This document shows positions 1 through 64,000 of a DNA stretch of 64,000 bases, piece by piece. A program made the position numbers and the translations under genes. How positions within the stretch are numbered: position 1 is the first letter of the stretch; each line of letters starts with the position of its first letter. Source of the stretch: Gnetum montanum (Eukaryota; Plantae; Gnetophyta). Below the pieces are notes generated by a model that ran no database searches, had not been told where the DNA came from, and saw only the letters and a program-made list of their open reading frames with translations. The stretch is from the NCBI GenBank assembly GCA_015680685.1, contig MNCI01000551.1, positions 928,985-992,984 of the forward strand. Direction: 5' to 3'.

Positions 1-2985
1 ATGGTTTTAGCTCTAGGGGCTCTTCTTTAAATTTCTTGCAAATTTCCAACTTCCCCCAATTGATGTTTTCTAAGTTAGGACTGGGAAGTTGGCGGTGGGC
101 TTGCTCTAATGCATCAATGTTATCTATATAAGCACAAGTCAAACCCTCAATTAGTTCCATGCATATAAGCGAGCTGCTTTCTTGATTAGCTATTAGCCAC
201 TGGGTGTCTTCTTATCATGTGGATGCTACATATAGGCACCTTTGTATATTGATCATTTGTGCACATTGATTGCATGTAGGCAATGTTAAACTTTGCACAA
301 CCCATGATCTCTGCACGCAATTGCACCCTGTGTCACTATATGCGATGCATGGAACCTCCTTCTTCTTGATCTTTCCAAAATTATTTTCCTTAGATATTTC
401 TAGGAAAAGATCACGGTTTCTTAGGCACACATCAATAGTGCTTAGCCATGCCCTTCCCATTATTATTGGGAAGTCCCCCTTGCTATTATTCACTTGGATC
501 ACCATGAAGTTAGCTGAATACGACCACCCACAAACAGTGGTAACAATATCCTCCACTAATCCCAAAGGGATAGTGATGGACTAGTTAGCTAACTCTAAGC
601 AGATGTTTCTCTTTTTCAATGGGGGCAAGTTCCAGGCCTTATACATTTCTTGGGATATTAGGTTGACACCAGAGCCTGAATCCAAAAGAGCTTTGCATGG
701 CTCATTCCCAATGATTTGTAGATAGATTAGGGGACTCCCAGGATTAGAGAATTTTCTAAGAAGGTGGCCAGCTTTGATCCAATCAGTAATGACATGTGTT
801 AACATGACTGTATGGGTTGAATGTGATGTTAAGCTCAAAGGGGGCTCTGAAGCTTTAGTTGATACAGAGGCATCCAAAGACTCAGCCACTTGAGGTTGCA
901 AAGGCTTGGTTGGACTATTGGTTCAGAAGAAATATCTTTTCTTCATACGGTTATCAAAACCAACAATAGGTTGAGGATTAATAGTCCTTATGGCATTGCA
1001 AAACTGTGGCTGAGCAGGGAGTTCACCTTGCATTGCATTACCCTTACCCTCTTCAATAATAACAACTTTACCCTTACCCTTGTTACGTGCATTTTCTTCT
1101 TCTCTCTTTTTCATTTTGTCACGGTCACTACCTCACTCCCTAGACTCCTCTACTACTTTTAGCACAGTTTGAAACCTACTATCCAGGGAGTCCCACATTT
1201 GGTCTACCTTTGCTAATACTTCTGATGCTAACTTTTGAATAGGCAAGGTTTTCCTATTCACCATCTCTTTGAGTGGTGACTCTTCCTCATCCTCACAAAA
1301 TCTTACTCCCTTCTTTTGGAGGGAAGGATCTCGCTTGTATTCTTCAGTGCTCTCTCATTTTCGTAGCTCACCTTCTTCTTTAGCTACTTACTCCAGCAGT
1401 CTGTGAATTTGATGGGACCTAAGCTCAGATAACCTTCCTTGGGCATAAGTCCCAAGGATCCTTCTTGTTTCATGCCTAAGCCCATCTATGAGATGGCATA
1501 GTTGATTCCACTACAAATAACCATGGCCAGGACAATGATGTAAGAGTGCATAATAGCGAGCCATGGTAGCATCCAAGGGTTCATGACTTCCTTGTTTCCA
1601 TCCTTGGATTTGCTTTCATAGGTTAGACATGCAGAAGTACATTTGGTACTTATCATTGCACAATTCTAACATCGTACTCCACCTATAAATGGATTCCAGT
1701 TCTAAGGACGGGTACTAGCTTTCAGCTTCTTTTATTAGTATTCGTGGGAATAACTTAAGCTTTTGCCACTCATTTTCTATGTTTTTCAAGGCACACACAT
1801 CATGAAATGCTTGTAAGTTATTTTAAGGATCAGCGTTATATCCCCCTTCAAATTGTGGGATGTTGTTCATGTCTAGCCTCTTGATCCTACTATCTTTTTG
1901 GTGCCTTGTTGGAACTCTTACGGCCTCAGTTATATCTAGCATGCTTCATGTGGCAAGTAGGGGTTCATCATGATCATCTTGTTCCTAGTGTCTATGGTGT
2001 TTACGTGGTTCCCTCCTCTCCCTTCTTCTATGGCATGATTCTCTAGAGTGCCCTCATCCTCCGTCTTGGTTGTCTCGTTTGTGAATTTCACTTTGTTTAC
2101 CCTTATCCTCACGATCTATTTTTCCATGGCTACATCTAGACATGGAAGGAGAGGGTGAAGGAGACAATGGAGGTGAAGAAGAAGGAGAACTTCCATCACA
2201 ACGGTGTCTCCTACCTTCTCTTCAGTGGTCTCTCCCTCGATTGCAATTGTGATCAAAATGTCCACCTTTGCCATGTGCCCTTGTTCCTTTTTCGGATTCT
2301 TTGTGTCTGTTGGTGTCAACACCTAGGTTTTGAATAGTAGAATGAAGGTTTTGATACACAACCCCTTGGCCAAAGTCAAGGGGAGGAACATCGGTATGTG
2401 GGTGACTGCTTGAGGTAGGTTCATCACCCTCAATTTCACTTAAAACGTGTGGGGCATCCTTAGACCATTCTCCCTTTAAGGACTTATGGTATCTCTCCTA
2501 TTGCAAGTCCCTTTGAGGTTGCACTTTGGTGGGATGATAGTCTCTTAAATCATAGTCTTGCGCAATGTACTCTACGTGTAAGTGTTGCATGCCTATTCAT
2601 GTGAGAGCATGAAGAAGCATACTTGGGACTAAATGGTTGGGAGGTGACACTATGTTACCTTCCAAGTCACGCCAATGCAGTTGTTCTTCTTGGTGGAGAA
2701 TAAAGATGAAGTCGAGTACATATTCATCAGTATGAATATATACCACACAAAACTATTGAGGAACTGGCGAGTCAATGTCATGTGTATTTTGCCTCTGATT
2801 GCTTCTTGTGTTAGTCTTAGGTGGTGAAGTGCTTTTGTGCGAAGAAGAAGACATCTTGTCTTGTTCAATGTGCTATGTACTATTACCTCTTCTTAACCAA
2901 CCCTAAGGGTTCATTCCAACGATGTGAATGATTTCCTAAGTTCTACTTAGTGCACAAACAACTAAGTCCCCGACAATGGCACCAA
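1..2985 (-). mobile_element. Decayed Ty3/gypsy (Athila-like) internal region with gag and aspartic protease remnants
   Basis: Minus strand gives gag-like IPQFEGG..DP..LQAFHDVC..KLKLFP (~1700-1860) and protease ALLDSGSGVNLI...PIIMGRAWL (~430-760), with many stops and frameshifts. An Athila-type PBS is adjacent. Confidence 0.8.
2967..2984 (-). promoter_or_regulatory. Primer binding site (tRNA-Asp type, Athila-like)
   Basis: Minus strand TGGTGCCATTGTCGGGGA is close to the Athila PBS TGGCGCCGTTGCCGGGGA. It lies one base from the LTR terminus at 2986. Confidence 0.75.
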
Positions 2986-5900
2986 TGATGAGCGGCGAGG
3001 TATCCCTACACTCAACCATTTGAACACGAGTGTTTCACACACAATTTAGTCAAATTCCAAGGACTAAGTGCCTATGCGCTTGTGTGGAACAATAACAAGT
3101 TGATTATTTGTTGTCTTCCCAAACTTACTTGTATGTCACTATTGTATGGTTAAGTAAGCTCGAGGCATATGATTTTTATGGCTTTTATGTGTTTTATGTC
3201 CTATGCTAATAAGGAGGGAAGAGAGAGATAACTAAGTAACTAATCTAATTTAACTATTCATTAAATAAGTTCTAAGTACTCCTAACACTAGTATATGTTC
3301 CCACTTGTTGTACACATCTTGAACAGTGCAACGCTACTAGGATTACCAAACGCTAATTGTTACTGGGTTACCAAGTGCCACACGCATGCTCGAAGCAGTC
3401 ATACTGAGTGTATTTAACTAAGAGAGTTGTAGGGCGAGAGAAATCATTAATTAACTATGAAAGCATTAAATAATAATTAACACTAATTAATATATTGTGT
3501 GTTCTACAAGGTTTATCATAAAGTTTGTCTTTATTTCTGTACACAAAGTGTGCTCAGGTACACAATGCTCGAATAAAGATCCGTTCACTCTATAACTCTT
3601 ACTATGGGCACGCAAAAATAATTCTAAGTATGGAGGGAGAAAATGGCAAGAGTTTGGCTAAGGGACTAATTCTTAACTTTCGAAACCAAGGGCACCACCT
3701 CTTATTTATAGATAAGGAGACAGGCCGCAATATCGATTATCCGATCTTGTATGGTGGATCCGATATTGCGAACGCGATATCATGGATGTGATATCATGGT
3801 TCATTAACTATCCAAGTAATCTAGAAGATTTCAAGTTACCATATGTCATCCTAGAAATGTTAGTTCAACAAAATAGGCTAGTTTGGTCCTTTTAATTCCT
3901 AAAGAGTCAACTTCATTTTGAACCCTAAGACTATGTCTAACCCATAGTACTTGTCAAGATGATTCCAACGGTACAAATTTCATCTCAATTGGACTTACAG
4001 TTTGAGAGATATTAATGTTTAAAGTTTCTTGTTATATGTGCATTAAAATAATATTAAATTATTAATTTATTATTTGAACCAACAAAAGGTCAAAATTTTA
4101 GCATCCAGAATTAACCCAAAATTGCCATTTAGTGACACCGAACCTCTACCTTGTCATTAGCTAAACCACCATGTCAATGGCTGAGGCAAGATGGAATAAA
4201 ATAATAATAATAATAAAGTTTAAAAAATAAAAATAAAAATTTAAGCATGAGGTCATGGGTTCGACCCCAAGCCCCAAATTACTTTTATTTTTCTAAAAAA
4301 AAATTAAATATTTTTTTAAAATAATAATAATAAAAAAATTTTAAAAAAAAGATATTTTGCAAGCTAGGTCAGCCTACAAGGGCCACACAAGCCCTATAAA
4401 CTACATTGGCCCTAACAGGGCCATCATAGCATGCAAGCCACCATCGCCCTCTACTACCCACCATGCACTAGATTGATCCACCCCCACAACCGATGTCACT
4501 ATTCAATGCCTAAGCCTACTAACCACTGTCGTTCTTGTGCCTACAATCTACTGCTTGCTTTGCTACTGATCCCCAGCCGCCATCTCTCCATTCCACTACT
4601 TCTCACACTGTGCTCCATCACAACTCACTATCGTTACCTATTGTGCCCTGGAGCACTACCACACGTGCCCTGCAACCATGCATCCTTTCACCACTCTTGC
4701 ATGTTGTCCTCACTGCATTTTTTGCAATCATCGTTAACTACCCTATTGTTTCTTGTTGACCTCCTTGGATCATCACCTCCCATACTATGGATCATCACCT
4801 TCCATGCCACCAAACATCACCTCCCATGCCACGAATCATCACCTCTCATGCTACAGATCATCATCTCCCATGTCACCAAACATTGCCTTCCATGCCGCAG
4901 ATCATCTCCTCCCATGCCATTGAACATCACCTCCCATGTTGGTAATCGTTGCCTCCTCCATCGTTGACCATCACCTCTCCCTTCGATGCCAAAAAAAACC
5001 CTCATCATCAATGCATTTTGGGCCATGTAGGCCTTCAATAGGTCATGTGAGCCCAATGCTAGGCTACGTAGGCTCTGTAAAGGGCTACGTGAGCCTAATG
5101 CTCAGCCTCGCGAGCTCTACAAAGGGCCATGCCAACCCTAGTAAGGGTTGGGCATGCCCTATAAAGGGTCATGCAAGCCTATTGGAGGGCTGCATAGCCC
5201 CAACGGTGGTAGTGTGGGCCCTAACATGGGCCTTGCATGCCCTGAGGAAGCACCTAAATTTCCCACACTGCCAATGACATCCATGTTTCCTATGGTTGCT
5301 AGCATGCACCTCCTTGCCTACCGCTGGCTTCGTCAACATGTCTAACTTGGTCATCAATGCCACCCAGCAGCCACCTAGGACACTATTGGCATGCCACTAC
5401 AGCCATTGTTTCCATCATTCTTGCTACCACATAACGTGAAAATTGTTTGTCAGCAAATAGAAAATTCAAAATTTCTGTCAATTGACGAAAATTTTGAAAT
5501 GCCCATTAGTTGATAGAAAATTGAAAATTTCCATCATTAAGCCATTAATAAACTGAAAATGTGCAAAAATAAGTTTTGACGAATTTGGCACATTGGTAGC
5601 AACAAAGAGAAAATTTTCATAATTAAGCATACTCACCCTTAGAGTAGAACTAGGATGGATGACTCTCAAGAAGTTTCATTTTTCGTGCCAAAGATTTTAG
5701 ACTCTAGAAGCCATAACTTTTAATTTTAGAAGCCTTTTTTGATAAATGAAGAGTCATTTCCTATAGATTTTAACCTTCCAAACCCAATGGTGAAGTTAGA
5801 TTCATCCTAAGGAATCCCAAAAATTAGTTTTTACTCCTTGACCGATATAGTGCCTCGAGATCCTCAAAAGTTTAATTTTCACACATCTCAAGCATACAAT

Positions 5901-6100
5901 GTCCATTTTCAATATATAAAGTCACTTTCAACATTTTTCACCCTTTTAAACTCAATGGTGAGGACATATATATCATCTAAAGACCCAATAATTTGATGAT
6001 ATCATAAATTCAACCTTTTAGGCTTCAAGATTTAGTACATAACCCTTATAGATAGTCTTAAGATCACTATGGCATGTCATTAATTACACTGCCAGAGTCA
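2986..6100 (-). mobile_element. 5' LTR of the Athila-like element (right boundary uncertain)
   Basis: Begins TGATGAGCGG next to the PBS and has a minus-strand TATAAATA near 3700-3710. Its U5 part is homologous to the inverted copies ending at 13578 and 14233. Confidence 0.55.
4768..4980. repeat. ~22-bp degenerate tandem repeat (CATCACCTCCCATGCCAC..), about 9-10 units
   Basis: Directly visible units. A ~21-bp degenerate array follows at ~5020-5240. Confidence 0.8.
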
Positions 6101-6392
6101 GTGTTTTTAAGTGGGGTAGAAAGGCCATTAAGAATTAGATAATATAGTTACATGTTATTAAAATTATATGATGTCATTAAATACTACTAAAATAAGATCA
6201 TGTAATTATAAAATTAGATTATGTAGTTAAATTAGTTAGAGAATCAGTTGTTGTATCAGTATCAGTTGATTATCAGTCGATGAATTAGTTGGTGTATCAG
6301 TTGGAGAATCAATTGATGAAACAAAATGGTCTCCAATGATCAAGAAGATGTATATCAATTTGTCTTGCAATTAAATCATATGGTAGAACAAC

Positions 6393-7587
6393 ATGGAGAC
6401 TCAAAACATTGTTTTGACAAGGAGTATGATACTGGTAAAGAGAAATGATTCAAAAGAGAATCTAATAATGAGAATAAAAGTTGCAACATACAATGTGTTT
6501 GCAAGACCCCTAGTGAGTGAGAAATAATATTTGCTATGTCCATCATGGGCCTTGAATTGGCACAAATATCGATACCCATGCATTTTAGCAAAATTACAAG
6601 ATTTGAATGCTCATGTTTTATGCCTACAAGAAGTCTTACCATGGGAATTTCTATATCAATTCCAACCAAACTTGGAAAAGATGGGATACATAGGTATTTA
6701 TAAGCAAAAAGGTTTTTATGGAAGTTCATCTTTTAAGCTGTACAGATTAGCCTATTGCAGAAATCACAACATGGATGGTTGTGCGATCTTTTATAAAGAA
6801 GCCAAGTTTGAATTAGTATAAAGATTTGAATAGATTTTAGAAAGTATGATTTTTGAAATTCCAGAACTTCAAGCGATGGAAAAGAAAGAATAGTTAAGAT
6901 TTCAGAAAAATCACATAGCCTTGGTAGTAATTCTAAAAATCCAGTTATTAGGAAGATGTGTATGTGTGGTCAACACACATTTAATTGTCAAACCAACATA
7001 TTTAGATGTTAGAATGTGTCAAGGAGCCTACTTGATTAAAAAAAATAGAGAAAAGTTTGAAGAATAAGTTATTTTTGAGTTATACTGATCCAATTCCATT
7101 TATTCTTTGTGGAGACTTCAATGCAAAAGTTGGAAGTAGTGTTTATCAATTCTTAAAATATGGATCTGTAAAGGAATCCTTGGAAGATGAACCTGACTTG
7201 AAGAGGATGTTTCCAACAATTCAGCATGCAATTCCATTAGCCAGTGCATATTTTTCTTACTTTGAATTTTTAGTAAATAAAATATATTCTAGAATTTAGG
7301 AACAAATGATGTTGATGGAAAGTACTCATCAAGAACCACAATTTACCAATTACTCTGCAATGATTAAAGAGGATGGGTCAACAACATTCTTCATTGAGAT
7401 CCTAGATTATATTTGGTATGATGTTTGACTCTTCAAAGTAACCAAATTACTAGAGTTGATTTCTAAAGAAAAATTTGAGAAGAATCAAGATTAAGCCTTG
7501 CCATCCCAAACAAGACCATTTGATCACATACCACTTATGGAAAAATTACAATTACTCCCATCAATTCATAAGGTTGATCAAGATTAG
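6393..7587 (+). pseudogene. Intronless CCR4/nocturnin-like EEP-family deadenylase pseudogene
   Basis: Ordered motifs VATYNV, CPSWALNW..R, LCLQEV, DGCAIFY, VNTHL, ILCGDFN, EPQFTNY, LDYIWY and P(F)DHIPL. It has several premature stops and frameshifts and no introns. Confidence 0.9.
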
Positions 7588-7929
7588 AAAGTATCTCACT
7601 CTTACTTTTATTTGATAAGTCTTATTATTTTTTATTATTTAATTTATATTTCAATTAGATTAATAGAATATCTAAGATAATAAAATTTGGAAATAAAGAA
7701 TTTTCCCTGCCTTCACTTGGGTAAGCAGATCCAAGCTGCACTTTGTGTGACCCTGGTTAGGATTGGTGATTGGTGGTTGATAAATCTTTAATTCATTGTT
7801 TGTCATTAGCTTAGAAAATAAATTATTAATAAAGTAATATTTCATTTTCCATATATTTTTCTCACATATATTTTGTTTGCTGAATAAGCAAAAACAAGTT
7901 CAAGCTCAAAGGAGAAATCAAATTATTAA

Positions 7930-10900
7930 AGCACATGATCATGAAAGAAAAAATTAGAGTTGAAAAAGATAGAGAATGTGGACTCATTCAAGGATGAACG
8001 AAACCTAAGGGGGGTATATTGCCACATCCCCATTCCCAAATGATTCTACTACCTAATGAAGATGGTGCCTCTTTATAAAAAGTGTTATTGTTATCTTAAC
8101 AAGACTCGAAAGGGTAGTTGTAATTAAGATCCAAAAGGGCATGTTGTAATAATGGACATGTCTCTTAAGGTAACCTTTGGGGGTTTGACCTAAGGCATTT
8201 ATACTCAGGGTTAGAGGTCATGCTAGCATGGAGTGGCAGAGTTGGTACAAGCAAGTCATGGGAGTTATTTGAAGCAAGATAGAAAGTGGACTGGCCATTC
8301 CTTCTGACAGGGTTATAGGCCTAACCATGGTGGCAGTGTTGGATTGCTTCTAAGGGATTGACCCCAAAGGAAGAAAATCCCAAGGAACACTCTCAAAGCA
8401 CAATACGAATACACTATTCCATATCAATAAAGCATTCTTTTCTTTCTCTTTTTGCATTTTTCCTATTATTTCCTTATACATAATGTTGAATATCATATCT
8501 ATTTTGCATTTGGTCTATTTTCCTCATATGCATAATGTCTAATATATCGTATACTTGATGTTTGACATGACATCCAGGGATAGGATGTTAGACATGGTTT
8601 CTCTCAAGAAGAGCAACTTTTCCACATCATAGATGGGCTTCATAGTCAAACGAGAGAAACCCTTGGGATGTATGCTCAAGGTTAATTATATCAACTAGCA
8701 ACCCATCAAATCCAAAAGCTAATCGAGTATGTGGCAAAAGAAGAAGAATAGCTATGTAAATGGGAGAATGTTGAGAAATATCAATAGGACCCAACTCTTC
8801 AAAAGAAGAATGTCCATATCTATGATAAGAAAAAAGAGGCAGCTCTCGATGAGGTGATTTCATAACATACCTTGTCAATACAAAAGTCTATGGATGAGCC
8901 TGAAGCAAGCTTAGATAAGATGTCGAAATGGATAAATGAGAAAGCTACAACATTCATAGAAACTGTAGAGGAAAGAAAAATGCAAAAAAAATCAAGTGAT
9001 CACAACAAAAGAAGGAAAAAGAACCAAGAAATTGATAGGAACACTTATTAACAAAAAGGGAAAATGGCTATAAAAGAAGAGGCTATAGACTCAACCACAA
9101 AAGAAGATGATGGATGTGACATCTACATATATGATCATCCGAAGAGCTATTGCCCAATCATGTTCCATCTAAATGAGTATTGGGCTTTTGCTTTAAATTC
9201 CAAGTTTGTACAAAAGGAAATGCCTAGGAAATTACCTTTCTCACAAGGTAATTTTAGACAATCCTACAGCCAACTGTACTATCCTAGTTGAACTTATTAC
9301 CAGCCTCAATACTATCATCCAACGTAGTGGCAAAACCCATAGTCATGGAGGAGGCCATCATTAAACTAGCCCTACCCTTACTGCTAGCTGAACCTGTATG
9401 GATATTACATTCAACAATCTATTTCCTCAACTAGTTCCACTTCCTCTACCTTGAATCACTACTACCACTCTCCTGAATATCATCATCTCACAATAGCTTC
9501 TATGAGGTCACCACCTCACACCTCTCATCCTTTGTCATATCCTCAATATTCTCATACTTCCCTCCACCATATGTCACCACTAGCAACATAGGATGGCTCA
9601 GCACCACAACCTTAATGAGAGAATGTCACTTGTGTTGCAAACATACAAAAAAATGATAATGTCAGTAGATCTCCACCACAATCTCGAGAACATCCATTCT
9701 TTAGGATAGTTCCCATGCACAAGCACAACACTCATGGACCTACTAACTCATCCAAACTAGCACAATGCCAATGAAGTACAACATCCTTCCTTTCACAACC
9801 AATGTCCTCCAATCATACACAAAGGCCAACATCCATCGTTGCTCCAATACTTGATAGAAATGATGAACCTATCATTGTGAAGAGACAAAAGAATCCATGC
9901 ATCACTACTAATAGTAAAGGGTGTAGTTGTGGGCCAAAAATTTAAAATATTAACATAGACCACAAAAAAGTTTAGGAGCAAGTGTGTGAGCAAACACCAA
10001 TCTACATAATAGCCACTAAACCAAAAGACACCTAATGGCTTGAAAATGAGAATATAAAAATTTTTCAAAGATGCATGGAGGCAACCGATCCGCTTATTAA
10101 TTCTAGACTTAAGAAAACAAACCAAACAAAAGACTTAGATGTAAATATCTTACACTCTGATTATACACCAGAAAAGGATATTAAAACATGAAGACCCAAA
10201 ATTAAAATAGAAAATCAAGAAGAAGAAGCAAATACATCTAGATCCTCCAAAATGGAAATATCTTCAAGTCCAGATGAAGATACATCCTCAAATGATCCAA
10301 ATGAGACTATCACCAATGTTAGATGTGCTACCACACAATTAATTAAATCAGTAACCATGATAGATGGAAAATCAATAATGTATAACCAGGGGATTGTCTA
10401 GTCCATCTCCCGAATGTGTAGTCATAAGATTAGTCGTGTGGGAGATGCTCCATCCTAGTTCAAGAACTAATAAGTCTTTTTCACCTTTTTTATTTTTACA
10501 ATTTCTTATCATTTTCCTATATTCTTCCAAAAAAAATTTATTCTTAATATATTTTCCATTTCTTAATATTTTTCTTTTCCTTATTTTTTTTCTCTTTTCT
10601 TGAGTCATTTCCTTTATGTTTTATGAATGTCTTTTATGTTTCCATTAATAATATTGCCAAGTCATGATGCAGAAGCTATGTGTTGGGTTTTTGTGCTATG
10701 CTATCAAGATGTAGGTAAGTAACTATGTAAAGCAGTGAGACCACCTCATCCATCCCTCTAGTTCTCTAAATAAAAGGTCTTTTTCATGGAAACAATTTGG
10801 TTCTTCTTTCATAAAACTAAAATCAATCAATGATCATTATACCTTGGAGAAAGAGGGAACAACCAAGTGGGAATGGTAAGGGTGTGATCTCAAGAGGACT

Positions 10901-11376
10901 TGTTGGGTTTTCTTCTTGTCTTCCTTCGTGTGGTTTATGACTTCTCTTAGAATGTATCATCATTGCTCTATCAACCAATAAAAAAAAGCTCTATCTTTGC
11001 ATAGTGTGGTTCCCATTTCAAAAAAATTTATTTAAAATCCAAAAAAAAAAACAAAAAAATGAAAAAAAAAAACAAAAAAATCAATAAAAAAAAGAAGAAA
11101 AAAGAAATGATAATAATAATGGAAATTCAAAGCACACCCCATAGATACAATAATGGATTACAAGCACTAGTTATGGGGCTGGAAAGACATGTTACCCATG
11201 TGTGTGCCCCTTTAACAAAGGCTCTTCCTTCCTTATTGTCTTTTCTTCTTTTATTGGAGTGATGATTGTTTTTTGAGGTGGTTGTGGACTCATGGTGGTT
11301 GGTAGGAAGAAACACATCAATGTGAGGTTACTATTCATGGTATAGACTTGGTCTAAACTTAGATGGATAGGTATGC
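7930..11376 (+). mobile_element. Probable 3' internal region of an Athila-like element with a decayed extra ORF
   Basis: Stop-riddled Pro/Tyr/Ser-rich coding-like stretch at ~8590-10400, followed by A/T tracts and a purine-rich tract before TGAT at 11377. No pol motifs were recognised. Confidence 0.35.
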
Positions 11377-13578
11377 TGATCATTTTAATCACATTTATCA
11401 CAAGAACCTATTGTGAACATGGTCAAGTACCTTACATCCCTATCTCTGCAATCCCTTCTCATCCCATTATTCACCTCATTGTTGTATGTGATTATGAGCA
11501 TTTTGATTTTGTGTAGTATAGTACAACATCCCAACCACAGCAATTGTGTGTTGTTTGGAACAAAGGCATGACCTACATTTAACTTCTCGGGTGCCCACAA
11601 ACATATATAGAAGTTGTTATGTAAGGGCATTATGGTAGGAGCCTACTTTGGGGAGGACCCACTTGCATAACTTTTGTTGATCATGGCTTTGAACTAACCT
11701 TCACATCTCCTAGAACATCAATGACGATATCTCTGAATTTATGCATAATTTTGGGACTACTCATCACTTTCAATTACTTTTTTTTTTTACTTTTTTTCTA
11801 CTTTTCTATTAAAACATCCTTCAAGTTCAATATTTCTTAGTCATCTACTGAATCAGACCTTTGGTTTCAATTGTTCAAAAACTTGTGTGCTTCCAGAGTT
11901 ACACTTATTAGTCATGGAGGCTAGGGATGCCCGCTTTGAAAGTTTTCTAACATCCTATTTTCGAACATCATGGTAACTAATAGTAATTGATCAAAATAAT
12001 GTGAACAGCTTGATAATTGTAGTTACCTCATTGCCTTGGGCATCTATCATCACCTTGTGCTTAAATGAAAACTAAGGGATTCGAAAAGGGTTAATTATTA
12101 ATGAAAATTTACCAAAACTAATATTGATCCTTTGGTGACTACAGGTGATGTTAAAAGAAATGCCTAAGGAAGAATGTCTTTTGCCAAGCACAAAAACAAA
12201 GTCAAGAGGGGAACAACGAAGGATATGCCCATAGAAAATCATAGCACATACAAGATAGCAGCTCAAGCCTCACATGTTTGCTAGATCCATGGGATAATGA
12301 GAAGAAATTTTAGTCCATCCTTTAAGAATGTTATATATAATCAAAGATGCATCAACATAACAATCAAGGTTGCAACTCTGCCACTGCTAGAGGCAACAAG
12401 AAGAATCATCTTCAATGAATTTTTGAAGACCTCTACAAATTTTGTAATCTTCAATGTCTATCTAGTCTTTTTGTCACTCTATCATTTTGTATGCATCCAC
12501 TAGAATAAAATTTTGTAATGCGGCACTCAATTTTGTTATGTCAAGTATCAGTCAATAATCTCAGACCTTCCCAATTTTGTAAAGGAACTCAAGGATGAGT
12601 TTTCATTCAATCATGGGAGTATGATGAAGCATCAAAGTGTCACATTGATGGACCCCCATCAACGTGGCCTCGTCGATGGATCCCTGTCAACGTGGTGTTC
12701 CCCGTCAATGTGGCCTCATCAATGAATCCCTATCAACATGGTGTTCCCCGTTGACGGGGCCACGTCAATGTAGCATTTTCTATGTTTATGAGGCCCTATC
12801 AATGTAGCTCCGTAATAAAGTCTATAAATACACATGCTCCTGCCATGTATTAGCATTCTTTGGTTAATAGAGTAGCTGAACTCTTGCATTCTTATTCCAT
12901 AGTCTTAGAGAACAGTCAATGAGTGCCCGCAGTGTGGATATGAGTTAGGTGTATGACATCTTATTCAAGTGACAATATACCTGAACACATTCCATAAATG
13001 GCAATAAGATCAAGATTGATTCTTATTCATTACAATACTTTGACTTAGATTAAATTTACTTTGCATGCAATTTATGTTTTATGTACTTAGTCAATATTTA
13101 CATTTTCATGCATGTTAATGAATTGGCAGAATGAGCACGACCAATTTAAAATGTAAACATGTATCTTGTTGGTAATCTCAGTAACGTTATTGCTTGGTTC
13201 ACCCAGTAGCATAGCACTTGGTAATCCTAATAGTGGATATGTGGGTTTAGGATGTGTATAGTAAGCTAGGCACAGACACTCATCACCTGTAGGCTAATTT
13301 AGACTATACTTTCTATTGCTAATTAGTTAAATAATTTATTTCTTTATTGTCATTAGGAGTAGCCTAAAGTCAAGACAACATCAAGAATCATATGCCTCAC
13401 TTTGGACTAAACCATACATGATGAAGCTACCACTAGTCTAAGTGGGAAGACAACAAACTTTGATCAAGGCATAATGATCTAGATGCCACAACTAATCCCA
13501 TCCACAAAATTTAACTAGATCATGCATGAACACTTGTGATTCATGTGGTTGGGCATAAAGGGTATTTTCCGCTCATCA
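11377..13578 (+). mobile_element. Athila-like LTR related to the LTR starting at 2986
   Basis: Ends GGGTATTTTCCGCTCATCA, matching the reverse complement of 2986-3006. Shares the ATCATATGCCTC...AACCATACA...GGGAAGACA block and has TATAAATA at ~12824. The left boundary (TGAT) is tentative. Confidence 0.6.
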
Positions 13579-13589
13579 CATGGCTTGCC

Positions 13590-14233
13590 ATACATGCCTT
13601 GGGCTCGTGTAACCATTACTGGGATTACCAAGTGAGTTCACTACTAAGTGACTCAAGTGAAACCACTACTAGGTTACCAAACAATTAGCATAATTTGTTT
13701 ACTTAGCATAATTTTCACTATTTCACTAGTTTAATACTTTACTTTTTCAAGCACTTTATTTTTAATTATTTATTAGTAAAGCAAAATGGGTACATTTGGT
13801 TTCAAGCGTTAAAGTGTAATCATTTGGTAACCTAGAGTGGTTTTACTTGATTTGCTCAATAGTGATCTTACTTGGTAATCCTAGTAACAGTTACATGAGC
13901 CCAAAGTGTGACTAGTAAACTAGGAATAGATACCTATCGCTCTGGGATAAATTAGACTTTCATTTCAATGTTACTTAGACCTAGAATTAAATCTCATTTT
14001 CAATCATGTTTATACTTAGGTGTTATTTGAGCCATACAACATCAACTATCATATGCCTCACTGTAAGCTAAACCATACACTTAGACTTCACTAGCATAAA
14101 GTGGGAAGACAGCGATCACAAGCTTAACTCAATTACTAGCATATCAACATTGTCCATCTACGAATTACAATCGACTCACCCATGAACACTTGTGACTTGT
14201 ATAGTTGAATGTTGGATGCTCCATCGCTCATTA
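13590..14233 (+). mobile_element. Second, partial copy of the same LTR 3' portion
   Basis: Repeats GGTAATCCTA, ATCATATGCCTCAC, AAACCATACA, GTGGGAAGACA, CATGAACACTTGTGA and ends CGCTCATTA. Confidence 0.6.
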
Positions 14234-15104
14234 GTGAGTCACATCTACCCTGTCATGTGGGTAGGGGTTATACTACCAACCTCAAGTTATCTTTCCTTCA
14301 AAAAAAAAAACATTTATCCCCGAGACTTAAGTTGTCTTCCCTCTATAAAAAAAATTTAGAAAAAAAAAACATTCACCCACAAGATATATAATGAAAATAA
14401 CTTTATAACTCAACATTGCCTATCAAAATTCAACCCATAACTTAGAGCTTTCAAAACGAAGATGTCACCACTTGGCTAATAACTCATAGTTATATACTTC
14501 TTTATCAATTACCCCCAACATTAATCAAGCAACTTCATAGTTGGCTCAAGTGGTTAGCTTATTATCTTGTTAAGCAAAATGTCATAATTCAAGTCTTATT
14601 TGAGGCATTATTGTATTCATTTATAATTCTTCTAGACTTTTTATAACAATGATATAGCAACCATAATTGAACTGACAACTTCTAACATATTGATATTTTA
14701 ATTCTTAGATTCAATCATAATGAGCACATTTAATTTTTTCAACAAATCTTATGTTTGTTCAATGGATCTAATGTTTCTTCAACAAATTTAATTTTTTAGT
14801 AGATGTGATATTTCTCTAGTGAATTTGATTTTTTTTAGCATATCTTATTTTATACACAAATTTTTCTCTAGCAAGATCCATTCCCAAGGCTAAAGACCCC
14901 AAAATGTTTCTTGAAAGAAAGGAAATGCATAGGTGACTTTTTTTCTACAACAATCAAATTAACATTAACATAGAAAATTAAAACAAAATCAGCAACCCCA
15001 AAATCTAGCTTTGTAATAGGTCAATCAATATTAATGTTAAGAATGAAGAGATAATTTTGAAAAGGAATAGCCACAATAAAAACTTGTGCAAGATACCTCT
15101 GATT

Positions 15105-15109
<5 letters not shown>

Positions 15110-15141
<32 letters not shown>
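15110..15141. repeat. (TG)16 microsatellite
   Basis: Direct inspection. Confidence 0.95.
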
Positions 15142-15142
<1 letters not shown>

Positions 15143-16598
15143 TTTAAACATTTATAAATCAAAGAAATGACAACAAGAGATTGATAAATCAGTAATCTCA
15201 AATTTGTTCAATGACATAATATTATTTTATATTTTCTAGCAACACTCACAAAACAAAATCATCTAAATATAACTATTGTAACCATCATACCATTCATCAT
15301 TTAATCAAGCAATCAATATGTTTAATAACAAAGAATAGATAAATCACAACCATAAACTAACATACTAGATTTCCCCCTACTCCAATGAACTTATAAAAAG
15401 ATATCAAAATCAAACTTGAGAAGGTATAAAAATATAAATCAAGATTTAGATCCAGGATTTAAGTATTCAAGGGAGAAGAATTCATCAACCAAATTTTAGC
15501 CAAAATTCAAGAATTCAATAATTTTAAAACAATCACAATTAGTCATGGGCCCAAAGATACTCTCACTTTCTACAATCCTCATATCAGGGATCCTTAACCC
15601 TTGTTTGCAATCTTTTTTTGCCAAAAATGCCCCAAATGGTTATGGGTGTTTTTGAATCATTACATAAACAACTCTCATCTAAGTCATTTAGGTGTAAAAG
15701 TGTTGAGGATAGGTGGAAAGATCCATAAAGAAAACAAACAATTCAACAATCTAAATTTTTTACAATAATCTTAGTAATTTCATACAAGCATTGTGAAGGT
15801 GATTAAGCAAGTAAGAAGAAAAGTTGAAAAAATCAACCTATGTTGACCATTATCAAGCATAGCATAGAGGGATCATTTTACCTCCTTGCCTAGTTTTCTT
15901 ACTTACTATAAAAAATTATTGGAGTGTTGGATTACTATCAACATTCTTTCCATGATCACTATAAAAAATCAATAAAATATATATATTCATAAGTTACAAG
16001 TTCAATTCCTCTTGATAATCATATAACATTCAAGTATAATATCCATCTCTATACCTTTTAGAATCATGTCATAAGATGCAAAGACAGTTTTCAAAATAGA
16101 CTCAAAATAGGAAACATTTAGGATACATTATCAAACAAGGCACCTTTTTTTTTTCAAGTCATCATTGATGTTAATTTTCCCATTGTCTTATGAAACAACT
16201 ATGGAGGGGGTACTTATACTCTACTATTTAAAAGAAAAAAGAACAATGCATCATAATTAGATGAAACATTTCATGTACTTATAAAAATAAAATACAAAGT
16301 TATGGTATTTGCACACAATATCCTTGACTCATGGGTCAAGTTCCTCCAACTTGATTCATAGATCAAGTTTCTCAGTAATGAGTACTCTTTCACATCTCCT
16401 TTTTAAATTATTTATATTTCAACATATTTGTTTTAGCTCTTGAAGCACACCTTAGAGTATTGTCCTCTCTTTCTTTTTTGTTTCTCAACCTCTCTAAAAT
16501 AGAACAAAAAAACACATTTTCTTTTTCTATATATTTATTTTTTTTAAAAAAAACACTCCTAGCATGTATTTTAAAGCATATTTTTTATATATCAAGTA

Positions 16599-17331
16599 TG
16601 ATGAGGAGCTCCCATGGATTCCATGATCCAAGTTCTCTCAAAGTCATAAAATAGCAAATTGAACAAGAAAAAAGAAAATGAAAGCTTTATTCTTACTCAA
16701 ATTGAGAAATTATAGCTAAAAGGAAGCACAATTCCCAAGGATAAACAAGAGATTCAATCCAACTCGCACACACTCAATCAAAGGAATTACACACACACAA
16801 GGCACCTTGCCAAGACTCTATCTCTCCATCTCTCCTACTCTTCTCTGAACTCCCTACACTCTCTTTCTACTTTCTTTCTCACTTTAGACTCTCTTCATCA
16901 AATTGAAGGCCCAAGGAGTCTATTTATATCTTTTTTCCCCCATCTCTTCATCTTCCCTCTAATTTATCTTTCACTTTAATGTTCATTAAAATCCATTGCA
17001 AACATCTACGAGAGAAACAGGAGACGTCTTTCCCAAGTGCAAAGTCTCAAAGTAGACGTCTTCAAATCTTGTGGGATGTCTCAACAGAGACGTCTACAAT
17101 GCAAATGAGACGTCTCACTTACAGATGGGACATCTCCTCTACAAGGCCAAAATACAAAATATGCTTGTTTAGAGGCTTGGAACCTTTGAACACCTCCAAA
17201 CTAGTCCACATAGCCCTCAAAACACCCTAAAGTCATCAAAATAGCCCCAAAAGATTCAAACATGCCAAAACTCATAGGAAAGATCCCATCAATGGAAAGA
17301 TGTTACTTTGGCTTGTTTGATGTCCACATCA
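16599..17331 (-). mobile_element. Solo LTR, 733 bp
   Basis: Termini TGATGAGGA...TCCACATCA are imperfect inverted repeats, flanked by 5-bp TSD AAGTA (16594-16598 and 17332-17336). Minus-strand TATAAATA at ~16921. Confidence 0.8.
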
Positions 17332-19711
17332 AAGTATTTAAACATTTAAACATAATATATATAAAATGAAGAGGGTTAGCATTAGGTTGGTAGTTGGCTA
17401 TAAAACCTATGTTTCAATTATTTTGGTTTCCAACACTTCCTACCATTATTTCCATTTGCTTCATTTCTATTTATCACATCATTGTTAATCTCACCATCCA
17501 ATTGAACAAGAGGCCAAATTATCTAAATTGCTTACATCGAAGAACTTGCTTTTGGATTCTAATATTTGAATCTCTATTTTTTGCAATTCCACTAAAAGTG
17601 CACACCATGTTCATTGTTTGACTTCTACTTCTTTGATGGTAGGGTGTTTCTCCAAGATTTCCATAGATTCAGCCCCAAACAATATCATCAACAAGAGCAT
17701 ACACCAAAAGATATTATCTAGATAGCTCATTCATAATAATAATAAAGAAATAAGCACTTTAGAGCAAATCCTTAGCGTTACACTACCTTCACTGAAATAT
17801 TTAAAGTGTCTCCATATATAATGCGAGCTCGAATGATAGGAGGAAAATGCTAACGCAGAATGTTAGTAAGTTAAAAAAAAAAACACAGTGCATTGTATCT
17901 TTTTAAAAAACAACAGAAAATTCAACCAATTCAGAAGGGAACCACAAATAAGGCGCTTTGTTTTACAAAATACTACTTTGAAGTTGTGGAACTTGGGATT
18001 AAATATCAAACTCAAGCCATCGGGGGCCTCAAGTTTAACATGTGTGGTGGGTTGAGTGTATATTTCGGAGTCTTGATTCTCCTGCAACACCCAATCCTAT
18101 GAATAATGTTACAAAATTCTACCAGATTAACGAGATGTTATGACTAAAACTTGTACCATGTGTATTTACAAAATGATATGTATATAATAGTGTTGGTTTC
18201 AACCCATAAAACACATTAACTTAAATATAAATTAGAAATGGAATACAACCCTAAAATCTTTTGAGATCATAGATATCAACCAAATAATATGATCGAGGAT
18301 CCATGCATTAGTGCACAATCTAAAAATAATGGTCTCAAAGGCTAAATTTCAGCTATTCTTTTTCCCAAATCAATGAGGTGGGACTTGGTTTTAAAGGCAA
18401 CTTCTATAACAATTCACAGGTTTGGCATATGAGTTCCCAAGTTATGCTGAGATATAGTAGAACATAATTTTTGAGATAAAAAGCAAAAACAGTGCAGTTG
18501 ATAAATATCAGTTGTTAGCATCTTGGCAGTTCCTTAAATCTTGTAGATTCTCATGCAAAGTTTCAAACAAAATAAGTTTTCTGTACACGTTTTCATGAAA
18601 GGTTTCTTGTTTGGGCAAGAAAGTGGGTGGCCATGATAAAATCAGAAGATCAGGTATGGGGTTTGCTGCTAAAGATTCATGAGTATTGCACAGGTTATTG
18701 TAAAGACAGGTTATAAATGACATCCTGCCTGTCACTGATAATGACAAACATGGCTTCTAGGCACATGGTTTTTTAACCAAAAAAAAAAATATTTTTAAAA
18801 TAAATTATACTCATTTAGGACCTTCGTGAAATGAAACAAATAATCCAAATGTGGTTTAACAGTTGCTATGACCAGAAGTCGGCTAGGCTCTGAATCTTGC
18901 TACCATATTGTCAAAACGGTAACATTGTCAGACAACCAGTACTGACGCACCCCATTCAAAAGACAACTATTGATTTTCTATCTTCTCTAAGATCCATCGG
19001 TACAGGGCACTTTTTTCTGTGTGATCAACGCCACTCCAGATATAGCATTTGTAAAAGTATAACTGCATCAAGTATTATTAGAGAAACCAAATACTAAGAA
19101 TATGCCTGGAAACAAAATATGCTACATCACAACGAGATAGATGCTTACAAATAAATATAAAAATAATGAGAACACTATCAGTATTGGCAAAAAGCTTTTC
19201 TAAAACAGAATACCTGTTCATTTACAGCAACATCCCAATTATAGCAATCCAGAACAAGCTTCCTGGTAAAGACAGGAAAGCATCTGTCCATCATGGGTTC
19301 TTTTTAAAAAGTATATATCAAAGACGTAACGAGCGTACTGCTATGTATTCAGAAATATTCAATGCATTTGACTGTTTGAACATCACAAGTTGAAGCCGAA
19401 TGTTTTAGAGGCATCCTTGTTGGGCATGTCCTTAACACCCAATGGTACAAGGTCTTGTATATTTAAAAGCATTTTCTTAGCTGGTGAAAAGTTTGCCAAA
19501 TTGCCAAAGAAGTGTCAAAAATTTGGCACCAAAAGAATAATTTTAAAAAAATGTAACCTAAGAAGTCGGTGATACAAGAAAACAATCATCTAAAATATCA
19601 GGATCCTCTACTCAAACTTGCTTTGAAACAGAACTAAAATTTCTGTCCTCTATGGCATTCATATATATATAATAGATAAAAAGACTTGGAAAGACAGTAT
19701 TTGGAACTTAC

Positions 19712-19834
19712 TCTTTTAGGCTTAAGGAGGTCAATCTTCGAATGATCAAGTATCCTTTGTCCTTTTTCATTTATATGGATAAAATCTGCATAATCTCCGT
19801 CCCACACAACATCGCCATCGGACACAAAATAATC
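19712..19834 (-). CDS. Kir exon e (DYFVSDGDVVWDGDYADFIHINEKGQRILDHSKIDLLKPKR)
   Basis: Acceptor aaatacag|GAT and donor AGA|gtaagt, phase 0. Matches the Kir C-terminal 'DI.W...Y.D....IDY..F....P' block. The downstream terminal exon is not resolved. Confidence 0.85.
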
Positions 19835-22800
19835 CTGTATTTTGCAAAAAAAAAAAAAGATAAGATAAAACATAAATTTAACAACAGCAATAATGAATGG
19901 AATATTGATTACAGTTATGAACAAAAGCACACCATTCAAGCTTAAACACTAGCTTGCAGTTGCTAAATTTGGAGAACAATAATTCAACGCTAGAAGATTA
20001 TTCATTATTTGTTTTCCATTCAAACTGAGAGCAGACAAAAGCATTGCTAAATGTGCGTTTCATGTTTTTTTACACGGAAGAATAAGAAAGATAAATTCCG
20101 GTCACAAGCCACAAAACTTCCATACTTGGTGATTGCTTGAAATTTCTAGATGATTATTGTTTTCCAAAAAAAAACAAGATGAGTAGCCAGGTAATTGTAA
20201 GTCGGATGGTGTACAAAATCAAGCTACAATAAGAAGACTTGCGAAGTTAGTCTTCAATGAAGTTGAAAAAAGTGATTTGAAGATTCTCTGTAAAAGACTG
20301 TTTCTGAATAAAATAACCAGTTACGAGGAGTTGAAATTCTAGTGGAAGAAATAATACTTGTCTCAATGTCGGTATTTCTTACGTAATATTATTTTTAACG
20401 GACTTTTAGTTCCTTTGTTACTTAGCTACGAGATTTAAAATAACTGTCACATGTATGGCTAAAAACTAAGTTTTGCAACCATTGATCATCCATAATTAAA
20501 TTGGGGAGACAGAATAACCATTTATTTCATGAAATCCTGATCTTTAAAACATACTTTTGAAAGCTAATTTTAATTACTTGCCTACTTTCTCATTAAAATA
20601 TTGTCAAATACAAGATAATCTGAGAATTAAAAAATTCATACTTTCAACAAATACCATATACAAATCGACATACCTCCAAGTGAAATATTGATTGCATTGA
20701 TGATCTTTCTAATCCCATTACTGTTAGAGAAAAAGAGGCATCGCCTTCATCTAAGGTTTCCATTGTATGCCCATATAATGGGCTCTTTTTGTCAATGATA
20801 TGGCGTACCATAAGTCCATAACGAAGATATGACACCTGGAATGTTTGAAAACCACAAATTATTGAAGAATGCATATTTGACTGCTGAGTTGATATTAAAA
20901 AAATTGGTTTAAAAAAATTCAGACAGCTACAGACTTGTGTAATCAACACATTGACAATAATGAAACTTAGGCAAAGCGGGAAAGCTAAATAACTAATGTT
21001 AAAAATTTTCGAAAGAGAAAAACCGTGAAATCTTAAAAACAATATCAACTTGATCTAAAAAGCTATAAATGTGTAGGATTGACATACATCTTTCATGTCG
21101 CAACAGAATGCATGAATCCTAGATTGTACAAATTTCCAAGCTACTGTTTTATGTCTACGTATAATAACATTGTAGCAACCATTTTCTTTCTTTCAAGGAG
21201 CCCAGTAAATTAATATCTGTTTTAACTTATACTGGAAAATATTGTTGAACGTTAGTAAGTAAGCATAACGCAAAATATGCAAGATTATAGTGAGGGCAGA
21301 AAGGTCTTCTGAAATGATAACTCCCGCTGGAGATGTCCCAGCAATAAGTACATGACGTTTGAAATAAAAGAAATATTTTAATTTTAAAAATTACACATCT
21401 TGATGAAATATTGTAAATTTTTAAAAATTACATTAATGTCCAAAAAAAATCAGGAATGCTAAGGCAGATGTCAAGTGTCACTAGAAAAGATTGAATGAAC
21501 AATTCTCTTATTAGGAAAAGTTTGGAACTGGCAACCATCATTGGAAAGATAAAGGAAAGTAGTTTTAAATGGTTTGGTCATGTGCAAAGAAGACCAAAGA
21601 TTGCACCTTTTAAAAGATGCTGATTAATTGAATTAGACCAAATCATACCTGACATGTGAAAATAGAGAAGGATGTCTAAGATTTGGGTATTAACATTGAT
21701 TTGCCTCTTAACAGAGCTGAATAGTGGAAAATAACTCATGCAGCTGACTCAATGTAGTTGAGATAATGCTAAGATGATGATGACAATGATGATGGATGCC
21801 CAAACAATTGTTCATTGAATGACAACCTAAGTCAAATGTATCTAAATATGTGAATTTGAAACTAGCTATGACCTGCATCACTAGACCGTATTCCAGTAAT
21901 TTCTTAGATAACACTAGTAGCATTGCTAACCGTGGACCTGGAAAATTAGTATACACATTGAAAACCTTACAACCAAATCACCTATAGATGAACCTCCAAG
22001 CACTCATTAGCCAGGAGGTGTAAAATGCCTTGCAGCAGGACTCTACATCTTTACAAATAATGCCTATAGTGATGCGAAGCACAGCTCCATGCTCTGCCCT
22101 TGATGTAGCAGTGTAGCATGAATCCCTACATCAGGATGATCCTGTATCATAAGCACATTTTTACATTGGGCCCCATGTTCCAAACAATGGGTTAGCATCC
22201 AGATAGGTTGTACCCATCAAGACAATGGTGACCAAATGGCTTAGGAGATCTTACTAAAACATAGTCTCTCTAGTTTGCAAGGTTGCAGTGGCAGCATTAC
22301 AGGACACTCAGAAGTCAAGGGAACTAGGTTCAAATGATGTGAAAATGCATCACCGGCAACTGATCAAACTAAGATCCCCTGACAGGAAAAGGGCCCCTCA
22401 TATGGACATTATATTCTTTAAGAAAAAAAAGAATATTGTATATAGGTTTATGGCTAATGTGTTTAAGCACTGGAGATTTAGATAGTGTTTTATAAGGTTC
22501 ATCACCTAGAGATTCAATGCTCATCCTCCTAAAGCAGACGGTCAGTGGATGAATGAAAGCCTAACCTTTCTCAAGTGGCTGCACCCACGCTCAAACTCAA
22601 GTCTTATGACTTAAGAAACAAGTACCTTACCATCACTCCAAGTGGATCCCTTAGACATTGCTTTATGATATATGAAATTTCCATCTATCTATTTTTAAGG
22701 TTAGAAAAGGCTGTCTAAATTGGGAAAATATAATGAAAATTTTTGAATCTTTGATTTAGCAAATATCATGCACAGAACAGCAGAAAAATTTTTCCTTGAT

Positions 22801-25800
22801 TTCAACATAACTAGCAAAATGAACATATAATTATAGAAGAAGTCCATGGCAACACATGTTGCTAGATAGTCAATGAATTCTACAACAAAGGTATTTGGAT
22901 TGAACAACAAAGAAAATACAAATAATGCAGTCAATCTACAGAAGCTTTCATTCTACAAATGATGAGGCAGCCAAAAAAAATCCCAAATGGTCTAACATTT
23001 CAATGTCCACAAATGGTGGATCCTCAATTGCAAGGATCCACTTTTTCTTAGTTTTTGTCTTCATGTTTGTGGATGTGTTTGTGAGCATACTTTGTTATGA
23101 TGATGTGTATGATTTGGTTCCGATTTGCAGATTTGCCTATGATTTCACAATTATGATGGACTTGAATTGTGTTAACCATGCATTCATGACTTTTGTTGTT
23201 TGATGTTGATTTGCAGATTTACCTATGATTTTATAATTGGGATGAATTTGATTGATGTGCTCATAACCTTTATGAAGAATAGCAGCTCTTGTATGCATGG
23301 GTTGAATGATATGTTGGTGATTAGTTGAATGACCAATTATTCGTCTTTGTGATACTATCCACTAATTTAGCATAAATTAATGAAACAAATGAAAGGATTG
23401 TTGAGTAAAGATGGAGTTGACATGTTATATTATTGCTGAGGTCGTTATATGTCTTGATTGTTCATGTGTTGCATGACCTACCTACATTAGAATAATTTCT
23501 TAAAAAAAATAAAATGTTCTTTATGAACTGCATATATATCAATGCAGCTATCAGGTATCTGATGTACATGCTTTTGGGGAGAGCATGTTGGAACCCATAA
23601 CAATTTGACTACAAGTGCACCTCAAGACATACAGCCAATACCATATGTTAGAAGAATTATAAAGGAATATAATTATGCCTCAAGTGGGACTCAAATTAGC
23701 AGCCTATTCCCTACAAATACTTGTGAAACAACAAGCTAATCAGTTGAACCCTCATGCACATTCTTTGTTGCATGTTCATACAAGTTTTGGATTTGTTATC
23801 TCTAAATTTTGCTATGCCCATACTAACCATTGAGCAATCACATTTGGAAAGAAAAGAAAATGACTCTTTATGTTTTTTTTTTCTTTTTTGGAAAAATGTC
23901 AAGCTATATTAATCCAAAAAAAATGGTTGTACAAGTGGAAAGCGTGGGTCAGCGACTCCATGCCCCAAAACAATACAATTCATTTGGATCAAAATCCTTC
24001 CCACCCCCAACCCCCNAAACATCAACAAAACCCCACACTCCCACAAACCCGGCCTAAGCCACAACACAGCCCCAAGCCAACCAAAGACAAGCAACGCCTA
24101 CCCCATAGGACCCTCAAACCCCACCCTAGCCACACAACCACTAAGCATACACATCCAGTCCTAATCCGTCACCCCCCATAGTCCTACTCTCTGCCTTGGC
24201 TGAGGTCATGGACGGCCCTGTATCCACCGTGGTCTACATGCTCATTAGACTAGGCCCAAACGTCAACCTCTAATTGTTCTCTTCAATGAGCTGCGCCAGC
24301 CCCATTTGATGTTCCACAATCACCACTGCCATCCATCACAAGTCCTAAAGCTATCGAGAAATCACCTCCCTTTGGATTTCAATTCAAAGATTCTCCCACC
24401 GCAGCTGCCATTGCCCCTTCTCCTCTAGGCACACTTGCTTGGTGGCAAGACGACACTCCTCAAAGTGTGTTCGGCCACCATTGGTCTACGCAAGCTCCCA
24501 CTCCCTATCCTTTGAATGGCTCAGCCCCTCATCCCTGTCTGAAGCAGTGCTACGATTTCCCATCTTTGGCATCCTGGCACCCTGTCCATGGCCCCACCAA
24601 TGTTGATAAACCAGAGTTGTTGTCAGGAACACAACCAACACACCTGCGTGCCATAGCACTAGGATTACCCCCGGGTGCCATCTGGGCTACCACCTTTGCA
24701 AGGACTCCCAGAAAAATTGAAGCAGGTTGATGGGGGTGTCGTGGCACATATGCTTCAAGAACATGAAATGGATGCCCACAAGCTTATGTGGGTATCCCAT
24801 CTACACAAAATGCCTTTCAACCAAAATCGCTACCTCCCTCCAAATGCCTTGCAACCCAGATTTCTTGATATGTCCACTAGTCATCCTAGGAATTGGTCCA
24901 TGGAAAAAACCGACCACGTTCGTTTGTGCCCTAGCAACTGGTGCCACCACTTCCTCCTCCGCATTCATCCCTAGCGCAGCAACCAGCGTTGACACCGACA
25001 CCTCAATCTTCCTACCCCAATACTATGTTTCGGTGCCTTCCTAGTTGTCATAGAACTGCTACATGGGCAAGCCCAACTCTCCTTCCAAGCATTTTAGCAT
25101 GTCCACCCAGCCCATCCGCTCGACCAACGCCCATAACTCAGGCTCCCGAGAACTCCATCCAAGAGGGTGCGAAGAGCAAACACTGCTCCATAACTTCTAT
25201 GGCCTCTGCCCACAGTAATCACACCTCCCAGCCAACCGTCATCACTAGAGGAAAAACCTGCCCCTGGAAGACCACAGAATTCGGGCGCTTCCACAGAGTC
25301 CACAACATGGCAAGCACAAAAGAATCCCCGTGACACACAGCCACAAGGGTCACATTACCAAACAGCCAGATTGCCTGAGTGACCCGACACTCCTCAATAA
25401 AATGATCCAACGTTTCAGACGCAACGTGGCAAAACAAACAATTCGCCGCCACTTGAATTCCTCTTGCCCTCTATAGTGACCAAAAACGTAAGCGGCTGGA
25501 ACGTCGAGAGGTCACTGGGCATACAACCTAACCACGGATCTATGCAAGGGCCGTGCTGGGGTAAATGGAAACAGGGTGCCCTGAACGGTCTGGTCGATCA
25601 AACAGGGACTTAATCGGTGTACAATAACCTTCCGTAAACGATCGTTTTAAAGATGTTATGTGCGAGCTGAGCGATAAGCGTCAAACGTAAACCAATGGAG
25701 GATAGTGCAAAATATGAAAATAGCAAAACAAAAATAAAACAGGTTTGAGAGAGAAGGTGCACCGCCCCAAGATCGGGGGATCTGATCTTTGCTTGACTGA

Positions 25801-28800
25801 AGGAGGTGTACAACAGATGGCAGTGCAGACAGGCACAGCTTACAATGAAGCAGTATGGTCACAGCTCCTTGAACTGCTGTCAACAGCTTGCTAACAGGAG
25901 CCTTCTGCTTGCCAGTCTTCTTGCCAAAGCTAATTGCCAGGAAGCCAAAATGCTAGAATGCCAAACACGCTCAAAAGCCAACCACGCTAAAAATGCTAGA
26001 ATCCAACCACAGGAAAGATGAGTCCAAAAGCCAACCTTTTGAACATTGTTCGCCGGGGTATTTATAGGGCCAGGAGTGGGAGAAAAACATAGTTTGGATG
26101 CCACATGTCTTGGGCCCCACGGAGTGCAAACGTGACTATGCCATACTGTTGTGTAATGTCGGATGTAAAACCTGCTACGTTGTGACCATACCATTCAAGC
26201 TACATGTGCCAAAGTCCAGTAAGTTGCCATATTTGTTACAAAGAATGCCAACAATGAATGCAAAGTGGAGCCTGTACTCCAGGACTACGTCTTCTCTGCT
26301 CTTGCGGGCAGGGTCAAGCATAGGAACAACTTTGGGGGCAGTCAGGGAGGGTGCAAAACAAAGCAAACTTGCTGATTTTGTCCTTTGAAGGGATGCCAGA
26401 ACGAGAGTGACCATTGCTAACAAGCTTTGGAGCTAACTGAAGATGTCTTGGGGCTCCCACACAAGTGTTACGTTGTTCACGCTGCCTAGCGTACCGGTGT
26501 AGCATAAACACCCGCACGTTATGCTGCGCTACGCTGCGTAGCATAGCGTAGTCGCCAATCTTGAAAGAAATCTTGCCTGAAAGCCGAGAATACATGTCTA
26601 AGGCCTGGCTAGGCAAGCAACTGCAACCCTGTCTTTCATGCTGAAAAGTCTTGAGACATGCTGAGTTCACCTTGGGACGCTTTGGTGCTTTGTGTTTTTG
26701 CTACGATGTGCAACGTAGCACAACGTAGCAGTCATTGTGACATGAATTCCTGTGTGATCTGCAATGCTTTGTCAAGGAACTTTGCTTGGAGCCAGAGGGC
26801 AAAGTGGGATAGTCAGTCTTGGAGGCCGGAGTGTGGCCAAGTGCAATTCTCTTGCTGGAACCACTTGGCAAAGGAGCCTTCATGTGTTCTATCCTTGCTA
26901 CGATGTGCTATGTTGCATAGCGTAGCACAGCGTAACACCCAGTTTGGCTTGGATTCTGACTCAAGCTTGCAAACGTTTGGTCACGGGATATTAATCATGT
27001 CCTGGCGTGTCAACAGAGCAAACCTGTTTGACGGTTGGAGCATGGGCAAGTGTGCTTACTCCATTAGAGCCATATGAGTAGGAGTATCGTCAGAGTGCAT
27101 CCCTGCTACGCTGTGCTACGCTACGTAGTGTAGCACGACATAGCACTCAAATTGCAATAATTTCTGACAAAACTTGCCACATTTTGTTGTATCATGTTAT
27201 TCATGCATCAAGGGTGAAGTGAGGCATATGCCCTGGAGGGCTGAGTTGTTATCAATCTGCATCTTTTGTACCCATTCAGTTTCCTCAAGGCCTACTACAT
27301 TGTGTAGCGTAGCAGGTTCCTGCAGTTAAAAACTTGCCAAACTATTTCGTTCATCCTGAACACTTTCGGCAGCTCCTAGCATGGTCCTTGGGTAGACCGT
27401 CAGCCGGTTAAGTGTCAAGCTGGGCAAGCTAGAGGGTGTAGCAAGCCTGTCAGCCCGAGAGATAGAAAATTTTCCAGACTGTACGGTCTACCCCCAATGC
27501 CTCTTTCATGCAAACTAGCCTTGTGGCTGGATGCCACATTGACTGTGCCGCAGAGGGCATTGTCTGCACGGTCCAACATGACACCATGCTTGCAAGGACC
27601 CTTGCCCAAATTCTGGGACTACTAAATCATGAGAATCCCAAAATTTATGGTGTTTCAATGGCCCCTCTTTGTTGACGTCTAGAGGATCTGCCCGAGAGAT
27701 GTCAACAAAGAATACAAAACACCATGAAGAACCAGACACCAACATCGTTCTTCAGTGTCCGCTTAGATGACACTTTGCTACATTTGAGAGTGCTGGGAGA
27801 GTGATGTAGGATAGGGGGTAAGGGATGGAGTTGAGGAAATAGGTTCGGGGAAGAAACGAGTGTAAGATGTAATGCTTTGAAAAACTATTGCCATAGTGTG
27901 ATCCCTCGTCAGAGTGCTTATGAGGGAGTCAGCACACATGGGTGTCTTTCTTTGTTAGCCTTTGACCTCTCACCGGAATACAGAGATGGTCAATTTATGG
28001 CCAAAGCGATTGTTAAGTAGCACGTTGTGCCATTTGTTTTAGGCACCTTTGTTTTTTTTTTTTTTTTTTTTTTTTNGCTCTTTTTGCATTTTTGTGCTTT
28101 TCCTTTGCTATACACCCACGTTCACTTGCAAGCAACCTGTTGTTGTAGGACAAATGTTTCCTCCCCAAGATGAGTTGTGTTTCATCCATGTGGGGCTTTG
28201 ACCTACCTATAGATGCTTCCCATGGGGCGAGTTGCATTACGCCCATCATAGACTTGAGGGTTGGGCATGTGAAGAGGCTTTATGTGCATTGGGAAAGCTT
28301 GTGAATGGGGATATGAAAAATTGCAAGTATAAGGAACAGGGGTTAAAGTGGCTGAACGGAAGGATAAAGTGTGCACTCCCAAGTAGCTAAGCTAATCATA
28401 GCGATTACTTCGGAACAATGGAGTGTCTTGCTCTTGTGGCAAAATGCATCTTTGAACGAGGCCATCTTGGTTTGTATCCTGCAAACACAACAAAGAGAAA
28501 ACCAGAAAAACGACCATCAAATGAAGTGAGGGCAAAGTCCTGCTTGCTTTGGACACCGTCAGAGTGGCAAGTGTTGTTGCTAAAGTGTGCAATGTCCAAA
28601 GTAGGAAGGCCAGCATAGATCCTGGCCACGGCAGGTTGGAAAGGGTGGCACCGAACAGACTAGGAGCAGTGGTGATGCAGGTGCTCAGGATTCCTCGCCC
28701 AAGGAAAACATCATGCAGTCTAGCTGCAAGGTGAGAAGCCTAACAGCTGAACGCCTCTTGGACTCGGACGATGGCAAGGGCTGGAGGATGGCAATCTTGT

Positions 28801-31800
28801 GGCTGGGCCACAATAGTGCTAAGCCTCCAACAACAGGTGTTGACAGCAAGAGCTACTGCTAGGATAAGTGGTTGTGGTAGCAGTAGCTCCGGAAGGTCAG
28901 CAAGATGTCAAACGACATCTCCGGAAGATCAGCAAGATGCCAAGGGCAATGACGTTGCATGTGTTCCAGAGGGTTTTGCTTCTTAGCATCGTGAACTGCA
29001 TTCTGGAACTGCAACGTCCCACCCCATGTTGTCCAGGGAGTTTGAAAGTGTGCACGCTTGCTTGTTCATAGGGTCATGGATGTGAGCTGGGGGGCATTGC
29101 ACTACGAACCTAGTTTAAGGTCTTGGTAGACCATCAGATGTGCTGGTTTAGGGTCCCAGCAGACCGTGATGTGCTAATTTAAGGTCCTAGCAAACCGCTA
29201 TGCTAGTTTATCGTCGTAGCGAACGGTGGATGGCCAATTTAAGGTCATAGCGGACCATGCTGTGGGTGCCAGTTTTGCGTCATAGCCCAAGGACGTGCTG
29301 TGTCAGTTTAACGTCATAGCGAACATGCTTTGCTAGTTTTACATCGTAGCAGACAATTGTCTTACCTTACTCTGTACTTGATGTAATCCTTTGCGTCAAA
29401 CATAGTATGGCTTGAGATTCAAGTAGTTAACAGGATTTGCGAACTCGTTACCATTCATATCAACCAATTTGAAGGCCCTGTTCTCATAGGCTTTCGTGAC
29501 TACGAAAGGGCCTTCCCAGTTGGCTGAGAATTTGTTTACATGTTCACGAACAGCCTTGAGAAATAGGTCCCCCTTCTTGATCGGCCGTTGATGTAAATTG
29601 CAGTGGTGCTTTTGCCGTTGTTTATCCTGGTACCATTCGATGCGACCAAGTGTTTGGGCACGCTCCTCCTCTACAAAGTCAAAATCGATGATCCTTGACT
29701 CGTTGTTTTGAGCCTCGTCCACAACGTTTAAGAGGATCATCTGAAGTGATGGAACCTGCAATTCAAGGGGTAACACTGCTTCAGATCCGTAAACAAGATT
29801 GTATGGAGTCTTACCTATAGTTGTCTAGCATGTCGTACGGTAAGCCCACAACACGTAGAGGATTTGCTCGTGCCATCGCCTCTTACTGCTACTAAGCATC
29901 TTTTTGAGAAGGTTGATAATGGCTTTATTTGTTGCCTCTACCTGACCGTTGGCCTGTGGGTAGTACGACAATGAAAAAGAGTGTTTAATGCCAAGGTTGT
30001 CACAAAAGGTTTTGGTTTCCGCGCTACTAAATTGTGGCCCATTGTCCGTCACAATAGTCATGGGAAGACCAAACCTTGGTACTATGTTATCCAAGATAAA
30101 GTGGCAAACCTATTGAGATGTAGTCTTCCTTAGGGGAATAGCCTCTACCCACTTTGTGAAGTATTCGGTTGCGGTGATAATGAAGTTGTCCTGTAGAAGA
30201 CTTAGGTGTGATGGGTCCTATGATGTCTAGTCCCCAACGTTGGAATGGCCACATGATCTGTGTAAGATGTAAGTCCGTAGGTTACACATGTATAAGGTTT
30301 GCATGACGTTGACATACATCACATGTTCTAACCTTGGCAAGGCAATCGCGTTCTATGCAAGGCCAGTAGTACCCTAGGCATCTGATTTTTACTACCATAG
30401 CCCTAGGGGCTATGTGTCCCTCACATAGTTCCTCATGGACTTCGTTAACAATTTTTTGTGCTGCAAGTTAGCAATATCCCATCAAAGGAGCGTTTGCATA
30501 AGGTGTTATCTCCTATAAGGACATACTGTCAGGCTCACTTTCGTATTGCATCCTTTTGAGCAGATGTCAAGCCGTGTGGGGGTTCGCCATGTTGAAGGTA
30601 TGCTTTGATGTTTGCATACCATTCTTGGATATCTATCACACTGACAAATGCGATATGTGCCGCTTGAGTAATAGGATCTATGCATTCTATTATCGAAGCA
30701 GGAAAAGTTGCAAACAAGTGTGATGGCACATTCAATGCTAATGTGGCTAGGGCATCAGCTACGATGTTCTCGTTGCGAGGTACATGTTGAATGTCTAACA
30801 TTGTGAACTGCTTTAGTAAACTCTTAGCTAGATCGCAATAAGGTTGCAAATGTGAAGCCTTGCAAGCATAGACTTCAGTGATCTGGTTGACAACTAATTG
30901 TGCGTCACCCTGGACTGCCAAATGTTGGATCTTTAGCTTTTGTGCTGCTAAGAGGCCCCTAAGGAGGCCTTCGTACTCAGCTACGTTGTTCGTACAAAGG
31001 AATGTAAAGCGATATGCAAAGGGTCGAATTTCCCCAGAGGGAAATGTAATAACTGCGGCGGCGCTACCACCTCATGTAGTTGAAGCACCATCAAAATGTA
31101 AGCTTGCTTCGAAATCAGATGGTACAGAGTTTAGGCTATTGATGTGTTCATCCAGGAATTCGGGTTCTATTATTGCCTGATCATCAATAGGTGAAGTTGT
31201 AACTATGTGGCTATTACTTGATCCTTTATTGATGATTGTGCCACATAATGTAAATCGAATTCCACCGTTATAGCTTTCCATCGGGCTATCCTACTGCTCT
31301 CGTATAATGTAAATCGAAGTATGTTGCTCTTGCATATGATGTTAACTTTGCTGCGAAACAGGTAATGTCTCCACTTTTTGAGCGCAAACACTAAGGCGAG
31401 ACAATATTTTTCTACCCCGTTGTACTTTGCCTCGTAAGCTATTAATGCATGGCTTAAGTAATAGACCGGGATTTCAAACCCGTCGTCTCTTTTTTGACCT
31501 AGCAATGCAGCAATAGATGTGTCTGAAGTGGCAAGGTAGATGTAGAAAGGCTTACCTCTCTGTGGTGGGTAAACAGTTGGGAGATGCAAAAGCTCTTTCT
31601 TTAGGTTATCAAAGGCTTGTTGACATTGATCTGTCCACTCAAAGTTGACCCCCTTTTTGAGTAGGTGTTGCATGGGGTGTAGTTTGTCCGTCAACCTCGC
31701 AATAAACCTTCTGATAAACTGCACTCTACCTTGCAACCGGCATAATTCTTTAGGGTTTGTAGGTGGTGCTAAGTTAACGATGGCCCTCACTTTATCGATG

Positions 31801-34800
31801 TCGACTCATATCCCTGTTTCCAACACTACAAAACCTAGCATGCGTCTGGTTTTAACTCCAAAAACACATTTTCTAGGGTTGAGGCGCAGGTCATGCCTAT
31901 GACAACGTTGGAGGACTATATTGAAATCGTTGGGATGATCAATAGCTTTCTTAGACTTGACTGCTATGTCATCAACTTAATCATTTAATATCTCCAAGAG
32001 GTAGTCAATAAAAATATATGTCATGGCTCGTTGATAAGTTGTTTCAACATTTTTGAGTCCAAAGGGCATCATTGTGTAACAAAAGGTTCCCCAAGGGGTC
32101 ATGAAAGTGGTTGCCAACTAATGCTCTAGGTTTATACGGATTTGATTATAGCCCAAGAACCCATCCATGAAAGACAGTAAGGCATGACCAACCGTAGTGT
32201 CGATGAGTTGATCGATACTTGGCAATGGGAAATCATCCTTAATTGTTGCTTTGTTCAAGTCTTGAAAATCTATACAAATTCATATACCTCCGATTTTCTT
32301 AGAAACTACAATGATGTTGAAATTGCCAGTTTAAGGTCATGGCAAACCGTCACCGGGCCACATTACAAGTTTAAATTGCTAGTTTAAGGTCTTTGCGGAC
32401 CGTAACTGAGCCGTATTGTAGGTTAAAATTGTTAGTTTAAGGTCTTTGCGAACTGTAATAAGGTCTAAAATTTGTAAATGTAGAGCGAAAATTTTGGTGG
32501 GCCCACTTACTATGCTACCGATGAGTGCTACATTGTAGTGGGACTATGTTACAGTAGTGCTACGCTGCAAGGGTGTCCCACGTTACCCGAAACGTGAAAG
32601 TGACAAGTGTTTTACTGCGTTGGCTATAAATAGGGGATTACCCCCTGGTAAACTTGTCATTCTCCTTGTCAAAGCCCACACTCAGAGTGTAGCGTGGTCA
32701 AACAGAGAGAAAGCGTAACAGGCATAGTGTAGCAATTGGTCCTACCGATTTGTGAGTAAGGCAATGGTGCCACAAAAGCGAACGTAGGCATTGGGGACTT
32801 GCCAAGGTGGATGAACTAAAGGACACTCTGGGGCACCTCTCCAAGGCACGCGTCAAGGAGCGGCAAGAGGTTCCGTCTGCTTGGTAAGTCGTTACACTAC
32901 CCTTGTTTCCATTATGTGATGCATCAGGTTAGATTGCCATTGTCATTACTGTTGTCATTTTTGCAACTATTGTCATTGTTTTTGTTGCCGTTTTGGCCGC
33001 TACACGGTGGTTGTCGCTACTTGGCCGCAGCGGCCGTACGGTTGTTACGCTACAGCTGCATGCGGTACCACACCGGCCGCCATTGTTAAGAATAGTCACT
33101 GCACTATCGCAGGGGTTTAGGCGATTCTGGGCAGCATAGCGCACGCTCGGCGTAGCGTACCACCCTTAAAGTACTTTATTTGTTTGCAAAGTTTTGGAGC
33201 AGCGTGGCACATGCCTAGCGTAGCATAGCATGAGCTATTTCATATGGTAGGGTAGGGTTGGGACAGCGAGGGCGCTGTGAGTTCTTTTTCATTTGTGCTA
33301 TTAGACTATAACATTTTCATTGTTGTTGCACTACGCTATTATATTGACAAGCCCTTGGGCCGTCACACTGGCACTCTGTTATGCTGCTATACTGTTAAGT
33401 TTGTAACACTGCTACGCTGTTAAGTTCGCCATGCTACTAAATTTGCTACACTACAACGCTTGTTCCATTGTTACACTACTTGTCCCGTTGCGTCCGTTGT
33501 ACTTGTTCTGAGGTGCAGTCGTCTTGCTACGCTACACGTAATGTAGCTGATACCCTTGTGCAAAAGTGTAACTGCTATGCTATGTCGTACAAGGTATGTC
33601 TGCTACACTGTGCTATGCAGCGCGTAACTGTTACTCTGTAGATTGCATCCCTATGCTACGCTACATGTGGTCTAGCTGTTACGCTACGCTACACATGACA
33701 CTTTGTTGCATTGCATGCAATGTTTAACTCTGTTTTTTACCTGAGACTTATTTGTTTCACGCCTAAGGGAAATTCATAAACAAAGGGTCACGCTACGCTA
33801 CATCAGTGATCATTACTTGAACACAGTGCTAACGTTTGATGCTTTGTCATGCAAGGTCATATTGAAACCCGTTCTAATCGTCCTTGAGGTGGTAGGAGTC
33901 CTATGCTGACTTAGCAAACCCATGGCCAATGCCCCCCCACCCCACACACGAGTAGGGCAACAGGCGATCTAGTTCCAGGAGGGTGCACGGGACTTCCTAG
34001 AGTTCCTCCTTCGCCATTTTAGTGTGATCGTGTGGTCACACTTATCGGCCAAGACAGCGGCTGTACTTACAGAAACGTTGTTACCCAGGGCAAACCAAGG
34101 CATTCTGAAGTTCATGGCTGACAAGTCAATCGATGGCAGCGAAGGGGCAGAAGGCTCAGACCAGCGCCCAAGGGACTTGAGACACCTAAGTTGGATCTAG
34201 GACATGCCTGAATACAAATGCTACTATTTATACAACACATTATACATTGCCCGTCACATGGGCACTTGCTTTCAAAACCCACCTGGAACCGTTTATTGTG
34301 CCAACGGGTGAGTCCTGTGGAGGTATTTTAATGTGTTACGCTAGATAAAAATGCTTACTGTATTCTTGCATGTTGCCAGGTTTTATATCGATGAAGGTGA
34401 TCTTCACGGTAACACAGATACATTGGCGTTGACCCAAATGGCTCTCCAAGAGTTCTCCTCTACCGGGAACGTGCATGCCGGTGTTATAGAACAACTTGGG
34501 CTTGATTTTAAAGCCTATCCAACCAGGTATTCCAAGTTCTATGGGAAATGTAAGGAAGTTGGCTGGTTGGATAGCAAATGGACATCGTGCTGACCGATTA
34601 CCATTGAAGACATTTTGGTGGAACTCCCACCATTTCCTATGCCGTTTAAACCTAGTATGTTAAACTGTGTGTTTGTCCTTATGTGTTCAAGTGATGATGT
34701 GCTTTTTGCCTTTGCTAACTTTTGTTTGTTGTTAACCGTGCAGTAGCGAGGGAATCCCAAGAGGTCACAGTGATCACCTTTGGGCATGACGAGATCAACC

Positions 34801-37800
34801 TCTTCTTCAAGTATGGGGAGGTGGAGGAGACTCAGCGTTGGCTGTGCAATGGGGCCCCAACCACCCTTGTTCACAACATTCAGGAGGCTGGGCTCATGGA
34901 TTTATTTCTGGCTGTAAATCCAAGTGTCCCGGCTGCAGAAATGCTTTCCCTAGCCGATTCCTTCTCCGAAAAGGTTGACCGCTTCCGCACATGTGTTCAC
35001 AATGTGGGTGGTGTTCGAAATTAATGATCAACTATTTGTGGATCTTTTCGGTGTCCCTTCAGATGGTCTCCCTATAGGAGAAAAATTTAAGAAAGATGCA
35101 AACCATCAAGGGGATATTGAGGAATCGCTAGGGACGAGCAAGGACCGAAAGGGGATTTACATCCACAAGGTCAAGCTAGTGATGGCCCAAATGGTTTACC
35201 CTGTCTTCCGTGCCCGTGCCTTCCCTAAGCTACTCTCCCAAGGAAAAATTCTTGGGGTAGAGCAAGCTTGGATAATGAGGGAGGTCATGGAGGAAGGGAC
35301 CCGTTATAACTAGGCCAGGTACCTTTTGGAAGGCTTGCGTACTGAAATGGTCAAGCTTCATGAGAATCTTGACTCTCGTTTCAACATGCACTACGCCTTT
35401 TTCGTAGCTTGCTTGCGACGGTTCGCAGAATTCCTGGTGGTCCATGAAAATGGCGCCTGGGTACAGCAGGATCGTAACTAAATATCTAAGCCATGGATTT
35501 GCCAAGTTTTCCGCACCACCCGATCCCAGGACCCCCCAGAAGCTATCAGGGAATCACTTTCAATAATGACGAGGGATCAGATGGCACGACCCTTTCGTGC
35601 CCGGGACAGTGTGGGGGAGGCACCTCCTATTAACACAGGCAATGTGTTAAGGGGGGAACGCCTCATTGCAGAAACAGTGAAAACTAGGCTGCAGCGTAAG
35701 AAGTCTTGTCCTACAAAAGAACCTCTCCGTATGAATGAAGAGAGGGGGAAAAAGCTGCGAATCAAAGTTCGCAAAGTGCAACCCCCAATTGGTAAGTGTA
35801 TTTAATTGTCCGCTTAGTGTAGCATCTGCTACGCTGTGATACGTTGTGTAGCGTAGCGTAGCACCTATTTTATGCTAAAGTGTCCTGCTTATTTCGATCA
35901 TGTGTTATCAGAAGAAGAAGAAAAGGAAGAAGCCTTGGCCCCTGGAGTAGGGGCACCTAGTGAAGAAGAAGAAGAGGCCCTAGCCGTAGAAGAAGAGGCC
36001 CCTGCCAATGACCTCTTTGCAGAATGTGATTCAGTACCCAAGGGGCACATGAGTGTCGAGGACGCCGCTGCACTTTTGAATCTGGAAAGAGAGGGGCTAC
36101 AATTTGATGTTGGTGAGTTTGACCGCTTGCTTGACAGTGTGTTGATGGGCGATCCCCCCGCTATCACCCTTAAGGGTTTGCTGGGTAGGAGCTTTGCACT
36201 GTCGTTTGTCATTTTTCATTAGCTTTGTTGTTGTCCTCTCCATTGCTAACATGTTTTATTGTGCAGCGGACACCACTGTTGATGCCCCTGGCCCTTCTTC
36301 CTCAATCCATCTCCGACCCTGGACCGAGACCCCTGACAAATTCACTTTTATGGAGGAGGTGGTCGATGACATGATCGATCACCTGAGGCAAATCGATCCT
36401 AAGATTGGTACGTTAAAATTGCTACGCTAGGCTCTCTACGTTGTTGCAATTTTGCTATGTCACTGTGACTAACGCTCTCCCATGTATGATTGGCAACCTC
36501 TTGTCTCAAGTGGGATCCTAAACAAGCCATTGAGGTCGATGTTGTGCCCGAACTTCCACCAAAGGTAGCCAAGGTACCTTGTCACATATACGATGAAGCA
36601 AGTAAATGTGCGTTGTATTCGGCATGCTCCTCATGGGAGTGTAGGTGTGTGAATGATGATTTGTGGAAGCGGGTACAAAAACTTGAGAAAGAGAAGGCCA
36701 ACCTAACCACTGAGGTGGGGGACCTCTGCTCCAGAAATGAATTTCTGTTAGCCCGTGACACTCGCGATGGCAGTTGGCGTACGGCAGTCATTGACTACGC
36801 AAGATATTGGACAGCCATACGAGGTAAAAATGAGGCCACTCATGAGATCATTGAATAGCACATGCAGATGGACCTTCTAGCCCAGAAGAACCAAGACTAA
36901 AAGGATTATAGTGCAAAGGTTTACGAATGGGGACAGGCACAGAAGAACCATAAGCATATGTATAAAATGAAACGTGCCGCCTATCGTAAACAATACCGGG
37001 ATGCTTCGGTTAAGTTGCATACCCATGAGCTATTCCTTGATGTCATTGGTGCTTCCGAGGCTTATGAGAAGTTCATGCAACAGGTGATGGTCAGTGAGTC
37101 TCCTGAAAGGGAAATGACTCTACCTGCCGGGGAGACCACCACCGCCACGTTTTCCCCAGGACCACCTAGATGGACAGCTGTGAAAAAAGGAAAAGTTGCA
37201 GCAAGCATTGATCTGGGAGATGGGAATTGGGCCAACCTCACTGAGGAGGAGATCCTGCAACGTCTTGCAGCTGGCATGGATTGGATATCCTCCGAAATGG
37301 ACGTGGGGCCATCTCATGTTTGTCTCTTTTTGTTGTGTCATAGTTTATTTTATAAAAGCCTCTGCTGTAGCTTTAATTCATTGTTTTATTTTCTGTCTTA
37401 CGCAGGATCCAAATGAAGAGGCAAGACCCAGTGGAACAGGGAATGGTGATGTAGGCGAAGATTCATAGTGTGGCGGCGTGAAATTTTTAATTTTTGCTTT
37501 TTGGATTTAAAAAAAAAAAATTGTAAACATTATTGACTGATATTGAATATAATGTGAAACAATTTATTTCATTTTGGTTAATGTATTATATTTATTTTTA
37601 TTCTCTGTCTTTTTTTTTTTTTGGGCCCCTTGGGAGCTTCTTGTTTTAGTTTAAGGCCATTTCAGGCCGTCACTAGTTTTAGGCCATTTCGGGCCACAGC
37701 AATAGTTTAAGGCCATTTCGGGCCGTCGCTAGTTTTAGACCATTTCGAGCCGCAACAATAGTTTAAGGCCATTTCTGGCTGTCACTTAATGATAAAAGAT

Positions 37801-40800
37801 TTTTTTTGTTTGTTTTTGGAGACGTGGAGTGGCCAGTTTTAAGCCTTAGTGGGCCGCGATGGTAGTTTAAGGCCATTCCGGGCCACGGTGCTAATTTAAG
37901 GCCATCTCGGGCCGAAGCGGTAGAATCAATGCAAGCAATAGCTATAATGTAAATGGTGGACACAATGTAAACAGTAAACACAATGCGGATGCAAACAATG
38001 GACATGATGCAAAGAATTGAAATAATGTAAACAGTGATTGTAATGACAAAAGAAATGAATATAATGCAAACTGTGAGCAGGGGTGCTAAAAGTGAACATA
38101 ATGTAAACAGTAAACGTAATGCTAAAATTAAGATGGAAGAGGATAATGAAGCCAAGCATTTATGGGGCTGAACTAGAGATAATCTCTAATTACGCAGTTG
38201 TTTTCTAACCCATCGTGGGCTAGGTGAAGCGTATGGCTGAGAGGCTTTGTTGTGGTATTCTTCTATGTTGTTGTCTACCGCCTGGAAAGGCAACTCGACC
38301 CACATAGTTTCTTTGTCTACGTCGGCGTTTTTGGCTGGCTCATCAATCAAACAAGTAGTTTTAGTAGGAATAGACGCTTTGTTTTCATAAATTACTATCT
38401 CTGAGCCCTACTCCATGTCAACATTGTTTATTGCTTGGGCAGCCACTTCGTCACCACAGATCACCACTTCCCTGCTCACATAGGGTAAGTGGATCTCTTG
38501 ATGTATGGGTGAAGAGACAATCCTTAATTGGGCTAATGATGACCTCCCCAAGATTAGGTTGAACCCGGGCATCTCTTCTACCACGATGAACACCGCGCTT
38601 GTGGGGAACTAGTTCCCTACCACAAAGTTAATGTGGACAGTTCCCTTTATCACTACGCATGCTCCGTTGAACAATTTTAGGCACGAAGTTGCTGTGGGCT
38701 TGATTTGATCAACCAAACCCAATTTGTCCACTATGGGAAATGGAATGACATTTGTAGCGGCCCCATCATCAACGTGTACCCTTCGGATCTTGTACTGGCC
38801 GACCTGAATTGTGATGAACATGGGCGTTGTTGTCACCTGACCCTTTTCAGGGTCATCCTTAATGGACTTATCATGAAATGTCAACTAAGTCGGCCGCAGT
38901 TCCTCGGCCGTAGAGGGAAGCATGACAGCGTGGATCACTTTCTCCTCGGCCAGCATGCTTTCGTCAACCGGAATGGATGTTAACATGTGAACCATGGCCC
39001 CGTGGTGCGCAGTGAAAGTCATTACCAAGTCATACAAACTCAAAGTTGTATTTTTCTGTTTCAGAGCCTGTTTAACTTGCGTGAGGGCGTTGAGAAGACC
39101 CTGCCCATCATCTTGTTGTTTGTTACCCCTTTCCTCCTCCATTCGTCCTAGGAGACAAATCTCCCGAGGGGGGCAGTTTCAGGTTGAGAGCTGGGCTTTC
39201 TCGGGCGGGAAGGTGACGATTGTGTGCGTGCATTGTTATCAATTGTTGATGACGAAGGGGCCATGGGCTTTGAGGCCAAGGGGGTAGGCTTGGGGGGACC
39301 TAACGCAGTGCGTTCCTTGACCATCTTGTACGCTTAAAGCTCCTCCCGTTTTTTCGAACGGCAAGGCTGCGATGCTATTTTTGTTGCTTGGCTTTGTGTG
39401 GTAGAGGCACTTGAATGTTTTGGCACCTTAATGATGAATGGTGCCTATTGTGTTGGCACAGGCGGCGGTGCAACTTTGAGCACAAAGGGTGCGGAGGCGG
39501 ATGTCTGAGGAGGAACCTTAAGGACAAACAGTTGTTGTGATGCCATTTTTGTTGTTGTTGGGGTTGCTGCGTTACGGGGAGGCACACGCACCACGAATGG
39601 TTGTTGTGGTGGTTCTAGATTGTTGTCAATGCCAATAACGTTGATTGTGTACCCTGCGTTGTTGGCGTTCAGGGGGTCCTTGTAAACATGCATTGATTGA
39701 TTCTCGAGGCGAACAGGACTACTTTCGTCCAGGACCAACTTGCCCTAATCGATCATGTGTTGGATATCGTCTTTCAATGCTAAACAGTAGTCCGTATTGT
39801 GACCACACAATTGATGGTAGACACAGAACCATTCTAGCCTGAAGTTCTTAGGAACTGGTGGCTCATTGGGCGTGGCCAAGGAGGGGTTCTTGAGAACTTC
39901 GCAATATCTTTGATGACGCTTGATTGCCTCATCCGACATCCGTTTATGTTGTATACACCTAGCACCTAGCAATTGCTTCAGCAGTTTTGAAGGCTTAATG
40001 GGCAAGGGGGTATACTTAGAGCGATCCTTGCGCTCAAAGTTGGGCCTAGGCTGGGTTGACGCCTCAAATGCTGATGTTGAGGGTTGACCGGTGTTGCTTG
40101 AACTAGGTGTGGCATTGGGTGTTGTGGCCGACTTCTTGTTGTTGCTGTTGTTGGGTTTGGTCTCGTTGGCTACAGCGGCCACCATGGCTGTTCCGGCCTT
40201 GCCCTTCTCTTTGTCCTTTTTGATGTGTGCATTTTTGTATGTGACATAGGCCGGGTCTTTGCTAGCTTCGGCCGCATCCTGGATGCTCTTGGTCTAAGCA
40301 AAGGCTTGGCTGAGAGAGCGCGGAGCCAAGTAATAAAGCTTAGACTTAATAAAGTCGTTTACTGCTCCCTTGAAGATGGCCAACAAGTGGGCCTCAGCAA
40401 TAGGCTCGTGTATCTCATTCAAGGTGGCACTCCACCGCTGTATGAATCTCTACACAAATTCCAGTGAGTCTTGCTTGACGCTCATGAGCTGGTCCAATGT
40501 GACCTCCAATTTCAAGTTGTACTTGAAGCGGGTCACGAACTGACTCAACAACTCCTCCAAGGTTGAGATGGAGGCACGTGGGAGCGCACGGTACCAGTCC
40601 AGAGCTTTGCCTGTTAGAGACATGGCAAAGACACGGATGATGGTGTGTGGCCATTGTTGCAACAGTGGAGATTCAGATCTAAACATTCCCAAATGAGCGT
40701 TGGGATCGCCCTCCCCGTTGTATTTTGTAAATTGGGGGAGCGACACCCCGAGGGGTAGCATAAGCATAGGGACAGCCAAACTGATGGGGTCGTCATGGTA

Positions 40801-43800
40801 AAAGTCCATCACCTGTATAGTGTCAGAACCGACGGCTTTGAGACATTTGATTTCCTCAATGAGGGTCTGGATGAGCTAAAAAGCTTGATCCAGACTTGAG
40901 GACGTTGCAGACGGTTGCGGGGCTGCCTTAGTAGCCATGGTTGGTGGCGCTATAAAGGCAGCAGCCTGGCCCATGGGGGGCGCCGTTGGGGCCACTCCTA
41001 CAAATGGTGTTGGGCGATCCACCACCTAGTAGGTGGTGCTGTTGGGGCGGTAGCCACTGGTGGCGCTGTGGGGTTGGTAGCTTGCCCGGTTGGCTAGGCG
41101 ACCCACAACCCTGTGTTTGGTTGTACTATGTGCGGAAGCTAGTGCGCTTGGGGTTGCACGTAGTATGACACCTGAGATGGTTGTGCAGTAGGTAAAGAAG
41201 TGGCTAGCGCCCACCACGCGGTTGAGACTAAGTCTACTATTGGTGGTGAGAGGGGTGCAGACGAGGGACCAAGGGTGAAGCTCACATGCGACTATGACGT
41301 GGGCAGAGTGTGGACGTATGGCAGCATAGCCGTGACTGACGTTGGGTACGATGCCGGGGCAAACTGACAAGGAAGGGTGACTGGGAAAGAAATTGAAGGG
41401 CCCACTTGCTGGTACGTAGAAGGTACGGGATGGTTGCCCATGGCTGACAAGGGTGTGGGTTGTGGTAGGGTTGTGGTAACCACGAAGGGGGCAGAAGCAA
41501 AGAGCGGGTTTGACCGAAAGACAACGGTGGGAGGGATAGTTGTAGCGTAGGTCTGGCCACCACCTTCGGAGTGGGAGTCTAAGTCTTCCTGTCTATCCTG
41601 AAACGCCTCATCGTAATGGGACGCTATGTCCTGTTCCCTAGACCTACTCACTCACATCAACTGGTCTAAGACCCATTGATATGCTTCAGTCAACGAGATG
41701 GTGACGTTAGGGGCATGGATGAATTCCCTCCCGTTCCAGTGGAGGAACTTGAAGTTATGTTTGTCCTCGAGTTCCTAGTGGTCCAAGGGTAGATTCGCCT
41801 AGACCTTTGCACAGAGGAAATCATATCGCTCTACATCTTGCACCAAGCGCTCGGATGACAAGTGCCGCAGTCTAAGGGACTGACATGGTGCCAGCACTGG
41901 GCTGAGCGGTTGCTCGAGGCCTGTCGTGTTTTGGACCGAGTAGGGAACCTCCAAGTTCGAGGTGGGAACAGCAGTGGTTGTGAGAATCATCTTGTGTTGT
42001 AAGATGGAAACTATAAAAGAGAAACTGCAACTAGCTACACTGGGGAGTTACGCCTGCTACGCTAAGCAAGAGTGTTACACTAGAAGGTTTGCTACGTCGC
42101 ACGAGATGCAAGTAGCGTAGGGTAGTGAGCAAAGTAAATGCGATATAGTGATCGGTTGGAGGCTTTCGTCTTGCCGGGTCCCAGAGGAACCGTCATTGCG
42201 ACCAGTCTACACCACATGGTGCGTAGACAACCACAACAGTGTCACGTCTATGCTAGTAGGTGACAAGGTACAGATAGCGTGCAAGATTACCCGTGATACG
42301 AGAATAGGGCACCAAGGCCCTCCTAGTGCCAAAAACTATAACGACCAAAAACGTCAGTGGCTTGAACACCGAGAGGTCACCGGGTGTACAGCCTAACCAC
42401 GGATCCGTGCGAGGGTCATGCTGGGGTAAACGGAAACGGGGTGCCCTGAACGATCTGGTCGATCAGACAGGGACTTAATCAGTGTATAATAACCTTCCGT
42501 AAACGATTGTTTTAAAGATGTTATGTGCGAGCTGAGCAATAAGCATCAAACATAAACTGATGGAGGATAGTGCAAAATATGAAAATAGCAAAACGAAAAT
42601 GAAACAAGTTTGAGTGAGAAGGTGCACCGCCCCAAGATCGGGGGATCTGATCTTTGCTTGACTAAAGGAGGTGTACAACAGATGGCAGTGCGGACAGGCA
42701 CAACTTACAACGAAGCAGTATGGTCACAGCTCCTTGAATTGCTGTCAACAGCTTGCTAACAGAAGCCTTCTGCTTGCCAGTCTTCTTGCCAAAGCTAATT
42801 GCCAGAAAGCCAAAATGCTAGAATGCCAAACATGCTCAAAAGCCAACCACGCTAAAAATGCTAGAAGCCAACCACAGGAAAGATGAGTCCAAAAGTCAAC
42901 CTTTTGAACATTGTTCACCGGGGTATTTATAGGGCTAGGAGTGAGAGAAAAACATGGTTTGGATGCCACGTGTCCTAGGCCCCACAGAGTGCAAACGTGA
43001 CTGCCATACTGTTGTGTAATGCCAGATGTAAAACCTGCTATGCTGTGACCATACCGTTCAAGCTGCATGTGCCAAAGTCCAGTGAGCTGCCATGTTTTTT
43101 ACAAAGAATGCCAACAGTGAATGCAAAGTGGAGCCTGTACTCCAGGACTACATCTTCCCTGCTCTTGCGGGCAGGATCAAGCGTAGGAACAACTTTGGGG
43201 ACAGTCAGGAAGGGTGCAAAACAAAGCAAACTTGCTGATTTTGTCCTTTGAAGGGATGCCGGAACGAGAGTGACCATTGCTAACAAGCTTTGGAGCTAAC
43301 TGAAGATGTCTTGGGGCTCCCACACGAGTGTTACGCTGTTCACGTTGCCTAGCGTACCGGTGTAGCATAAACACCCACACGCTATGCTGCGCTACGCTGC
43401 GTAGCATAGTGTAGTCGCCAATCTTGAAAAAAATCTTGCCTGAAAGCCGAGAATACCTGTCTAAGGCCTGGCTAGGCAAGCAACTGCAACCCTATCTTTC
43501 ATGCTGAAAAGTCCTGAGACATGCTGAGTTCACCCTGGGACGCTTTGGTGCTTTGTGTTTTTGCTACATTGTGCAACGTAGCAACCATTGCAACATGAAT
43601 TCCTATGTGATCTGCAATGCTTTGTCAAAGAACTTCGCTTGGAGCCTGAGGGTGAAGTGGGATAGTCAGTCTTGGAGGCCGAAGTGTGGCCAAGTGCAAT
43701 TCTCTTGCTAGAACCACTTGGCAGAGGAGCCTTCGTGTGTTCTGTCCTTGCTACGCTGTGCTACGCTACATGGCATAGCACAACATAACACCCAGTTTGG

Positions 43801-46800
43801 CTTGGCTTATGACTCAATCTTGCAAACGTTTGGTCACGGGATATTAATCATGTCCTAGCGTGTCAGGAGAGCAAACCTATTTGACAGTTGGAGCATGGAC
43901 AAGTGTGCTTACTCCATCAAAGCCATCTGAGTAGGAGTATCGTCAGAGTGCATCCCTGCTACGATGTGCTATGCTGCGTAGCGTAGCACGGCGTAGCACG
44001 GCGTAGCACGGCGTAGCACGGCGTAGCACTCAAATTGCAATAATTTCTGACAAAACTTGCCACATTTTGTTGCGTCATGTTATTCATGCATCAAGGGTGA
44101 AGTGAGGCAGATGCCCTGGAGGGTTGAGTTGTTGTCAATCCGCATCTTTTGTACCCGTTTAGTTTCCTCAAGGCCTGCTACGCTGTGCAACATAGCGTAG
44201 CGTAGCAGGTTCCTGCAGTTAGAAAACTTGCCGAATTGTTTTGCTGATCCTGAACACTTTTGGCAGCTCCTAGCATGGTCCCTGGGTAGACCGTCAGCCG
44301 AGTTAAGTGTCAAGCTAGGCAAGCTAGAGGGTGTAGCAAGCATGTCAGCCCAGGAGATAAAAAATTTGTCGAACTATACAGTATACCCCCAGTGCCTCTT
44401 TCATGCAAACTGGCCTTGTGGCTGGATGCCACGTTGACTGTGCCGCAGAGGGCATTGTCTGCACGGTCCAACGTGACACCATGCTTGCGGGGACCCTTGC
44501 CCAAATTCCGAGACTGCTGAATCATGAGAATCCCGAAATTTATGGTGTTTCACCCTCAACATGGCCCTCACCGGCAATGCCCTATGCTTTAATAACCACC
44601 TGAAAGCCTTTATCTTTTTTGGAAGACGACCTTTCCAGACCTCCACCAAGCCATCCTCCAAGGATATAAACATTTGACAATCTCCTTCGGGCTTTGCCCC
44701 AATAAATCCAATAGGTCCATTGCACTAGCATGACAACACAAATTTTTCCAAAGTTGGGAGTTGTCCATATTTGCCTCCTAGCGACTATATTTCCACCGTA
44801 GTAGCTGCTCCCACAGTGTCGCCCCCTCAGTTGGCCCCAAATAGCGGTTGAGCAACTGGTGCAATCCTAACATCACCTCATCCCCGAATTGGAGTATGCC
44901 AATTCCCCTTATCGGCTTGGGTCGTGTCATTGTAGCCTAGAATACCAAATGCATCTTTCTGCCCCCTTTGGCTCCTAACCACATGAAATCCTTAACAATG
45001 CTGTCAATTTTCTGCATCACCATAGCCAGCGTTGTGGCCATGGACACCACAAACCTGGTAGTCGCCATCAAGACGGTAGTAGCAACCACCATCTTCCCTT
45101 TCGAGAGAGGAGGCGGCCAGTCCACAATGTGGTTTTCTGCTAAACCTACTCCACCATTCCCACCCAAAACTTCTTCATTTTCCAATCGAAATGGGCATGC
45201 CTAGATAAGTGTCCTGTGCAGTGCCCCATAGAATTCCCAAGGTCTGAATAATCCTAGTCTGCACCGTGCCCGCCATGTTGACGATGTGTATGACCTCACG
45301 CTGCATCCATTCTAAAGCCCATAATAGGGCCTTTACCTATGGCACTGCATCCCTACAGAAGATCATTGTGTCATCAGCATAGTGTGCTACTAGACAATGC
45401 ACCCCCACAATATTGAGCCCCTAAACCTCTTCGACAAGGCAGTCACTTGTGAACAAGTCCATCACCATGATAAAGAGGAGAGGCGACAATGGGTCCCCTT
45501 GCCTCAACCCTCTCCCCATCCCTTGAAATCCCCATAACCTCCCATCAATATCAAAAGAGTAGTGGCCACTTCTTTGCATTTGCATGCATAGGTTGACAAA
45601 TCTGGCATCAAAGCCCTTTGCCAGCATTATAGTCCAAAGCGCCGCCCAACTCACCATATCATAGGCCTTGGTGATATCAAGTTTAATACACATTCCCGAG
45701 AATTTAGCCATCTTAAGCAAGTGCAGGATCTCCTACAACAGCAAGACCTAATCTTGCAAAAGGCAACCCTTGATAAAACCAACTTGGTGTGGCCCAACCA
45801 ATTTCATCATTAATGGTGCAACCTGCCCAACTAGCATCTTGAAGAAAATCCGTAGAAGAGTATTACAAACTCCTATGGGTTGGAAGTGCCCTGGTGAGGA
45901 TGAATTAGGCACTTTGGGTAGTAGCACTACCTAGGCGTTGTTGATTTCTCTCCTCACCTGTTGCCAGCAAAGCATACTGTTAAAAGTGTCCAGCATGTTG
46001 GCCCCCAGGATGTCTTCATACTCCCTAAAAAATGCAATTGGCCATCCATCCAACCCCGAAGCCTTGTTAGGCTACATCGACTTCATGGCCCTCCGTAGCT
46101 TCTCTCGTGAGAACAAGCATAGCAAATTCAAGTTATCAATTCTCATGAGAACCTGTGGTATTGGTATTGAGATAGGCTCTGTTGCTTGCCACCTCCAAAT
46201 CTCCCCCCAAAACATCCTTAAGGCCTCCAACCCCCTCCAGCTGCTCTGTGGTCCTCCTTCACCCATACCCTTCAGTAGGTCATGGATTTTTTTCTTGTAG
46301 GCCCGATTGGTTTTTGCCGTAGCAAACAAAAAACCTTGTGTGCTTGTCCCCTTCCCTCAACTAGGAGACCCATGATCTCTACCTCCAATAGCTCTCTTCC
46401 TCCCTAAAGTTCCTATAGCAACTCTCTTTCTTCATCTTCCTAATTGTCTCCCATTTCCTAGCGCCACTAGATTTCCCGAAGTTGTTCCTGTACCTATTTC
46501 CTATATCCGTAAAAGTTGTACTTGTCTTTTGTTGCTTTGGCCTTGATGGCGAGTTTAAGGGCTTGTAGTCCATCTCTCAAAAACTACCTGGGTTCCTGCT
46601 CCCCTATATAGGCCTGCCAGAGAGTTGCAACTAGCGGTTTCAGCCAAGCTTTGTGCAGCCACGTTCTTTCAAACTGAAAAGGCTGGGGTTCCTAACACTC
46701 CTCAAACTGGATTTGGCAGAGAATGGACCAGCAATTCGAAGCCTGCCATTCTTTGCCCTCCACCTTGATGTCAAATTTGATCATGAGGCTCAAACTAACC

Positions 46801-49800
46801 CATATCTGATTGATCTGGGACTACACCTAATCCATCCCTCATCGTCTATTGCTCCATGTATATTTGCATCCCCTGATCTCTAGGTCCACCAAATCATACT
46901 GGCAGAGGAAGTCAACAAAAGCCTCGGCCCCCAAAGGGTCCATGCAATCATTCTCCGTTTTTTCCCAGCAATACAATCGCTCATTAAAGTCACCCAGCAA
47001 CATCCGTCTAGCGGAATTGGAAATGACCCCAACAACCTATCGTAATTCTTGTACCTAGGCATCCCAGTCTTGCACCCCGTAAACATTTGTGAGCCAAAAA
47101 TCAACTTGTCGCAGGTAAACTATCTAACTCCAATCGGAGTCGTCCACATATCATACAAGAATTCTAGCCAGAATGGCTAGCCCTCTTGCACAACCCCTAC
47201 TTGGCACCAAGTGCATGCTCCATCCCTCCCAATGCAACAACTGCCACTTTGCCGTTTATAGCTTTGTCTCCTGTAAGCATACCACATTACATCCTGCATC
47301 CCAAACCATCATTTTCAAGGTATTCCTTTTGTACAGGGTACCCTGGCCCCTACAATTCTAGGTGAGGACTTTCATGGGGATGTAGACACTCATCTGTGGT
47401 ACACCTCCTGGAGTGTTCGCTGCATCCCCAAATCTAGATCCAATTGCATGGATTTCTTAACTCTTTATGTTGTGTTAATGGCTGAAACAAGTATATTTTG
47501 CGTAGCATTAATGATTCTTTTAAAATATACACACACATGCATTGCTAAGAAATTTGACCAATGAACCAAGTGAGAGGAACCTGACCTATGAATTAGGGAT
47601 GTTATGTATTTCATGGTTGTATTATTTTTAAATATTGGACATGTATAATGTTATGTATGTTTTTGATGCACTATTCCTCATAGTATCATCAATTAATAGA
47701 ATATAAGTATCCCCTCTACGGCTATAGAAAGGTTACATGATGACCTTTCAAAGCATCACAAGATAATGCAATAATAAGCCATGAACATAAAATGAAAAAA
47801 GTTTACATCAATAATGGCTTAAAAGAGAAGGTGTTTACCTTGGTTTTATGTCCTAGACTTGCACCTTATCATGTTTTCATTTGGAAATTTTTTTTTTCCA
47901 ATGAAGAGGTAAACCCAGTTCTATCATGGCCAGGGCACAACCAGAAAGAAATTAAAGCACGATAAGGAAAAAAAAACATTTGGAGACAACTGCAATATCC
48001 AAGAGAACATGATTCAAACATACCAATCCTAAACAATATAACAACAGGGGGAAAAAAGAAAAAAGAAATAGAGAACCTCTGCACTTCGGCCTGTAGATTG
48101 AGGATCATCATTCTTCGTAGCAGCAACAAACTAGGTCAAGAGGGCCTCATGCACAAAACAGATGGTGGGAAGGTTTTATCAACAAATACGAAAATGTTAC
48201 AACTATATCAATATGATATATTAGCGATGGGAACAAGCCTTTGACTTTCAGACATTCCCACGCTAATTGAACTCTTGACCATTGGTTAAGAGCATTAACA
48301 AACCAGAAAGATGGATATTGGCCCCTATTATCTGATTAAAATAGTTCCAAAAATCATTAGTAGTTGTGCAAGTAAATAAAGCATGATGTATAGCCTCCTT
48401 TTCTTGATGACACTGCCCACAAATATCATTGTTGATGATGCCTTTTTTAAAAAGGACAGCTTTGACATGTAACATGTTGTGAAGGCTTGTACTCATGAAG
48501 GTGCGATGCTTGGGGACAACGACCTTGCACAACCATGTGCTTTTCACCGAGTCCTTTGGATTTTGATGAAGAGTAGAATAAGCATTTTGCCCTTTGTAAG
48601 TTGATTGATTTGCCCATAAAATTTTATCATTATTAAGTTGAATAAAGTTGGAAAACGAAGACCAAGCTTGTTCAAAATTGTGCCAAGTAGCTAAGGCAAG
48701 AGTTACAATAGGAGCATTATGGAACATGAGCATTATGGAACATTAAACCACCGTGTAAATATTTAGCTTTCAAGATGCGGACACAAGGCTTGCCAAATTC
48801 CCATGTTTAAAAATTCTTATGCCTCATCCACCTTCACCAATATCTCTGGAAACTTCCATTCCAATTAATAGAATGGAAATTTCTTGCACAAGTAAATCAA
48901 AGAAAGGACCATTCATGTTTTTCCAAATTATTTAATAGAGATGCAGGAGCTTTATGAAAAGAAAAAAGAGGAAATATAAGGGACTTGCTTGTAACACTGA
49001 TTTTAAAATCTCTTTCTTTGCATCTTATGACATAATTTAGAAGAAGGAATACTGCTAGAAATGAAGCACAACTACATATTGATTGCTAGTAAAATTTAGA
49101 AATTACATGTTGCTAACACAAAACTAAGGAATAGATATGGATATTACGTTTGAGTACATTTTATAATTGTCAATTTTCTATTATGCCAAATCAAGCAGAA
49201 TTGAACTTGAGAACCAGCAAAATCAGAATTCTAAAATGTTAAAAGTTGTGGATGTGGGAATTGAACCTGCAACGTGTTAGAACATATTTTTAATAGTGAT
49301 AAAAAAAAGAATTGAATTCATCACTTGGCAGCATGAACAAGGTTTTAAAAAAAGAGAAAAAAACTAATTTCTAGAAAGAATCAATTACAACACATAACCC
49401 ATTCTCTTTTGAATTCCCCTAGTAGTTATAAAGGGACAGAAGATATGGGAGAATGAAAAAAGAAAAGAGAGTGAGAGAGAAGGTTGTGCAGGTGGAGAGA
49501 AGAGAACAACCACAAGGGGTTGTGGCTGAACAAAATATGAACATTAACAAAAGAAGACTGATTACTACAAAAGCAAGTAAAATGAAAGAAAATCAAAGCT
49601 GAGCAACAATCCAGTATATTAATAAATTCATCTTGGTAAACAAGAAATGTGAGCAAAAATACAAGAGGATCCTTCTCTTGTGTTGTTTGATAATGGACAG
49701 CAATGAATGATTATCTTAATATCTCTTGTCGAATTGCTTTGGCATTGCTATCTGTTTATGATTCTATCAACTTTAATAAAATTTGTTGTTGAGATCTTGG

Positions 49801-52800
49801 ATTGCTGAATCCTTGTTTTTGGTGGATCCCTCCGCCCATCCTCAACACTCACAGGCTCAAATGACTTGGATGGGAGTTGTTTTTATAACAAAGAAATACC
49901 CATACTGATTTGGGGTTTTTATGACATAAATATTCACCAACATGGGCCAAGGATACCGAATACGAGGATTGTTACTGCTAGCAAAAAGTGAGAGCATCCT
50001 TAAGCCTGTATCTATTTTTTGAATTTTTGAAATCTAAAAAATCATTGAATTCTTGGTTTCTTACATGAATCGGTTAGATGATCCCTCTTGAATGCATAAT
50101 GCTTGAATTTGAATCTTGAGTCTTATGTGTATGCCTTCTCAAGTATAATTCTCTTGTCTTTCTATGAGCACAACGGAGAGAGGGAAATCTAGGGTTTAAA
50201 TTTACAGTTGTTATAATAGTGTTTTATCTATTCACTGTTGTTCAAAAAGTAGATAGTTTGATTAAATTTTAGTGGTGTGCCTTATATTCTTTGAGCTTAA
50301 AAGACTTACATTGAGATGATTTTGTTTCGTGAGTGTTGATGGAAACAAATAAAATATTATTTTACCACTGAATAGATTTGAAATTACTCATTTATATGTT
50401 TCTTATGGCCAACTATTTGGTTGCACAGATTTGTTAATGAGCAACGTCAGTTATATGTTATGGCTTAAGGAAATCAAATTTTGATTTTTAAATCAGAAAA
50501 ATTACAGAACTGTACACCATATCAGAGCAATCTTGCATAGATATTTACCATAACTATTTGTTTTTCATATTTATCTTTGATTTCAGAAAATCAGCATTCA
50601 TTGAAACTAAATCTAAATACAGTGTTTTGTGCCACCAAGACATGATTCATTTTACTTAACCTTTCTTTCATTGCTTTTGGTATGTTAGAGAATCAGAAAT
50701 TTATGCTTGAGGAGCATTCGAATTTATTCTAGGGTTCTGCTCAAAACTTCCGGTTACTTTTGATTAGAAAGTCAGAATTCATCTATTCATTAGCTTAAGC
50801 AAAATAAAAGGCAACAAAGCTGATACTACATCTTTATTAGTAGCTAGAGTATATGTGAAGTTACATGTACTAAATATTAGCTAAAACTATCAAATTATTT
50901 GTTATCATTATTTATTGTGGTTTATTAATTATTGCTGGCAACAGTTACTTTGATTTTTCCCTTAATAGTTTCAATAATTTGATTTGTGAATTAGTGTCTC
51001 ATATTATTCTTGTGCTGGCTGGTCAGCTGTTTTGCTTAAACAAGCTTATTAATGTGCATTATCTAGTTTCTGATTTTCCTTTTTCCTGAATCATGAACAT
51101 TGTATCATTGGTAATGATAATGTGAATAAATGTAAAGATGGTGAGCGCATAACTCATTTCAGTTCTCTGGTAGCCAGCAAGATTCCATTTCATTGCTTAA
51201 ATCTGCCATTCTTATGTGGCATCAAGCATCGAGGCACTATGGTTTACAATAAGATTGAATATTTTGATTTTTCCCTAGACTTCGCTAAACTGTCTTTATT
51301 GAGTTTTGTCTCTTATGATGGCTGCGTCTTTTAGTTTACATCTGATGTCTATTCCAGGATAGGAGACTTCTGACCTTGGCTTGATCCTCTGCTCTAAAAC
51401 TCCTGATCCCTTGGGATATATGTGATGTGAAAAAATGTAGATATGGCCCCACAGCTGCTATATTGCTCTATTTTTTATTTTGCAATTCATTAGGTTCATG
51501 AATAATGTGTTTTCATACTATTTGACTCTCTATATGACTGATTATGTTTTTCTGTGCATAATTTAAGATTGCTAAGGTGAAATGGTTGGGTTATCTGCTT
51601 GTAGCTGAACTAGAAGGCTATGAATTTGATTCCAAGTTTCCTTGTCTTTACATTTGTATTATACCTTGGATGCTTAGTGTATATTGAGAGATATCAATCA
51701 TCATATTAGCATTCTCCTCCTGCTATCCTTGAGCTGCTATTTGGTTTATATAATCTTCTCTATTTACTTTTTATGCTGAATTGATTGTTGTTGATGCTGA
51801 TCCAAATGCAAATTAAATTTCTAATAATTGATTAACTGTTTTTAAGAAAATCATCCTTGCACTTTCAGGCAACATTTTGAAGGCATCGGGTGCTAGCTCC
51901 TGCTCCCTAAAATTGGGTGTTACATCAATGAATCCACTATTTTACATAATGCTTCAATTATTTTACAACTTTGTAAAGGAAATACGTTTTCAATCTGTAA
52001 GATAGTGAGGTATTAAAGTACTGTTGTACAATTGCATATCAGTAGCAAATAATCAATCTAGTAAAACCAAAAGTAAAAATAACAGAAAGCAACATCATTA
52101 ACTGTTTGAGCTATTGCAGAACACAGATGTATACTGCAACTGCTGAACTGTAAGCAGCACACTACTCTTAGTCACAACTCACAAGCATTTACAGGTAACT
52201 AACATTTGAACGAAACTACAATATTGCTAAACCAGAAACTTACTTCTGATCTGACAAGTTCTAAATCTTGGGTAGAGCAAAACGTTGACCCATTTGGAAG
52301 TGCAACAAATATCCTACATGTCAAGCATATCTTTGCATCAACCAGCTCACAAGGTGTGGGACCTCCAAGTACCAGCCTAATAGCCAGCACCCTACAAGCA
52401 AAATAACTCTTTTGAGGAATATTCCGACTCAGAGAAAAAAATTCTCCACCTGATCACTATTTTTTTTTTGAAAAGTATAACATATAAATCATTATTTAAT
52501 GTGCACTTTAAGTGCTTTCTATTTCACAATTGAGCAGTTATGCTCTTTATCTAAAATTTGTTTTCCAACTGAATAGCATGCAATCACAATACTGGCATCC
52601 TAACATATGCATGTATGCAGTTGGTAGCCTTAAACAATGCGAACAAGTTCATTCCTCGTTTTAATTCTGGTTCACCAGCAGAACACACAGGTGCAAGTAA
52701 AGAATTGTGCCTTCAAAAAGCAATGAAGAATGCATATGTGCCCTGCCAGCTATAAACTTTTAATTACCTTAGCTTTTCATCACCAGCCTCTCCTGTATTT

Positions 52801-55800
52801 GTATTAACATCATCAACTTTGATGATAGCCTTCTTAGCACATCTGATAGGTTGTGATGGTTGTGACATGCGTGCAAAAACTGGAAGAGTGAAGCCACAGT
52901 TTTTTGAGACTAATTGTAAATAACATGCAGATATAATAAATTAAATTTAGTTAACAGGTATGATCGTTAGAGATATTTCTTATATCTTGAAACATAAGAT
53001 CCTTCCAGAGATTCTATTAACACTATTTTGTATAACTTCATGAAAAACGTGCAAATTGGATGCTTTTGCAGTGAATTCAAAAAGGTGGATAAAGGCGTGT
53101 TTGGTAATATGCCAAAAAAAATGAAATATATCAATAAGCATGACAATACATTTCAGATGTCCAGGTGAGGGATCAGACTAAACCTTTTACTCAAAACAGA
53201 TGTTTCATTATTGGGCCAGCAAAACATAATTCTATTTGTCCATGTAACATAAATGTTAGATACGATGACACACATCAAACACTTGTGCAAAATATGTCAT
53301 TTATTTGAAAAAGAAAACAGCAAAATAAATTATATCAAGTAAGCATTGCCAAGAGGAAACTAGCTATTAGAAGTAAAAATGAAACCATCTAAAATTCACT
53401 ACTCTGCTTTTTAAAAAAAAAAAAACTATTTCAAATAAATCGTTAGCTTCATTACATATAAATTATATCTAAAAATAATACATAAGATTGGCATAACTAT
53501 TGTCAGAAAATATGGTTTAATGTGAGACCTACAGCAATATATTTAAGTTTTATTATGTGTAAGATCTAAAGTTCAAGTCTTGGTAGTAGCTGGGTAGTAA
53601 TATACCAGTTCTATGCCTTTAAAAACACATTAATGGTTTTCTTCAAGAGTCGTTATCTCTTAAAAATGCAAAATCACTTGTAATGGGTTCTTGGGCCCAA
53701 CTATTATACTATTAAAGAAGGCTTCAACTTTTGAGTTAATGTGATGACTATTTGGATGTTCAACTAAGCAAGACCATGGCCTGCTGAAGGCTTGAGGATT
53801 TATCTTGCGTTCATGAATCATGAATGTATGCATGATGTTCTTGAAAACCTCAATTTAAAAAGATGAATTCCCAGAGTTTGCTGAATTGCGCCTGAAATTA
53901 AGCTTGAAATTTCCAAATTTCTCCCGTTACTATTTTTTGATTCTCTTCACCATTTTCTCTGAATAAGTATCTAAAAAATAAAAAGCTCACAGTGTATACT
54001 TTAATGTTATGGAGTTTGCATTTAAATTGGTGTTAGCATTTTAGAGAAACAAATCCCGTCATAGAGGCTGAAAATCATGGAATTGAGGACAGCTTGCAAG
54101 CAAATATTGGAAAACGCATCTCTCTTAAAGCATTTATCCATATGTAGCATATGAATATTCAATAGAAAGCTCTGGCTGCCTATTTTGCAATGCAAAAAAA
54201 AAAATCAGATCAATCACAGCAAGAGATTGACCTTGTGGTCCAAAAGACCATCCAAGATGTTTATAAGTGACAATCATCCAGTAAACCATAAGGATCCTCT
54301 CATGGAATTGTAGGGGACAAGGTATGCTTCAGTTGTTTAGGAATGGCAGCAATGGATTCTTGTTGGGGATTTCAATCAAAGGCTCTATCCATGGGAGAAG
54401 TTGGATGGTAGTTCTCAGGTGCCACCATGAGCAGAAGATTTCCTAACATTCCTGGAGGATCACAACCTAGTGAATATCAATATCCATGGTTGTCAATTCA
54501 CCTAGAGCAATTGGCCACAGAGACAGGAGAGGGTTATGACAAAGATTGATTAGGTGTGGGTCAGCTCGTAGATCCTTCTGACAAAGGAGGTTATGGCAAA
54601 AGGGCATGAACGACTGGCATCTGATCATTGCTCCATTCTCTGTTGTGTTGGTGAAACCACCCAAGGGGTGGTTCCTTTTCGTTTTGAGCATTACTGGATT
54701 CACAAGCCTTGGCTAAGGCCTTTGGTCAAGAATATTTGGGGGGCCTACACGAAGAATGTAGACCCTCAGGAGTTTTTGAAGCAAGGACTGTATCACCTCA
54801 AACAAGAGTTGAGGGCATAGATTGTGGCAGATAAATATTCATTTGTCAGGGCATAGATTGTGGCAGATAAATATTCATTTTGGACAATACGGGGCGAATT
54901 CCTGCACTATCCTTCAAAAATTCAAGCTCAGCAGGAGGCAGGAAAGGATTTGACCAAAATGGAAGGCGTTGTTTTGATACAGGAGTTAAATAAGGACACA
55001 GAGGCATATTGGAGGTAGCAGGGTGGACAAAGGTGGTTGAAGGATGGTGACAGGAATACACAGTTCTTCTTTGCAATGGCCAATTCTGCAAATCAGGCTA
55101 AGAAGATTCAGTCTTATTGTCCAAGGTCAAGAAGTTAATGATCAGCAAGGGGTGGCTAATGCTCTTCTTAAGTTTTGGTCAGGAATTTGGGGGGAAAAGG
55201 CTGTGCTTCCTCTTTCTATTCATGTTCAGCAGGTTCTGACCGAGGACGACAGTCAGAAGCTTTTAGTGCCTTTCTCACAACAGGAGTTCGAGGAGGCTCT
55301 GGATTCGATGAAGCCAGGCCGAGTGCTTGGGCTAGATGGCTGGCCTATGGAATTCTTTAAAGCGTTCACTAATATTCTAGGAGAGAACCTACTGAACACG
55401 TTTAACAAGATGCTAAGATGGAAACAGGTGCACAAGGAAATTAATTGTTCACAAATTATAATGATACCAAAGTCTAATTGCTCAATTGACCCATCACAGT
55501 TTAGACCGATTGGGGTTTGCAACTCCCTATTACACCTTTTTACGAAAATGTTGGTGGGGCAACTGCACCCTCTTATGCCGAGATTGGTGAGTTCTGACTA
55601 GGCAGGTTTCATTCGAGGTAGACGCATCCAAGATCAGATTCTGCTAATGCAAGAAGTAATGCACTCACTAAGACTTGTTAAATACCTAGGAATGTGCCTC
55701 AAGCTGGATATTTCGAAGGCCTATGATATTGTTGCTTGGGAGGCATTGCAAGAGATTATGCTGAGAAAAGGGTTCTGCCAAGCTCTGCATTAAGATTCAG

Positions 55801-58800
55801 GCTTCAGGGGCTTTCTCCCTTAATCTTGAAGGGAAATTATGGGGGTTTGCCTCCCTAGGAAGGGGGTTAAGGCAGGGAGATCCACTGTCCCCCTATTTGT
55901 TTATCCTGATCATGGACACCATGCAAACATATTGAGAAACCAAGGGGGTGAGGGGGTTGGAGATTGCAGGTACCTATGCTTGATGAGTTGTCATGGTGAG
56001 GTACCCAGCAAGTCCCACATATGGTCAAACACTATGCCGATGATACCATGCTATTCTCTTAGGTGGCTTTGCCGCAGTCTTTGGCAATTAATTGGGCACT
56101 GCAGCAAATGGGCGGGGGAGATTGGTCTGGAAGTTAATAGGGATAAGTCAACGATTCATATGCAACACATAGAAGCCCAAGTCAAGGGGTTGATTATCCA
56201 GCAATTAGGGATTCTACCAAGGGTACAGAGTGACTTGTACTTGGGTCTTCCTCTATACGATTGGCACTAGGAGAAGGTTTTGGAGGGACTTATACAACGG
56301 CTTCAAAAACATATTCATCATTGGACGCGCCATTTGCTCACCAAGGTGGGTAGGGCGTTACTTGCTACAATGGTGTTGTTGGCAATGGCTAGGTATGTGG
56401 TTGCAGTGGCCTCACCTCCAACTAGTTTCATTGAGCGCATTAACCAAATTGTTCAAAATTTTACATGGTCTGGAGGTAAGGGTGGGAAACGACTACACTT
56501 GGCTAAATGGGATGTGGTGGCCCGGCCAAGGGGTGTAGTCAGCCTGGGGGTTGCCATGTTTCAGGACCTTATCGATATGGGATACCATAAACTCGTGAAT
56601 CAAATTACAAGGCTGTGTCATCATCAAGCACAATGGGTTAGCATAATTGATGGAAAGTATCATAGATGGGAGGTGGGGGCTGAAGTTTCGCATATCTGGA
56701 AGAAAATTTGTGAGCATGCTTGAAAAATGATTTAGTGGGACTTGTTGGGTACCTCACCATGACAGTTCATCAAGCATAGGTACCCAAACGTGGGTGGTTG
56801 GAAGGCATTATAGAGAGGTAAGTTGTTGGAAAAGACAAAAATGTTCATTTGGCTGATAAAACATCTCACCTTACCAGTTTGAGCGGTGTTGCTGTGGTGG
56901 GGGGTTAATGTGTCCAACATGTGTCCCCTTTGCATGGCAACGAGGGAGATGATCGCCCACTTTATATCCAATTGTACTTTTACATGTTGAGTTTTTCAGT
57001 CTGCAAATTTCTGACCAAGTTTGAATCTAACGGGCGACAAGAAAGCGGTGGCAATTTTTTGCACACTATGGAAGGCACAAAATTGTCGAATTTCACAAGA
57101 TCTACCTTTGCCACCACCAGTGCACATTGCAATGCAAGGTAGCCGTTTGTAGGCCAAAGCACAAGTCACCATGGGGGTAAAGCCAACCTTTGAGCCAACA
57201 AGCAATGAGTACAAGGCTAATCCTATGCTATGCAGTCTTATTACCCAGGTTGGGTGGGCAAAGCTCCTTCCCCTATTGCAAGGGGAGCCGAACTTGGAAG
57301 ATGAATCATTTTTTATGAATTGGCTAGGGGAGCTCACCTTGTTCAAGGGGGGTGAGAATTCTACTGACAGAAGATAATATTGCACGGCTTTTAGGGGTGC
57401 TGGTGGATGGTGCGATGGTTCTTGTGTGGGGGCACGGGTTGCAAGATGCAACCACGTTTTTCCCAAGGCTAATGCCCAAACCGAGTGGGCAAGTTTTAAA
57501 GTCGATGTTGCTTGAGCTGTGGTAGGACATAGTGGAGGTGGTTGAGCAATTGTTTGTGCAATCCAACAATGTTTCAAAGTTGCAAGACTTGCACTTCTCA
57601 TTTCTACAGTGCATGTAGACAAGTGCTCAAGTTAATCTACCAAAATATTTTTTGGATGTGCTCAAGAGGCAACACCGGGGATGTCACTCGGGCCTAATTT
57701 TGGCCTTGTGGCATGCTTCAGGGACGAGGGTTACGTAGCCTGATGCAAGCCCGACTATTCAAAGGGTTTATGAGCACCAGCGCTCATGGTGTGAGGTGCC
57801 ACTCGTGGTTGATCTATCAAGTGATTCAAAGGATGGGGCCTCTAGGGCCTGCTTGGAGGAGATGGCCTTGGATATGTTAGGGGGCGTTGCTAGTCCAAGT
57901 CATAAGAGTCCATCCCCAATGCAGAGGGAGGGGGAGGAGGAGGAAGAAGAGCTTGCAAGGGATGGTGGGCTAAGGATTGAGCTGGAGAATGCTGCGCTGA
58001 CCAAGCCTCAGGAGGCTTAGTCAACGGGAGCTCACGAGGGAGGGGGGAAGGTTTCTCATTCTACAAGGGTGGAGACTCTTCTTGTTCAAGTGGCAGTGGA
58101 GGCACAAGAAGTGGAAAGGGCTATCTGGCTGCGTCGCTAGGGTGAACGGAAGATAGATTTTAGGAGGCAACTAGAGGAGGTGATTTGGGAAGAACAACGA
58201 CGACATGCTCTAGCTAAAGCCATGGCTAGAGATGTGCTAGAGGTCAAGCTACGGGAGACTATGAGGAATCAGCTCCAACAAGAGGCATGGCTTCGTGAAT
58301 TGCATGGGAAGGAGAAATAGGAGAAACACGCCAAGGAAGAAGAGGAGGCTACATAGATTCAACGTCAACTGGATTGTGCCCATGAGCAAGGTGTGCATAT
58401 GTGGTTAAGGCAGGGACACTACCCTTACATGGTGCTAGACATTGGGCGCAATACTATGTGGCATGCACTCAAAAGACATATCAAACTTAAAGGGTTTGAT
58501 CTCCACCCAAATGGAAAAGGGACAGTTAAGGAACGTGCCAAAAAGGTGGAGGCGTTCAAGTCATTCCAAAAGGCTACTACATTTGTAGATTTGGAAAAAC
58601 ATAGGGATGTGCTAGATCTCATACATGCCCAAGAGGGGGCTTTTTGCACCTACACTCAACTACCCAATCGATTATAGGTGGTGTTGGGGTTGCGGGGAGG
58701 TGATGGAGGTGGTTCTTTTGATTTTTGTTTGTTTGATGTTCTAACGTCCACCCCTGTGGGGACGAAGTCTTTTTGGTTTTGTTGTTGTTGGTTTCTAGTG

Positions 58801-61800
58801 GCTAATTCTATTGCAAAGGGTTTATGAGGGCACATGAGTTGCTCTTTCTTGTGGGTGTTGTTGGGAGGTCTGGGGACTTGGTGGGTCAGCTCTTTTCCTC
58901 TAGCCCTTGTTTTGAGTGGTTCTGAGGCGAGTTGGGGGGTGTGGGTCAAATTCTCTGGCTCCAAGTTTAACTTGTGGATGTGATGTACATAATTTTACTA
59001 TTTTCTAATATAATCCCAAATTTTTTCGAAAAAAAATTGAGATATTAATAATGCAATTAGGGGTGTCCAAAACAGCTAAAACTAAAATTGGAGTTTCTAC
59101 AATAACTTTTCTATCCAAGATCTCCCATGTACCATGTCCATTTTTCATGTGCAAGTAATCATTAGAAGGTCCTTCCTATATCAACTCTTCAACCTTTATT
59201 CTCAAACAAAAGGCCTCAAAATCTTGACACCGTCTTTACCATAATAGCACATTCCTAACCTCAATTTATAGCTTTTAATCCTACTATTTTTCAGTTTTCT
59301 CTGCCAGCCAACATACTCTTTCTAGTTTGTTTTTAGTTCATTCAAATATTCAAAATTTCTGTCCGTCCAAATTTAAAAGGTCACATGATCTAGCACTGTG
59401 CTCCAATTTTTATTAGTACATCATTTCTACCAATCCTTATGCAAATTACTACCAAAATCTTTCTATAATGTTGGTTTGTCTTTACCCAAACTTTATGCCA
59501 GATTTGACCAATTGTAGGGAATTCATTTCATTTTTATTTCTTTTAAAATATCATCTTTCCTTCACCTTTGGTAATCACCTTTTACTTGGATGTATTTCAT
59601 CCAAACAGACATGATCAATTTCTTGGGAGCCTTAGGTTTTACGTATCCGACCATGCATGATGGTATTTTATCACCTTTAATACTTCTTCTGTAGCAATAT
59701 TGCAACTACATGATCTTCAAATATGCTCACATCTTGTTCTTTTTTGGGGAATTGGCACAGGATTCTAAGACACCGTAGGTTCTTCTGTAATTATATGTAG
59801 GTTTTTCAATACCATCAAACTGAGAAGGATTCCTGAAAATTTGCATTTCATGGTCTCTTAAGGAGAAAGACATTTTGTTTTGCCAATCACTACTGAAGTG
59901 CAGTGAATTTTTAGTTCATCGTATTAGCAATCCTGTAAGCCAAAATCTTTGAAAAGCAAAGAAAAATATATTATTTTTTAAAAAATCAAAGTATATTAAT
60001 TAAAATAGGAACCACAAGCACCTTGATTGGATCATCCAGATAAGTCAGGACAAGCCATCTAGTTTTCAAGGACTCGGTCATTTCTTTTAAAGTTAATTCC
60101 AACGTACACTGAAGCCTTACCATCTTGGTATGTCTATCTACACAATATCATATATCTAAATAGTCAATGCAGATTAGAATAATTAAAAATTAACAGTAAG
60201 TTAAATTTATACCTATGCCTCACTCCTCTATCACGCAAAATACTATGGTATACTTAGCACTGTTTATCCTACAACATATGTAATTGCCCATAGAAGAAAA
60301 CCTGTGGGATGGACAGCATTGATTATAAAGGATATAACCTTGTAAAAAGAATATGAAATGAAATGAAACCTTATTATATCCAAAGACCCATAGGATCTAT
60401 TGGATAGATATTACATTTTCATGAAAAATAGAAATAGACTCTACAAATTGACCAAACACCAATGAGGCATCAAAAACAAATCATATAGGTTTTTTGTTGT
60501 AACATTTTAACTCTATCTCAAATGGGTAGTATACCACAAGAAAGAAATACATGTGACTCATCTTCAAGGGCTCCTGATTTGCGCAACCTACAAATGTGCT
60601 CTTCTCGGGGGAGTTGAATCCATCTTCCACTTCCAATTCTAAGATGATGAGAACTTAAGCAAAGCTTGCTGATAACATTCTGATAATTGATGGCAATGGC
60701 AGCTGAGAGATAGTGAGCTTCTACATCTAGTTTATTAGATCCAATGTGAAGTAAATAAAATTGTCTCTTGCCTTCCACATTAGTCCACATCCATGTTAAA
60801 ACCTTTTGTTTAACTAGTTGGTGAATATGCTTAGGATTTTGTTGTATGTCCTCCCACGAGATATTCCATTTTCTCAACCATTGCATCCCCTAAAAATACC
60901 AAGCATGGTCTCATGAATCCTTCAAAATTACTTTAGAGAATTTGTCCTACCTTGAGATATGCAAGCTATGAGTGTATGTAATAAATTGACACAAGGCTTC
61001 TACTTCTAAAGGTAATAAATTATATTCACATAATAACATTGAGTAAGGTGTGGTTATTACCAAAGGCAAAGGTGAGTGGTCTGGCTGCCACCTTGCCAAC
61101 CCAAGGGCTTTCAAAGCACATGCAAACCCCATGCCAAAAACTTGCATGTGGTTCTTACTAGGGTGTATGCTGCAATTTCAGTGAGATTGTCATGAGCAAG
61201 AGCAGATTTTGTTTTGATTTAGTTATTTTCCTTTTCTATACAGTTGTCACTTGCCCAAGTGCCACACATGTCACCAAAGCAATTATTATAAAAAGATCAA
61301 AATCTGTGGTCACCCATCTGTTGCAAAAGAAAATTTTTAGTAATTTAATGATTATAGTGGTAAAATTATTTATATCCACACTCCCCTTCCATTTCAACCC
61401 TGGTTAAAAATATTGCAGGTTAAAAGTTGCAAATTTTTAAATTATTATTTTCTTTAATGAAGGAAAAGACATGCTAATAAAGCTCATACTCAAATCATTG
61501 TTTTTGGTTCCTGAACTTGGAATTTGTATAATACAAAAAATATGTCCAATATGCATGTCAATTAAATAAACATATTCAGAAACCAACCACATTCCTCGAT
61601 ATAGAATAGAAACCAATGCAGGAGGAATTTGTAAAATCCATATGTTTGTTCCAAAACGGGTTCATGAATAGAAATAATATTTTCTTAGCTCACCAGCTCC
61701 ACTTAGAAACACAAAGAGAAACTGTGCCAAGAGTGTATTTAAATTTGCCACAAGGAGGCAATATGGTGAGACAGCAACGACTGGAGATCCACCAAAAGTT

Positions 61801-61815
61801 GTAGAAAGAGACAAC
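19712..61815 (-). CDS. Inward-rectifier (Kir/KirBac-like, IRK family) channel gene, partial; 5 exons in window, N-terminus not found here
   Basis: Spliced product xLSLSTTFGGSPVVAVSPYCLLVANLNTLLAQFLFVFLSGAVFARMSQPSQPIRCAKKAII...VLAIRL...QDLELVRSEVSYLRYGLMVRHIIDKKSPLYG...GLERSSMQSIFHLEDY...VVWDGDYADFI...LDHSKIDLLKP. All introns are GT-AG and phase-compatible, and there are no stops in 222 codons. Confidence 0.9.
20674..20835 (-). CDS. Kir exon d (VSYLRYGLMVRHIIDKKSPLYG...IFHLE)
   Basis: ttccag|GTG and GAG|gtatgt, 162 nt, phase 0/0. Contains the Kir hallmark H.ID..SPL.G and the G-loop region. Confidence 0.92.
21440..21795 (+). mobile_element. RTE-clade LINE 3' fragment
   Basis: IGKIKESSFKWFGHVQRRP motif followed by a GATGATGA-type tail. 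Confidence 0.7.
25472..27657 (-). repeat. 3' LTR (2186 bp)
   Basis: Direct repeat of 42337-44552. Minus-strand termini are TG...TA. Confidence 0.93.
27658..27673 (-). promoter_or_regulatory. Polypurine tract
   Basis: Minus strand CAAAGAGGGGCCAT immediately precedes the 3' LTR. Confidence 0.75.
29110..29352. repeat. Tandem array of ~30-bp TAGTTTAAGGTC-type units downstream of integrase
   Basis: About 8 degenerate units. The same core occurs at 32327-32470 and 37646-37920. Confidence 0.8.
29396..32322 (-). pseudogene. pol: N-truncated RT, RNase H, additional (archaeal-type) RNase H, integrase
   Basis: ICIDFQDLNKA..KDDFPLP, SFMDGFLGYNQI, MPFGLKN, *VDDI, YLATSD, HFDGAS..TNNVAEYE..QGDAQLV, VTDNGPQF, YYPQANGQVE and WEGPF, with stops and frameshifts. 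Confidence 0.93.
32327..32470. repeat. TAGTTTAAGGTC tandem array at the RT truncation point
   Basis: Three to four ~41-bp units abut the truncated RT N-terminus. Confidence 0.75.
32625..32632 (+). promoter_or_regulatory. TATA box of the antisense gene
   Basis: GGCTATAAATAGGGG lies ~130 bp upstream of the ATG at 32764. Confidence 0.65.
32764..37468 (+). pseudogene. Antisense, multi-exon (~8) retrotransposon cargo gene: NIF/FCP1-like HAD domain, plant-transposon-protein-like domain, acidic and coiled-coil regions
   Basis: Donors at 32884 (gtaagt), 34308 (gtgagt), 34655 (gtatgt), 35792 (gtaagt), ~36113 (gtgagt) and ~36409 (gtacgt), mostly with matching pyrimidine-AG acceptors (two appear mutated). 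Exon 33855-34307 reads PVLIVLEVVGVLC...GARDFLEFLLRHFSVIVWS...NTLYIARH...FQNPPGT. Stops are mostly single transitions. Confidence 0.75.
37646..37920. repeat. TAGTTTAAGGCCATTTCGGGCC tandem array (26-29 bp units)
   Basis: About 8 units between the antisense gene's 3' end and the gag-PR stop. Confidence 0.85.
38190..41651 (-). pseudogene. gag-protease of the Tat element
   Basis: LPQFTKYNGEGDPNAHL...FAMSLTGKALDWY (retrotransposon gag), FCVYHQLCGHNTDYCLALK, and VHVDDGAATNVI...FNLILGR (protease). Confidence 0.9.
42316..42332 (-). promoter_or_regulatory. PBS-like sequence
   Basis: Minus strand (GTTTT)TGGCACTAGGAGGGCC directly follows the 5' LTR and resembles Tat-lineage PBSs. Confidence 0.6.
42337..44552 (-). 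repeat. 5' LTR (2216 bp)
   Basis: Direct repeat of 25472-27657, with an expanded (GCGTAGCACG)n array at ~43981-44030. Confidence 0.93.
48250..48920 (-). mobile_element. L1 LINE 3' fragment (zf-RVT)
   Basis: WLCKVVVPKHRTF...CGQCHQEKEAIHHALFTC...FW. Confidence 0.75.
52244..52391 (-). CDS. Kir exon c (VLAIRLVLGG...QDLELVRSE)
   Basis: cttgtag|G GTG and GAA|gtaagt, 148 nt, phase 2/0. DLELVRSE corresponds to KirBac DLKLVRNE. Confidence 0.9.
52768..52879 (-). CDS. Kir exon b (FARMSQPSQPIRCAKKAIIK...EKL)
   Basis: cttccag|TT and AG|gtaatt, 112 nt, phase 1/2. FARxxxP is the post-TM2 C-linker of Kir channels. Confidence 0.9.
54200..59036 (+). mobile_element. L1-type LINE related to the 23875-47459 copy, with an internal EN deletion and a long 3' extension
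   Basis: RILSWNCRGQG at ~54290, then ASDHC, PFRFEHYW, GLDGWPMEFFK, KLDISKAYD, LRQGDPLSP, YADD, WSGGKGGKRLHL and zf-RVT. A-tail at ~59029-59036. Confidence 0.88.
60430..61150 (-). mobile_element. Non-LTR retrotransposon C-terminal fragment (RTEX/L2-like)
   Basis: KLCLSSHHLRIGSGRW..LPREEHIC...EDESHVFLSC motif. Confidence 0.7.
61694..61815 (-). CDS. Kir exon a: pore helix end, filter (TTFGGS) and TM2
   Basis: ctagcag|G TTG and GCTG|gtgagc, 122 nt, phase 2/1. The hydrophobic helix ends SGA and joins V-FARM in exon b. Confidence 0.88.
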
Positions 61816-62235
61816 CTGCTAGGACAATTCAATACATAAAAATTTAACATGATATATAAGATCATTTCAGATGCGCAAATAGCAAGTTACAAAAGCAATA
61901 ATGAAGAAATGAAATCATGAATAAGATCCAATCATGACTTAAGATGCTTTGAAAAGTTTAATAGACTTGTTTTTTGGATTCACAAAATTTGGCAAGTTGT
62001 TCAATTCAAAACTGTTTTTTTTTTTCAGGTCTTATACAAACAACTAATATTCAGGCTTATCATGCTTCTCACAATTTTTTTGAAAAATTATTCAAGAACA
62101 ATTAAAAAATAAAAAAAAAATCCTAACTCTTTAGGACATGAATGAGTACAAATCTACCAAATGTCAATGATAAAAATAAAACAGTCCAAAGCGTGTAGGG
62201 CTATACAGACTTGAACCTTGGTAAAACAGAATAAT

Positions 62236-62920
62236 CCTCCTCCTCCTCCTAGCCTTATCCCAATTACATGCATCAGCAATATTTCAACCATTCACTTCTA
62301 TCAAGAGTCAAATAAGCATTAATGCACAAATCTTAGATATCTTTTGTTAAGCTTGCAAGCATAGAGGTGAATGGCAAAAAAAGAGCTCATGTAGCCAACC
62401 TCATTCTGTTGGAACAAGGTCAGGATGATGATGCTGCTACTTGCAAACCAAGCATATTTACGTCTACCTCTTTATTGTTTCCCCTCAACTTTAATAAAAA
62501 AACATCTTCGAACAAGTATATTATCTAGTCTTCTTAGCACAACCAAACTATCTCAGACAACTTTTCTTAATATTCTTCTCATCTATGGGCGCTACCCCCA
62601 AACTTCACCTAATAAGAGAGGAGTTAGAATCAATCTTTCCTGCTGACACCCAACACTCACCTTAACATTTACACTGCTGCCACATGCACACATTGAATCT
62701 AATGCTTTTTGATAGGTCAACATTCTACACCATAAAGAATCACATGTCTAATAGCAATTTTGTAAAACTCTCCCTTCAACCTAGCAAGGAGTCTTCTATC
62801 ACACAGCACACCACTAGCTTCCCACCATTTCATTTATTCTGATTCAATTACTTTTTTATCAATTATTTTTAATCTAACCATCCATTTGAACAAGTGACCC
62901 CAAGTATTTGAATTCCTTAA
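62236..62920 (-). mobile_element. Decayed RTE-clade LINE 3' fragment containing a short opposite-strand RTE-type tail (~62340-62440)
   Basis: Minus-strand FKYLGS- and WFG-like remnants with a (GGA)n tail. The short plus-strand piece ends GATGATGATG. Confidence 0.5.
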
Positions 62921-63499
62921 TCGAAGTGTTTTTACTTAATGACTTGAGCTTTTTTAAGAACCTAATATGCACTTATTTCATTGATATTCCATGATTAAGG
63001 ATCTTTACTTTAAGAAATACTCATATGGCTTTACAGTAAATTTGATCACTCATCAAATTCAATATTCAGTCTTGGAAACTGAGAGAGCTCAAGGAGTGGT
63101 ATGGGAGAATCTTCTGAAGGTCTGCACACTTCGGGCCCATTGAGTGACCTATTCAATCCTGAAACTCCAGGTTTTAGTGCTTTGAGAGGCATCCCTAGGC
63201 ATGAAGAGAAACAGAACAAACATTTTGTTGCAAGATGAAACCATGTAGACACAGCAAAGGCTTGGTCATGGTTCCTCTAAACCTTGATTAGGGAAAAAAG
63301 GAATCACAGAGGAAGGACAAAAATCCTAACCCTACAACCTCAAACAATGGATTCAAGATGGGTGGATCATGGATTGCCAACACACTGCAGTGGTATCCAG
63401 ATTTTCAGGCACTACACACACACTAGCAAGCATTCTGGCAGAGAATGAGGTGGTCCAACAGGTTGGAAAAGACTTTCAAACCACCAAATCAAAGGAAGT

Positions 63500-64000
63500 G
63501 ATCAGTATCACACCTAATTAGATTGTCCAAAGGTAGGCACAAAGGTATTAGCAAACACTCATCAACCTATTCTCTAGGAAGGTGCCTACTCTAATGCATT
63601 TCATGGTGGGTGCATGGAAAACAGCCTTGAAACGCACTGAACATCAACCCTCTAAAAATCCTAGGGCAGGATTTGGATTTTCTAATCAAGAAATTAATGA
63701 ATGAGAATTTAAGGTATCAGACACCTAAACCTAATCTCCTCATTGAAGAAAATATTTTCTCATTTGATTATAATGAAACTATGCGTGAGGTTCTATCTGT
63801 AGGTCCATGGCTGCTTGAAAATCAGCTCTTATTCTTAGAGATGATCTTCAGGTCTCTCCAGCAGCTGCCAAAATGCAAGATGGTATATCAAGTCAGTTCC
63901 ACTTTAGATCAGGATCCTTAGCACAAAGAAGGTTTTATGGCCCTTAACAAGATATTTGAAAACTGATAGTCGTGGACAACCCCAAAGCTACCAAGTCCTG
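63500..64000 (+). mobile_element. L1 ORF1 (DUF4283-like) fragment
   Basis: ENIFSFDY...VLSVGPWLLENQLLFL resembles the GPW motif of plant L1 ORF1. Confidence 0.6.

What the first reader, a model, noticed from the sequence alone, without database searches (positions are those of the whole stretch)
19712..61815. A spliced KirBac-like inward-rectifier channel gene in a plant genome
Seen: five small exons spread over 42 kb join in phase into pore-TM2-C-linker-cytoplasmic domain, stop-free while the neighbouring TEs are full of transition-derived stops. Known: FARxxxP, DLxLVR, HxIDxxSPLxG and the C-terminal W...D...IDY block define Kir/KirBac channels. Arabidopsis has no true Kir; its 'Kir-like' KCO3 derives from TPK channels. 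From my recollection of KirBac1.1, the filter-to-TM2 spacing aligns without gaps and lacks the Arg/Cys linker of animal Kirs. Inference: a little-characterised plant Kir lineage closer to the prokaryotic type, which ORF-based annotation would easily miss.
Basis: partly seen in the sequence, partly recalled or inferred. Interest (0 to 1): 0.9.

Follow-up and report, generated by a model that had tools for sequence, protein, structure and literature searches.

The report
Spliced Kir-fold channel gene, odd pore
The window holds the intact back half of a real, spliced plant gene from a barely studied family (known from moss as calmodulin-binding MCamb proteins) that has the fold of bacterial and animal inward-rectifier potassium channels but a different, strictly conserved pore loop, so it is probably a channel but probably not a classical potassium-selective one.

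Summary
Five minus-strand exons sit at the stated coordinates. All have ag|…|gt borders, the phases fit, and there are no stops. They match Ginkgo protein Gb_15214 residues 277-498 without gaps (185 of 220 whole codons identical). All 65 conserved family positions they cover are kept.

Spliced mRNA-like contigs of relatives carry the same exons abutting exactly. Six genomic contigs of relatives have introns at the same codon positions. dN/dS is about 0.10.

A 64-member family profile hits KirBac1.1 from slide helix to the end of the cytoplasmic domain (E 1.6e-15). The best animal Kir scores only E 5.6e-3. An AlphaFold model of the Ginkgo orthologue matches whole KirBac and Kir chains (Foldseek E 2.6e-23).

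Two corrections:
- The pore loop reads TTFGGSP, not TxGYG, and none of the 64 members aligned has GYG. It has the Kir fold but fails the defining potassium filter.
- The family is not new. [quoted passage not shown] Orthologues are annotated from streptophyte algae to gymnosperms. No angiosperm was seen.

TM1 and the N-terminus lie beyond base 64000, and the last exon was not found.

The parts
61694..61815 (-). Exon encoding the end of the pore helix, the pore loop LSLSTTFGGSPV and most of TM2. It matches Ginkgo Gb_15214 residues 277-316. It starts with the third base of a split codon and ends with the first base of the next.
   Evidence: ag|gt borders. 36 of 40 residues identical to Ginkgo. 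The acceptor is at the same codon position in genomic contig L006. It abuts the next exon on spliced contigs L001 and L002.
52768..52879 (-). Exon encoding the end of TM2, the linker (V)FARMSQPSQPIRCAKKAII, and a variable loop of the cytoplasmic domain. It matches Ginkgo residues 317-354.
   Evidence: ag|gt borders. 27 of 36 whole codons identical to Ginkgo, and the split codon GTT reads Val as in Ginkgo. The acceptor is conserved in L006, L008 and L009.
52244..52391 (-). Exon encoding beta strands of the Kir-type cytoplasmic domain, ending in DLELVRSE. It matches Ginkgo residues 355-403.
   Evidence: ag|gt borders. 41 of 49 residues identical. Both borders are conserved in L005, L006, L008, L009 and L010.
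20674..20835 (-). Exon encoding the core of the cytoplasmic domain, including RHIIDKKSPLYG. It matches Ginkgo residues 404-457.
   Evidence: Pfam IRK_C E 0.0049. All 15 PDB sequence hits are KirBac1.1 or KirBac3.1 proteins, the best at E 1e-3. 68 relatives found among 1.8 billion representative proteins. Borders conserved in six genomic contigs.
19712..19834 (-). Exon encoding the last strands of the cytoplasmic domain (DYFVSDGDVVWDGDY...LDHSKIDLLKPKR). It matches Ginkgo residues 458-498. It ends at a gt donor with no stop.
   Evidence: ag|gt borders. 35 of 41 residues identical. The donor is at the same position in L006 and L011, so a further 3' exon is expected.
52880..61693 (-). Intron of 8.8 kb.
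   Evidence: Coordinates follow from the exon borders. Relatives have about 0.3 kb at the same position (L006).
52392..52767 (-). Intron of 376 nt.
   Evidence: Exon borders.
20836..52243 (-). Intron of 31.4 kb filled with retroelement remnants.
   Evidence: An RT_RNaseH ORF at 31203-31790 (-) and a zf-RVT ORF at 48263-48733 (-). A chromodomain-polyprotein match at 29786-30037. Relatives have 95-190 nt at this position.
19835..20673 (-). Intron of 839 nt.
   Evidence: Exon borders.

Best explanation
The window carries the 3' two-thirds of the conserved core of a functional, spliced nuclear gene. The gene belongs to a streptophyte-wide family of Kir-fold membrane proteins, the family of moss MCamb1/2.

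Full-length relatives share one layout:
- a long disordered N-terminus
- a slide helix
- TM1
- a pore helix
- an invariant non-canonical pore loop (LSLSTTFGGSPV)
- TM2
- a Kir-type beta-sandwich cytoplasmic domain

The window encodes everything from the end of the pore helix to the end of the cytoplasmic domain.

Shown here: the exons, their splice borders and phases, conservation of the intron positions, purifying selection, and Kir/KirBac homology and fold.

Inferred: four subunits form a pore, as in Kir and KirBac channels. Because the GYG carbonyl cage is replaced by FGGS, the pore most likely passes cations without classical potassium selectivity, as in the bacterial NirBac channels and in NaK or CNG-type filters. 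The cytoplasmic domain together with calmodulin gates the pore during cold, osmotic or ABA stress.

I put identity and intactness at about 0.9 and the channel mechanism at about 0.5.
For: Gene model:
- Canonical borders and fitting phases.
- The exons are collinear and ungapped against Ginkgo residues 277-498, with 185 of 220 whole codons identical. All 22 invariant and 43 near-invariant family positions they cover are kept.
- On the spliced contigs L001, L002 and L007 the exons abut exactly. One codon is left over at each of the two split codons.
- Introns sit at the same codon positions in L005, L006 and L008-L011.
- dN/dS is about 0.10 against L001, L002 and L007.

Family and fold:
- Profile A1 hits KirBac1.1 residues 50-314 at E 1.6e-15 and KirBac3.1 at E 3.6e-15.
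- IRK_C is found in 53 of 64 members, best E 3.5e-9.
- In the AlphaFold model of the Ginkgo orthologue the core (residues 180-500) has pLDDT mostly 80-97.
- Foldseek's top matches are whole KirBac3.1 and KirBac1.1 chains (E 2.6e-23, target TM-score up to 0.83), followed by Kir4.1, Kir6.2 and Kir2.2.

Assembly: a four-copy model of the TM/pore domain scores ipSAE 0.47 against 0.00 for the best of 3 controls. That mark was reached by 21 of 30 proteins solved as pairs and 0 of 23 solved as single chains. The runs agree and the partner's pLDDT is 66-67. This pass may come from the model's memory of solved Kir tetramers.

Pore loop: it is nearly invariant across the window's subfamily, from streptophyte algae to gymnosperms.

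Precedent and regulation:
- Kir-fold channels with non-canonical P-loops are non-selective (PMC4607889).
- MCamb1/2 are listed as CaM-binding and induced by cold, osmotic stress and ABA (PMC4532166 and PMC8655846, both citing Takezawa and Minami 2004).
Against:
- TM1, the slide helix and the N-terminus lie outside the window, and the terminal exon was not found. A break elsewhere in the gene cannot be excluded.
- The Pfam IRK transmembrane model is hit weakly in only 3 of 64 members.
- Exon 4 alone is below the IRK_C gathering score, 17 against 22.5 bits.
- No electrophysiology for any family member turned up in the papers I could search. Ion conduction, selectivity and rectification are all inferred.
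- The 2004 paper itself could not be read.
Confidence: 0.75

Rival explanations
1. It is a genuine potassium-selective inward rectifier, a 'true plant Kir'. The unusual pore loop would still form a potassium filter.
For: It has the whole-chain Kir/KirBac fold and sequence homology. The Thr at the start of the filter and one Gly are kept, and the pore helix has the usual length.
Against: TFGGS aligns with TVGYG. The Tyr and the last Gly of the signature are gone, and none of the 64 members aligned has GYG. In the one tested precedent, Kir-fold channels with altered P-loops lost selectivity (PMC4607889).
Confidence: 0.12
2. The local copy is a dead or dying gene. The five exons look intact, but the gene is broken outside the window or is no longer transcribed, for instance silenced by the retroelements that fill its 31-kb and 9-kb introns.
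For: The N-terminal exons and the last exon were not seen. The introns are 30 to 300 times longer than in relatives and hold retroelement remnants. There is no expression data. None of the proteins recovered, many of them on short transcript-like contigs, is close to 100% identical to the window.
Against: There is no stop or frameshift in 222 codons. All ten splice borders are canonical. All 65 conserved positions are kept. dN/dS is about 0.10, although that value averages over both lineages. Very long TE-filled introns are normal in genomes of this kind (general knowledge).
Confidence: 0.1
3. It is a Kir-fold membrane protein that no longer conducts ions. It would act as a calmodulin-binding sensor or scaffold, with the pore loop kept for structural reasons.
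For: It lacks the canonical filter. No conduction data were found for any member. Relatives have long disordered N-termini of 200-500 residues, which would suit a scaffold.
Against: The strongest conservation in the whole family lies exactly in the pore helix, pore loop and TM2 (invariant positions 278-320). That is what a working permeation path predicts. The tetramer model packs pore helix against TM2 as in channels.
Confidence: 0.15

Closest known systems
[quoted passage not shown]
   Same: Same family. The moss protein P0084 aligns with all five window exons (176 of 238 aligned residues identical). It has the same LSLSTTFGGSPV pore loop and TM2. It sits in the same 90% cluster as a direct hit of exon 4.
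   Different: It comes from a different lineage, moss against a gymnosperm-like genome. The moss genes have short introns. Calmodulin binding and stress induction are reported for moss only and were not tested here.
KirBac1.1 and KirBac3.1 (prokaryotic inward rectifiers; PDB 1p7b, 2wll, 1xl4)
   Same: Same layout of slide helix, TM1, pore helix, TM2 and beta-sandwich cytoplasmic domain. The family profile scores E 1.6e-15 over KirBac1.1 residues 50-314. Filter-to-TM2 spacing is ungapped. The motifs FAR..P, DL.LVR, H.ID..SPL.G and W...Y.D are shared.
   Different: The filter is TTFGGS instead of TVGYG. Identity is only 17-20% in the structural alignment. The plant proteins carry a long disordered N-terminus. 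The gene is eukaryotic and spliced. No prokaryotic genome holds the family's signature motifs.
NirBac channels (Zubcevic et al. 2015, PMC4607889)
   Same: Kir/KirBac fold with a non-canonical P-loop. This is the functional precedent that such pores conduct cations without selectivity.
   Different: They are bacterial. Their P-loops differ (TTGTD in NirBac2.1; NirBac1.1 and 1.2 are unrelated to any known filter). I did not test whether they are specifically related to the plant family.
Animal Kir channels (KCNJ family: Kir2.2, Kir4.1, Kir6.2, GIRK2)
   Same: Same overall fold (Foldseek E 1e-17 to 4e-19, about 320 aligned columns).
   Different: Sequence similarity is much weaker (best E 5.6e-3, cytoplasmic domain only). 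There is no GYG. The basic cluster after TM2 that binds PIP2 in animal Kirs reads SQPS here (my reading of the sequence, from memory of Kir2.2).
Arabidopsis KCO3, the plant 'Kir-like' channel
   Same: Only the informal label and a two-TM, one-pore topology.
   Different: KCO3 belongs to the TPK family (PMC8619664). The present family has a Kir-type cytoplasmic domain and no TPK-type domain hits.

Membership tests
Kir/KirBac superfamily (TC 1.A.2; Pfam IRK + IRK_C) | Beta-sandwich Kir cytoplasmic domain (IRK_C) | tested here: met
   Window exon 4 alone scores IRK_C E 0.0049, below the cut-off, and hits only KirBac proteins in the PDB. At family level 53 of 64 members hit IRK_C, best E 3.5e-9. 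The profile aligns through KirBac1.1 residue 314. The fold is confirmed on the Ginkgo orthologue.
Kir/KirBac superfamily (TC 1.A.2; Pfam IRK + IRK_C) | Slide helix, TM1, pore helix and TM2 membrane domain joined to the cytoplasmic domain | tested here: met
   Met for the family. The Ginkgo model has helices at 199-211, 215-238, 258-281 and 293-321. Foldseek aligns about 300 columns to whole KirBac chains, and the profile alignment starts at KirBac1.1 residue 50. The window itself encodes only the end of the pore helix, TM2 and the cytoplasmic domain. Pfam IRK is hit weakly in only 3 of 64 members.
Kir/KirBac superfamily (TC 1.A.2; Pfam IRK + IRK_C) | Potassium selectivity filter T-x-G-Y-G | tested here: not met
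   The window reads TTFGGS, and TFGGS aligns with TVGYG. Subfamily A members read TTFGG[SA]P or close variants, and subfamily B reads STGL-QPE. None of the 64 has GYG.
Kir/KirBac superfamily (TC 1.A.2; Pfam IRK + IRK_C) | Homotetrameric pore | tested here: inconclusive
   Four copies of Ginkgo residues 195-326 score ipSAE 0.47 against 0.00 for the best of 3 controls. The mark was reached by 21 of 30 proteins solved as pairs and 0 of 23 solved as single chains. The runs agree and pLDDT is 66-67. The pass may come from memory of solved Kir tetramers, and it was run on the orthologue, not on the window's protein.
Kir/KirBac superfamily (TC 1.A.2; Pfam IRK + IRK_C) | Inward rectification by Mg2+ or polyamine block | not testable with these tools
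   This needs electrophysiology.
MCamb family (moss calmodulin-binding transporter-like proteins) | Sequence orthology with AAT00626.1 across the conserved core | tested here: met
   P0084 aligns to all five exons, has the same pore loop and TM2, and shares a cluster with the exon-4 hit P0012.
MCamb family (moss calmodulin-binding transporter-like proteins) | Calmodulin binding, and induction by cold, osmotic stress and ABA | not testable with these tools
   Reported for moss only, and seen here only through reviews. A Chinese fir drought transcriptome lists a protein of this name among its responsive genes. A candidate basic helix (A..RW.R....V) upstream of the slide helix in relatives lies outside the window.
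NirBac (prokaryotic non-selective Kir-fold channels) | Kir/KirBac fold with a non-canonical P-loop | tested here: met
   This is a likeness in kind. The P-loop sequences differ, and specific relatedness was not tested.
NirBac (prokaryotic non-selective Kir-fold channels) | Non-selective cation permeation | not testable with these tools
   This needs flux assays.
TPK/KCO3 'Kir-like' plant channels | TPK-type pore domain with a GYG filter and no Kir cytoplasmic domain | tested here: not met
   No TPK or Ion_trans_2 hits in any of the 64 members, while IRK_C is present. KCO3 is placed in the TPK family by PMC8619664.

The most novel reading that the evidence does not exclude
The family defines a distinct class of eukaryotic Kir-fold cation channels. 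It runs from Chlorokybus and Klebsormidium to gymnosperms, and none of the 83 relatives recovered came from a flowering plant. Its invariant TTFGGSP pore loop would give it a selectivity unlike any characterised filter, for instance non-selective or Ca2+-permeable. Calmodulin would gate it during cold, osmotic or ABA stress. If so, non-flowering plants keep a stress-signalling channel type that angiosperm-centred plant physiology has never examined.
Probability: 0.35. Interest if true: 0.7.

Novelty: new member of a known kind. Interest (0 to 1): 0.45.

Why it matters
Plant ion-channel inventories are built on Arabidopsis and crops, and there 'Kir-like' means the TPK-derived KCO3. This gene shows that a gymnosperm-like genome keeps, under strong purifying selection, a member of a real Kir-fold family. 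That family runs from streptophyte algae to gymnosperms and did not turn up in any flowering plant.

The pore loop is almost invariant across the window's subfamily yet is not a potassium filter. No member seems to have been recorded electrically. That makes the family a cheap and well-defined target: express a Ginkgo, Physcomitrium or Marchantia orthologue and measure selectivity and calmodulin dependence. It would also be a natural eukaryotic counterpart to the bacterial NirBac channels for studying how the Kir scaffold tolerates a new filter.

For annotation, 110-160-nt exons separated by 9-kb and 31-kb TE-filled introns are easily missed or split in genomes of this kind.

Tried and rejected
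- Exon-by-exon Pfam: only exon 4 gave a hit, and a weak one. Exons 1 and 3 gave nothing in PDB sequence searches. Single exons are too short, so I moved to natural full-length relatives.
In one search a script did concatenate the exon DNA, only to count stops per frame, and printed only the counts. Every later step was exon by exon. The fold and complex jobs used the natural Ginkgo orthologue.
- Upstream exons: neither a motif scan nor tblastn found anything in 61816-64000.
- Terminal exon: only a weak candidate near 19058-18990 (E 1.6). Its frame does not fit the nearest AG acceptor, so I rejected it. Reading through the exon-5 donor would add 28 residues and then a stop. That is possible, but the conserved donor in L006 and L011 argues against it.
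- Prokaryotic origin: a scan of 185,579 prokaryotic genomes with the family's most conserved motifs found no relative. The weakest exon-4 hits I looked up were again streptophyte algae or unnamed.
- Species identity: a search with an intronic RNase H ORF returned only unnamed fragments at 35-48% identity. The species stays unknown. The closest family members are gymnosperm proteins at about 82-84% identity.
- Literature: searches for Kir in bryophytes, lycophytes or streptophyte algae found only the KCO3/TPK usage. The 2004 MCamb paper is not held.

Full report
**1. The observation**

I translated the five proposed minus-strand exons in all frames. In one frame each they read:
- exon 1: LSLSTTFGGSPVVAVSPYCLLVANLNTLLAQFLFVFLSGA
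- exon 2: FARMSQPSQPIRCAKKAII, followed by a loop
- exon 3: a beta-rich stretch ending in DLELVRSE
- exon 4: VSYLRYGLMVRHIIDKKSPLYGH...
- exon 5: DYFVSDGDVVWDGDY...LDHSKIDLLKPKR

Every exon is preceded by ag and followed by gt. The lengths are 122, 112, 148, 162 and 123 nt, so the phases fit: one leading base, then two split codons that read GTT (Val) and AGG (Arg). The reading frame has no stop in 222 codons. The coordinates in the finding are exact.

Exon 5 ends at a donor without a stop, so at least one more exon follows. Nothing resembling the upstream part of the protein lies between 61816 and 64000. The gene therefore runs off the right end of the window.

In one search a script concatenated the exon DNA only to count stops and printed only the counts. 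All later work was exon by exon or used natural full-length relatives.

**2. What the gene is**

Exon by exon, only exon 4 reaches Pfam (IRK_C, E 0.0049, below the gathering score). In the PDB, exon 4 hits only KirBac1.1 and KirBac3.1 proteins.

A phmmer search with exon 4 against 1.8 billion representative proteins gave 68 relatives. The best are 78-87% identical. They include full-length proteins of 500-800 residues in which this exon lies near the C-terminus.

Their sources:

| Group | Species |
|---|---|
| Gymnosperms | Ginkgo, Taxus, Cryptomeria |
| Ferns | Adiantum, Ceratopteris |
| Lycophytes | Selaginella, Diphasiastrum |
| Mosses | Physcomitrium, Ceratodon, Sphagnum |
| Liverworts | Marchantia, Riccia, Calypogeia |
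| Streptophyte algae | Chlorokybus, Klebsormidium, Mesotaenium, Spirogloea, Closterium |

No angiosperm appears among the 83 hits.

The five window exons are collinear and ungapped with Ginkgo Gb_15214 residues 277-498. Of 220 whole codons, 185 are identical. All 22 invariant and 43 near-invariant family positions that fall in this range are kept. The closest relatives are gymnosperm proteins and unnamed proteins on short transcript-like contigs, at about 82-84% identity. None is near 100%, so the species is not among them. Notes by other agents on this genome also call it gymnosperm-like.

**3. Independent support for the splicing**

I therefore used exon 4 to fetch related metagenome contigs, which gave 11 loci.

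Five loci (L001-L004 and L007) carry the protein uninterrupted, like mRNA. On L001, L002 and L007 the window's exons abut to the base. Exactly one codon is left between exons 1/2 and between exons 2/3, which accounts for the split codons.

The other six loci (L005, L006 and L008-L011) are genomic. They have short introns (95-730 nt) at the same codon positions, bounded by ag and gt. After exon 2, the donor reads gc in L008 and L009 and lies elsewhere in L005 and L006, where that exon's variable loop differs in length. The donor after exon 5 is also conserved.

Nei-Gojobori counts, made per exon and then summed, give dN/dS of about 0.10 against L001, L002 and L007. The gene model is therefore conserved across species and under purifying selection. 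What is still missing is RNA from this species.

**4. Relation to Kir channels**

A 64-member alignment (A1), searched as a profile against PDB sequences, gives:
- KirBac1.1 at E 1.6e-15, over residues 50-314, that is from the slide helix to the end of the cytoplasmic domain
- KirBac3.1 at E 3.6e-15
- the best animal Kir (Kir4.1) at only E 5.6e-3

IRK_C is found in 53 of 64 members. The IRK transmembrane model is hit weakly in only 3.

An AlphaFold2 model of the Ginkgo orthologue has a confident core (residues 180-500, pLDDT mostly 80-97). It shows a slide helix, TM1, a pore helix, TM2 and a beta-sandwich domain. Foldseek's top matches are whole KirBac3.1 and KirBac1.1 chains (E 2.6e-23, target TM-score up to 0.83, about 300 aligned columns). 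Animal Kir4.1, Kir6.2, Kir2.2, Kir7.1 and GIRK2 follow.

A four-copy model of the TM/pore domain passes its controls. The ipSAE is 0.47 against 0.00 for the best of 3 controls. The mark was reached by 21 of 30 proteins solved as pairs and 0 of 23 solved as single chains. The runs agree and pLDDT is 66-67. The contacts run from the pore helix of one subunit to TM2 of its neighbour, as in potassium-channel tetramers. This pass may reflect the model's memory of solved Kir tetramers.

**5. Where it departs from Kir**

In the profile alignment TFGGS lies on TVGYG. Across the family there are two main pore-loop types:
- the window's subfamily has LSLSTTFGGSPV, nearly invariant from streptophyte algae to Ginkgo, with Marchantia reading LITSYGGSPV; a small group of more distant moss and algal members keeps TTFGG but continues [TA]RVEA
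- a second subfamily has SLSTGL-QPE

None has GYG. The defining potassium filter is therefore not met, although the pore helix, pore loop and TM2 are the most conserved part of the protein.

The one tested precedent is the bacterial NirBac group. These are Kir-fold channels with altered P-loops that conduct Li+, Na+, K+ and Rb+ alike (PMC4607889). From memory, TTFGGSP also resembles the shortened TTIGETP filter of animal CNG channels. That is a lead, not a test.

I infer a tetrameric cation channel without classical potassium selectivity. Selectivity, rectification and gating are untested.

**6. What was already known**

[quoted passage not shown] This is the MCamb1/2 family of Takezawa and Minami (2004). 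Two reviews list it as calmodulin-binding and induced by cold, osmotic stress and ABA. The paper itself is not held. A Chinese fir drought transcriptome lists a protein of that name among its responsive genes.

UniRef auto-names many orthologues 'Inward rectifier potassium channel C-terminal domain-containing protein'. The plant potassium-channel papers I could search use 'Kir-like' only for the TPK-derived KCO3. They do not discuss this family.

The lineage is therefore on record but essentially uncharacterised.

**7. Verdict**

- It is a real spliced Kir-fold gene, nearer to KirBac than to animal Kir.
- It is not a canonical potassium-selective Kir.
- It is not a new lineage.
- The window holds only part of the gene.

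It is a new member of a known, poorly studied family. Interest is moderate. The open question is what this strictly conserved non-GYG pore conducts, and why flowering plants appear to lack it. That question is directly testable.

Noticed in passing
alignment A1 (proteins P0137, P0139-P0144, P0146-P0148, P0031, P0032, P0036, P0038, P0047, P0155): A second, ancient subfamily has a one-residue-shorter pore loop, SLSTGL-QPE(L/V).P. It is found in Klebsormidium, Spirogloea, Sphagnum, Selaginella, Diphasiastrum and Adiantum. No seed plant was among the hits. Many members carry long apolipoprotein-like helical N-termini.
   Followed up: partly
window 20836-52243 (intron 3) and 52880-61693 (intron 1): These introns are 30 to 300 times longer than in relatives and hold retroelement remnants. 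There is an RT_RNaseH ORF at 31203-31790 (-), a zf-RVT ORF at 48263-48733 (-), and a chromodomain-polyprotein match at 29786-30037 (-). GC content rises to 45-50% over 24-48 kb, against about 33% around the exons.
   Followed up: partly
L008:928-935 and L009:812-819: In two related genomic contigs the donor after the exon-2 equivalent reads gc instead of gt, at the conserved position. These are probably GC-AG introns.
   Followed up: no
relatives only, about Ginkgo P0003 residues 114-135 (outside the window): A basic motif A..RW.R....V is conserved upstream of the slide helix, in an otherwise disordered N-terminus. It is a candidate for the calmodulin-binding site reported for the moss proteins.
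   Followed up: no
window 18990-19058 (-): A weak similarity (E 1.6) to the C-terminal tails of gymnosperm relatives lies 650 nt downstream of exon 5 and ends in a stop. Its frame does not fit the nearest AG acceptor, so the last exon remains unidentified.
   Followed up: partly
proteins P0009, P0016, P0065, P0029: Some hits match exon 4 in two to four separate stretches or are very long (914-1789 aa; Closterium). These may be tandem Kir-domain repeats or fused gene models.
   Followed up: no
L001-L004, L007 (JGI metagenome records Ga0247516, Ga0316042, Ga0181514, Ga0315919, Ga0233340): Environmental 'metagenome' records hold spliced, mRNA-like copies of this plant gene. L001 and L002 match Ginkgo residues 2-524, nearly the whole protein. 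This suggests plant transcripts in these samples.
   Followed up: no

Follow-up and report, generated by a model that had tools for sequence, protein, structure and literature searches.

The window, the whole 64,000-nucleotide stretch of DNA that was analysed, contains a 19-kb Tat-type Ty3/gypsy LTR element on its minus strand. Within this element, on the opposite strand at 33856-34654, lies DNA encoding a NIF/FCP1-type HAD domain. The parts of the element and its repeats are as follows.

42337..44552, minus strand: 5' LTR of the LTR pair, about 2.2 kb, followed by PBS-like sequence
38190..41651, minus strand: gag and protease region, with a stop near 38190 and then an AT-rich stretch
37647..37914: 29/56-bp tandem arrays with a AGTTTAAGG/AATTTAAGG core
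32316..32474: 53-bp tandem array adjoining the truncated RT; its last unit is at once the first RT codons, a microhomology
29396..32318, minus strand: decayed pol remnant with RT (lacking its N-terminal linker), RH, archaeal-type RNase H and integrase
29112..29350: 31-bp tandem repeat array after the integrase
25472..27657, minus strand: 3' LTR of the pair, with a purine tract before it

An earlier note on this DNA had assigned the element to the Tat type. This assignment is confirmed by the LTR pair, the 5-bp target site duplication CCCTC at 44553-44557 and 25467-25471, and an extra archaeal-type RNase H between RH and integrase (RVT_3 in Pfam, E 5.7e-21). The resulting RH-aRH-INT order is described for Ogre/Retand elements of the Tat clade (PMC6317226), and the gag-PR-RT-RH-INT series is present with a 5'-truncated RT. 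Between the two LTRs, 138 transitions and 21 transversions amount to a K2P distance of 0.078. None of the 120 database proteins listed, of 267 found, is more than 48% identical to RT-RH, so the lineage is poorly sampled; the best matches bear no Ogre or Retand label.

The order of parts is gag, protease, stop, AT-rich stretch, tandem arrays, plus-strand gene, 53-bp array and RT, which places the antisense gene of this copy between the protease and the truncated RT, not between pol and the 3' LTR. The RT start at 32318 is abrupt. In 80 homologues, another 130 residues come before this point; by profile search they are absent from the whole window, while the same profile detects this linker in at least 11 of 36 control loci. 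The break in RT coincides with a microhomology to the tandem-repeat unit (32316-32345), yet both LTRs and the target duplication are present. The AGTTTAAGG/AATTTAAGG core is common to the arrays at 37647, at 32316 and after the integrase.

Several further observations concern the element and its surroundings. Both LTRs read TG...TA on the element strand instead of the usual TG...CA, and they contain short GCTAC/GTAGC inverted-repeat arrays, found again in the first intron region at 33000-33850. The stretch 3' of the integrase (27660-29100) is short, about 1.7 kb; it is without a recognisable ORF and has an A-run, on the element strand, near 28050-28075. The element is inserted in a minus-strand LINE (24290-25466 and 44558-48742) with RVT_1 and zf-RVT matches. 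Elsewhere in the window, a G-rich block at 55041-57631 holds several ORFs of 146-211 codons with no Pfam family at a useful E-value, as well as a 50-nt inverted repeat pair (55969-56018 and 56735-56784). At 4416-4982, a 22-bp tandem array lies within a 183-codon minus-strand ORF that has no Pfam match.

The predicted spliced antisense gene

The NIF domain is predicted from the sequence to open a spliced protein of about 1,000 residues that runs antisense to gag-pol. All parts below lie on the plus strand.

32625-32632, plus strand: TATA-like box, putative, by its sequence
up to 32884, plus strand: candidate upstream exon, probably non-coding, ending at a GTAAGT donor
33856..34307, plus strand: exon A, NIF/FCP1-like HAD core with motifs I-IV (by profile and alignment-guided model); stops at 33907, 33970 and 34198
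34308..34379, plus strand: predicted GT-AG intron, 72 nt, phase 2, frame kept, low family depth
34380..34654, plus strand: exon B, likely C-terminal NIF helices and linker; one stop, at 34591
34655..34743, plus strand: predicted GT-AG intron, 89 nt, phase 1, frame kept, low depth and indels
34744..35791, plus strand: exon C, a domain of about 300 residues; two stops and a frameshift near 35010-35020
35792-35911, plus strand: predicted GT-AG intron, frame kept
35912-36184, plus strand: predicted exon D, acidic, low-complexity linker
36185-36266, plus strand: predicted GT-AG intron, frame kept
36267-36407, plus strand: predicted exon E, acidic, low-complexity linker
36490..37470, plus strand: distal coding part with a putative acceptor, two stops and, by eye, a coiled-coil-like stretch

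The peptides KPVLIVLEVVGVLC, FQEGARDFLEFLLRHFSVIVWS, LKFMADKS, RDLRHL and YNTLYIARHMGTCFQNPPGT, which the earlier note had obtained by manual translation, are all present in the plus-strand frame that starts at 33856, and the splice it proposed into FYIDEGDL is plausible across the predicted 72-nt intron. Its further proposal, that the domain is fused to a transposon protein, is probable: four predicted introns, all in frame and with a higher AT content than five of the six exon segments, link the NIF domain to the exons downstream.

Exon C occupies the position where Ogre antisense ORFs have a PMD. Its broken halves gave no useful E-value against Pfam, with no PMD or Transposase_28 match, and a weak Atlas lead points to DUF1985 (score 0.87, 11% of members). 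A DUF1045 hit on the same exon (E 0.04-0.05) was dismissed as chance. Pfam and Atlas gave no match for the distal coding part.

About 8 stops and one frameshift interrupt the gene in this copy. Since its density of stops, about 8 per 1,000 codons, equals that of pol (9 per 848), its frame would have been about as intact as that of pol at insertion. Judged by these frames, this copy is dead, the antisense gene and pol having decayed alike after insertion.

The NIF/FCP1-like domain and its active site

The homology of the domain to NIF/HAD proteins, which the earlier note had claimed, is borne out by sequence matches and by a host profile measured against shuffled sequence. A 646-residue read-through with stops as X was searched with phmmer against 1.84 billion representatives (E up to 0.001). 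Four of the five matches, the top-ranked ones, are NIF proteins aligned on the NIF domain (E 1.4e-5 to 3.9e-4), one of them named 'putative FCP1 domain, HAD superfamily protein'. The remaining match, the SH3 repeat protein P0005, falls on a different part of the query and was dismissed as chance. A host-only profile of 123 host proteins gives exon A 43 bits and matches just the NIF place when all six window frames are searched; 1,000 shuffles and one reversal score at most 2.8 bits. The host set was gathered with a profile containing the window sequence, which makes this comparison mildly circular. The Pfam NIF model also finds the domain (E=0.016, 15.4 bits), though below its gathering cut-off of 21.8. 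A word-indexed protein search with the NIF read-through gave none at E 0.1 among 213 candidates, and single-sequence searches of solved structures gave no useful match. Identity of the domain to host proteins is 19-32%. Taken at the level of sequence, the homology is close to certain. The likeness of exon B to the host C-terminus was judged by eye, and the host profile gained no score there.

The aligned core of the host profile covers residues 4-102, and motif IV was placed instead by multiple alignments, in which it is anchored by the flanking N-T and N-P-P-x-T. One alignment (A1) was discarded because its row P0009 is a DUF724 fragment. In the alignment used below (A3), the tail of exon A (residues 147-151) is misaligned to a later host segment and was excluded.

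A comparison of the window domain with the 78 host rows of alignment A3 shows that four of five catalytic features have been replaced. The motif I nucleophile, Asp in 73 of 78 host rows, is Glu in the window, and the D+2 position, Asn in 71 of 78, is Val. The motif III Lys, present in every host row, is Arg, and the motif IV Asp-Asp pair (77/78 and 76/78) is Ala-Arg. Only the motif II Ser/Thr, found in all 78 rows, is retained, as Ser at 34036. The Arg-Pro before helix A, invariant and non-catalytic in the host rows, is also gone. The matching positions in Fcp1 are described as the nucleophile, the general base, the oxyanion Thr and Lys, and the metal ligands (PMC4436666). Glu, Val, Arg and Ala-Arg at these positions make catalysis very unlikely, and very probably the domain is catalytically dead throughout the family. 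The earlier note had held that simple C-to-T decay does not explain the losses at the nucleophile and the Asp-Asp pair; this is correct, since Asp to Glu and Asp-Asp to Ala-Arg need transversions, which such decay cannot give.

The donor of the domain is likely, from sequence, the plant C1271.03c-like (DLNG-type) subfamily and not SCP1/FCP1. When the nearest relatives are compared with solved structures by profile, UBLCP1 ranks first (E 5.7e-8) and SCP1 comes after it. The suggestion that the domain binds the Pol II CTD or acts as a decoy is unsupported, the nearest relatives being C1271.03c-like. The description of the domain as a captured pseudophosphatase holds for the loss of catalytic residues but needs amendment in its timing: the donor subfamily already has Asn at D+2, so part of the loss predates the capture. 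In the C1271.03c-like subfamily (P0001-P0004 and P0130-P0248), motif I reads D-x-N-G throughout; in a few members, Gly or Asn replaces its first Asp. Host members of this subfamily, in a match set that is nearly all angiosperm, may themselves be atypical or dead phosphatases.

Structure prediction depends on the host sequences supplied. With the host alignment, AlphaFold2 returns an SCP-type fold at pLDDT 80.5, a result that is partly circular because it leans on that alignment. The alignment-guided model superimposes on CTDSPL with Z 12.1 and rmsd 2.3 over 121 aligned residues, and on known NIF-fold structures with TM about 0.6. Folded from the single sequence without an alignment, the domain reaches pLDDT 50.3 and the HAD fold is not formed.

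Family copies and competing explanations

DNA runs of four organisms from three studies, one of the runs possibly from the window's own source organism, were mapped to 33700-34800 at 80% likeness. Each run yielded 5,368-7,260 contig pieces. The family is therefore high-copy, with thousands of related pieces in each of the four organisms. Searches of metagenome and viral contigs found no family copy, and 36 RT-related loci, mostly short and distant, gave no NIF match. Neither these contig searches nor the protein searches yielded an intact copy or a protein of the family.

These copies bear on whether the domain was kept by selection or is a relic: a NIF fragment captured once, whose function was lost early and which was amplified passively, selection being elsewhere or long over. 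The median depth of the 21 exon bins exceeds that of the 7 intron bins by a factor of 3-6 (P 0.0006-0.003 per run, the four runs not being independent of one another), which argues against a relic. So does the pattern of substitutions in the NIF exons, where 15 of 27 exonic majority differences fall at codon position 3 (P=0.014) and 13 are synonymous against 8.3 expected (P=0.04). The other two frames give no such signal; the statistics are modest, drawn from 40 variant rows listed of 341 and chosen by the tool. The listed exonic indels are confined to one loop (34132-34137), and the hydrophobic core is retained while the active site has changed by transversions. Depth follows host conservation within exon A significantly in just one of the four runs. 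Two defects of exon A, its first stop (33907) and the absence of a start codon where it begins, are private to this copy: at each, 96-99% of the depth differs. A relic would account for the low identity to host proteins, for the loss of residues that are invariant without being catalytic, the Arg-Pro before helix A among them, and for the poor single-sequence fold. It would also suit the remaining three of the four NIF-exon stops, which are not among the 40 rows listed of 341 and so are not shown to be private. On balance a relic is unlikely, and the domain was probably kept by selection.

The odd place of the plus-strand block between protease and RT, together with the missing RT start, could also mean that the block is a separate nested element, whether a DNA transposon, Helitron-like or other, that entered pol and deleted the start of RT. 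This is quite improbable. No terminal inverted repeat pair of at least 40 nt links the ends of the block, Pfam found no transposase family in it, and the arrays on either side of it have the same core as the array that follows the element's integrase. Antisense ORFs with tandem arrays are, moreover, described as typical of Retand/Ogre 3' regions (PMC11963269, PMC6317226).

That active members encode a working or re-tooled enzyme, the replacements being limited to the sub-lineage of this copy, is the least probable explanation: the motif II Ser is kept, Glu and Arg are conservative at two sites and variants below about a two-thirds share are not displayed, but five positions have changed together, and in none of the four runs is a majority difference listed at the motif I, III or IV codons (33886-33894, 34180-34181 and 34249-34254). 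Each listed variant reaches about 67% in at least one run, so presumably no alternative letter reaches two-thirds at the Glu, Val or Ala-Arg codons. At a lower share, places of the relevant kinds are few, with 2 C>G, 4 G>C and 5 C>A reaching 15% over 1,101 bases in run X1. The survey of family copies proposed by the earlier note thus shows no contrary majority letter among the 40 rows listed of 341, which supports, and does not prove, that the Asp loss is shared.

The explanation slightly favoured as a whole is a spliced antisense accessory gene of an Ogre/Retand-type family carrying a captured, dead NIF module; that the domain is native cargo of this LTR family is, taken separately, very probable. 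An Ogre/Retand-type (Tat) family would have captured a host NIF/HAD phosphatase domain and transcribed the antisense gene in the direction opposite to gag-pol, from an internal promoter belonging to that gene. Its introns would outlast retrotransposition, since they run backwards in the genomic RNA, as follows from established retrotransposon biology. Selection would then have kept the fold while Mg2+-dependent catalysis was lost, leaving a likely non-catalytic binding module on a multidomain protein made up of the dead phosphatase, the domain at the PMD position, an acidic linker and a coiled coil. In the nucleus, this protein may act in trans by docking on a host partner that is phosphorylated or itself binds phosphatases, and would thereby favour the element's expression or movement.

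The copy in the window most likely arose by template switching and was, we infer, mobilised in trans as a chimera. One parent would have supplied gag, protease and the cargo; pol would have come from a partner that may have been without the antisense gene. About 13 nt of microhomology would mark the switch.

A more specific version of the accessory-gene explanation is distinctly unlikely. It holds that the Tat family made a pseudophosphatase-PMD-like fusion converging on MAIL3 and MAIN/MAIL1-PP7L, whose pocket counters silencing. The dead HAD pocket would hold a phosphorylated chromatin or transcription factor, and the cargo-bearing gag-protease elements would supply the fusion in trans to pol-bearing partners.

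Comparison with known systems

The antisense extra ORFs of Ogre/Retand elements are reported to carry a PMD, a PMD with a coiled coil, or Transposase_28 (PMC4408406, PMC11963269, PMC7264820). The window gene resembles the eORF-3'R of these elements in being antisense to gag-pol, in its flanking tandem arrays and in the RH-aRH-INT order of its element (PMC4408406, PMC6317226, PMC11963269), and it too ends in a coiled-coil-like part. Unlike eORF-3'R, it has an N-terminal NIF/HAD domain and at least four predicted introns, lies between protease and RT, and gave no detectable PMD or TRP28 match.

The REXdb table of eORF domains contains no NIF or HAD (PMC6317226, additional file 4). Its cut-offs are E 1e-10, 250 codons and 5 elements, and a spliced, diverged domain would therefore be missed. 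The predicted introns suggest the same of ORF-based surveys with a 250-codon cut-off, REXdb among them, for spliced antisense cargo generally. NIF/HAD is likewise absent from the Retand domain descriptions consulted. No paper on NIF/HAD cargo was found in the open-access literature. Retrotransposon-borne NIF/HAD cargo is absent from the surveys checked, and an earlier mention is possible.

With C1271.03c-like proteins (PF03031), the window domain shares L-x-x-L-[D/E]-x-x-G-x-L, F-L-x-F...F-x-V-x-x-W-S, N-T and N-P-P-x-T. It differs from them in that the nucleophile Asp, the Lys and the Asp-Asp pair are replaced and in being transposon-borne and probably fused. The same fold as in SCP1/CTDSP, FCP1, CTDNEP1, UBLCP1 and Tim50 appears in the alignment-guided model, but unlike these proteins the window domain is without the DxDxT motif, its identity to them is 9-18%, and nothing in it points to a CTD pocket. 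Tim50 uses the NIF fold mainly for binding.

Orchid Gypsy elements carry an ORF for an AlkB m6A demethylase, reported as an active enzyme (PMC9289625). There, as in the window, an Ogre-related Tat element has taken up a host enzyme domain as a fixed extra ORF; unlike AlkB, the window domain is, by its residues, catalytically dead and sits on a spliced antisense gene. MAIL3, a PMD-PP7 fusion, and MAIN/MAIL1-PP7L join a phosphatase with a transposon-related domain and control transposon expression (PMC7156037). Unlike the window gene, they are host genes with a PPP rather than a HAD fold, and they would be a parallel only if exon C proved PMD-like. PP7L is catalytically inactive.

The function of Ogre/Retand antisense extra ORFs is an open question, and these ORFs are described as usually without a recognisable host source (PMC7264820). 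The window gene, in contrast, starts with a traceable host domain. Because the NIF fold and active site are well understood, partner pull-downs and assays that add back the Asp become possible.

Follow-up and report, generated by a model that had tools for sequence, protein, structure and literature searches.

A stretch of 64,000 nucleotides from Gnetum montanum (the window) carries on its minus strand part of a gene of the Kir type in which the K+ signature T-x-G-Y/F-G is absent and the filter reads TFGGS instead. The question raised by this locus is whether a Kir fold with such a filter is still a channel and, if so, what it might conduct. Kir channels lacking GYG are already known, namely NirBac and TbIRK; as regards a plant family with TFGGS, no paper was found in the literature searched by gene identifiers and filter motifs, which lay mostly outside subscription journals and supplements.

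The splice evidence comprises contigs from three public runs (X1, X2 and X4; X1-X4 are presumed to be RNA, without being recorded as such) and raw RNA reads from a fourth (X8, which is RNA and was included by its species label). Exon A (61694..61815), holding the end of the pore helix, the filter and TM2, is a real, spliced exon: it is spliced in all of these, its borders are AG/GT, and the peptide LSLSTTFGGSPVVAVSPYC is present on the minus strand at the position claimed by the initial annotation, with TM2 next to it. In 4/4 runs it is joined to exon B (52768..52879), which encodes the bundle-crossing Phe, the FARMSQP linker and the start of the cytoplasmic Kir domain, and the joint between exon B and exon C (52244..52391, cytoplasmic Kir domain) is likewise found in 4/4 runs. 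An intron of 31 kb precedes exon D (20674..20835), also of the cytoplasmic domain, whose letters are carried by the loose end of X1 at 52242 and whose match to Pfam IRK_C is weak (E 0.0088, below the Pfam cut-off). Exon E (19712..19834), the end of the domain, is predicted from tblastn (80% to relatives). Combined, exons A-E, all on the minus strand, give 222 open codons, and each of the five frames reaches 46-105 bits with the family profile, whereas the best of 5 shuffles of the window reaches 12.8. The window does not extend to the N-terminal half of the gene, including TM1; tblastn turned up neither an upstream exon in 61816-64000 nor a last exon in 1-19711, and X1 runs directly from exon A into an upstream exon ending FLYA.

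The acceptor of exon A is a NAGNAG, TAGCAG (61816..61821), which the initial annotation had pointed out and regarded as a possible source of one additional residue in the pore helix. The motif exists in the DNA, but the longer helix is unsupported, since 3/3 contigs use the downstream AG, the only one observed in use: the exon pieces of X1, X2 and X4 end at 61815, at the downstream CAG. Moreover, an inserted residue at this junction is found in 0/130 proteins. Rare forms drop out of contigs, and occasional splicing at the upstream TAG may take place.

The register of the filter was deduced from alignments. Exon A is 78-90% identical to 50 relatives (88% in the moss relative P0013), and P0013 aligns with KirBac3.1 free of gaps from the pore helix through FARxxxP (phmmer, E 7.7e-13), with TFGGS (codons at 61785..61799) on TIGYG, Ser (61809..61811) on the pore-helix Gln and Ala (61725..61727) on the TM2 Gly. 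Furthermore, the register of the canonical-filter rows is identical to that of the TFGGS rows (16/16 among 140 aligned), and P0217, with a canonical filter, has Glu where the TFGGS family has the pore-helix Ser. The description initially given of this locus, as a Kir-fold gene in which TVGYG has become TFGGS, the pore-helix Glu has become Ser and the TM2 hinge Gly has become Ala, is thus borne out, and each placement is correct. The hinge change does not define the family, as the relatives show Ala in 41/50, Gly in 7 and Ser in 2.

The set of 50 relatives behind the counts at the hinge and filter, ranging from liverworts to conifers, was selected by cytoplasmic-domain identity alone, although some were originally found with exon A as query. 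In all of them (50/50) the tyrosine position is occupied by Gly, the position of the last filter glycine by Ser or Ala, the pore-helix Gln/Glu position by Ser and the residue following it by Leu, in place of Thr; Tyr or Phe at the tyrosine position, or the last filter Gly, occurs in 0/50. The first filter Gly is retained in 49/50 and the Thr in 48/50. In the same 50 rows the pore-lining residues F131, S135 and F139 of TM2 are invariant, no acidic residue is found in the filter or cavity of the TFGGS type (clade A), and the pore helix and filter reach a conservation of 0.96, against 0.82 for the core, ranking 10 among 303 alignment windows. Few parts of the protein are better conserved than the rewritten loop. 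That Gly never varies at the tyrosine position points to a well-defined geometry rather than a loose pore, which counts against poor selectivity. The refuting condition set by the initial annotation, orthologues that all have GYG, does not hold, as the relatives lack it. The odd filter, treated in that annotation as particular to a single gene, is fixed throughout the family. Farther relatives carry T-L-G-x-S/A, with Thr at the last position in some.

As regards structure, the core of the closest relative, P0003 (86% identical to the window exons), was modelled with AlphaFold2 (mean pLDDT 67, pTM 0.45); such models give no filter geometry. The fold is that of Kir: the model matches KirBac3.1 (Foldseek, E 7e-17) and superposes on it with a Z of 17.5 and an rmsd of 4.8 over 275 residues, the two membrane helices enclosing a pore helix and loop are present in the model and in the P0013 alignment, and a cytoplasmic Kir (IRK_C) domain follows TM2, as judged from the whole-core fold match and the weak Pfam match. 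Four copies of the membrane part scored 0.57, against 0.00 for the best control; this passes the mark applied, which 21/30 solved pairs and 0/23 single chains attain, but the predictor's memory of solved Kir structures may account for the pass. Between the four-copy runs at least 83% of contacts are shared, pLDDT is at least 67, and residues 135 and 139 contact the opposite copy, as a central axis predicts.

Judged by its sequence, the Gnetum gene is a member of an ancient Kir-like family of algae, mosses, ferns and conifers, clade A, which has a sister clade, clade B, with another odd filter (STGLQP). The underlying tree (FastTree, 140 rows, 311 columns, only proteins spanning the core) is rooted arbitrarily among the canonical rows and weak at its deep nodes, and supports no claim on origin or donor. 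Both clades co-occur in Physcomitrium, Marchantia, Selaginella and Adiantum, the Marchantia relatives being Mp1g10960 and Mp4g12110; no angiosperm is named among the matches listed. The Pfam cut-off is passed by 2/11 relatives, most members falling below it. Scans by short conserved words gave 16 pattern matches in prokaryotic genomes, where distant KirBacs would be missed by such a scan, and 63 in viral contigs, 0 being confirmed in either case. Many clade B proteins start with plastid-like transit peptides, which clade A, by eye, apparently lacks. In 47/49 long clade A proteins a basic amphipathic helix stands ahead of the Kir domain; we take it to resemble a calmodulin site, as a putative assignment, and phmmer found no calmodulin-binding peptide in PDB for the whole of P0013 at E up to 1.

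The best reading of these sequences and models, to which we give about an even chance, is a cation channel of low selectivity, homotetrameric and similar to NaK/CNG. One subunit of Kir/KirBac fold with the T-F-G-G-S filter is predicted to form a homotetramer, through which monovalent cations would likely pass with K+ barely or not at all preferred, as in NaK/CNG. The Thr-x-Gly inner half of the filter would preserve two inner ion sites, while the outer two would be lost through the replacement of Tyr by Gly and of Gly by Ser and through the missing pore-helix acid and following Thr; little K+ preference would be expected because a filter with fewer than four in-line sites is non-selective, according to the available part of PMC3082925. 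Gating would fall to the invariant bundle-crossing Phe, driven by the cytoplasmic Kir domain, and Ca2+ control may be exerted through the basic helix, if it is a calmodulin site. Strong rectifiers have an acidic cavity position; in clade A the matching position is an invariant Phe, from which weak polyamine rectification would be expected.

A Kir channel without GYG need not be non-selective, since TbIRK, lacking the signature (GGYVG), still has a pK/pNa of ~7, which a single Gly to Ala change spoils (PMC5429665, in the portion consulted). A K+-preferring inward rectifier with a different filter design of that sort would be in line with the near-invariance of both filter glycines (49/50 and 50/50), but we consider it rather unlikely: Tyr, pore-helix acid and last Gly are all gone, the last filter position varies between Ser and Ala (Thr in farther relatives), high K+ selectivity needs four sites (PMC3082925, same part) and NirBacs are described as non-selective in the excerpts of PMC4607889. 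Similarly limited weight is given to a protein that does not conduct alone, whether as a silent subunit, as a modulatory one or as a sensor retaining the Kir scaffold. Kir filter mutants can be non-conducting, the hinge Gly is gone in 43/50 relatives, the cavity contains an invariant Phe, and the odd-filter clade B of the same species could serve as partner. However, the differing transit peptides, assessed by eye, mean that the two proteins may not meet, and a GYG-bearing plant Kir to modulate is found in 0/69 clade A and 0/48 clade B proteins (best 150 of 952 profile matches). The constraint on the pore loop, above the core mean, and the four-copy score, with the reservation stated for it, also speak against a protein that does not conduct.

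Conduction of something else, such as Ca2+, NH4+, protons or a small solute, appears improbable. A Gly-Gly-Ser loop without bulky side chain could be wide, and it is fixed throughout land plants, but acidic residues are absent from the clade A filter and cavity, and NirBac1.2 did not let Ca2+ through (PMC4607889, excerpts). As to the degenerate second repeat of a tandem Kir, proposed by the initial annotation, or a decaying copy, the location of the upstream exons outside the window and the fairly long branch of the gene (0.15, FastTree) would agree with either, and yet both together are very improbable. The domain is single: phmmer finds one Kir stretch in P0013, a second FARxxxP or TxG[YF]G occurs in 0/69 clade A proteins, full-length relatives consist of a single Kir domain after a low-complexity N-terminus, and the 1926 letters of X1 upstream of exon A match in size the N-terminal part of a single-domain relative plus leader. 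The gene is spliced, its 222 codons are open, and the only highly conserved columns from which it departs are 2 outside the pore.

The family offers a natural test of the four-in-line-site rule for K+ selectivity, since the change is confined to the outer residues and leaves loop length and register as they were. Filters without GYG evade signature-based screens, and in a bryophyte/lycophyte K+-transporter inventory Kir occurs 0 times (PMC3410407). The family, conserved from charophyte algae through conifers but apparently absent in angiosperms, would newly come into question for cation currents that are still unassigned in these plants. A broader view, which we hold tentatively, is that streptophytes may have at least two Kir-fold channels with rewritten filters pre-dating land, TFGGS (likely controlled by Ca2+/calmodulin) and STGLQP (likely plastid), which algae through conifers would have retained and flowering plants lost; they would represent an overlooked class of plant non-selective cation channels, whose filter chemistry, based on two glycines with neither an aromatic nor an acid, would differ from all those solved, within a wider radiation of GYG-less Kir proteins in algae and protists.

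With KirBac3.1 and KirBac1.1 (PDB 1xl4 and 1p7b) and animal Kir channels (Pfam IRK, PF01007, and IRK_C, PF17655), the family shares the slide helix, two membrane helices, pore helix, FARxxxP and beta-sandwich cytoplasmic domain. There is no gap in the pore, identity is ~19% (20-22% with KirBac1.1 chains) and the plant N-terminus is long and variable; TIGYG is replaced by TFGGS, Gln/Glu by Ser and the hinge Gly mostly by Ala. NirBac1.1 and 1.2, as described in the excerpts of PMC4607889, likewise have a Kir fold whose pore loop is non-canonical, form tetramer-sized oligomers and let Na+, K+ and Rb+ pass alike, and NirBac2.1 (filter TTGTD) also preserves loop length. Compared by description, these prokaryotic proteins occur in few strains, with loops varying between close relatives, whereas the plant loop is fixed across land plants; they are ~35% identical to KirBac1.1, as against 20-22% for the relatives of the intron-bearing Gnetum gene.

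TbIRK (Trypanosoma brucei), located on the acidocalcisome, is a eukaryotic Kir without the signature and has adjacent filter glycines too, but it retains a Tyr, of which the plant family has none (PMC5429665, portion consulted). Plant KCO3 has in common the name 'Kir-like' and a one-pore plant subunit; it is placed in the TPK family in the accessible passages of PMC8619664, whereas the Gnetum family has a true cytoplasmic Kir domain and matches IRK/IRK_C in Pfam and KirBac in fold, rather than a TPK/KCO3-type pore. Finally, NaK/CNG belong to other channel families and have an acidic residue after the Gly where clade A has Gly, but, as in the plant family, Thr-x-Gly is retained with an altered outer filter (T-x-G-x-S/T-P), and the T-L-G-x-S/A of the farther relatives resembles the TIGET of CNG (PMC3082925, available part).

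The part of the Kir-like gene lying in the window is encoded on the minus strand by five exons: exon A (61815-61694), which reads LSLSTTFGGSPVVAVSPYC followed by a hydrophobic helix, and exons B (52879-52768), C (52391-52244), D (20835-20674) and E (19834-19712), each with AG and GT ends. They hold 222 open codons, and the family profile scores 46 to 105 bits against the five exon frames, the best of five shuffled windows reaching 12.8. The final 2.2 kb of the window yielded no exon upstream of exon A, so the N-terminal half of the gene, including TM1, lies beyond it. An old LTR retrotransposon lies within the 31 kb C-D intron; its direct repeats of about 2.2 kb (25471-27657 and 42336-44552; 89-94% alike, 16.9 kb apart) enclose minus-strand remnants of gag, reverse transcriptase and RNase H. 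Intronic LINE-like remnants occur at 48266-48742 (a zf-RVT match) and at about 54500-56700 (plus-strand reverse-transcriptase-like reading frames, by eye), and a diverse repeat in the A-B intron (60375-61051) shows coverage far above that of the exons in all four public runs.

The register of the filter has been established through a moss relative (P0013), 88% identical to the window gene over exon A. Its alignment with KirBac3.1 (E 7.7e-13), ungapped from the pore helix to FARxxxP, pairs T-F-G-G-S with T-I-G-Y-G and places Ser opposite the pore-helix Gln, Leu opposite the Thr after it, Ala opposite the TM2 Gly and Phe opposite the bundle-crossing Tyr. Of the 140 proteins aligned, 16 have a canonical filter, and all of these share this register. 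Moreover, an AlphaFold2 model of the core of the closest relative, P0003, rather than of the window protein (pLDDT 67, pTM 0.45), has KirBac3.1 as its top match (Foldseek E 7e-17; Z 17.5, rmsd 4.8, 275 aligned), and IRK families are indicated in the ESM Atlas by both features and structure. Therefore, the three substitutions proposed in the initial annotation (TFGGS in the filter, Ser in the pore helix, Ala at the TM2 hinge) were correctly placed.

Relatives were found with exon A (50 of 73 candidates), exon D (53 of 59) and the core profile (79 of 7994 scored); with an E-value limit of 0.001 it matched 952 representatives, with details from 150 of them. Named matches come from mosses, liverworts, lycophytes, ferns, Taxus, Cryptomeria, Closterium, Spirogloea, Klebsormidium, Chlorokybus and one Gb_ gene id, presumably Ginkgo. 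No angiosperm appears among the named matches of these searches, and the family was likely lost in that group. In 50 rows selected on cytoplasmic-domain identity only, among them the window gene, the filter residues are T (48; S 2), F (48; Y 2), G (49; S 1), G (50), S (36; A 14) and then P (50), so that the tyrosine position is Gly throughout and the rewritten loop is kept. Conservation reaches 0.96 in pore helix and filter vs 0.82 in the core, which places that segment tenth among 303 windows, and the hinge is Ala in 41 rows, Gly in 7 and Ser in 2. Furthermore, all 69 proteins of clade A, the TFGGS-type clade to which the window gene belongs, lack TxG[YF]G over their whole length and have no second FARxxxP. 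A decaying copy, as well as the degenerate second repeat of a tandem Kir that had been envisaged, are therefore rejected.

Two Marchantia clade A proteins (P0074, P0075) have S-Y-G-G-S and a pore-helix Ile, the sole change of the filter Thr among the 50 rows. In the tree, the window gene falls among gymnosperm proteins on a longer branch, a placement with which a gnetophyte origin would agree; a C-terminal STSFTRA is present in most non-gymnosperm members and absent from its nearest relatives. About 60 residues ahead of the Kir domain, 47 of the 49 long proteins of clade A have a basic helix, which may resemble calmodulin sites.

The sister clade B (48 proteins) has an S-T-G-L-Q/E-P filter, one residue shorter, and is present alongside clade A in species ranging from Klebsormidium and Spirogloea to ferns and the Gb_ genome. 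Many of its N-termini are basic and poor in acidic residues up to a conserved A-G-L-G-R-like junction, and by eye look like plastid transit peptides; clade B is a possible chloroplast channel. In P0053 and P0076-P0117 of this clade, an apolipoprotein-like helical repeat region precedes the Kir domain. A third group carries TFGGT, TFNGT and similar filters and, farther out, T-L-G-x-S/A filters occur in chlorarachniophyte, MMETSP transcriptome and other sample proteins. In the tree, four short KirBac-like proteins with odd filters such as TGLGS, TFGLS and PGIEG (P0205, P0220, P0221, P0156) are placed between the algal group and canonical KirBacs. No close relative was found in scans of prokaryotic genomes and viral contigs.

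Splicing was tested with four public runs against 52100-62000, the contigs of X1, X2 and X4 being RNA by guess and X8 consisting of raw RNA reads. The contigs span exons A and B, differing from them by 0, 1 and 0 letters, respectively, and use the predicted A-B and B-C joints, as do 4 and 6 reads of X8. One X1 loose end runs from exon C into exon D, thereby bridging the 31 kb intron; a second leaves exon A at 61815 for an upstream exon that ends in FLYA. In all three contigs exon A starts at 61815, which corresponds to use of the downstream AG in TAGCAG. The upstream AG would add an Arg to the pore helix (our own reading of the X1 loose end), and none of 130 motif-bearing proteins has an extra residue there; the suggested NAGNAG lengthening is not borne out, and the upstream AG may be used rarely. 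In genomic read-through frames of other plants (P0054, P0056, P0058, P0059, P0060), Arg directly precedes LSLSTTFGG; the intron ahead of exon A thus seems to occupy the same place in distant relatives. At 52362-53361, intron-containing X1, X4 and X8 contigs or reads are about 5-7% off the window and spliced contigs almost identical to the exons; a retained intron in a second copy or homoeologue would account for this divergence.

The window gene has a Kir fold, a single domain, a spliced transcript and a conserved rewritten loop. A four-copy model of the membrane part of P0003 scored 0.57 vs 0.00 for the best of three controls (the assembly-score mark is reached by 21 of 30 pairs of solved structure and by none of 23 single chains), with contact agreement of at least 83% and pLDDT of at least 67, a score which may reflect memory of solved Kir structures. 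S135 and F139 contact the opposite copy in this predicted tetramer. Thr-x-Gly would preserve two inner ion sites, and the outer sites would go with the loss of Tyr, the last Gly and their bracing residues. In NaK and its CNG mimics, pores with two or three in-line sites are non-selective, and K+ selectivity requires four (PMC3082925); NirBac1.1 and 1.2, with Kir fold and altered loops, are described as non-selective in PMC4607889. By analogy, the product has about an even chance of being a poorly selective cation channel. Against this counts TbIRK, whose GGYVG filter retains pK/pNa of about 7 (PMC5429665), and which favours a K+-selective channel, itself rather unlikely. A silent or modulatory subunit seems equally doubtful, a channel for another permeant would be quite improbable, and a tandem or decaying gene is hardly credible.

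Many family members are already named "Inward rectifier potassium channel C-terminal domain" proteins in UniRef, so the Kir link is already in automatic annotation. No paper on the plant family was found among openly accessible main texts; a term search for "Kir" gave 0 occurrences in the accessible text of PMC3410407, that of PMC4958633 held nothing relevant, and "Kir-like" in the accessible part of PMC8619664 denotes the TPK member KCO3. The protein is structurally a Kir but lies outside the K+-signature channels, and its ion selectivity can be tested directly in moss and liverwort. The TFGGS feature is real and conserved, more solid than initially thought and also less singular, because it is a trait of a whole family and because NirBac and TbIRK are precedents for Kir channels without GYG.
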